A stretch of DNA of 33,053 nucleotides from Verrucomicrobiota bacterium. GTDB lineage: Bacteria > Verrucomicrobiota > Verrucomicrobiia > Chthoniobacterales > UBA10450. The stretch is taken from the NCBI GenBank assembly GCA_040003405.1, contig JBDUCP010000001.1:1-33053 (forward strand), written 5' to 3'. Positions within the stretch are counted from its first letter, which is position 1. Every line of letters starts with the position of its first letter. The translations under genes were made by a program, and so were the position numbers. Of this stretch, positions 1 through 33,053 are shown in pieces. The notes beneath the pieces were generated by a model. That model made no database searches. It saw nothing but the letters and a program-made list of their open reading frames with translations, and was not told the DNA's origin.

Positions 1-450
1 AATCCAAAGATCCATTGTATCGGCCACGACGAAACGCGGGCGCTTCATTTGGTCGAGCACGTGCGATTGCAGCGCGGGCGCGATGTTCGCCAGCAAAACG
101 AAATCGGTTTCACGATAAGACTGCGGCAGATCCGGACGAAAATGCTCGAAGACGTTGAGCGCGACGGAGCGCGTCTCGCGCGTGTTCATGTCCCAGGCGT
201 ATTCGCCCGACCAGCGGAACGTTTTCCCGGTAACGCGCTGGACGCCTTCGGTGTCGATCTCCCGCGACTTCCAAAAGTCGAACTCCGAGGCCGGGAAATC
301 GTCGCCCACAATGCCGACTAGTTTCACCGGCGAAAAAAAACTCGCGGCTAACGCAGCATAGGAAGCCGAGCCGCCTAACAAGTCAGCATGCTCCTCCACC
401 GGAGTCTTGACCGTGTCGAGCGCGATGGAACCGAGGATGAGAACGGACAT
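1..450 (-). CDS. PfkB/ribokinase-family carbohydrate kinase (N-terminal part; gene runs off the left edge)
   Basis: Absent from the ORF track because it is open at the window edge. My minus-strand translation from the ATG (reverse complement of 448-450) reads MSVLILGSIALDTVKTPVEEHADLLGGSASYAALAASFFSPVKLVGIVGDDFP..., a PfkB-like N-terminus. It starts 9 nt downstream of the thiE stop on the same strand. Confidence 0.6.
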   Translation of the reverse strand, partial: MSVLILGSIALDTVKTPVEEHADLLGGSASYAALAASFFSPVKLVGIVGDDFPASEFDFWKSREIDTEGVQRVTGKTFRWSGEYAWDMNTRETRSVALNVFEHFRPDLPQSYRETDFVLLANIAPALQSHVLDQMKRPRFVVADTMDLWI

Positions 451-459
451 AAGATGACT

Positions 460-1098
460 CTAAGATTTATCGTTGAGAAATTGGCGAGCGGAGCGGCCAT
501 ACTCGGCGACATCGGCCGCTTGCAGCAAGCCCGATACAATGACAACGCGCTGCGCGCCAGCGGCGATCACCTCGGCAAGGTTCTCTAACTTGATGCCCCC
601 AATGCAAAAAATCGGTACGCGCACGACTTCATGCAGCTTTGCGATTTCATCCAGACCAACCGGCGCATAGTCAGGCTTCGTCGGCGTCGCGAAGATCGGG
701 CCGTAGCCGATGTAGTCCGCACCTTCATCGACCGCGCGCATCGCTTGCTCAAAACTGTGCGTGGACTTTCCAACCACGCAGTCCGGGCCGTAGATCTGCC
801 GGACCTCCGCCACCGAAGGGTCATCCTGACCAACGTGCACCCCTTCCGCCGAAACCGTGCGAGCAATGTCGGGGTGATCGTTAATGATAAGAGGAATATG
901 GTGCGCCTGGGTCAGTTTATGCAGCTCGAACGCGATGCCGGCGATTTCCCCAACCGGACTCGCCTTGGCGCGTAGTTGGATAAGATCGACGCCGCCCTCG
1001 ATCATCTTCCCGGCGGTGCTTTCTGCCTCTAAGATATCAACGTAACTCAGATCTAAGATACCATAGAGCCGGCAATGGCTTAGATCGACCGCCGTCAA
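460..1098 (-). CDS. thiE: thiamine-phosphate synthase
   Basis: 212-aa ORF with typical ThiE features: LYGILD near the N-terminus, IQLRAK, GVHVGQDD, GYGPIFATPTK and a C-terminal GIAVVSG-like VVIVSGL. Confidence 0.9.
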   Translation of the reverse strand: MTAVDLSHCRLYGILDLSYVDILEAESTAGKMIEGGVDLIQLRAKASPVGEIAGIAFELHKLTQAHHIPLIINDHPDIARTVSAEGVHVGQDDPSVAEVRQIYGPDCVVGKSTHSFEQAMRAVDEGADYIGYGPIFATPTKPDYAPVGLDEIAKLHEVVRVPIFCIGGIKLENLAEVIAAGAQRVVIVSGLLQAADVAEYGRSARQFLNDKS

Positions 1099-1107
1099 TG
1101 TTAGAGC

Positions 1108-2493
1108 TTATTCATGCAGACGGCTGGGCGTCTTCTTTAGCTCGAAATTATCCGCGCTCATAAGACGATCGACAAAGCCCGTGTCATAGGTGCCATTGCG
1201 GAACTCGGCGTTGCGCATGATCGCGCTATGAAAAGGCACGGTCGTCTTTATGCCGGTAATGTAGTACTCGTCGAGCGACCGGCGCATGCGATCAATCGCC
1301 GATGTGCGCGTTGCAGCCACGGTGATGAGCTTGGCTATCATCGAATCGTAATAGGGCGGGACGATATAACCCGTGTAGGCGTGCGAATCGATGCGGACGC
1401 CGCGACCACCGGGCGCGTAATAAAAAGCAATGCGCCCGGGGGATGGTTGAAAATTTTTCTCCGGATCCTCGGCATTAATGCGGCATTGAATGGCATGCGA
1501 GCGTGGGCTGGCGCGGGCGATGTGCGGCGAGAGCCGTTCGCCGGCGGCAATCAAAATCTGCTCTTTAACCAAATCGCACCCGTAAACTTCCTCGGTGATG
1601 GTATGCTCAACTTGAATGCGAGTGTTCATCTCGATGAAATAATAATGCCCGCTGTTATCGACCAGGAATTCCATCGTACCCGCATTCTGGTAACCGACTG
1701 ACTCCGCCAATTTGATTGCGGCGTTGCCCATTTTTTTGCGCAACGCCGGCGTCATCAGGGGCGACGGACATTCTTCTATCACCTTTTGATTGCGGCGCTG
1801 AATCGAGCAATCGCGTTCGCCCAGATGCACGGTGCGGCCGTGGCTGTCGGCCACGATTTGAAATTCAATGTGGTGCGGATTGATGATTAGCTTTTCAACG
1901 TAAACGGCGCCATTTCCAAAAGCCTTCTCCGCCTCGGTGCTCGCTGCGTGAAACGCCGGGATGAGGCTCGCCTCATTATGTGCCGCGCGCATGCCGCGAC
2001 CGCCGCCGCCGGCGACCGCTTTGATCATGAGCGGATAACCAATCTTGCGAGCGAGCTTAAGCACTTCCTCCTCGGTTTCGACAATGCCGTCACTCCCTGG
2101 CGTGACCGCGACACCAGCTTTGCGCGCACAGGCGCGCGCGGAGTTCTTGTCTCCCATCGCGTGCATCGCGCTGGCTGGCGGACCGATGAATTTTATTTTG
2201 CAGCTCTCGCAGACTTCGGCGAAGTGCGCGTTTTCCGCGAGAAAACCATAGCCGGGATGAATCGCATCCACGTCCCCCACTTCCGCCGCGCTCATGATGC
2301 GGTCGATCTTCAGATAACTTTCCGAACTCGGCGGTGCGCCGATGCAGATCGCTTCATCGGCAAGTTGGACGTGAAGCGAATCCACGTCGGCCTCCGAATA
2401 AACGGCGAGGGTGCGAATGCCAAGTTCCTTGCAGGCGCGAATGATGCGCAAGGCAATTTCGCCGCGATTAGCAATCAGGATTTTTTCAAACAT
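1108..2493 (-). CDS. accC: acetyl-CoA carboxylase, biotin carboxylase subunit
   Basis: 461-aa ORF starting [26 protein letters not shown]. It has an ATP-grasp region (GGGGRGMR) plus [14 protein letters not shown], and sits immediately downstream of accB. Confidence 0.95.
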
Positions 2494-2537
2494 CGCAACG
2501 CGGCTTGCGGCGCGCTCAGCGGTCGCGCCCTACCATT

Positions 2538-2996
2538 TTAGCGGACGCGGAAAAGGACCTGGCCGAATTGCACCGGCTTTCCGCTCTCGGCCAGGACTTC
2601 GGCAATCACACCTTTTGTTTCCGCCTTGATTTCATTCATCACCTTCATCGCCTCGATGATGCACACGACGGTTTCTTCATCCACCGCTTTTCCCACTTCG
2701 ACGAACGGCGCCGACTCCGGCGAACCGGAGCGATAAAATGTGCCGACCATCGGCGAGAGAATATCTTTGAGAGCCGCGCTTTTCTCCGTCGCAGATGCAG
2801 CCGGTGCCGGCGACGCAATAGAGACCGGTGCTGGTGTGGGCGACGGCGCAACGGCCGAGGGCGCCGCACTGAATACGGTCTGTTCACCCGCGCCCTTTTG
2901 CAGCTTCAACTTGAAGCCATCCTTTTCCATCTCGAAGACCGACAAATCGTTCTTCTTCATCAGGTCGATGATGGCTTTAATGTCTTTGAGTTCCAA
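2538..2996 (-). CDS. accB: acetyl-CoA carboxylase biotin carboxyl carrier protein
   Basis: Carries the biotinylation motif EAMKVMNEI and a Pro/Ala linker. The maximal ATG ORF extends to 3053. I favour the TTG start at 2996 (reverse complement of 2994-2996) because GGAG lies about 6 nt upstream, the resulting N-terminus (M)ELKDIKAIIDLMKKNDL is AccB-like, and it leaves room for the divergent promoter shared with the 3068 gene. Confidence 0.85.
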   Translation of the reverse strand: MELKDIKAIIDLMKKNDLSVFEMEKDGFKLKLQKGAGEQTVFSAAPSAVAPSPTPAPVSIASPAPAASATEKSAALKDILSPMVGTFYRSGSPESAPFVEVGKAVDEETVVCIIEAMKVMNEIKAETKGVIAEVLAESGKPVQFGQVLFRVR

Positions 2997-3067
2997 GATA
3001 AGCTCCGGTAGAGGCTGGGCGTTTAGGTAAAACGGTTTTCGACGCGAGGTCAAGCAAACGAAATCAA

Positions 3068-3817
3068 TTGAGAGGCGCCATCATGGTCAGCGATTTTGCG
3101 ATCGTCGCGGAGCGCGAAGACTTCATCGTCGTCGACAAGCCGCCCTTCCTTCTGGTGCATCCCACGAAACCGAGTGGCGCGCGCACCTTGTGGGGCGAAC
3201 TGAAACACCTGCTCGCCTTCGAAATCGCGAACGGCGGGCAAGTTTCCATCGTCAACCGGCTCGACCGGGAAACGAGCGGCCTGGTGCTGGTGGCGAAGAA
3301 TGCCGGCGCCGCGCGGCGCTTTGGATTGATGATGCAGTCACAGCGCATCGTGAAAGAATATCTGGCGATTGTTTCGGGCTCGCCGGAATGGGATACCAAG
3401 TCGGTGGATGCACCACTCGTTAGGCAAGGGATTCACGAACCGTCGCGCATCTGGCTGAAGCAGGCGATTCATCTCGCGGGCGCGCCCGCCAGCACCGATT
3501 TCTTTGTCGAACGCCGCTTCGCGCAGGGTTCCAATGGAGACCACTTTAGTATCGTGCGCGCAGTTCCACGCACCGGTCGCACGCATCAGATTCGAGTCCA
3601 TCTCGCCTCGTTAGGCCATCCCATTGTCGGCGATAAGATATACGGACCCGATGAGAAACTTTACCTTCAATTTATCGAGACGGGCTGGACACCGGCGCTG
3701 GCCCAGCAACTTCTTATACCGCGCCACGCGCTTCACTCCGCGTTGCTCCAACTAGACGACGGCTCACAATGGACGAGTCCGCTGCCACCTGACCTGGCAA
3801 ACTTTGTAGCAACCTGA
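3068..3817 (+). CDS. RluA-family 23S rRNA/tRNA pseudouridine synthase
   Basis: 249-aa ORF with VVDKPP, the catalytic-Asp motif NRLDRETSGLVLVAKN and GRTHQIRVHLA. The start could instead be the Met at 3083. Confidence 0.85.
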   Translation: MRGAIMVSDFAIVAEREDFIVVDKPPFLLVHPTKPSGARTLWGELKHLLAFEIANGGQVSIVNRLDRETSGLVLVAKNAGAARRFGLMMQSQRIVKEYLAIVSGSPEWDTKSVDAPLVRQGIHEPSRIWLKQAIHLAGAPASTDFFVERRFAQGSNGDHFSIVRAVPRTGRTHQIRVHLASLGHPIVGDKIYGPDEKLYLQFIETGWTPALAQQLLIPRHALHSALLQLDDGSQWTSPLPPDLANFVAT

Positions 3818-3820
3818 ATC

Positions 3821-4492
3821 TTACTCTCCTGTCGCTACCTTAATGTCCACGAGCTTGATTGTCCTGCCCTCGAAGTTGTGTTCCGTCGCCAGCTTTAGAC
3901 CGCCGAATGATTCATATTTCTCCCACGTCGTCTGCATTCCCTTGCCGGTTGCCGGAATGTAATCCCAGGCGCGCAATAGCTTCGTCTGCCCGTCGATGTA
4001 GAGAAGGTATTGGTCGGACGGCGTGAGACCTACTTTTTCAAAGCTGATTCGCAGGGTTTCACAATCGACGCCGCCGATAGCTTTGGTCTCGCCCGCTTCC
4101 AGCTGCACGCCGCGATCCAGGATCTTCAACGGCGCGAGCAGCCAGTAGGAGTCATTGACCCATCGCGCGTAGGCGTCCTTCTCCTCGCCTTCAGTCGGGG
4201 CGGTCGCGAGGTCCACGGTAACGTGGTGCTCCTTTCCCTCCTTGTCTTTCCACTTCACCTCGTCCGTGTCAGCCGGCACGTTCCAGAGATGTTGCGCGCT
4301 GAAAACGGTTTTTTCTTCCTTATCCACGACAAACGTGAAAGCGACCTCCTTCACTCGCGCCCAATTTTCACCGCCGCTGGCCTTCCACACTTCCGTGGCC
4401 AGTCGCTGCGCTCTTCCAGCAGAATCGTCGGCGGAGAAAACGGTGGTCGCGATGCAAGTAAAAATGAAAATGCCGGCGAGATAAGATTTCAT
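3821..4492 (-). CDS. secreted hypothetical protein
   Basis: The ORF runs 3821..4525. The internal Met (reverse complement of 4490-4492) gives MKSYLAGIFIFTCIATTVFSADD, a clean signal peptide. I recognise no family. Confidence 0.5.
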   Translation of the reverse strand: MKSYLAGIFIFTCIATTVFSADDSAGRAQRLATEVWKASGGENWARVKEVAFTFVVDKEEKTVFSAQHLWNVPADTDEVKWKDKEGKEHHVTVDLATAPTEGEEKDAYARWVNDSYWLLAPLKILDRGVQLEAGETKAIGGVDCETLRISFEKVGLTPSDQYLLYIDGQTKLLRAWDYIPATGKGMQTTWEKYESFGGLKLATEHNFEGRTIKLVDIKVATGE

Positions 4493-4558
4493 GCGGCACC
4501 CTCGCAGCGACTTCGAGCATTGCAATTCACTCGTCCCCCAATATCGTAGCGCGCCTTC

Positions 4559-5164
4559 ATGAGAATTTTATCTCGCGCCGCCGCGCTCCTGTTTTTCGCT
4601 TTGTCCGCATCACTTGCCCGCGCCGGTAGTGATCGCATCACGACCCACTTCACTCCCGAGGCTCCCAGCTTCGAAATTTCGACCGAGACCGCTTACCTTC
4701 TCGGTTTTATCGGCAACCCAAATAGCTACGAGATCGGCTCACAATTTGTCACCGCGCGCTGGCGTTTCGGTCCGGTTTACACCGATGGCTGGCTGCGTGG
4801 CTACAATCAGTTCTATGTGCTGGCCATGGCCGAACCGATCTTTCGCGGACCGGAAAATTTTTACTACGGCATTTCGGTTGGCCTGCGTTACAATTTCCTC
4901 CACGAAAATAGCCGCTTCATCCCATTCGTTTCCGGTGGCGTTGGGCTGGGTTGGATCGATAGCCACTCACAGATCTTCGGCGCACAGGGGCAGGATTTTA
5001 CTTTCAATATTCTCACCGCCGTCGGCGTGTCTTATAAGATGAGCGAGCACTGGAAGGCAACGGCAAGCATCCTTTACCAGCACCTTTCTAACGCCGCGCA
5101 AACCGACCCTAACCCTAGCCTGAATCTGATCGGCCCCCAGCTAGGTCTCACCTATTCGTTCTAG
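4559..5164 (+). CDS. PagL-like acyloxyacyl hydrolase / lipid A 3-O-deacylase family outer-membrane beta-barrel
   Basis: Has a signal peptide (MRILSRAAALLFFALSASLARA), alternating beta-strand pattern, the C-terminal H-x-S-N motif (YQHLSNA) followed by NPSLN, and a terminal aromatic residue (GLTYSF) typical of outer-membrane barrels. Confidence 0.6.
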   Translation: MRILSRAAALLFFALSASLARAGSDRITTHFTPEAPSFEISTETAYLLGFIGNPNSYEIGSQFVTARWRFGPVYTDGWLRGYNQFYVLAMAEPIFRGPENFYYGISVGLRYNFLHENSRFIPFVSGGVGLGWIDSHSQIFGAQGQDFTFNILTAVGVSYKMSEHWKATASILYQHLSNAAQTDPNPSLNLIGPQLGLTYSF

Positions 5165-5173
5165 CTAAAGCGC

Positions 5174-5788
5174 ATGAACGCGCCTAACGAGAATGTCCTG
5201 GTTGTTCGGCGCAGTCTCTTCGATGAGCTTGGCAGCTTCCACGGGTTGCATTTTGAGCCGGAGAAATATATGCCATCACTCCTTTCGCGCGGAAACAATT
5301 TCTTTCTGCCCCGCGCACAAGCCGAGAACGATCCCTCTTATAAACAGATCGTGCCTTATGCCCTGATCGCGCATGGCGATAAAGTGCTCAGTTATGTCCG
5401 CGGAAAGAAAGCGGGCGAGCAGCGCCTTGTCGCCAAAGGTTCCATCGGTATCGGCGGTCATATGAATGACACCGATGAATCCCTTTTCGCGTGGGATGAA
5501 AATGCTTATCGCGCAGGAGTGGAGCGCGAAGTAGCAGAAGAAATAAATATCGAGACCACCTTTAGCGATCGGGTCGTCGCCTTACTGAACGATGACACGA
5601 CAGAAGTAGGTCGCGTCCACCTTGGGATCGTGCATCTCTTTCGTCTGGCTGAGCCACGCGTGCAAAAGCGCGAAGCGATGATTACCAACCTGGCTTTCCT
5701 GACCAGGGAAGAGTTAATCGCGCGCCGCGATAGCTTGGAGACCTGGTCCCAGCTCTGCGTCGATTCATTCGATCGGCTACTGAGTTGA
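5174..5788 (+). CDS. NUDIX-related phosphoesterase (MutT-family, COG4112-like)
   Basis: 204 aa with VLVVRRSLFDE..., KQIVPYALI, RLVAKGSIGIGGHM and a degenerate Nudix box (REVAEEINIE). Confidence 0.55.
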   Translation: MNAPNENVLVVRRSLFDELGSFHGLHFEPEKYMPSLLSRGNNFFLPRAQAENDPSYKQIVPYALIAHGDKVLSYVRGKKAGEQRLVAKGSIGIGGHMNDTDESLFAWDENAYRAGVEREVAEEINIETTFSDRVVALLNDDTTEVGRVHLGIVHLFRLAEPRVQKREAMITNLAFLTREELIARRDSLETWSQLCVDSFDRLLS

Positions 5789-5804
5789 TTATTCGTGGTG
5801 GCAC

Positions 5805-6362
5805 TTAGCCACCCTTCCGCTTCCGCTTCGGTTTCTGCTGCTCCGGTTCGGGCGCTAGCGTAGAGGCGGGCGTTGGGGTCGCCGCCAAAACCGGACCAGG
5901 TGTCGCTGGCGGCTTCCACACCAAGTTGATGGTGTCCACCTGCCACACGGTCATCCCACGAGAGATGTCGATGTCCAGTTGCTCAGTGGTAGTAGGATAC
6001 TTTAGCTGCGCGTGAAAGGTACCTCTGGGTTCAAAGAAGTAGGAAGTGAACATGATGTTACCCTGTACCTCAATGGGCTGTGCAGGGACACCGAGTTCGT
6101 GCAGCCGCTCTAATAACCTATCTCGCGACGACCTCAGATACGTTTTCTGTCCCTCAGGGCTGAGGTGGACATGGAGAAACTTTTCGTCGAAATTAACGGC
6201 GGCCCGGGTAGCTACTTCAGCCGCGAAGATCCGTGCATTCTTCTCCGCATCCTGGCGCGAGGAATACAACCACCAAACGATGCCACCCAGAAGCAACAGC
6301 ACAATTATCAGGAGAGGGAGTCCTCCCTCACCAGTGACCCGTGCCCTTTGAGCCAGTCTCAT
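5805..6362 (-). CDS. single-pass membrane protein with Pro-rich basic tail, hypothetical
   Basis: 185 aa with one TM helix (LPLLIIVLLLLGGIVWWLY) and the C-terminus PPATPGPVLAATPTPAS...KPKRKRKGG. Its ATG lies 1 nt after the stop of the upstream 6364..6756 gene, suggesting an operon. Confidence 0.45.
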   Translation of the reverse strand: MRLAQRARVTGEGGLPLLIIVLLLLGGIVWWLYSSRQDAEKNARIFAAEVATRAAVNFDEKFLHVHLSPEGQKTYLRSSRDRLLERLHELGVPAQPIEVQGNIMFTSYFFEPRGTFHAQLKYPTTTEQLDIDISRGMTVWQVDTINLVWKPPATPGPVLAATPTPASTLAPEPEQQKPKRKRKGG

Positions 6363-6363
6363 C

Positions 6364-6756
6364 TTAGAAACCGAACCCGGTACCCTTAATCACGCTGCCA
6401 TCACGGATAAAGGCTCCGTGTTTTTGCTTTCCGGTGTAAGCGCCGAAACGGTTGCGCGAACTAACCTTGAATTCCACCAGGTAGCCATAGAGACGTTTTC
6501 CGTCAGGTCCCGCCAGATCAGTTGGCTTCGGCGCGCTGGTCCACTCGATCCGTGCGCTCTGCGGATCGGCCAGCTTCGTCTCCAGCCATTTCGTAATGAT
6601 TTCCTGGTAGGCCTTGGGATATTCCCCATAGACTACCGGATCAGCAGTAAGCTCTATTTCCGTCGTCTCGGCTGGGCTTGAGCTGATATAGCTCACTGCT
6701 ACCAACCCAAGTAGGATGATGGCAGCACGACGAAGGAAAGTTGAGTGTCTTTTCAA
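6364..6756 (-). CDS. small secreted protein; domain paralogous to the C-terminus of the S1/P1 nuclease at 18882..20393
   Basis: 130 aa with a signal peptide (AAIILLGLVAVSYISS). The mature part, YGEYPKAYQEIITKWLETKLADPQSARIEWTSAPKPTDL...YGYLVEF...IRDGSVI, aligns by eye with nuclease residues IYGNFPANYKEIITSWLKTKLNNPADPKIEWQTEPKPADL...YGYLVLF...IRDGRVV. Confidence 0.55.
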   Translation of the reverse strand: MKRHSTFLRRAAIILLGLVAVSYISSSPAETTEIELTADPVVYGEYPKAYQEIITKWLETKLADPQSARIEWTSAPKPTDLAGPDGKRLYGYLVEFKVSSRNRFGAYTGKQKHGAFIRDGSVIKGTGFGF

Positions 6757-6777
6757 AGGAGGAATCTCTTTTATCGC

Positions 6778-7905
6778 TTAAGGTCTTTGCTCAATCGGCA
6801 CAACTTTTTTACCCGCCGGTTCGCCCACATATTCGCTGAGCGGCCGGTAGAGTCGGTTATCTTCCAATTGCTCGAGCACCTGGGCGCACCACCCCGAACA
6901 GCGCGCAATGGCAAAGATCGGCGTGAACAGGTCCGTTGGAATACCTAACGAGTAGTAAACCGTGGCGGAATAGAAATCGACATTAGCATTCAGGTTCTTC
7001 TGCTCCTTCATCAACTGTGCGATGCGCTCGGACATCCGGATCCATTTCGGTTCTCCCAGTTTCTCACTTAGCTTCACCGCCATGGCGCGAAGATGGGGCG
7101 CGCGCGGGTCGAGTGTCTTATAAACGCGATGGCCTATGCCCATGATCTTCTTCTTGTTCGCTAATTGCTTCTCAATATAGGCATCGACGTTCTCCTCGCT
7201 CCCGATTTCCTCGAGCATGTTGATGACACCTTCATTCGCTCCGCCATGAAGCGGACCTTTAAGAGCGCCGATGGCGGCAGTGATAGCAGAATAGAAATCG
7301 GTCAGCGTGGCAATCGTCACGCGCGCGCTGAAGGTTGAGGCATTCATGCCGTGATCGGCATGGAGGATGAACGCGACATCGAGCGTGTCGCTCGCCTCTT
7401 TTGACTGAGGTTCGCCGTACATCAGATAAAGGAAATGTTCGGCTTCAGTGAGGTCATCGCGCACCGGCGGTAGCGACTTGCCATTCCTCGCGCGATGAAA
7501 ATAAGCCGCGATCACTCCAATCTTCGCCGTAATCGAGATGGCCCGGTGCCGGTTTATCTCCGGCGTGGCTTCCTTCCCCATGTCAGGATCATAAAGCCCC
7601 AGCATCGAGATCGCGGTCCTCATCACATCCATCGGCTCCGCGTCCTTCGGAACCGATTTTAGGAATTCGATCACAGGTTCCGGCAGCTTGCGCTGGCTGC
7701 GCAACTCGCTCACAAATGCTTCCAGCTCGCTCCGGTTCGGCAGTTTCCGGTGAAAGAGCAGATACACGACTTCCTTGTAGCTGACTTTGCCCACCAGCTC
7801 GTTAATGTCGTAGCCGCAGTAAACAAGCTGGCCTTTGTCGCCAATGACATCGCTTAGCCGTGTGGAATTCGCGACGACCCCTTCAAGTCCGGGCGAAAAT
7901 GTCAT
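6778..7905 (-). CDS. gltA: citrate synthase (short ~375-aa type)
   Basis: Contains [44 protein letters not shown] and DFYS, the canonical citrate synthase catalytic His/His/Asp regions. Its ATG overlaps the sucD stop (ATGA at 7902-7905). Confidence 0.9.
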
Positions 7906-8783
7906 GATTTCCCCTTCATTTGTGTAATCAACGTATCTGCCATCGTCGCTGGTGTTTCGGCTACGGCGATGCCAGCGGCCTTAAGCGCGTCGATTTTTCC
8001 GACAGCGGTTCCCTTTCCCCCGGAGACAATCGCGCCTGCGTGCCCCATCCGGCGCCCTGGCGGCGCGGTGATGCCAGCGATAAATGCGGCAACCGGCTTC
8101 TGGCAGTTTCCTTTGATCCACTCGGCCGCTTCCTCCTCCGCTGAGCCGCCGATTTCGCCGATCAAAATGATCGCGTCCGTTTGCGGGTCGTCGTTGAAAA
8201 GTTTCACCGCATCGAGGTGGGACATGCCGTTAATGGGATCGCCGCCGATGCCGATGCAAGTCGATTGGCCATAGCCGCGCGAAGTCAGTTGCCAGACCGC
8301 TTCGTAGGTGAGTGTGCCGGAGCGCGAGATCACGCCCACGTTACCCGGCTTATGAATGTAGCCCGGCATGATCCCGATCTTGCACTCACCAGGCGTGATG
8401 ATCCCCGGACAATTCGGCCCGATGAGTCGCGACTTTTTTCCCGCCATCTGGGCTTTCACTCGCATCATATCCATCACCGGAATTCCTTCCGTAATGCAAA
8501 CGACAAGCTCCACGTCGGCAGCAACGGCTTCCAAAATCGCATCCGCGGCGCCCGCCGCGGGCACGAAGATCATTGAGACATTGCAGTTCGTTTTCTGGCG
8601 CGCTTCCCAAACCGTGTCGAACACGGGCACCTTCTCATGGAACATCTGTCCACCTTTGCCCGGCGTAACCCCGGCCACGACATTGGTTCCGTACTCCATG
8701 CATTCCCGCGCATGAAATCCTCCGGCGCTGCCGGTGATCCCCTGCACCACCAGCCGTGTGTTTTTATCGACGAGAACAGCCAT
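7902..8783 (-). CDS. sucD: succinyl-CoA synthetase alpha subunit
   Basis: 293 aa with [23 protein letters not shown] and the phosphohistidine loop [14 protein letters not shown]. Confidence 0.95.
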
Positions 8784-8786
8784 TCG

Positions 8787-9143
8787 TTAGGTCGCTTTGC
8801 GTTTGTGCACTAAAAGTTTGTTCCCGTCCGGATCGCGAAATTGCGCCATCCAACAAACCGGCGTCTCCGTCTGGTCGAGATCGAAGGTGACGCCGCGTTC
8901 TTTGAGCTTCTTAATCGCCGCCTCGATGTCTTCTACTTCAAACGCTACGGTTGTGCCATCGCGCGACGGCTGCCAGGCTGGATGACAACCGACACCAATG
9001 GTCGTGGCGCCGAGTTCGTACTCGACCCACGCTCCTTCCATCGCCGTCGTGCTCGGCTTCAGCTCCAGCGTTTCCTGATAAAATTTCCGCGCCCGTTCCT
9101 TATCGGAAACGGCGATGGCGATAAATGCGACTTCCTTGATCAT
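8787..9143 (-). CDS. VOC/glyoxalase-bleomycin-resistance family protein
   Basis: 118 aa with IAIAVSDKERARKFYQETLEL and FRDPDGNKLLV, a typical single-domain VOC fold. It is inserted between sucC and sucD. Confidence 0.7.
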   Translation of the reverse strand: MIKEVAFIAIAVSDKERARKFYQETLELKPSTTAMEGAWVEYELGATTIGVGCHPAWQPSRDGTTVAFEVEDIEAAIKKLKERGVTFDLDQTETPVCWMAQFRDPDGNKLLVHKRKAT

Positions 9144-9166
9144 GATTTTCAGATTGGGTTTGATTG

Positions 9167-10378
9167 TTACTTGGAACTTGATTCCTGAGGTTTGGAGCTG
9201 GCCGCCGCTGCCACAGCCTTCTGCGCCGCGTCCGCCAGGTCATCGGCCGTGATCACCGCGACGTCGCTCTCCTTCAGCAACTGTTTGCCTTTTGCCACAT
9301 TTGTTCCTTCCAGCCTAACGACTAAGGGAACGGAGAGCCGCACCGTTTTTGCCGCGTTAATAATTCCCTGCGCGATCACGTCGCATTTCATGATGCCGCC
9401 AAAAATGTTGACCAGGATCGCTTTCACGTGCTCATCCGAAACAAGGAGCTTAAATGCATCCGTCACCTGCTCTTCCGTCGCGCCGCCACCGACATCGAGG
9501 AAATTCGCCGGACTGCCGCCGTAAAACTTAATGATGTCCATCGTCGCCATGGCGAGCCCCGCGCCGTTGACCAGGCAGGCGATATTGCCTTCGAGGCCGA
9601 TGTAGTTGAGCCCGTACTTCGACGCCTCCACTTCGCGCGGATCTTCCTCCGCAATGTCGCGCAACGCCGCCAGCTCTGGATGCCGGTAAAGAGCGTTGTC
9701 ATCGAAATTGAACTTTGCATCGAGCGCGAGGACATCGCCCTTCGGCGTTACCACCAGCGGATTCACTTCGACCATCGAGCAATCGCTCGCGATGAAGGTG
9801 CGATACAAACCGTCGAACAATTTTGCCGCGGCTCTTATTTGCGATGATTCAAACCCGAGCTGCTTCGCCAGCTTGCGCGTCTGGTGCGCCTGCAAGCCCG
9901 CCAAGGGATCGATCCTCTCGCGCAAAATTTTCTCTGGCGATTTCGCCGCGACCGTTTCAATTTCCACGCCGCCTTCCGTGCTCGCGACAATGATGGGCGC
10001 GGCCGTCGCGCGATCGAGGAGGACGGCAAAATAAATCTCCCGCGCGATCTCCGCCGCTTCCGCGACGAGCACTTTATTGACCACGCGACCTTGCGGTCCC
10101 GTCTGGTGCGTGACCAAGGTTTGACCAAACATTTTACCCGCAACATCACGCGCTTCTCCGGCAGATTTCACCAATTGCACCCCGCCTTTGAATCCATTCG
10201 CGAAAGTCCCTTTCCCTCTCCCGCCGGCGTGGATTTGCGCCTTCACCACGAGATCGACCTCGCCGATTTCACGCGCGATCGCTTCGGCCTCATCCGGCGT
10301 CGCAGCCACTTTCCCGCGAGTCGTGGCGACGCCGAATTTCTCCAGCAATTCCTTCGCCTGATATTCGTGAATGTTCAT
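9167..10378 (-). CDS. sucC: succinyl-CoA synthetase beta subunit (ATP-grasp)
   Basis: 403 aa starting [17 protein letters not shown], with [25 protein letters not shown] and VVRLEGTN. Confidence 0.95.
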
Positions 10379-10512
10379 TAGGAACGCTCTCTGCGTCGCC
10401 GAGCACTAAGCCCGCTAAGAGCGAATGGGGCAACCCGTTTCTGCTTGCCAAACCTATCATGAATCATGAACAGTTCCGGGACTAGCCTAACTAACACATC
10501 GAAAGACCAAAT

Positions 10513-10959
10513 ATGAAAATCAATCATCTCATCTTCCTTCTCACCGTCGCGGCCGCACCCTCTCTTCGCGCAGGCCCAGCCGAGGAAAAAGCCTTCACCG
10601 ACAAATATAAAACCGCATTCGAGGCGAAGGACACCGCCACGCTCGAATCGTTCCTCTACACGCAAGGAGCCGACCCGGAGATTGTCGGTTTCTTCAAAAT
10701 GATGCAATCGGGTGAGGCTGGCGGAAAAATTTCCAAGATCGAATTGGTCAACCTTTCGCCCGAGGAGGCGGCGAAGGCGGCGGCATCACAGGACTCACCG
10801 TCCGGCGGCAAAGTTTGCCTCACGCTCAAACCCACCAAAAAGCTGGTCATCGCGATCGAGAAGAAAGACGAAAACGGCAGCTCCAGCAGCACGAGCGAAA
10901 ATATGGTAGCGGAAAAAGACGGCAAGTTCGTCATACCGGTTCCGGGTCCGTGTAAATAA
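10513..10959 (+). CDS. secreted hypothetical protein
   Basis: 148 aa with a signal peptide (MKINHLIFLLTVAAAPSLRAG). No recognisable domain. Divergent from sucC. Confidence 0.45.
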   Translation: MKINHLIFLLTVAAAPSLRAGPAEEKAFTDKYKTAFEAKDTATLESFLYTQGADPEIVGFFKMMQSGEAGGKISKIELVNLSPEEAAKAAASQDSPSGGKVCLTLKPTKKLVIAIEKKDENGSSSSTSENMVAEKDGKFVIPVPGPCK

Positions 10960-11041
10960 GCAGGCTGCTGCTCATTCGTTCCGTTGGTCTTCCGTTCGCG
11001 TGCGCTTGCAAATTGCGGCGTCAGCGGAAGGTTCGCGGCGC

Positions 11042-13000
11042 ATGCAAGGCGCGGCGGATCTAATTTCCATTTTCAACGGTGCAGTCGAATCCGGCGCGCT
11101 CCGTGAGTCGGCCCGCGCCAATATCACCGCTTTGCTCGATGGTTCGGATGCGCCGCTCTACGCGGCCTCCGTGCGCGAGCTGGCCGATGCCGGCGCGTGG
11201 GAGGAATTGAACGATCGTTTTTACAAGACGCTCGCTTTCGGCACCGGCGGTTTGCGCGGCCGCACCATCGGCCAGGTGGTGACGAAAGCAGAGCACGGAA
11301 ATTCGCGGCCTAACGACCCACCCGAGCATCCCTGCGTTGGCACGAACGCGATGAATTTCTATAACATCAACCGCGCCACGCGCGGATTGGTCGCGTACTT
11401 GAAACTATGGAACGCGAAAGAAAAACCCAAGCTCGTGATCGCACACGACACCCGATTTTTTTCGAAAGAATTTGCCGTTCGCGCCGCAAACATTGCCGCG
11501 GAAAATGGCTGCGACGCATTCGTGTTCGATGGTCCACGTTCCACGCCTGAGCTTTCCTTCGCGGTCCGCTATCTTCGCGCGAGCGCGGGCATCGTCATCA
11601 CGGCAAGTCACAATCCGCCGCATGACAACGGCTACAAAGTTTACTTCGACGACGGCGCGCAAGTGATCGAACCGCACGCGAGCGGTATCATCGCGAAGGT
11701 AAACGCTATCACGAGCGAAAGCTTCACGCCCATCTCGCAGGATCAAAAAGGCGAAGTGAAAACCCTCGGCGCCGCGATCGATGAAGCTTACATGGAGCGA
11801 CTGGAAACGCTGCTGCTCGATCGCAAGATTATCGGAGCGGCCAACTCGTTAGGCATTGTCTTCACACCGTTACACGGCACCGGCGGCGTGATCATCAAAC
11901 CGATGCTGAAACGTCTTGGCTTCAATTTTCAAGTTGTCTCGCAGCAGGACCAATTCGATGGCGCTTTTCCCACCGTCCAATCACCGAATCCGGAAAATGC
12001 AGAAGCGTTGCGGCTCGGGGTCGAACTGGCGGAAAAGGAGGGAGCTGATCTCGTGGTTGCGACCGATCCCGATTGCGATCGCGTCGGTGTCGCGGTTCGC
12101 AATAGCGTCGGGAAAATGCAGTTGCTCACGGGCAATCAGATGGGCTCGCTGCTCGCCTATTACCGCGCGAAGAAACTTTTCGAACTCGGCATACTTAACC
12201 AGGAGAACGCCTCGCGGGGAGTGATCATCAAGACTTTCGTCACTACCGACCTCCAGAAAGCAATCGCGCAGCATTACGGTTTGCGCTGCGTCGAGACGTT
12301 GACGGGCTTCAAATACATCGGCGCGAAGCTGGGGAAATATGAGAACGCGTTGCCAGCGAATGTGCGCGAAAATTATCGCGATTTGTCGGAAGCGGAGACA
12401 CGCCGGCTGCGGCTGGCACAATCTTCCTTCTACGTTTTCGGCGGGGAAGAAAGTTACGGCTACAGTGGCGCTGATTTTGTGCGCGATAAGGACGGCAACG
12501 GCGCCGCTCTCATGTTTTGCGAAGTGGCCGCTTATGCCAAGTCGCTTGGCCTAACGATTGACGCGCTGCTCGATGAAATTTTTTCGGAGCTCGGCTACTT
12601 CGAGGAAAAAAACCGCTCGCTTACGTTTGCAGGCGCGGAGGGCGCCGAGACGATAAAGCGGTTGCTCGCGTCGTATGTAAGCGCTCCACCGCGCGAAATG
12701 AACGGAGCGAAAGTTATCCGGGTGCAAAACTTCGGAACCGAAATTTTTCGCGATGTGGAGGGCGACGAAATTCCGAAAGAGAAAATGTTGATTTTCGAGC
12801 TGGAGGATCGGACGCGGATCGCGGTGCGCGGTTCCGGCACCGAACCAAAAATCAAATATTACCTGTTTGCGGAACGGCGTCCGGCGCGCGAAAAATTTAC
12901 CGCGGCCGAATTAGCCGCGCACAAGCAGGAAGTCAGCGCGCGACTCGACCAGGTTTGGGATTCGATCCAGCAAGATGCCGCCGCCCGCGCCGAAACATAA
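11042..13000 (+). CDS. phosphoglucomutase/phosphomannomutase family protein (PgcA-like, alpha-D-phosphohexomutase)
   Basis: Has the active-site loop TASHNPPHDNGYKVY, the metal-binding loop ATDPDCDRVG, and GEESYG and RGSGTEPKIK near the C-terminus. The ORF opens at 11000; I prefer the Met at 11042 (MQGAADLISIF...). Confidence 0.85.
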   Translation: MQGAADLISIFNGAVESGALRESARANITALLDGSDAPLYAASVRELADAGAWEELNDRFYKTLAFGTGGLRGRTIGQVVTKAEHGNSRPNDPPEHPCVGTNAMNFYNINRATRGLVAYLKLWNAKEKPKLVIAHDTRFFSKEFAVRAANIAAENGCDAFVFDGPRSTPELSFAVRYLRASAGIVITASHNPPHDNGYKVYFDDGAQVIEPHASGIIAKVNAITSESFTPISQDQKGEVKTLGAAIDEAYMERLETLLLDRKIIGAANSLGIVFTPLHGTGGVIIKPMLKRLGFNFQVVSQQDQFDGAFPTVQSPNPENAEALRLGVELAEKEGADLVVATDPDCDRVGVAVRNSVGKMQLLTGNQMGSLLAYYRAKKLFELGILNQENASRGVIIKTFVTTDLQKAIAQHYGLRCVETLTGFKYIGAKLGKYENALPANVRENYRDLSEAETRRLRLAQSSFYVFGGEESYGYSGADFVRDKDGNGAALMFCEVAAYAKSLGLTIDALLDEIFSELGYFEEKNRSLTFAGAEGAETIKRLLASYVSAPPREMNGAKVIRVQNFGTEIFRDVEGDEIPKEKMLIFELEDRTRIAVRGSGTEPKIKYYLFAERRPAREKFTAAELAAHKQEVSARLDQVWDSIQQDAAARAET

Positions 13001-13040
13001 GCTGCTCGACATCGCCGCAAAGAAGCGCACAGTTTTTTCC

Positions 13041-13352
13041 ATGGGTCGCGAAATCAAATTGGACGGAGGCGAGATCACGCACTTAAAAAAAATGGGTTTG
13101 TCCGGCGCTCCGGTGCTTGGGAAGTTGATCGATCGGATCCAGGAGATGGAGATGCCGAGTTTGCCCGAAACCCTCGTCGGCCTCATCGAGCAGGATTATA
13201 TCCTCTGCAGCCGAGTGAACATCCGTTTGATGGAGGATGTGGAAAAAGCATTTTTCCGGGTGAATCCATCGTGCGCGAAAGAACTGCGCGACGCCGTGGT
13301 CCCGGGTAAACGGCGTGAGCGCGAACGCGTCGTGCCGCAACGTCGCGGTTAG
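13041..13352 (+). CDS. small hypothetical protein
   Basis: The ORF 12975..13352 overlaps the pgm 3' end. The internal Met at 13041 (MGREIKLDGGEITHLKKMGLSG...) avoids that overlap. No family recognised; coding status is uncertain. Confidence 0.3.
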   Translation: MGREIKLDGGEITHLKKMGLSGAPVLGKLIDRIQEMEMPSLPETLVGLIEQDYILCSRVNIRLMEDVEKAFFRVNPSCAKELRDAVVPGKRRERERVVPQRRG

Positions 13353-13357
13353 GAGCG

Positions 13358-15031
13358 GTGGCTGGCTGGAGTAAAGCGCTGCGGGTTTGGCCGTGGCTTG
13401 CCGCGATCACGACCGGCTTCTTGTGTGCCGGCTGTTTCCCGCCATTCGAGCAAGGCTGGCTCTGCTGGATCGCGCTCATTCCGCTGCTCGGGGCGATCTG
13501 GTTTTCCGGGGCAGACTCAAGACGCCGCTGGCTGCGCGATCTCTTCCTCGGTTATCTCGCTGGCCTCGCCTTTTTCTGGACCGTGTTTTTCTGGCTGCGC
13601 ACCGTCACGGTGCCCGGGCTGATCCTGGTAGGATTTTACATGGCGATCTACTTCGCCGCCTGGAGCTGGTTTTGCGGATGGCTGCGGCCATCGTTGCGCG
13701 CGGCCCCGGCGCCGGCGAGTCGCTGGGCCACGCCCCGGCCTAACGAGTCCCCGCTCGGCCGCTCGCCCTGGCTGCGCTCGACTAATAACCTGCGCCTGGC
13801 CTTCCTCCTCGCCAGCGCCTGGGTCACACAGGAATGGTTGCGCAGCATCGTTTTCTCTGGGTGGGGTTGGAACACTCTTGGCCATTCCCTGCATGCGCAA
13901 TTAGGCGTCATCCAAATCGCCGAGTACACTGGCGTCGCCGGTCTCTCGTTTCTGGTGGCGTGGACGAATGTCATTCTGCTCAGCACCGCGCGCCGTTTTC
14001 TGCTAGAGCTGGAGGTGCGTCCGCTGCGGCCGCATTTCGATTTTACGCTCACCATGGCTGGCATCGTCGGTGTCATGGGCTTCGGCGTGCACGCCCTACA
14101 GACTCAGCGTCCCGGCCAGAAGGTGAACATCGCGCTGGTGCAATCGAACATCCCACGCGAACACAAATTCGATCCCGCCTTCGCGCACACGGTTTTCGAG
14201 CAATTCGAACGGCTCAGTGCTCCGGCCCTGCGCGCGGCGATCCCGCCCGATCTTATCGTCTGGCCGGAAAGTTCGATGCCGGGTCCCGTGCTGCAGGACG
14301 AGCAAAGTTATCGCTTCGTCATGGATTTCTCGGCGTCAGCTAAAATCGATCTGCTTCTCGGCACCATCGACCAGGATGAAACGAAGGCCTACAACGCCGC
14401 CCTGCTCGTCTCGCAGGCCGGCCAGCGCGTGCAGCTTTATCGCAAGGTCCATCTGGTGCCGTTCGGCGAGTACGTCCCGGGCCGGCATTTTATTCCGTTG
14501 CTTGCCCGCATCGTTGGCGATCAGGTGCCGGACGATTTTGCGTTCGGCGCGGAGCACACCGTTTTTGGCCTAACGAACGGCGAAGTGCGGGCCGCGCCGC
14601 TCATTTGTTTTGAAGATACGATCGGCGAATTGACCCGGCAGTTTATTCTCGGCGGAGCGAACCTGCTCGTTAATGTGACGAACGACGGCTGGTTTCTCCG
14701 CACCGCCGCCGCCCGCCAACACCTGGCCAATGCCGTCTTTCGTTGTGTCGAAACGCGCTGCCCACTCGTGCGGGCGGCCAACACCGGCGTCACCTGTTTC
14801 GTCAATGAGTACGGCCGCGTCACGCAACAGTTGCTCGACGAAAACGGCAGCCAGTTTACCGAGGGCGTGCTGACCGATGAAGTGTTGGTGCCGATCAAGC
14901 AAGAGTTGACCTTCTACGTCCGTCACGGCGAACTTTTCGCTGCGGGCTGTATCGGTGTTACACTGGCTGCGTTGGCGGTCGTTGCCTCGCACCGGCTCGT
15001 TAGGCGAAAATCGCCTGTTGCTTCCAATTAA
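13358..15031 (+). CDS. lnt: apolipoprotein N-acyltransferase
   Basis: 557 aa with multiple N-terminal TM helices and a C-terminal CN-hydrolase domain carrying the Glu/Lys/Cys triad contexts (LIVWPESS, YRKVHLVPFGEYVP, APLICFEDT). Confidence 0.85.
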   Translation: MAGWSKALRVWPWLAAITTGFLCAGCFPPFEQGWLCWIALIPLLGAIWFSGADSRRRWLRDLFLGYLAGLAFFWTVFFWLRTVTVPGLILVGFYMAIYFAAWSWFCGWLRPSLRAAPAPASRWATPRPNESPLGRSPWLRSTNNLRLAFLLASAWVTQEWLRSIVFSGWGWNTLGHSLHAQLGVIQIAEYTGVAGLSFLVAWTNVILLSTARRFLLELEVRPLRPHFDFTLTMAGIVGVMGFGVHALQTQRPGQKVNIALVQSNIPREHKFDPAFAHTVFEQFERLSAPALRAAIPPDLIVWPESSMPGPVLQDEQSYRFVMDFSASAKIDLLLGTIDQDETKAYNAALLVSQAGQRVQLYRKVHLVPFGEYVPGRHFIPLLARIVGDQVPDDFAFGAEHTVFGLTNGEVRAAPLICFEDTIGELTRQFILGGANLLVNVTNDGWFLRTAAARQHLANAVFRCVETRCPLVRAANTGVTCFVNEYGRVTQQLLDENGSQFTEGVLTDEVLVPIKQELTFYVRHGELFAAGCIGVTLAALAVVASHRLVRRKSPVASN

Positions 15032-15960
15032 TGAATAACGGATTTGCCATCTACGTGCGCGGATTGCACAAATCGTATGGCGATTTTGAAGCTGTCAAAG
15101 GCATCGATTTCGAAGTGCAGGCAGGCGAAGTCTTCGGCTTGCTCGGACCGAATGGCGCGGGCAAAACCACCACGGTCGAAATTCTCGAAGGCTTGCGACC
15201 GCGCACTGCGGGCGAAGTGACAGTGCTCGGGTTCGATCCCGATCGGCAAAAGAAAAAATTGAAGGACCGCATCGGCGTCTGTCTGCAGGCGACCAACCTG
15301 GCCGATAAGATCACGGTCACCGAATCGCTCAAACTTTTCGCGTCTTTCTACACCCGTTCGGTCGAGGGTGAGACATTGCTCAAGCGCTTGCAGCTCTGGG
15401 ACAAAAAAGATGCGGCCTACGCGACCTTATCCGGCGGGCAGAAACAGCGCCTCGCCCTCGCGCTCGCCTTGATTAACGATCCGCAAATGCTGTTTCTGGA
15501 CGAGCCGACAACCGGGCTCGACCCGCAGGTGCGCCTGGAGATTCGCGACTTGATCGATCAACTGCGCGCGGAGAAGCGCACGATCCTGATGACGACGCAT
15601 TACATAGAGGAGGCGGAACGATTATGCGACCGCGTCGCCATTATCGACGCCGGGCAGATCATCGCTCTCGGCACGCCGCGCGAGCTTCAGGAAAAAAGCG
15701 CGAATCAATCCGCCATCGAACTCCGCTTCACCCAACCGTGGCGCGGCGGATCACTCCCGGATTGGCCAGAGGCCGGCCGCAGCCTGCTCAGCCACGACGG
15801 GTGCCATATTAAAGTCACCTCCGCACGTCCCGCGCGCACGCTCGTGGAAATGGTGAAATGGACCGAAGCTCAAGGCATCGAACTGGAAGACGTGCGCCTG
15901 AATCGGCCCACCCTCGAAGATGTTTTCATCGAACTGACCGGGAAAAAATTGCGCGACTAA
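15031..15960 (+). CDS. ABC transporter ATP-binding protein (ABC-2/DrrA-like exporter ATPase)
   Basis: Has Walker A GPNGAGKTT, signature LSGGQKQRL and Walker B MLFLDEPTTGLD. Its start overlaps the lnt stop (TAATG). Confidence 0.9.
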   Translation: MNNGFAIYVRGLHKSYGDFEAVKGIDFEVQAGEVFGLLGPNGAGKTTTVEILEGLRPRTAGEVTVLGFDPDRQKKKLKDRIGVCLQATNLADKITVTESLKLFASFYTRSVEGETLLKRLQLWDKKDAAYATLSGGQKQRLALALALINDPQMLFLDEPTTGLDPQVRLEIRDLIDQLRAEKRTILMTTHYIEEAERLCDRVAIIDAGQIIALGTPRELQEKSANQSAIELRFTQPWRGGSLPDWPEAGRSLLSHDGCHIKVTSARPARTLVEMVKWTEAQGIELEDVRLNRPTLEDVFIELTGKKLRD

Positions 15961-16616
15961 AGCACGCCGACCGCGCGCGAGATCAGGAGAATGACGATGC
16001 TCAGCGAAATAAAAACCTGCAGCATGGTGAGACACTTGGCCCAGCGCGCGAGCAACGGCGCGTCGGTGGGGCCGAAGGTGGAACTCTGCGTAAAGGCGAC
16101 GAAAAGATAATCGACGAAGCGCGGGCGCCACTGCTCGCAGGCGAACCTCCCGCGCTCGTCTCTCTCCATTTGCATTTGGGGGAATAGAAAACTGCGGCTG
16201 CCAAACTCGCGGCGCTGGTGGCGAACGGTCGGCCCGCCACCGTCCAATCGCCAATACCAAAGGGCGAAAACGAGCACGTTCGTTATCCAAAGCGCCGCTC
16301 CGGAGCCGAGCAGGCGCAGCGGCTCTTCCTTATGCGACGGCAACGCCTTCACCAGCAGCCCCACCGATCCAATCAAGGCGAGCGTAATGATGGCATTAAT
16401 AACAAGTCCCAGCGCGCGATTGAGGGAGCGCCTGCCCGTGCGATGCGACACCACCGTTGGGATAAGAAGAACTAAAATCAAACTCGGCAACAGCCAGGTG
16501 GGACCGATGATGAGCGACTGCGGCAGCGCCAGATAAATTCCGCCGACAGCGATGAACGCAAGCAGTGCCTGCCAGCGCGGTTCGGGTTTATCGAGATGAT
16601 GCGGCGCATTCGACAC
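15957..16616 (-). CDS. DUF1345-like integral membrane protein
   Basis: Contains LWITNVLVFALWYWRLDGGGP, FLFPQ, FVDYLFVAFTQSSTFGPTD and a C-terminal SRAVGVL, the pattern I associate with DUF1345. The ATG ORF extends to 16733 but would then overlap the divergent permease start. A GTG at 16616 (VSNAPHHLDKPE...) gives about 219 aa. Confidence 0.6.
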   Translation of the reverse strand: MSNAPHHLDKPEPRWQALLAFIAVGGIYLALPQSLIIGPTWLLPSLILVLLIPTVVSHRTGRRSLNRALGLVINAIITLALIGSVGLLVKALPSHKEEPLRLLGSGAALWITNVLVFALWYWRLDGGGPTVRHQRREFGSRSFLFPQMQMERDERGRFACEQWRPRFVDYLFVAFTQSSTFGPTDAPLLARWAKCLTMLQVFISLSIVILLISRAVGVL

Positions 16617-16680
16617 GAATTGGCTATAACAGGAATTGCACGCGGCGCGAGGGCAAGCGATAGAAGTGTGGCATCGATCG

Positions 16681-18879
16681 ATGAAAAGTTTTTTCGCCCT
16701 CATCCAGATCGATCTCAAGCTGGCGCTGCGCAATCGCGCGGTGATTTTCTTTAACTACTTCTTCCCGCTCATTTTCTTTTTTATCTTCGCGCAACTCTTC
16801 GACGCGAAGCAGGGCGCGGTCATCAATCAGGTGGTGACGATGGTGCTGGCGCTCGGCATTCTCGGCAATGGCCTCTATGGCGCGGGCATGCGCGCGGTGA
16901 TGGATCGCGAGGCAGATGTCCTGCGCCGATACAAGGTCACACCGATCACGCCAGTGCCGCTACTGGTGGCGTCGATCATCACCGGCATGATCCTATACTT
17001 GCCGGCGGTGATCCTGACGCTGGTGCTGGCGAACCGCTTTTACGGAATGCTGGTACCGGCCAATCTGTTGTCGTTTCTGATTTTTGTCAGCATCGGCGCG
17101 ATCGCCTTTCGCGCGATCGGACTCATCGTGGCCGCAGTGGTGAATTCGTCGCAGGAAAGCAACATGCTCATTCAGCCGCTCTACATGGGAATGTTATTCC
17201 TCAGCGGGATCACGATTCCGATCACGGTTTTCCCGAGCTGGCTTCAAGTGGTGACACAATTTATTCCGGCGACCTATCTGATGACGGGCATGGCCGGCAT
17301 TCTCCAGCGCGGCGAAACGCTCTGGCATAATTGGCCGTCGGCCCTTGCCCTGATGGTGACGGCTGTGATCGGCACTTTCATCGCGACGAAGCTTTTTCGC
17401 TGGGAAAAAGGAGAGAAGCTCCGGGGCTCGGCCAAACTCTGGGTGCTGGTCGCACTACTGCCGTTTGTGTTGCTCGGGACGTATCAGGCATGGAGCCGCG
17501 AGGACCTGGTGAAGGCGAAGATTCTGGCGCGTGATGTGAAGCGCGGACGTTCGTGGCTAATTCAGAATGCGCGCATTTTTGTGGGCGATGGCAAGGTGAT
17601 CGAATCGGGCAGCGTGCTCGTTAGGCAGGGAAAAATCGCCGAGATTTATGAGGGACCGGCGCCCGAAGCCAGGTCGCTCAACGCCGAGCCGATCGAAGCC
17701 GCGGGCAAAACCGTGCTGCCGGGATTGATCGATGTGCACGTGCATCTCGGCGCGCCCGGCGGTTTCTATGACGACGCAAACAAGTACGGCGATCCGAAAA
17801 ATGCGGAACGGGAACTGGAAGCCTATTTGTATTGCGGCGTCACGGCGGTGCGCAGCGCGGGCGATGCGCTCGATGGCATGGTAAAGCTGCGCCAAAAATT
17901 TGGCACCGGCGAAAAGCTCGGAACTGAATTATTTTTTTGCGGCCCGCTCTTCACCGCGGAAGGCGGACACGGCACCGAGTATTTCAAGAATGTGCCGGAG
18001 GCATTTCGCTCCAGATTGCTCGCGGGATTTGTGCGTCTGCCGAAGAGCGCGGAGGAAGGGCGCACACAGGTGGATGAATTGGCGCACGCCGGAGTCAATG
18101 CCATAAAAGGCATTCTGGATGCGGGCGTGCCGGGGCATTCCTTCAATCGCATGGACGTGGAAATTTTGCGCGCGGTCGCCGATGAAGCTCATGCGCGGCA
18201 ATTGCCGGTGGCTGTTCACACCGCGGACAATCGCGACGTGGCGGATGCGATCAGCATCGGCGCGAATTCGATCGAACATGGTTCCTTCAGCGAGGAAATT
18301 CCCGACGAAGCATTCGCGCAGATGAAAGCGAAAGGCATCGCCTACGATCCGACGATGAGTGTGGTCGAAGGTTTCACAAACTTCGCCAGGAGCGACACGA
18401 CATTGCTGAAGCGTTCGCTCGTGCAGCAAGTCGCGCCGAAGGATTTGCTGGCCGGGACAGAAAACGCCGCGCGCAGCGATCAATTTAAGGCCCTGCGCGA
18501 GGGCATCAGTCATTACCCGATGTCGCTTGAAATCGGCGGCAAGAATTTAATGAAGGCCTGGCGCGCGGGTGTGATGCTCGTGACCGGCTCCGATGCTGGA
18601 AATTTTCTGGTGATGCACGGGCCGACGGTGCAGCACGAAATTGAACTTTGGGTTGCGGCCGGAATCCCAATCGACATCGCGCTCCAAGCCGCCACCTCCA
18701 ATGGCGCGAAATTATTGCGCGCCGATTCGCGCACCGGCACGATCGAAAAAGGGAAAGAAGCAACCTTGTTTGTCGTGGATGGCAATCCGCTTCAGGACGT
18801 ACACGCGCTCTCTTCCATTTCGATTGTGCTCATGAAAGGCGAACGCGTCATACGCCCCGATCTGTTCGAGCAAAAATAG
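16681..18879 (+). CDS. fusion protein: ABC-2 type transporter permease (N-terminal ~270 aa) + metal-dependent amidohydrolase (COG1228-like, C-terminal ~450 aa)
   Basis: The N-terminal half has 6 hydrophobic helices typical of ABC-2 permeases plus a 7th helix (AKLWVLVALLPFVLLGTYQAW). The C-terminal half has the amidohydrolase motifs LPGLIDVHVHLG (HxH), VAVHTAD, SIEHGSF and TGSDAGN. I take the start at the Met at 16681 (MKSFFALIQIDL...); the ORF opens at 16636. Confidence 0.75.
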   Translation: MKSFFALIQIDLKLALRNRAVIFFNYFFPLIFFFIFAQLFDAKQGAVINQVVTMVLALGILGNGLYGAGMRAVMDREADVLRRYKVTPITPVPLLVASIITGMILYLPAVILTLVLANRFYGMLVPANLLSFLIFVSIGAIAFRAIGLIVAAVVNSSQESNMLIQPLYMGMLFLSGITIPITVFPSWLQVVTQFIPATYLMTGMAGILQRGETLWHNWPSALALMVTAVIGTFIATKLFRWEKGEKLRGSAKLWVLVALLPFVLLGTYQAWSREDLVKAKILARDVKRGRSWLIQNARIFVGDGKVIESGSVLVRQGKIAEIYEGPAPEARSLNAEPIEAAGKTVLPGLIDVHVHLGAPGGFYDDANKYGDPKNAERELEAYLYCGVTAVRSAGDALDGMVKLRQKFGTGEKLGTELFFCGPLFTAEGGHGTEYFKNVPEAFRSRLLAGFVRLPKSAEEGRTQVDELAHAGVNAIKGILDAGVPGHSFNRMDVEILRAVADEAHARQLPVAVHTADNRDVADAISIGANSIEHGSFSEEIPDEAFAQMKAKGIAYDPTMSVVEGFTNFARSDTTLLKRSLVQQVAPKDLLAGTENAARSDQFKALREGISHYPMSLEIGGKNLMKAWRAGVMLVTGSDAGNFLVMHGPTVQHEIELWVAAGIPIDIALQAATSNGAKLLRADSRTGTIEKGKEATLFVVDGNPLQDVHALSSISIVLMKGERVIRPDLFEQK

Positions 18880-18881
18880 CA

Positions 18882-20393
18882 GTGGTAAAAACTTTACTTT
18901 GCTCCCTTTTGGTTTGCCTGGTTACAGCCGCGTCTGTTTTCGGTTACGGCCCTGATGGTCACCACATCGTCGGCGCGATTGCGGACGAGCGCTTAGCCAA
19001 TACCCCCACCGGCCAGAAGGTCGCGCAGATTCTCGACGGCATGACATTGCGCGAGGCGGCGCAAGTTCCCGATACGATCAAGGGCTGGGATAAGAAGGGC
19101 GTCGAAGATCCGAAAAATGCCGGTTATTTTTCCAGCCGGCCGCGCATTGCCGGACAACTGCGCGCGTTCTGGAGCGCGAACCAGCCGATGCACGATCAGA
19201 CTTCGCCGATACCGTCGCATCACTGGTTTCATTACACCGATGTGCCGGTCGAGGCCGCCAAGTATTCGGCCGGAAAAGTGGGGCGCAGCCAATGGGACAT
19301 CGTGCACATGATCACGTACTGCGTCGGCGTTTTACGGGGAGAAATTCCGGAGGGAAATCCGCGGAAGATCACCAAAGCCGTCGCCATTATTCTGCTGGCG
19401 CATTATCTCGGCGATATTCACCAGCCCCTCCATGTCGGCGCGCAGTATTTCGATCAGAGCGGGCAAAAAATTAATCCCGATCTGGGCCAACCCTATGTCG
19501 AAGACCAAGGGGGGAATTCCATTTCGCTGCAAACCTCCGACGGTGGGAAGGGCAAGAAATTACATGGCTTCTGGGACAGTGACACAGTCGCCGCGCTTTT
19601 CCCCGGAGATCTGGGTGTGATGGAAAAGGATGAGCGCAAAGTGCAAATGGGTAGTGCCGAAAAAGAAGTCGTGCACAAATTTGCCACGCAGGAGCCGGCT
19701 GGCTGGCGCATGCCGGCGGCGATGGATGCGAAAAATTATGCCGAAGCCTGGGCTGATGAAATTTTGCCGATCGCGCGCGCCGCTCACGAACGTTTGCTCC
19801 TGCAATCCGTGACACCCACTACACAGAAGGATGGCGGCGTCCTCGCTGTCGGCACGGCGACGGAAAAGCCGATGCCCGACAATCTCTCCTATCGCGACTG
19901 GGCCGCCCGCGTCGTCGCGGCTGAGTTGCCGAAGGCGGGCTGGCGGCTCGCCGATCTGCTCCAGAAATGTCTGGTCTCAACCACCGTCTCGACCGCGCCG
20001 GCAGCCGCGCCATCGGCTGCCGCCAGCGTACCCGCAACGTCCCCATCCGAATTTTCCCAGCCACAGGAAGTGCCCGTCGCGCCGCCTCCCATCACACCAA
20101 TTCCGGCTCTCACGCCCCTTCCAACCGCCACGTCGATTTATGGAAACTTCCCGGCCAACTACAAAGAAATCATCACCTCGTGGCTAAAGACCAAGCTCAA
20201 TAATCCGGCGGACCCAAAAATCGAATGGCAAACGGAACCGAAGCCCGCCGATCTGCCGGGAGCGGGCGGACGTAAAATCTACGGCTATCTCGTCCTCTTC
20301 AGCACGAACGATCGGGGGCGACCCGGCAAACATACGCGTGCCGCCCTCATCCGCGACGGCCGCGTCGTCGTCGCGAACGGCTTTGATCGCTGA
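18882..20393 (+). CDS. secreted S1/P1-type nuclease with Pro/Ala-rich linker and C-terminal domain paralogous to the 6364..6756 product
   Basis: The GTG at 18882, 3 nt after the upstream stop, gives the signal peptide VVKTLLCSLLVCLVTAASVFG. This is followed by YGPDGHHIVG, HYLGDIHQPLHV and KLHGFWDSD, the S1/P1 zinc-ligand motifs. The upstream extension to 18648 overlaps the amidohydrolase and is rejected. Confidence 0.75.
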   Translation: MVKTLLCSLLVCLVTAASVFGYGPDGHHIVGAIADERLANTPTGQKVAQILDGMTLREAAQVPDTIKGWDKKGVEDPKNAGYFSSRPRIAGQLRAFWSANQPMHDQTSPIPSHHWFHYTDVPVEAAKYSAGKVGRSQWDIVHMITYCVGVLRGEIPEGNPRKITKAVAIILLAHYLGDIHQPLHVGAQYFDQSGQKINPDLGQPYVEDQGGNSISLQTSDGGKGKKLHGFWDSDTVAALFPGDLGVMEKDERKVQMGSAEKEVVHKFATQEPAGWRMPAAMDAKNYAEAWADEILPIARAAHERLLLQSVTPTTQKDGGVLAVGTATEKPMPDNLSYRDWAARVVAAELPKAGWRLADLLQKCLVSTTVSTAPAAAPSAAASVPATSPSEFSQPQEVPVAPPPITPIPALTPLPTATSIYGNFPANYKEIITSWLKTKLNNPADPKIEWQTEPKPADLPGAGGRKIYGYLVLFSTNDRGRPGKHTRAALIRDGRVVVANGFDR

Positions 20394-20411
20394 AGTCGTT
20401 AGGCACGTCGC

Positions 20412-20445
20412 AAAAAAAGGCGGAGACAATTACGTCTCCGCCTTT
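20412..20445. terminator. bidirectional rho-independent terminator between convergent genes
   Basis: The sequence is AAAAAAA-GGCGGAGAC-aattac-GTCTCCGCC-TTT, a perfect 9-bp GC-rich stem (20419-20427 / 20434-20442) flanked by an A-run and a T-run. Confidence 0.65.
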
Positions 20446-20465
20446 CCTGCCTGCGAGATTAAAAT

Positions 20466-20786
20466 CTAGCCCTGCTTCTTCTCGGCGTGCTCCATACTGC
20501 ACTTCGACTTGAAGGTGGCGAATTGCTCCTTCGTCATGATGCCTTCCGCGGATTTCATGAAATTCTCCATGCTTTCCTTGGTGCACCCGGCCTTCTTACA
20601 ATCGGCTTCCGCCGTCTCGAGTTTTGTTTTCTGCTCGGTGGTAAGATTGAGTTGCGCGTAAGTCTTCGAGCAATCCATCTTGGCGGTTTTCCCGTGCGCC
20701 GCGCAGCAGGCCTTGTCCCCCGCATAGGCGGATGTGACCGCGAACACTGCCGCGGCAATTAAAGCTAATCCTTTGAATTTTATCAT
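20466..20786 (-). CDS. small periplasmic Cys-rich protein with LTXXQ-like motifs (Spy/CpxP/ZraP-like)
   Basis: 106 aa with a signal peptide (LALIAAAVFAVTSAYA), six Cys in the mature part (including CC-AAHG), and two LTXXQ-type motifs (LNLTTEQKTKL, IMTKEQFATF). Confidence 0.45.
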   Translation of the reverse strand: MIKFKGLALIAAAVFAVTSAYAGDKACCAAHGKTAKMDCSKTYAQLNLTTEQKTKLETAEADCKKAGCTKESMENFMKSAEGIMTKEQFATFKSKCSMEHAEKKQG

Positions 20787-20856
20787 AGTGGAAGGTCAGA
20801 CAAAAAGATCCCTAGGTCGTTCGATTATTTTCTGGCGCCGACAAGCGAGGCGCGGT

Positions 20857-22668
20857 TCACTTCATCTCCTCGATCACTTGCTTGAGATAGTCCGGCATCT
20901 CGGGAAGGGGATCCAAACGGATCTGCATCGAGCCGTCCTCGGCCTTGGAAATCATCGTGTTCACTTTGGCGAAATGATCGTCCTTCTCCGGATAGTCGTC
21001 GCGGAATTGCGCGCCGCGGCTTTCCTTCCGTTCGAGCGCGGCGCGCGTGATCGCCTCGGACACGGTGAGCAGCGTTCTCAAATCCAGCGCGGTGTGCCAG
21101 CCGGGATTGAATTCGCGATGACCGACCACACCGGCGCGGTTCGCCCGTTCCCAAAACCCTTTCAACTTCTCCAACGCCGTCCGCATTTCCGATTCGGTTC
21201 GCACAATGCCGACGAGATCCTGCATCGCTTCCTGGAGATCGCGCTGGACCGAATAGGGATTCTCGCCGTTCGATCTCTCAAACGGCGCGACCGCTTCCTT
21301 CTCGACTCGGCCGATCTGTCCCTGATCGATCTGGCCTAACGAGTTCTCTTGCGCGAATTTCGCGGCGTATTCGCCGGCGCGTTTACCAAACACGACGATG
21401 TCCGAAAGCGAATTTCCCCCGAGGCGATTCGCGCCGTTGATCCCGGCCGCACATTCGCCGGCGGCGAACAAACCGGGGATGCGCGACATCTGGGTGTCGG
21501 GATGAACGTGAATGCCGCCCATCGCGTAATGCGTGGTCGGACCGACTTCCATCGGTTGCTCGGTGATGTCGATGTCGGCCAGTTGCTTGAATTGATGATA
21601 CATGCTCGGCAATTTCCTCTTGATGTGCTCGGCCGAATTCGACATTTTTTCTTTAATCCAGGCGATGTCGAGATAGACGCCGCCGTGCGGACTTCCCCTG
21701 CCCTCTTTGATCTCGCGCACAATGCAGCGCGCGACATGATCACGCGTCAATAGTTCCGGGGGGCGACGCGCGTTCTTGTCTCCCTGACAATAGCGCCAGC
21801 CTTCCTCCGGGCTATCGGCTGTTTGCTCTCGATAATTTTCCGGAATCTGCTCGAACATGAATCTCTTTCCGTCCTTGTTCGTGAGGATTCCGCCCTCACC
21901 GCGCACGCCTTCGGTCACCAAAATTCCGACAACACTCGGCGGCCAGATCATGCCGGTGGGATGAAACTGGACGAACTCCATGTCGATCAATTCCGCGCCC
22001 GCTTCGTAGGCGAGGGAAAGGCCGTCGCCGGTCGATTCCCAACTGTTGCTGGTGATCTTGTAAGCGCGCCCCAGCCCGCCGGTCGCGAGCACGATCGCTT
22101 TGGCGCGAAAGATCTTGAAACGGCCGCGTTCCCGCTCGTAGCCGAACGCGCCCACGACACGATCGCCTTCTTTCAGTAAACCGAGGACCGTGTGTTCCAT
22201 GTAAACTTCGATCCCTTGATGAATGCCGTGATCCTGCAAGGTGCGAATCATTTCCAGACCCGTGCGATCGCCGACATGCGCCAGACGCGGATACCGGTGT
22301 CCGCCAAAATTTCTTTGCAGAATCCGGCCGTCCTTGGTGCGATCGAATACCGCGCCCCAAGCTTCCAGTTCGCGCACGCGATCAGGGGCTTCCTTCGCGT
22401 GCAGTTCCGCCATGCGCCACTGATTTACATATTGGCCCCCGCGCATCGTGTCGGCGAAATGGACTTTCCAATTGTCACGATCATCGACGTTCCCCAGAGC
22501 GGCCGCAATGCCACCTTCGGCCATGACAGTGTGCGCTTTTCCGAGAAGCGATTTGCAAATGAGCCCGACCGAAACGCCAGCGGTCGACGCCTCGATCGCC
22601 GCACGCAAGCCCGCGCCACCCGCGCCGATGACAAGAACGTCGTGCTGAAAAGTTTGATATTCGGCCAT
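20857..22668 (-). CDS. sdhA: succinate dehydrogenase/fumarate reductase flavoprotein subunit
   Basis: 603 aa with the FAD dinucleotide fold VLVIGAGGAGLRAA, the covalent-FAD His context KAHTVMAEGG, plus RTGLEMIRTL and ESRGAQFRDDYPE. Confidence 0.9.
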   Translation of the reverse strand: MAEYQTFQHDVLVIGAGGAGLRAAIEASTAGVSVGLICKSLLGKAHTVMAEGGIAAALGNVDDRDNWKVHFADTMRGGQYVNQWRMAELHAKEAPDRVRELEAWGAVFDRTKDGRILQRNFGGHRYPRLAHVGDRTGLEMIRTLQDHGIHQGIEVYMEHTVLGLLKEGDRVVGAFGYERERGRFKIFRAKAIVLATGGLGRAYKITSNSWESTGDGLSLAYEAGAELIDMEFVQFHPTGMIWPPSVVGILVTEGVRGEGGILTNKDGKRFMFEQIPENYREQTADSPEEGWRYCQGDKNARRPPELLTRDHVARCIVREIKEGRGSPHGGVYLDIAWIKEKMSNSAEHIKRKLPSMYHQFKQLADIDITEQPMEVGPTTHYAMGGIHVHPDTQMSRIPGLFAAGECAAGINGANRLGGNSLSDIVVFGKRAGEYAAKFAQENSLGQIDQGQIGRVEKEAVAPFERSNGENPYSVQRDLQEAMQDLVGIVRTESEMRTALEKLKGFWERANRAGVVGHREFNPGWHTALDLRTLLTVSEAITRAALERKESRGAQFRDDYPEKDDHFAKVNTMISKAEDGSMQIRLDPLPEMPDYLKQVIEEMK

Positions 22669-22678
22669 GAGGCTGGTT

Positions 22679-23485
22679 TTAGAGGAGCCTCAGGTCATGC
22701 CAAATACCCATGGAGCAAAGGCGCACGTAAAGATCGCTGAACCCGACCCAGAACAGACTGAGCCACGCAAAGAGCATGTGCCGACGATTGAAACAGCTCA
22801 CGCAACGATAGGCTTGATAGCAGGTGGGTGATTTCGAAAGCTGATCGCGAAAGCCGCCAATCAAATGGCGCAAGGCATGACAGCCGAACGTGAACGCGCC
22901 TAACAAGTAAACGTTCAAGGCGAGCACGATCGTGCCCACGCCGATACCGAACGAAGTTTTTCCCGTGGCCGCATCTGTGAACCAGAGCGCTTTCCAAACG
23001 TCGGTCGCCAGCACGATGACGAACAGGATCGCGAGATAGAGAAAGTAGCGATGCACGTTTTGCATGATGAGCGGAAACGAACGTTCGCCGAGGTAGGTCT
23101 TTCGCGGTTCCCCCACGGTGCAGGCGGGCGGGTCGGCCCAGAACGCTTTGTAATAAGCGCCGCGATAATAATAACAGGTGAGTCGAAATCCGCCCGGCGC
23201 CCAAAGGATCAGCAGCGCCGGCGAAAACAAAAGCCAGCCCGGCCACCAGGCGGGTTTTGGTCCGAACAAACTATGCGGCGACGCGCCGAAAATCTCCGGC
23301 GAATAAAACGGCGAGAGATACGCGCCGAAGTAATAGTGACTTCCCTGGAACGCGGCCCAGGTGGAGTAAACGATGAAAGTCGAAAGCCCGAGAAAAACCA
23401 GGAGCGGCTGCACCCACCACGCGTCCGGGCGCATGGTTTGGCCGAACCCACGCGTCGGCATGGTGGTGGTTTGTGCTTGGGCCAT
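22679..23485 (-). CDS. succinate dehydrogenase membrane-anchor subunit, actinobacterial Sdh1 (Rv0249c)-like
   Basis: 268-aa polytopic membrane protein immediately upstream of sdhA, with an 11-nt gap. Size and position match the membrane anchor of the Rv0249c-Rv0248c-Rv0247c type operon. It has a C-terminal Cys/His cluster (GCHALRH ... CYQAYRCVSCFNRRH). Confidence 0.55.
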   Translation of the reverse strand: MAQAQTTTMPTRGFGQTMRPDAWWVQPLLVFLGLSTFIVYSTWAAFQGSHYYFGAYLSPFYSPEIFGASPHSLFGPKPAWWPGWLLFSPALLILWAPGGFRLTCYYYRGAYYKAFWADPPACTVGEPRKTYLGERSFPLIMQNVHRYFLYLAILFVIVLATDVWKALWFTDAATGKTSFGIGVGTIVLALNVYLLGAFTFGCHALRHLIGGFRDQLSKSPTCYQAYRCVSCFNRRHMLFAWLSLFWVGFSDLYVRLCSMGIWHDLRLL

Positions 23486-23594
23486 GGCGTGAAAAGAGTC
23501 GCCGGTTAAATAGCGACGCGCTCCTCCCTTTTCAAGAAAAGTTCTGCCGGTGAGCGCTCAACTGGAGCCGGCACGCCCTCGTGCCGGAGGTGAA

Positions 23595-23614
23595 ACGGCC
23601 TGAGGGCAGGCCGT
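23595..23614 (-). terminator. possible terminator hairpin after the ABM-like gene
   Basis: A 7-bp stem, ACGGCCT/AGGCCGT, sits about 10 nt past the minus-strand stop. The T-tract is weak (TTTCACC). A second 8-bp hairpin, CCGGCACG/CGTGCCGG, lies at 23568-23587. Confidence 0.3.
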
Positions 23615-23624
23615 CTCCAACAAT

Positions 23625-23945
23625 TCAGTCTACCGGCTCGAAGCCGGCAAACATCATCTCGGCTTCAGGAACCATCTTCAACGGCACGCAATCACAGACG
23701 GCGAAGAATTTATCCCACATCGCCAGGACACGAGGATTCTTGTGCGCCGCTTCAATGGCTTCACGCGATTTCCATTCCGAGACCTCGATGATGGTGCCGT
23801 CTTTTGCGCGCATGATCATGGGCGCGCGATCGGTCACGAGATCTTCCGCGAGCAAGGTCGGCACGCGACTGCGCACGAGTTCTAGAATTTCCTTCTCGCG
23901 GCCGGGCTTCGGCCGATACGCGACGATAACAACAACGCCATCCAT
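23625..23945 (-). CDS. ABM-like (dimeric alpha/beta-barrel, antibiotic biosynthesis monooxygenase fold) small protein
   Basis: 106 aa. VVVIVAYRPKPGREKEILELV... and EVSEWKSREAIEAAHKNP resemble the ABM/Dabb pattern. This assignment is tentative. Confidence 0.4.
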   Translation of the reverse strand: MDGVVVIVAYRPKPGREKEILELVRSRVPTLLAEDLVTDRAPMIMRAKDGTIIEVSEWKSREAIEAAHKNPRVLAMWDKFFAVCDCVPLKMVPEAEMMFAGFEPVD

Positions 23946-24039
23946 GGGATTTGGAGGGTATCAGTTTGGGCCTTGCGACTCGACAAAAAGTTTTGGGGCG
24001 TTGTAATCTCGCCGTCCCCACTAACGCGAAAGGCATTTC

Positions 24040-24651
24040 ATGGCCACCAAAGATCCGAGAATCGACGCTTACATCGCCAAGGCGCCAGCTTTCGCCAAAC
24101 CGATCCTGAAGCATTTGCGCAAGGTCGTGCACGCCGGTTGTCCGAACGTAGAGGAGACGATCAAATGGTCGATGCCTCACTTCGACCACAAAGGCATCCT
24201 CGCTGGAATGGCGGCGTTCAAACAACACTGCGCGTTTGGTTTTTGGAAGGGATCGCTCGTGATCGATGACGGCCGGGCCGCGGAAAAAACGGGCATGGGT
24301 AGCTTCGGTTGCATCAAGTCGATCGCCGATTTGCCTAACGAGAAGACGCTCGCCGGTTATGTAAAGAAAGCCGCGGCGTTAAATGAAGCCGGGATCAAAG
24401 GGCCCGGTCGCACCCAGCCCAAGAAGCGAGAGCCATTGGCGGTCCCGCCCGATTTCGCCGCCGCGTTGAAGAAAAATGCGAAGGCCCGGAAAACCTTCCA
24501 AGCTTTCGCCCCGAGCAAGCAGCGGGATTACCTGGAATGGGTCACCGAAGCGAAGCGAGAGGAGACGCGCGGCGAACGATTGGCGACTTCGATCGAATGG
24601 CTCGCGGAAGGCAAGGCGCGCCATTGGAAATACGCTCCCGCGAAGAAATAA
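24040..24651 (+). CDS. DUF1801 (YdhG-like) + YdeI/OmpD-associated domain protein
   Basis: 203 aa. N-terminus: IDAYIAKAPAFAKPILKHLRKVV...ETIKWSMPHF. C-terminus: DFAAALKKNAKARKTFQAFAPSKQRDYLEWVTEAKREETRGERL. Confidence 0.7.
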   Translation: MATKDPRIDAYIAKAPAFAKPILKHLRKVVHAGCPNVEETIKWSMPHFDHKGILAGMAAFKQHCAFGFWKGSLVIDDGRAAEKTGMGSFGCIKSIADLPNEKTLAGYVKKAAALNEAGIKGPGRTQPKKREPLAVPPDFAAALKKNAKARKTFQAFAPSKQRDYLEWVTEAKREETRGERLATSIEWLAEGKARHWKYAPAKK

Positions 24652-24697
24652 AAGACGAACGAATCCAATTTCACTCAGGCGCGCGATTCCCTCGGTT

Positions 24698-24910
24698 ATG
24701 GCCGATCGCGCAAAGCCGGAAAAATATTGGAACATGGTCGCGGCGGAGCTGACCGCTGAGGGATGGCGTTGCGATTTCGCCCGGGTCGATACGGGAACGG
24801 CTACGGTAATCGTCCTGGAAGGGCACCGAGACGGAATCCATCACATCGTCGTCGCGGACGAATTGGTCCCGGCTTTACTGGAATATGCGAACACGGTGAG
24901 ACCTGCTTAA
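24698..24910 (+). CDS. small hypothetical protein
   Basis: 70-aa ORF from the internal Met of the 24476..24910 ORF (MADRAKPEKYWNMVAAELTAEGWRCDF...). Composition looks protein-like, but I have no family assignment. Confidence 0.3.
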   Translation: MADRAKPEKYWNMVAAELTAEGWRCDFARVDTGTATVIVLEGHRDGIHHIVVADELVPALLEYANTVRPA

Positions 24911-25101
24911 GTCGCAGGAATGCCGGCGCGTTAAGTTCAGTCGACGGGATTCATTCACCTGCGCGCCGCCTTACTTCTCTTATCTCCTCCTGCAAGGCAT
25001 CCTCCAATCCCGCTGGAAACCGGGAAGCATAATGTTCGGCGCAACATGGTTACCGCGAAAAGAAGAATGCCTGAAACAAACAGGGCGTCCGGGCGGCGAA
25101 G

Positions 25102-25182
25102 TGCTCACGAGAGGAGTCGAACCTCCACGGGTTTCCCCATACGGTCCTGAGCCGTACGCGTCTGCCATTCCGCCACGTGAGC
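25102..25182 (-). tRNA. tRNA-Leu (anticodon CAG), type II with long variable arm
   Basis: Folded by hand on the minus strand: acceptor GCTCACG/CGTGAGC, D-arm GCGG-AATGGCAG-ACGC, anticodon stem TACGG/CCGTA with loop CT-CAG-GA, a 13-nt variable arm, T-arm GGAGG-TTCGACT-CCTCT and discriminator A. CCA is not encoded. Confidence 0.85.
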
Positions 25183-25236
25183 TGATCGGCGGTTGCTAAG
25201 GTGCGCGCCCGGCGTGCTGGCGCAAGCGCAATCCAA

Positions 25237-26115
25237 CTAGACGCGGCGCTTCTTGCGCGCGCGCTCTTCGAGCTGGTTCGCCTGCCGGGCTTTGCCTAAC
25301 GAGCGCAGGAGATCGGCGTAGTTCGAGGCGACAATTTCATAATCTTCCGGCGGCTTATCCGTCGCTTCTTCCCAGGTCTTGATCGAGGCGCGGTAAAGCT
25401 CCGAGGCCCGTGCGTAATCGCCATTGGAATGATAAACCACGGCCAGATTGCACTTCGACTGCGCGATGTCGGGATGGGTGGGCGGATGCGCCTTCTCGCG
25501 AATGGCCAGCGCGCGCAGATGCGTCCTTTCCGCCTCGGCGAAACGGCGCTCGTTCGTATAAAAGACAGCGAGGTTGTTCAGCACGGAAGCGACATCGGGG
25601 TGGTCCGGCCCGAGCTGCTTTTCGTAAATCTCAAGAGCGTGGAGGTAATACGGTTCCGCCGCTTTCTGCCGCCCGGTCTTGCGATAAATCAACGCGACGT
25701 TGTTCAACATCGTCCCGAGATCGGAATACGGAATGTCCTCCAGTTTGGAGCCGGCCTTGAAAGCAGTCTCGTAGTAGCCGATGGCCGCATCGGTTTCGCC
25801 GAGATTATCGCAGAGAAAACCGAGCCGCCGGGCCGAACGGAAGAGCGCGCGCTCATCCACGGGCTCGGCTTTTTCGATCAGGGCGTGCGCCTTGATCAGG
25901 TAAGGCTTGGCCGCGAGCCGGTCGCCGGCCTGGTCGTGGAGCTGCCCGAGTTTTTCCAGGCTTAACGCGTAACCGCTTTCGCCCGGTTTGAAAGCGCGCT
26001 CGGCCAGCTCGAGTGCAGTCTCCCCGATCCGGATCGCCTCAGGGAGGAGATTGCTGGCGCGCAACATGTCCAGCTTGTCGTTGAGGATGCCCCACAACTT
26101 TTGCTGGCCTTTCAT
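25237..26115 (-). CDS. tetratricopeptide-repeat protein (TPR_12 / kinesin-light-chain-like repeats)
   Basis: 292 aa with repeated units of the form LNNLAxxYxxxGRYxEAEPLYxRALxI (for example VLNNLAVFYTNERRFAEAERTHLRALAIREK). Confidence 0.8.
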   Translation of the reverse strand: MKGQQKLWGILNDKLDMLRASNLLPEAIRIGETALELAERAFKPGESGYALSLEKLGQLHDQAGDRLAAKPYLIKAHALIEKAEPVDERALFRSARRLGFLCDNLGETDAAIGYYETAFKAGSKLEDIPYSDLGTMLNNVALIYRKTGRQKAAEPYYLHALEIYEKQLGPDHPDVASVLNNLAVFYTNERRFAEAERTHLRALAIREKAHPPTHPDIAQSKCNLAVVYHSNGDYARASELYRASIKTWEEATDKPPEDYEIVASNYADLLRSLGKARQANQLEERARKKRRV

Positions 26116-26121
26116 TGCGCA

Positions 26122-26628
26122 TCACCAACCCTCAGTCAATTGGCTGACCAGGTTTATCGCCAACTGCTCGGCTGCGAGGGGCAAGGCCTGACGCTCGTCG
26201 GTGCTCACATCGGAACCCACGAAAAAATTGGTTCCGCCCGCCGCCTGTCCCGAAGTCTTAATCGTTTGCCCATCGCGGCCGATGAGAGTGTAACTAACCC
26301 GCAGTCCCAAATTGAATTCGACCGTCGCGAGAACGTTGCCCCGAACGGAACGCGCGGGAGACCGGCTAAGGCCCACGATTTCCCCTTTCAGGATCGCATC
26401 AGCATTATCTGCATTCGCGATCCGAAAAGTCCCGTCCTGTTGGAATTGCTTGATCACCGTGCCGGTGACCAGAGCCTCGATCCGGGGAACGAGCGTTCCG
26501 TTGCGGAAAGTCGGTACCGCGATGGAATGGATATCGCGCAGGTAGGCCGGAGTAGCGGGCCCGACATGGTAACCTGCGCATCCGCTCAAAAAAGCTGCGA
26601 ACAGGAAAGTAGAGAATGCCTTTTTCAC
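26122..26628 (-). CDS. lipoprotein, LptE-like (putative LPS-assembly lipoprotein)
   Basis: 168 aa with a lipobox FLSGC followed by AGYHVG, then SIAVPTFRNGT and LTGTVIKQF-type segments reminiscent of LptE. It is directly downstream of the BamD-like gene. Confidence 0.45.
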   Translation of the reverse strand: MKKAFSTFLFAAFLSGCAGYHVGPATPAYLRDIHSIAVPTFRNGTLVPRIEALVTGTVIKQFQQDGTFRIANADNADAILKGEIVGLSRSPARSVRGNVLATVEFNLGLRVSYTLIGRDGQTIKTSGQAAGGTNFFVGSDVSTDERQALPLAAEQLAINLVSQLTEGW

Positions 26629-26630
26629 GA

Positions 26631-27851
26631 CTACGGCGTGGCCGCCGCGTCGGGTGTCGGCGAGGGCGAAGGCGTGGGCAAGGGGTCGGTCGTAGACGAT
26701 GGAGGCGCGGTGGTCGTGTCGGGCAAAAGCGAAGCCGGTGGCGGCAGAGAGACATCGCTGTCCGGCGCCGGGAGCGGCGCGTCGTTGGGCGAGGTTTGCC
26801 TCTGGGAATTGGAGCCGGGTCCTTCCGTGGTCTTTTTGTTTTTCTTGTTAGCCGTGGCCGCCGAGACCGAGGCGGGCTGGAGTTTGGCATCGCCGATTTT
26901 TTGGCGCAGTTCGGCGATTCTTTTTTTGGCTCTCTCGCCCTCTTCCGACCCCGGCTGCTGTCGGATAACATCGTTATAATAGATCGCCGCCGCGCGATAA
27001 AACTTTTGCTTGTCGTAAAACTTGGCGATCTGGAAGGCGGTGCTGGTCTGCTTGTGCTCGAGCATTTTCACGTTCTCCCGGGCCTGCGCCGCTTTCTCGC
27101 TGTTGGGATGCCGGTAGAGAAAGTCTTCAAAGCCGATCTTGCCGTTTTTTGTCGCGGCGGGATCGTAGGTGCCGGAACGTGCGGCCTGCGCCCAGATGTA
27201 TCCGATCTGGTACTGCGCGTCGGCGGCGATTGGATCATTTGGGAATTTTTCGACTACGGCCTGGTAGGCGGCGATGGCCAGCTCATTCGAGCCTTGTTTT
27301 TCCCGAGCGCGTCCAATGTCGAACTGTGCTCGCGCGGTGTATTTCCCGTACGGGGCGGAGCGCACGATGGCCGCGAAAATGTCCAGGGCGCGATCCATCG
27401 AGGGCTTGATCGGAAAGCCGAGGATTTTAACTTTTTGCCCTTGGAGATACATTTCACCGATCCGGAAAAGAGCCTCGATCGATTCGTCGAAGTGCTGACT
27501 CTTGGGGAATTTCTCGGCCAGAACGGCGTAGCTTTGCGCGGCTTTGAGATAATCCCGGACCTGCTCCTGCAACTGCGCCATGCGATAAAGCGAACCGGAA
27601 GCGAGCGTGTCCTTCGGGTGCCGGCGGACGAGCTGGCTGTAAATCTTGATCGCTCGTTTAAAATTCCCACCGTTCTCCGCCTCCTGGGCCCTCGAGAAAA
27701 GCTGCTGCGCGTTGCCGCCTACCTCCTCCTCGCCCGGCGTCACGTACTTCGCCTTCTCGCCAGGTTTGAAGATTACGGATGCCGTCGCCACCTGGGATAT
27801 GACGAGGCAAAGCAGTGCGGGCAAAAAAAGGATGCGAAATGGAGATTTCAT
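26631..27851 (-). CDS. BamD/YfiO-like TPR outer-membrane assembly lipoprotein with Pro/Thr/Ser-rich C-terminal tail
   Basis: I take the start at the Met at 27851 (MKSPFRILFLPALLCLVISQ...); the ORF opens at 27986. It has repeated TPR-like helices with BamD-style segments (AQFDIGRAREKQGSNELAIAAYQAVVEKFPNDPIAADAQYQIG). The last ~90 aa are low complexity (PLPAPDSDVSLPPPASLLPDTTTAPPSSTTDPLPTPSPSPTP). Confidence 0.6.
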   Translation of the reverse strand: MKSPFRILFLPALLCLVISQVATASVIFKPGEKAKYVTPGEEEVGGNAQQLFSRAQEAENGGNFKRAIKIYSQLVRRHPKDTLASGSLYRMAQLQEQVRDYLKAAQSYAVLAEKFPKSQHFDESIEALFRIGEMYLQGQKVKILGFPIKPSMDRALDIFAAIVRSAPYGKYTARAQFDIGRAREKQGSNELAIAAYQAVVEKFPNDPIAADAQYQIGYIWAQAARSGTYDPAATKNGKIGFEDFLYRHPNSEKAAQARENVKMLEHKQTSTAFQIAKFYDKQKFYRAAAIYYNDVIRQQPGSEEGERAKKRIAELRQKIGDAKLQPASVSAATANKKNKKTTEGPGSNSQRQTSPNDAPLPAPDSDVSLPPPASLLPDTTTAPPSSTTDPLPTPSPSPTPDAAATP

Positions 27852-27907
27852 CGCGTTGCGCAGGGTAGCTACCTTGAAGGCCCAGTCAAGCTGGCCCGGG
27901 AAAACTA

Positions 27908-28879
27908 ATGGCGGGCCAACCGGGTCGGCCGGCCGCCTCCAAGACAGCTTTCCCCGAGGGCGGAAGCGATTACTTTGGAGGTCCATTGAATCTTACGGCA
28001 CAGCAAAAAATCCGGCTCGGGGCCTGCGCCTGGAGTTTTGAGGAATGGCGCGGCAGCTTTTATCCCGCGGACCTGCCGCCGGCGCGCTGGCTGGAATTCT
28101 ATTCGCACTACTTTCCCGCGATTGAAGTCGATTCCACCTTCTACCACGCACCGCCGGAAGCGAGCGTGCGCCGCTGGGCGGAACACACTCCGGCATCCTT
28201 CCGTTTCGCCTGCAAATTGCCGCGCGACATCACGCATGACTGCCGCTTGCGCGATTGCAGCGCGCAGCTCACCGCCTTTCTTCAGGCCCTGGAACCGCTC
28301 GGCCAGAAACTTCAAGTCATCCTGATTCAATTGCCGCCCTCCTTTTCCCCGAAAGATGGGCGCACCGCGTTACGCGGATTTCTCGAGCAACTCCCGCGCG
28401 ATTTCCGGTTCGCGATCGAGTTCCGCCATGCCGGATGGCATCGGCCGCAAATCATTCACCTGCTGGAAAAGCATCGCGTCTGCTGGGTTTGGGCCGATAC
28501 CAGCCCGCTGAACGAGCGCAATCTCGCGCCCTTCGAATTCCTTCCGCGCACGACCGATTTTCTCTACGTCCGGCTTCTCGGTGATTACACCACGAAATAC
28601 GATCACGACGGCGAGCGGGTGCATCGTTACGGAAAACTGCTTTGGAAACGCGAAGCCGCGCTCGAGAGCTGGGCGATCAAAATCGAACGGCATCTCGACG
28701 ATACGCGTAACGTCTGGACCTTCGTCAACAATCACTTCGAAGGTTTCGCGCCCGAGACTTGCCAGCGCCTCGCAAATCGGCTCGGCTTCGAGCTTCCCCT
28801 TCCCTCGCCCGCCGAAATCGCCTCCGCCGATCCCGGCCAGCTCGATCTCTTCGCAGGCAAGGACGCCTCTTCTTCGTAA
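27908..28879 (+). CDS. DUF72 (UPF0759) family protein
   Basis: Contains GACAWSFEEWRGSFYPADLP, FYSHYFPAIEVDSTFYHAP, QLPPSF and NNHFEG, the hallmark DUF72 segments. Confidence 0.8.
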   Translation: MAGQPGRPAASKTAFPEGGSDYFGGPLNLTAQQKIRLGACAWSFEEWRGSFYPADLPPARWLEFYSHYFPAIEVDSTFYHAPPEASVRRWAEHTPASFRFACKLPRDITHDCRLRDCSAQLTAFLQALEPLGQKLQVILIQLPPSFSPKDGRTALRGFLEQLPRDFRFAIEFRHAGWHRPQIIHLLEKHRVCWVWADTSPLNERNLAPFEFLPRTTDFLYVRLLGDYTTKYDHDGERVHRYGKLLWKREAALESWAIKIERHLDDTRNVWTFVNNHFEGFAPETCQRLANRLGFELPLPSPAEIASADPGQLDLFAGKDASSS

Positions 28880-28907
28880 TCGTGCTCGTGCTCCTGCTCG
28901 TGATCGA

Positions 28908-30212
28908 TCAACGAATCTCAGCCGCCCCGAAGTACGGCTGCAATTTTTCCGGGACCCGAACCGAGCCGTCCGGTTGCTGGTAAGTTTCGATCAGCGCGGC
29001 GAACAATCGCGGCAGCGCCACGCCCGAACCGTTCAAGGTGTGGCAGAACCGGTTTTTTCCTTCGGCGTCTTTGAACCGCAAATTCATCCGGCGCGCCTGG
29101 TATTCCTCGAAGTTCGAGCAGCTCGAAACTTCCAGATACGCGCCGAACTGCGTCGCCGCACCTACTGCGCGCGGTTGTCCCGGCGACCAGACCTCGATGT
29201 CATACGTCTTGGCCGAGCCGAAAGTTAAGTCGCCCGTGCACAATTCGATCACGCGATAATGGAGACCGAGCAGCTGCAATACTCGCTCCGCGTCCGCCGT
29301 GAGCGATTCGTGTTCGGTGTAGGAACTTTCCGGCGCGGTAATCTTGACCAGCTCCACCTTGTCGAACTGATGCACGCGAATGATCCCGCGCGTTTCGCGG
29401 CCAGCTGAGCCCGCTTCGCGGCGGAAACAGGGCGTGTAGGCGACATATTTTTTCGGCACCTCCACCGTCGCCAGAATTTCTTCGCGATGAAAATTCGTCA
29501 CCGGCACCTCGGCCGTCGGCGCGAGGAAGAGTTGGTTCTCTTCCAGTCCGTACATGTCCTCCTCGAATTTCGGGAGCTGCGACGTGCCGATCATGCAATC
29601 GCGCAGGACGAGAAACGGTGGACTCATTTCGAGATAACCGTGCTCGCGCGTGTGCAGATCGAGCATGAAATTTATCAGCGCCCGCTCCAGTTTCGCGCCC
29701 GCGCCGGTGAAGCAAATGAATCCGCTGCCGCTCAGTTTCGTCGCGCGGTCCGGATCGAAAAGTTTCAACTTCGTCCCGAGCGCGACATGATCCAGAATCG
29801 GCCCCTTTAAGTCGGGCTTCTCGCCCCAGCTTCGCACCACTGGGTTCTCGCTCGCATCTTTCCCGATCGTGGCGGCCGGGTGCGGCAGGTTTGGAAGCGC
29901 GAGCAGTATTTGCTTCTGTTGCTCGTCCGCCGCGGTTGTCTGCTCGTTTAGCAGGGCAATCTGATCGCCGATCCCGCGCACCTGCGTCTCGATTTCTTCC
30001 GTGGCTTCGCCGCGCGCGCGTTTCCCGCCGATCTCTTTGCTTAATCTTTTCCGGTCGGCATTAAGTTGCTGCAAAGCCGTCTCCGCCTGGCGGCGCTCCG
30101 CATCCACGCGCAACACCTGATCGATCCTCGCTACATCCTCGGCGTTCCCGCGGGTGGCGATCCGGGTCTTCACCAGGTCGGGCTGTTCGCGAATGAGGCG
30201 GATGTCGAGCAT
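28908..30212 (-). CDS. serS: seryl-tRNA synthetase
   Basis: 434 aa starting MLDIRLIREQPD, with an N-terminal coiled-coil arm and class II motifs (FRREAGSAGRETRGIIRVHQF, TLNGSGVALPR). Confidence 0.95.
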   Translation of the reverse strand: MLDIRLIREQPDLVKTRIATRGNAEDVARIDQVLRVDAERRQAETALQQLNADRKRLSKEIGGKRARGEATEEIETQVRGIGDQIALLNEQTTAADEQQKQILLALPNLPHPAATIGKDASENPVVRSWGEKPDLKGPILDHVALGTKLKLFDPDRATKLSGSGFICFTGAGAKLERALINFMLDLHTREHGYLEMSPPFLVLRDCMIGTSQLPKFEEDMYGLEENQLFLAPTAEVPVTNFHREEILATVEVPKKYVAYTPCFRREAGSAGRETRGIIRVHQFDKVELVKITAPESSYTEHESLTADAERVLQLLGLHYRVIELCTGDLTFGSAKTYDIEVWSPGQPRAVGAATQFGAYLEVSSCSNFEEYQARRMNLRFKDAEGKNRFCHTLNGSGVALPRLFAALIETYQQPDGSVRVPEKLQPYFGAAEIR

Positions 30213-30298
30213 GCTTTGCTGTAGCCACGGCCCTACGAGCCGTCAACAACGGCACTAAGTCCAGCTAAGCCTCGTCAACCCTCGCAGCGAGAGGTCAG

Positions 30299-30682
30299 TC
30301 ACCTCGCAGGCGGGACAAACGCCATGGGAAAATCAATTTCTCTCTTCTTGCCTGGCTTTGCTCGCCAGCCCATTGCGGCGTGCACGACGGCGTCGTCCAA
30401 CTCACGTAATCCAGCACTCTGAACCACGACGACGCGACTCACCTTGCCGCTTGGTTGAACGTACGCGCGATAAGTTCCCCTCCCCGATACTCTATTCCTG
30501 CGAGCCGCCCACGGATAGTCGGGCACCCAGATATGTTGGAAATAGCGAAGGATATCAGGGCCGGTGAAGACCCCCGGCGGTTGCGGCCGCGCCAGGGACG
30601 TCCGGCTGCCGAGGATAATTGAGATCAGTGCCAGAGTCCCACAGGCGAGGGATAAACGTCCCATGGAAAACTGTAATGGCAC
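30299..30682 (-). CDS. TonB C-terminal domain protein
   Basis: 127 aa with an N-terminal hydrophobic segment and PDYPWAARRNRVSGRGTYRAYVQPSGKVSRVVVVQSAGLRELDDAVVHAA, a TonB_C/energy-transducer fold pattern. Confidence 0.6.
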   Translation of the reverse strand: MPLQFSMGRLSLACGTLALISIILGSRTSLARPQPPGVFTGPDILRYFQHIWVPDYPWAARRNRVSGRGTYRAYVQPSGKVSRVVVVQSAGLRELDDAVVHAAMGWRAKPGKKREIDFPMAFVPPAR

Positions 30683-30699
30683 TGACCCTCGGCTGCAAT

Positions 30700-31803
30700 A
30701 TGGCAGCGACCTTTAGGCGCGTGACAAGTCACCATGTGGCTCCATACTTCCGCGTGGATAGATTCAACCTCCTGAGTGTCGCGCTCGGTCTGGCTTGTCT
30801 CGCCGGCGTTAATCTTTACCTCACGGTTTTCGTCACCGGCCTCGCCATCAACCAGCACTGGATCGTCCTCTCGCCGAATTATCATTCGCTCGAAGTCCTC
30901 GGCCATCCCTGGATCGTCATCATCGCGGGCGTTCTCTATTTCCTCGAATTTTTTGCCGACAAAATTCCGTGGATCGATTCCGCGTGGGACGCCGTGCACA
31001 CCATCATCCGGCCGATCGGTGGCGCGTTGATCGGGCTCCAGGTGCTGGGTCATTCCAGCGCGGTCGTGAACGCGCTCGTCCTCCTCCTGGCGGGCACCAC
31101 CAGTCTCGTCACGCACACCGCGAAGGCATCCACGCGCCTGGTCGCGAACAGTTCGCCCGAACCGTTTTCCAACATCGGGCTCAGCGTGGCGGAAGACGTC
31201 ACGGTTTTCGGCGGTCTTGCCCTCCTTCATTACAATCCAATTCTGGCCATCTCGCTTTTCGCGCTCGCCATCGCCGCGTTTCTCTACTTCGCACCGAAAG
31301 TCCTCCGCTCGATCAGAGCCAAGCTCTGGCTCGCCTTGACGAAACTGAACGGCCCCGCCGATCTGCGTCGTTCCTCGCCCTTGCCCATCGCGCTCCCCGC
31401 CCGGCTCGGCCCGATCTTTAGCAAACAAAACGTGCTCGGAGAAACGATCGCCTGGGCCGTGCCCTGCATCAGCGGCCGCGGGCACAGGATTCCGGCGAAT
31501 CTTTTCGGCGCGCTCGTCGCCACGAACGAAGAGCCGCACAAGCTTGTCTTCGTGGCGCGAAAAACTTTCCGGCCCTTTTCTCAAACGATCGAGCTGGAGG
31601 AAACGACCATCTCGCACGAGTCACAGTTTCTCTCGGAGAATCTCGTTATTTTTCCTACCGAGGGCCGCGGACCCAGATACGCGTTCATGTTTACGCGCTC
31701 GCGCGGCCCACTAGTGGAGCAGATCGCGGAATATCTGCGCCAGCGCCCGACTTTGCCGCCGGCCATCGAGACTCTGGCGCCGGAGCCCGTGGCGCACGTG
31801 TAG
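30700..31803 (+). CDS. DUF4126 membrane protein with extra C-terminal soluble domain
   Basis: FLEFFADKIPWIDSAWDAVHTIIRPIGGALIG matches the DUF4126 core. The ORF opens at 30619, but the Met at 30700 avoids overlapping the divergent TonB-like start. About 150 C-terminal residues are unassigned. Confidence 0.6.
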   Translation: MAATFRRVTSHHVAPYFRVDRFNLLSVALGLACLAGVNLYLTVFVTGLAINQHWIVLSPNYHSLEVLGHPWIVIIAGVLYFLEFFADKIPWIDSAWDAVHTIIRPIGGALIGLQVLGHSSAVVNALVLLLAGTTSLVTHTAKASTRLVANSSPEPFSNIGLSVAEDVTVFGGLALLHYNPILAISLFALAIAAFLYFAPKVLRSIRAKLWLALTKLNGPADLRRSSPLPIALPARLGPIFSKQNVLGETIAWAVPCISGRGHRIPANLFGALVATNEEPHKLVFVARKTFRPFSQTIELEETTISHESQFLSENLVIFPTEGRGPRYAFMFTRSRGPLVEQIAEYLRQRPTLPPAIETLAPEPVAHV

Positions 31804-31860
31804 TTTGCTGCGCCCCGAAGCGCTGTCATTGCGAGCCGCGCAGACGGCGAGGGACGTCCG

Positions 31861-32007
31861 GAAAGCTCCAAATTCCAAGCTCCAAGCACCAGAGAAACAC
31901 CAAGCTCCAAACTTCAAAGGCACCCGGCACGCTGTTTTGGTGTTTGGTGTTTGGTTTGGAGCTTCTCTGGAGCTTGGTGCTTGGAGCTTCGTGCTTGGAG
32001 CTTTTTT
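31861..32007. repeat. long imperfect inverted repeat built from degenerate heptamers (AAGCTCC / GGAGCTT), ending in a T6 run
   Basis: AAGCTCC occurs at 31863, 31877 and 31902. Its complement GGAGCTT occurs at 31958, 31969, 31983 and 31997. The outermost pairing is GAAAGCTCCAA (31861-71) with TTGGAGCTTTT (31996-32006), followed by TTTTTT at 32002-32007. Confidence 0.7.
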
Positions 32008-32050
32008 CTCGTCAAACGCCCCTCGATTCTCCACAATCCCTCCTCTCCCC

Positions 32051-33053
32051 GATGCTGCTTGCCGATCGTTACGCCGAGCTCCGCGCTTCCGCGCGCGTCC
32101 ACGAACGCGCGCTCTTTCCCGCGCGAAGCACGCCAGGCGAATTGGAACTACAGGCGCGCTGGTTCGCCGGCGATTTCGGTAGACACTTTCGCTCTGTTTC
32201 CGGCGACGACATCGAGATCGTCCAGTTCGGCACCTGGAATCGCGAAGCCGGTCCCGATTTTTCCGACGCCGTCATTCGCCTCAATGTCGGCGATCCGATC
32301 CGTGGCACGGTCGAGTTCGACCTGGCGGATCGAAGCTGGGAAACGCATGGTCACGCCACCAATCCCGCTTTCGACGACGCGGTTCTCCACGTCTTCGTGC
32401 AACAAAGCGAGCGCGCCTTTTTCACCCGCACCCAATCCAATCGGAACGTGCCGCAGCTGCGGGTCGATCCCGATACTTTGGCGGACTCGTTCTCCGCGAT
32501 TGTTCCGCTGGCGCGTCCCGGCCGTTGCCAGGCGCCGCTGAAAGATCTGGCGGAAGACCGGCTCAACCATATTCTCACCGCCGCCTCGCAATTTCGCCTG
32601 CAACGCAAGGCTGCGCGGATCAAGACCATCGTGGAAAGTCACGGACGCGATCAGACTCTCTTTCAAGAGATCGCTGCCGCCCTCGGCTACAAACAGAACA
32701 AGCTCGCCTTCACTCTTCTGACCCAGCGCCTGCCGCTCGCGTTCCTGCGCAAACAAGGCGACGACACGGAAGCGATCCTCTTCGGCGCGGCCGGTTTTCT
32801 CGAAGCCTCAGACCTCGCCGTCTACGCGCCAGGCACACGTGATTATCTGAGAAAACTCTGGGACCGCTGGTGGCCGCACCGCGATGAGATGCAGCGTCTC
32901 GCGTTGCCGCCGAAACTCTGGCGACTGAGTGGAAGTCGGCCACTGAATCATCCCCAACGCCGGCTCGGCGCGCTCGCTGCGCTGGTTCGCGCGTGGCCGT
33001 CGCTTATCCGCTCGCTCGCCACCAGGAAACCCGAGCGCATCCGGGAATTCTTC
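32051..33053 (+). CDS. DUF2851 family protein (C-terminus beyond right edge)
   Basis: Absent from the ORF track because it is open-ended. My translation from the ATG at 32051 reads MLLADRYAELRASARVHERALF...ELELQARWFAGDFGRHFRSVSGDDIEIVQFGTWNREAGPDFSDAVIRL...GTVEFDLADRSWETHGHATNPAFDDAVLHVFV, matching the DUF2851 signature (GxxNxxxGPDFxxA...VExH...W..HGH...Y..V.LHV). Confidence 0.65.

Follow-up and report, generated by a model that had tools for sequence, protein, structure and literature searches.

We identified the 9-mer GCCTAACGA, followed by G as the tenth base in the genome studied here, as a bare word that is hyper-abundant and lineage-specific in the chromosome of a soil member of Chthoniobacterales. 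The window, i.e., the whole stretch of 33,053 nucleotides that was analyzed, is a Chthoniobacterales (Verrucomicrobiota) housekeeping locus, in which GCCTAACGA or its complement TCGTTAGGC occurs in 15 exact copies, nine on the plus and six on the minus strand, and is the top-ranking 9-mer by count. All 15 positions named in a preliminary description of this DNA were recovered, and the full 10-mer GCCTAACGAG is present at 10 of the 15, as had been reported. The five one-mismatch variants of that description are also present, namely the four that close the following list and one at 10485.

3417..3425, minus strand: exact copy with the 10-mer GCCTAACGAG, pseudouridine synthase gene, antisense, LVRQ
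3608..3616, minus strand: exact copy with the 10-mer, pseudouridine synthase gene, antisense, SLG (TCG TTA GGC)
5182..5190, plus strand: exact copy with the 10-mer, early in a conserved gene of unassigned function (204 aa), sense, APNE
9313..9321, plus strand: exact copy, sucC, antisense, universal peptide VVRL written as GTC GTT AGG CTG
11308..11316, plus strand: exact copy, phosphoglucomutase-family gene, sense, RPND
11846..11854, minus strand: exact copy with the 10-mer, phosphoglucomutase-family gene, antisense, SLG
12549..12557, plus strand: exact copy, phosphoglucomutase-family gene, sense, GLTI
13738..13746, plus strand: exact copy with the 10-mer, lnt (apolipoprotein N-acyltransferase), sense, RPNE
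14568..14576, plus strand: exact copy, lnt, sense, GLTN
14997..15005, minus strand: exact copy with the 10-mer, lnt, antisense, LVRR, also exact in relative L085
17618..17626, minus strand: exact copy with the 10-mer, ABC-2 permease / amidohydrolase ORF, antisense, LVRQ
20396..20404, minus strand: exact copy, noncoding, 2 nt past the stop codon (TGA) of the S1/P1 nuclease gene, immediately ahead of a terminator-like hairpin
21334..21342, plus strand: exact copy with the 10-mer, sdhA/frdA-type flavoprotein gene, antisense, SLG
24333..24341, plus strand: exact copy with the 10-mer, DUF1801/YdeI-family gene, sense, LPNE
25294..25302, plus strand: exact copy with the 10-mer, TPR-repeat gene, antisense, SLG
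373..382, plus strand: one-mismatch variant GCCTAACAAG (G8 to A)
6943..6952, plus strand: one-mismatch variant ACCTAACGAG, citrate synthase gene, SLG (TCG TTA GGT)
8783..8792, minus strand: one-mismatch variant ACCTAACGAA, whose TAA is the stop codon of the glyoxalase/VOC gene and whose last A begins the sucD ATG
22898..22907, plus strand: one-mismatch variant GCCTAACAAG (G8 to A)

The over-representation of GCCTAACGA is a real feature and amounts to about 60-fold over chance in the window. In 100 dinucleotide shuffles, the mean was 0.25 copies, the value that had been predicted for chance, and the maximum was 2; a Markov-3 model gave an expectation of 0.1 to 0.5. A codon-aware null model had been named beforehand as a possible refutation of the signal, and 300 shuffles that left all proteins and the codon set of each gene unchanged yielded 1.33 expected copies, with a maximum of 4, versus the 15 observed. 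Spacing of the copies in the window is indistinguishable from random. The proposed density of roughly one copy per 1.5 kb holds within positions 3416 to 25303 (one per 1.46 kb) and not over the whole window (one per 2.2 kb), no exact copy being found in 1 to 3416 or 25303 to 33053. That the signal reflects chance, composition, codon usage, a repeated peptide, a dispersed repeat, or an assembly artefact has next to no probability. All nulls are exceeded more than 10-fold, the copies occupy four frames and both strands, and other projects and samples yielded independent assemblies with the same word; nothing was found in favor of such an origin.

Nothing is conserved past position 10 of the copies and their flanks do not align, in agreement with the description of a bare word. 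The word belongs neither to a longer repeat family nor to a repeated peptide motif, given the unrelated flanks and the use of four frames, and a REP, MITE, or other dispersed repeat was rejected on the same lack of conservation and the intragenic location of the copies. Enrichment falls off steeply from the exact word (about 100-fold) to its one-mismatch neighbors (at most 2-fold), and perfect copies are about twice as numerous as one-mismatch copies (2:1). The commonest single variant in the three genomes with a high density of the word is G8 to A, a CpG transition, with four copies versus 0.2 expected.

Both the sharp enrichment and this CpG variant would suit a by-product of a mutational or repair bias, in which mismatch correction or gene conversion (for example, by a nicking or Vsr-like enzyme plus a methyltransferase) turns near-cognate sites into cognate ones. 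The word would then be functionless, as in the older explanation of cyanobacterial HIP1, here applied to a non-palindromic word, and the process would hit both strands and all frames equally. We nevertheless consider such a bias quite improbable, since many sites derive from sequences 3 to 6 nt away with residue changes, which a one-step corrector could not reach without graded advantages, and since it does not predict the scarcity of the word in intergenic DNA. Very-short-patch repair in Escherichia coli, the only such repair bias known to us, leads to less than 2-fold enrichment, compared with 60- to 100-fold here, and we know of no methyltransferase or Vsr specificity that resembles a contiguous asymmetric 9- to 10-mer.

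Within the window, 14 of the 15 copies are coding, six in sense and eight in antisense orientation. They use all four stop-free frames, encoding PN[E/D] (four copies), SLG (four), [L/V]VR (four), and GLT (two), which bears out the reported frame independence. The strands are split 9:6 in the window and 9:5 and 5:2 in two relatives, sense and antisense copies stand at 17:13 over unique sites, and strand balance per locus gives a summed chi-square of 3.2 on 4 degrees of freedom. The earlier statement that the word is not co-oriented thus stands at the level of these local loci. A polar word of the Chi, KOPS, or AIMS type was rejected, the strands being balanced at every locus examined.

In the window and the two relatives together, 35 of 36 copies are intragenic, the one at 20396 in the window being the sole exception, and no inverted pairs within 100 nt or in terminators were found among the 36. 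The codons that spell GCCTAACGA are rare in the window, as had been suspected for TTA, AGG, and CTA: TTA and CTA account for 42 and 34 of 923 Leu codons, AGG for 26 of 597 Arg codons, and CCT for 38 of 502 Pro codons. Conserved peptides carry the word written with such rare codons, whereas in variable peptides residues are replaced to create it. For the VVRL of sucC, other taxa use GTC/GTG CGC/CGG. At 11308..11316, 80 orthologues read mostly REDE or RENE, which indicates that residues were altered to form the word, and at 11846..11854 nearly all orthologues read SLR (TCG CTG CGN), which points to an Arg-to-Gly change plus a rare TTA codon. The site at 3417..3425 reads LGRQ, LARQ, or LCRQ in relatives, with 3 to 4 nt different, and is therefore a lineage-specific gain with an amino acid change. 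Orthologues of 12549..12557 show mainly GQTV or GKTI, relatives at 17618..17626 show LVRG or LIRG in common codons, and the lnt copy at 13738..13746 sits in an indel-rich, variable protein segment. At the variant 8783..8792, the minus strand reads ACC-TAA-CGA-ATG; TAA is therefore the VOC stop, as had been proposed, and ATG the sucD start.

What is known here of these organisms comes solely from metagenomic contigs and metagenome-assembled genomes. In the independent assemblies of the two relatives (L001 and L002), the top 9-mer is also GCCTAACGA, with 14 copies in 21 kb and 7 in 10 kb, i.e., one per 1.4 to 1.5 kb, and the genes that host it there (e.g., pheT, carA, and a CHASE2 sensor gene) differ from those of the window. 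About 64 kb from these three high-density genomes was sampled, and "genome-wide" is to be read as an extrapolation from them. Further relatives show 10- to 30-fold enrichment, and density among relatives is very patchy (0 to 7 copies per 10 kb); in more distant Verrucomicrobia the word was absent. Of the four copies in relative L163, two are within or next to an integrase-bearing island.

Conservation at orthologous sites, which had been suggested as a check, was found above background, with turnover. Retention was seen in 5 out of 9 and 5 out of 7 cases, versus a background of 13% (P = 0.003 and P = 0.0007, respectively), and in 28% versus 10% of cases in pooled pairs, so that word sites are retained 3 to 5 times as often as ordinary 9-mers. 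Many sites are lineage-specific gains, among them six in the window that are 3 to 6 nt from the relatives' sequence. The site at 3608..3616 is exact in L161, L163, L085, and L101 and has four mismatches in L164, L002, L163, and L085 match the sucC site exactly, and the citrate synthase variant at 6943 has exact orthologous counterparts in L001 (13882) and L002 (9831). The 204-aa gene at 5182 has equal length in relatives, which show one to three mismatches at the word site. The lnt site at 14568..14576 reads CGCCTAACGAAT in at least 16 sister-lineage loci and is therefore old and maintained. At the tenth position, G characterizes the window and A characterizes L001 (P = 0.008, with the GAA/GAG usage of the respective genome as the reference).

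In a sister soil lineage, a bare 10-mer of unrelated sequence, AAGATCGACA, behaves like GCCTAACGA and has a strand split of 154:145. Its carriers, relatives from soil metagenomes, form a large group with lower GC content. Some sister-lineage loci hold both words, each at least 20-fold enriched (e.g., L118, with 4 copies of GCCTAACGA and 10 of AAGATCGACA). The near-even split also bears on a Chi-like recombination hotspot read by RecBCD or AddAB. Chi words, too, are lineage-specific and asymmetric, and they are over-represented and common in core genes, all of which would fit; however, known Chi sites are 5 to 8 nt long, show an enrichment of only a few-fold, and are co-oriented with replication in about 75% or more of cases. 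For a 9- to 10-mer with 60- to 100-fold enrichment and the splits seen for both words, a Chi-like role is very improbable.

We tentatively propose, at slightly less than an even chance, that GCCTAACGA is a signal for DNA uptake or transformation that has spread through biased uptake together with recombination. From the enrichment, the codon and residue costs, the retention with turnover, and the second word, we infer uptake specificity as the force behind it. The transformation machinery would preferentially bind or import double-stranded DNA bearing the word, and conspecific fragments carrying it would enter cells and recombine at a higher rate. Word-bearing alleles would then displace word-free ones by molecular drive, to which selection for the uptake of self-DNA might add, and the word would build up over time, in either orientation, at places that the proteins tolerate. 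On the side of uptake, we count the three null models exceeded, the bare word, the lack of polarity, the shared top word, the costs, the retention, the dialect base, and the sister word; on the other side are the 35 of 36 intragenic copies, the patchy density, the island copies in L163, and the roughly 64 kb sampled. The presence of both words in sister-lineage loci such as L118 is poorly explained by one receptor. No competence gene was seen among the genes of the loci around sucC, pgm, and accC. The literature searched yielded no paper on natural transformation in Verrucomicrobia and no description of the word in Verrucomicrobiota, in keeping with the earlier remark that no such signal was known for this kind of organism.

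Orientation independence, site retention, and lineage-specific words would suit any double-strand DNA-binding protein with changeable specificity, and patchy density could follow its gain or loss. GCCTAACGA might thus be the site of an abundant sequence-specific chromosomal protein unrelated to import, such as a nucleoid organizer or a defense/repair "self" tag, kept by selection in cis. This is unlikely in our view: only 1 of 36 copies lies in intergenic DNA, where sites would be cheap, the spacing is random and not regular, and we know of no nucleoid or defense protein that drives a 9- to 10-mer to an intragenic density near one per 1.5 kb at the expense of codons and amino acids.

Returning to uptake, the wider notion that soil Chthoniobacterales use sequence-specific DNA uptake with the lineage-specific signals GCCTAACGA and AAGATCGACA is, in our view, somewhat less likely than not. 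If true, uptake sequences would have originated independently in Verrucomicrobiota, beside DUS, USS, and possibly HIP1, and the unrelated words of sister clades would record switches of receptor specificity that partition gene flow in soil.

To our knowledge, the only non-palindromic words with this signature are the DUS of Neisseria and the USS of Haemophilus. Both occur at roughly one per kb, to which the density of GCCTAACGA comes close, and the Haemophilus influenzae USS has a perfect-to-one-mismatch ratio similar to the 2:1 seen here. Like GCCTAACGA, the Pasteurellaceae USS (core AAGTGCGGT or ACAAGCGGT) is a non-palindromic 9-mer found about once per 1 to 2 kb in both orientations, mostly inside genes, in permissive frames and in protein segments of low conservation; perfect copies exceed one-mismatch copies about 2:1, orthologous sites are common to related species, and the consensus varies by lineage. 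GCCTAACGA differs from it in sequence and phylum and has neither an AT-rich flanking motif nor enrichment in terminators or intergenic DNA. The Neisseriaceae DUS (GCCGTCTGAA and its dialects, with the receptor ComP) is likewise a 10-mer-scale, asymmetric, extremely over-represented word usable as a lineage barcode, and the tenth base (G in the window versus A in L001) and the other words of sister lineages resemble its dialects. DUS dialects are, however, 1 to 3 nt apart, whereas GCCTAACGA and AAGATCGACA are unrelated. About half of DUS/USS copies lie in terminators, for DUS often as inverted pairs (bioRxiv 10.1101/2025.10.24.684340), unlike the almost exclusively coding, unpaired copies of GCCTAACGA.

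HIP1 (GCGATCGC) is also a hyper-abundant, evolutionarily retained short word across coding regions, whose function was debated for decades and which has now been tied to transformation (10.64898/2026.06.24.733823). It is a phylum-wide palindrome with known methyltransferases, whereas GCCTAACGA is asymmetric and patchy in a few related lineages; a HIP1-type palindrome was rejected on this asymmetry. Chi and KOPS/AIMS share with GCCTAACGA that they are short asymmetric words over-represented in core genes, but they are replication-skewed and modestly enriched, while GCCTAACGA and AAGATCGACA show no skew and 60- to 100-fold enrichment. The uptake reading of the preliminary description is partly supported. 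None of the three refuting outcomes that it named was seen in the local data, and the comparisons with relatives add DUS/USS-like properties, but its hallmarks are not peculiar to uptake signals, HIP1 having them as well, and terminator pairs are lacking. With the DUS/USS class, GCCTAACGA has in common over-representation at about one per 1 to 2 kb, both orientations, and shared orthologous sites with lineage variants; intergenic terminator pairs, which are typical of that class without strictly defining it, were not found among the 36 copies. As GCCTAACGA(G) has no core in common with GCCGTCTGAA or AAGTGCGGT and its host belongs to Verrucomicrobiota, it is an analogue and not a member of the DUS/USS families.

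Counting the 9-mer GCCTAACGA in both orientations, the window has 15 copies, nine on the plus and six on the minus strand, and no other 9-mer is as frequent; the remaining frequent 9-mers are all GC-rich compositional words. The positions listed in the preliminary description were recovered exactly, as was its count of ten copies carrying the 10-mer GCCTAACGAG, in which the tenth base is G; three more sites lie one mismatch off this longer form. Dinucleotide-preserving shuffles of the window (n = 100) yielded a mean of 0.25 copies with a maximum of 2, and a third-order Markov model predicted 0.1 to 0.5 copies. The proposed over-representation also held against a codon-aware null, as the word averaged 1.33 copies, and never exceeded 4, when synonymous codons were shuffled gene by gene. 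This shuffle retains all protein sequences and each gene's codon set and is generous on purpose, leaving in place the peptides and rare codons contributed by the word itself. Chance or base composition was thus ruled out as an explanation. The flanks of the 15 copies do not align with each other, in agreement with the earlier view of a bare word outside any larger repeat, and a repeat element of the REP/MITE type was rejected because flanks are not conserved. Rfam and tRNA scans of the window gave no match tied to the word and returned only a tRNA-Leu(CAG).

In gene content, the window is an unremarkable housekeeping region from a diderm, with thiE, accC, accB, sucD, sucC, lnt, serS and a tRNA-Leu as well as genes for a pseudouridine synthase, PagL, citrate synthase, a phosphoglucomutase-family enzyme, an ABC transporter, an S1/P1 nuclease, an sdhA-type flavoprotein, LptE and a BamD-like lipoprotein. 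A scan with one genome per species placed it in the Verrucomicrobiota, order Chthoniobacterales, and the best SucC matches (82% identity) came from two metagenome-assembled genomes. The following individual features were observed:

8783-8792, minus strand (ACC-TAA-CGA-ATG): variant of the word, the TAA of which is, as previously noted, the stop codon of a glyoxalase-family gene; the ATG is the start of sucD.
16636-18879: single ORF of 747 amino acids with an ABC-2 permease domain and an amidohydrolase domain.
18648-20393: S1/P1 nuclease ORF, 581 amino acids from the first TTG; because it overlaps the 747-amino-acid ORF by ~230 nt, translation probably begins further downstream.
20396: the sole non-coding copy of the word, 2 nt past a TGA stop and adjoining a terminator-like hairpin.
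31862-32004, between the DUF4126 and DUF2851 genes: imperfect inverted repeat of ~145 nt made of 7- and 14-nt sub-repeats (AAGCTCC / AAGCACC on one arm, complements on the other), with arms of 30 nt that are 87% complementary and 83 nt apart.

The other 14 copies lie in coding sequence, six in sense and eight in antisense orientation. The stop codons within the word (TAA in one orientation, TAG in the other) leave it only four open frames, among which the copies are nearly evenly divided, giving PN[E/D] (four copies), SLG (four), [L/V]VR (four) and GLT (two). The use of four frames and both strands rules out a peptide motif as the source of the word. Codons that are rare in the window are used to spell it, namely TTA (42 of 923 Leu codons), CTA (34 of 923), AGG (26 of 597 Arg codons) and CCT (38 of 502 Pro codons). 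Both the frame independence and the spelling with uncommon TTA, AGG and CTA codons that had been noticed initially are therefore genuine, as is the lack of polarity: the strand splits in three dense loci are 9:6 (window), 9:5 and 5:2, without over-dispersion. Neither regularity nor clustering of copies was significant, and spacing was indistinguishable from random. Balanced strands and random spacing rule out KOPS-like words and make a Chi-like word unlikely; a polar Chi/KOPS reading was rejected for the absence of strand skew, and an unskewed Chi-like hotspot appears highly improbable.

Copies are missing from positions 1-3416 (thiE, accC, accB) and from the 7.7 kb at 25303-33053 (TPR, lptE, bamD-like, serS, DUF4126, DUF2851), an unevenness that did not reach significance in the spacing test and may be caused by protein constraint. 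A similarly uneven distribution was seen in L001, a locus of one of the two nearest reference genomes, with 12 copies in 7.6 kb followed by 2 in 13.6 kb. The patchy density among relatives described below, like the orientation independence, fits an abundant chromosomal binding protein or a self-tag. Such a role would, however, leave cheap intergenic DNA unused while a cost is paid inside genes, for which we know of no precedent, and we consider it doubtful.

GCCTAACGA is also the single top 9-mer in both nearest reference genomes, with 14 copies across the 21 kb of L001 and 7 across the 10 kb of L002, and occurs only once or not at all in more distant Verrucomicrobia (SucC identity ≤72%). The L001 and L002 loci are syntenic with the window over ~4 kb only, and the L001 copies lie in pheT (five), carA (two), a CHASE2 sensor gene (three), a methyltransferase gene and others. 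Recurrence in unrelated chromosomal regions of independent assemblies from different projects excludes an assembly artefact and speaks for a property of the whole genome. MAGs that carry the word include CAVUMF01 (MFD06435.bin.1.72, with a contig 3 of 783 kb) and JBPCLK01 (TH_ant_mag_76). In the three genomes, the 36 exact copies outnumber all one-mismatch variants pooled (19 observed, ~12 expected), the commonest of which is G8 to A, a CpG transition; classes two or three mismatches away show no enrichment and lie slightly under a Markov expectation that is inflated by the word itself. As the tenth base, G is found in 10 of the 15 copies of the window versus 2 of the 14 of L001, where A dominates (Fisher p = 0.008), and in both cases this preference runs counter to the GAA/GAG usage of the respective genome.

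Further relatives were obtained from a metagenome scan with the window phosphoglucomutase (80 soil loci, 68-74% identity) and from exact-protein look-ups with the closest homologues of AccC (six loci fully syntenic with the window). The nearest relatives of the window, at 90-95% citrate synthase identity, have no more than 2.3 copies per 10 kb, and one of them, L164 (GCA_003218305.1), is free of the word over 21 kb. L161, L163, L085 and L101 are word-poor. L001 and L002, although more distant (80-83% citrate synthase identity), reach 6.6-7 copies per 10 kb and belong with the window to the word-rich class. As 1-2 copies per 10 kb still exceed the chance level more than 10 times and several copies in the nearest relatives occupy sites orthologous to window copies, the word is old in the group, and its density has risen and fallen between lineages. 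In L163, the syntenic gene order breaks past thiE-pfkB at an island (12960-18903) with a phage-type integrase, small ORFs and an SLFN/AlbA_2 gene, and two of the four copies of this locus (13083, 17664) lie within or adjoin the island.

Alignments of orthologues, drawing on as many as 91 loci for a gene, revealed how sites are acquired. Where the protein is invariant, word-bearing genomes encode the peptide with rare codons, such as GTC GTT AGG CTG for VVRL in SucC (elsewhere GTC/GTG CGC/CGG) and TCG TTA GGC for SLG in citrate synthase (elsewhere TCG CTG/CTC GGC). In variable segments, residues are replaced such that the word is created; in the phosphoglucomutase gene of the window, SLR, found in ~60 orthologues, has become SLG, REDE/RENE has become RPND, and GQTV has become GLTI. 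Six window sites have a counterpart that is 3-6 nt off in every relative, which indicates that the window lineage is gaining sites. Existing sites are also retained: between L001 and L002 (76-80% nucleotide identity), five of nine and five of seven copies of the word are conserved without change, the figure for ordinary aligned 9-mers being 13.3% (p = 0.003 and 0.0007), and in pooled locus pairs of 70-86% identity retention is 28% versus a background of 10%. A sequence-specific repair or conversion bias would account for the sharp preference for the exact word but fits poorly with sites that need three to six changes, including amino-acid replacements, and is in our view rather improbable.

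A large branch of the same soil group with lower GC content (~54%) is dominated by a second non-palindromic bare word, AAGATCGACA. It is the top word in L084, L099, L118, L140 and ~50 more metagenome loci among L081-L160, peaks at 14 copies in 16 kb (L084; e.g., 1689, 3848, 4062 and 13147) and totals 237 copies in 777 kb, corresponding to 59 non-orthologous sites. Strands are balanced (154:145), five of six frames are in use, and sites are retained four times better than background (35% versus 8.6%). GCCTAACGA persists in this branch with 68 copies at 27 unique sites, ~11 times the number expected by chance, and some loci contain both words.

CCGGGGTTG in L014 (1046-1202, 7628-7820) and GCCGTCACC in L017 (12171-13992), from other Verrucomicrobia, were rejected as bare words, since they belong to tandem protein repeats or to duplicated elements of greater length, which calls for caution in automated k-mer screens. 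GCCCTACAA occurs 2-4 times per short locus in another sub-branch (L142, L151, L156, L146, L143, L132), totals 15 copies in 5 loci and may belong to a more extended unit (GCTTGCCCTACAA / AGGGCAAGCGCTTGCCC). In L083, one of the relatives, the HIP1 palindrome GCGATCGC occurs eight times within 22 kb (1866, 2060, 6354, 10388, 11213, 14588, 16582, 21618); the extended form CGCGATCGC is the top 9-mer of this locus, with a raw count of 10 over both strands.

The force that writes GCCTAACGA and AAGATCGACA acts on double-stranded DNA regardless of replication, transcription and frame, and is strong enough to beat codon bias and amino-acid conservation. It keeps old sites and makes new ones, and its specificity varies between sister lineages. 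Biased DNA uptake followed by homologous recombination would spread such words, and we tentatively regard this as the most likely mechanism, because the DNA uptake sequences of Neisseriaceae (DUS) and Pasteurellaceae (USS) are the sole non-palindromic words with this signature described in the literature searched (10.1101/2025.10.24.684340). With functional uptake sequences the word shares abundance, strand symmetry and conservation with dialects, and on these points the uptake signal suggested in the preliminary description stood; the typical terminator association is absent. Our literature search found neither word, nor any uptake-like signal, described in Verrucomicrobia, only primers and constructs for GCCTAACGA and AAGATCGACA themselves, and no paper on natural transformation or competence in Verrucomicrobia or Udaeobacter.

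If the uptake reading is true, self-DNA recognition in transformation would have evolved repeatedly, with uncultured soil Verrucomicrobia as a third, unrelated case, and natural transformation would be indicated in bacteria known here from metagenomes alone. The words could then serve as barcodes for binning, host assignment and gene-flow tracing in metagenomes. The patchy density in close relatives (0 to 7 per 10 kb) suits phylogenetic profiling for a receptor or enzyme. Even without uptake, a force to which codon usage and conserved amino acids yield throughout housekeeping genes is worth identifying.

Sequence-specific uptake is firmly established for two proteobacterial families only, both largely host-associated (10.1101/2025.10.24.684340). 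HIP1 of cyanobacteria, now being tied to transformation (10.64898/2026.06.24.733823), has the signature of the word but is palindromic. As word and phylum are unrelated to DUS and USS, GCCTAACGA is outside both sequence families. About half of DUS and USS sit in terminators (10.1101/2025.10.24.684340), whereas 35 of the 36 copies of the word are intragenic and form no inverted pairs in terminators. Furthermore, DUS dialects are 1-3 nt apart, whereas GCCTAACGA and AAGATCGACA are unrelated to each other and, unlike DUS and USS, are present together in some of the genomes studied here.
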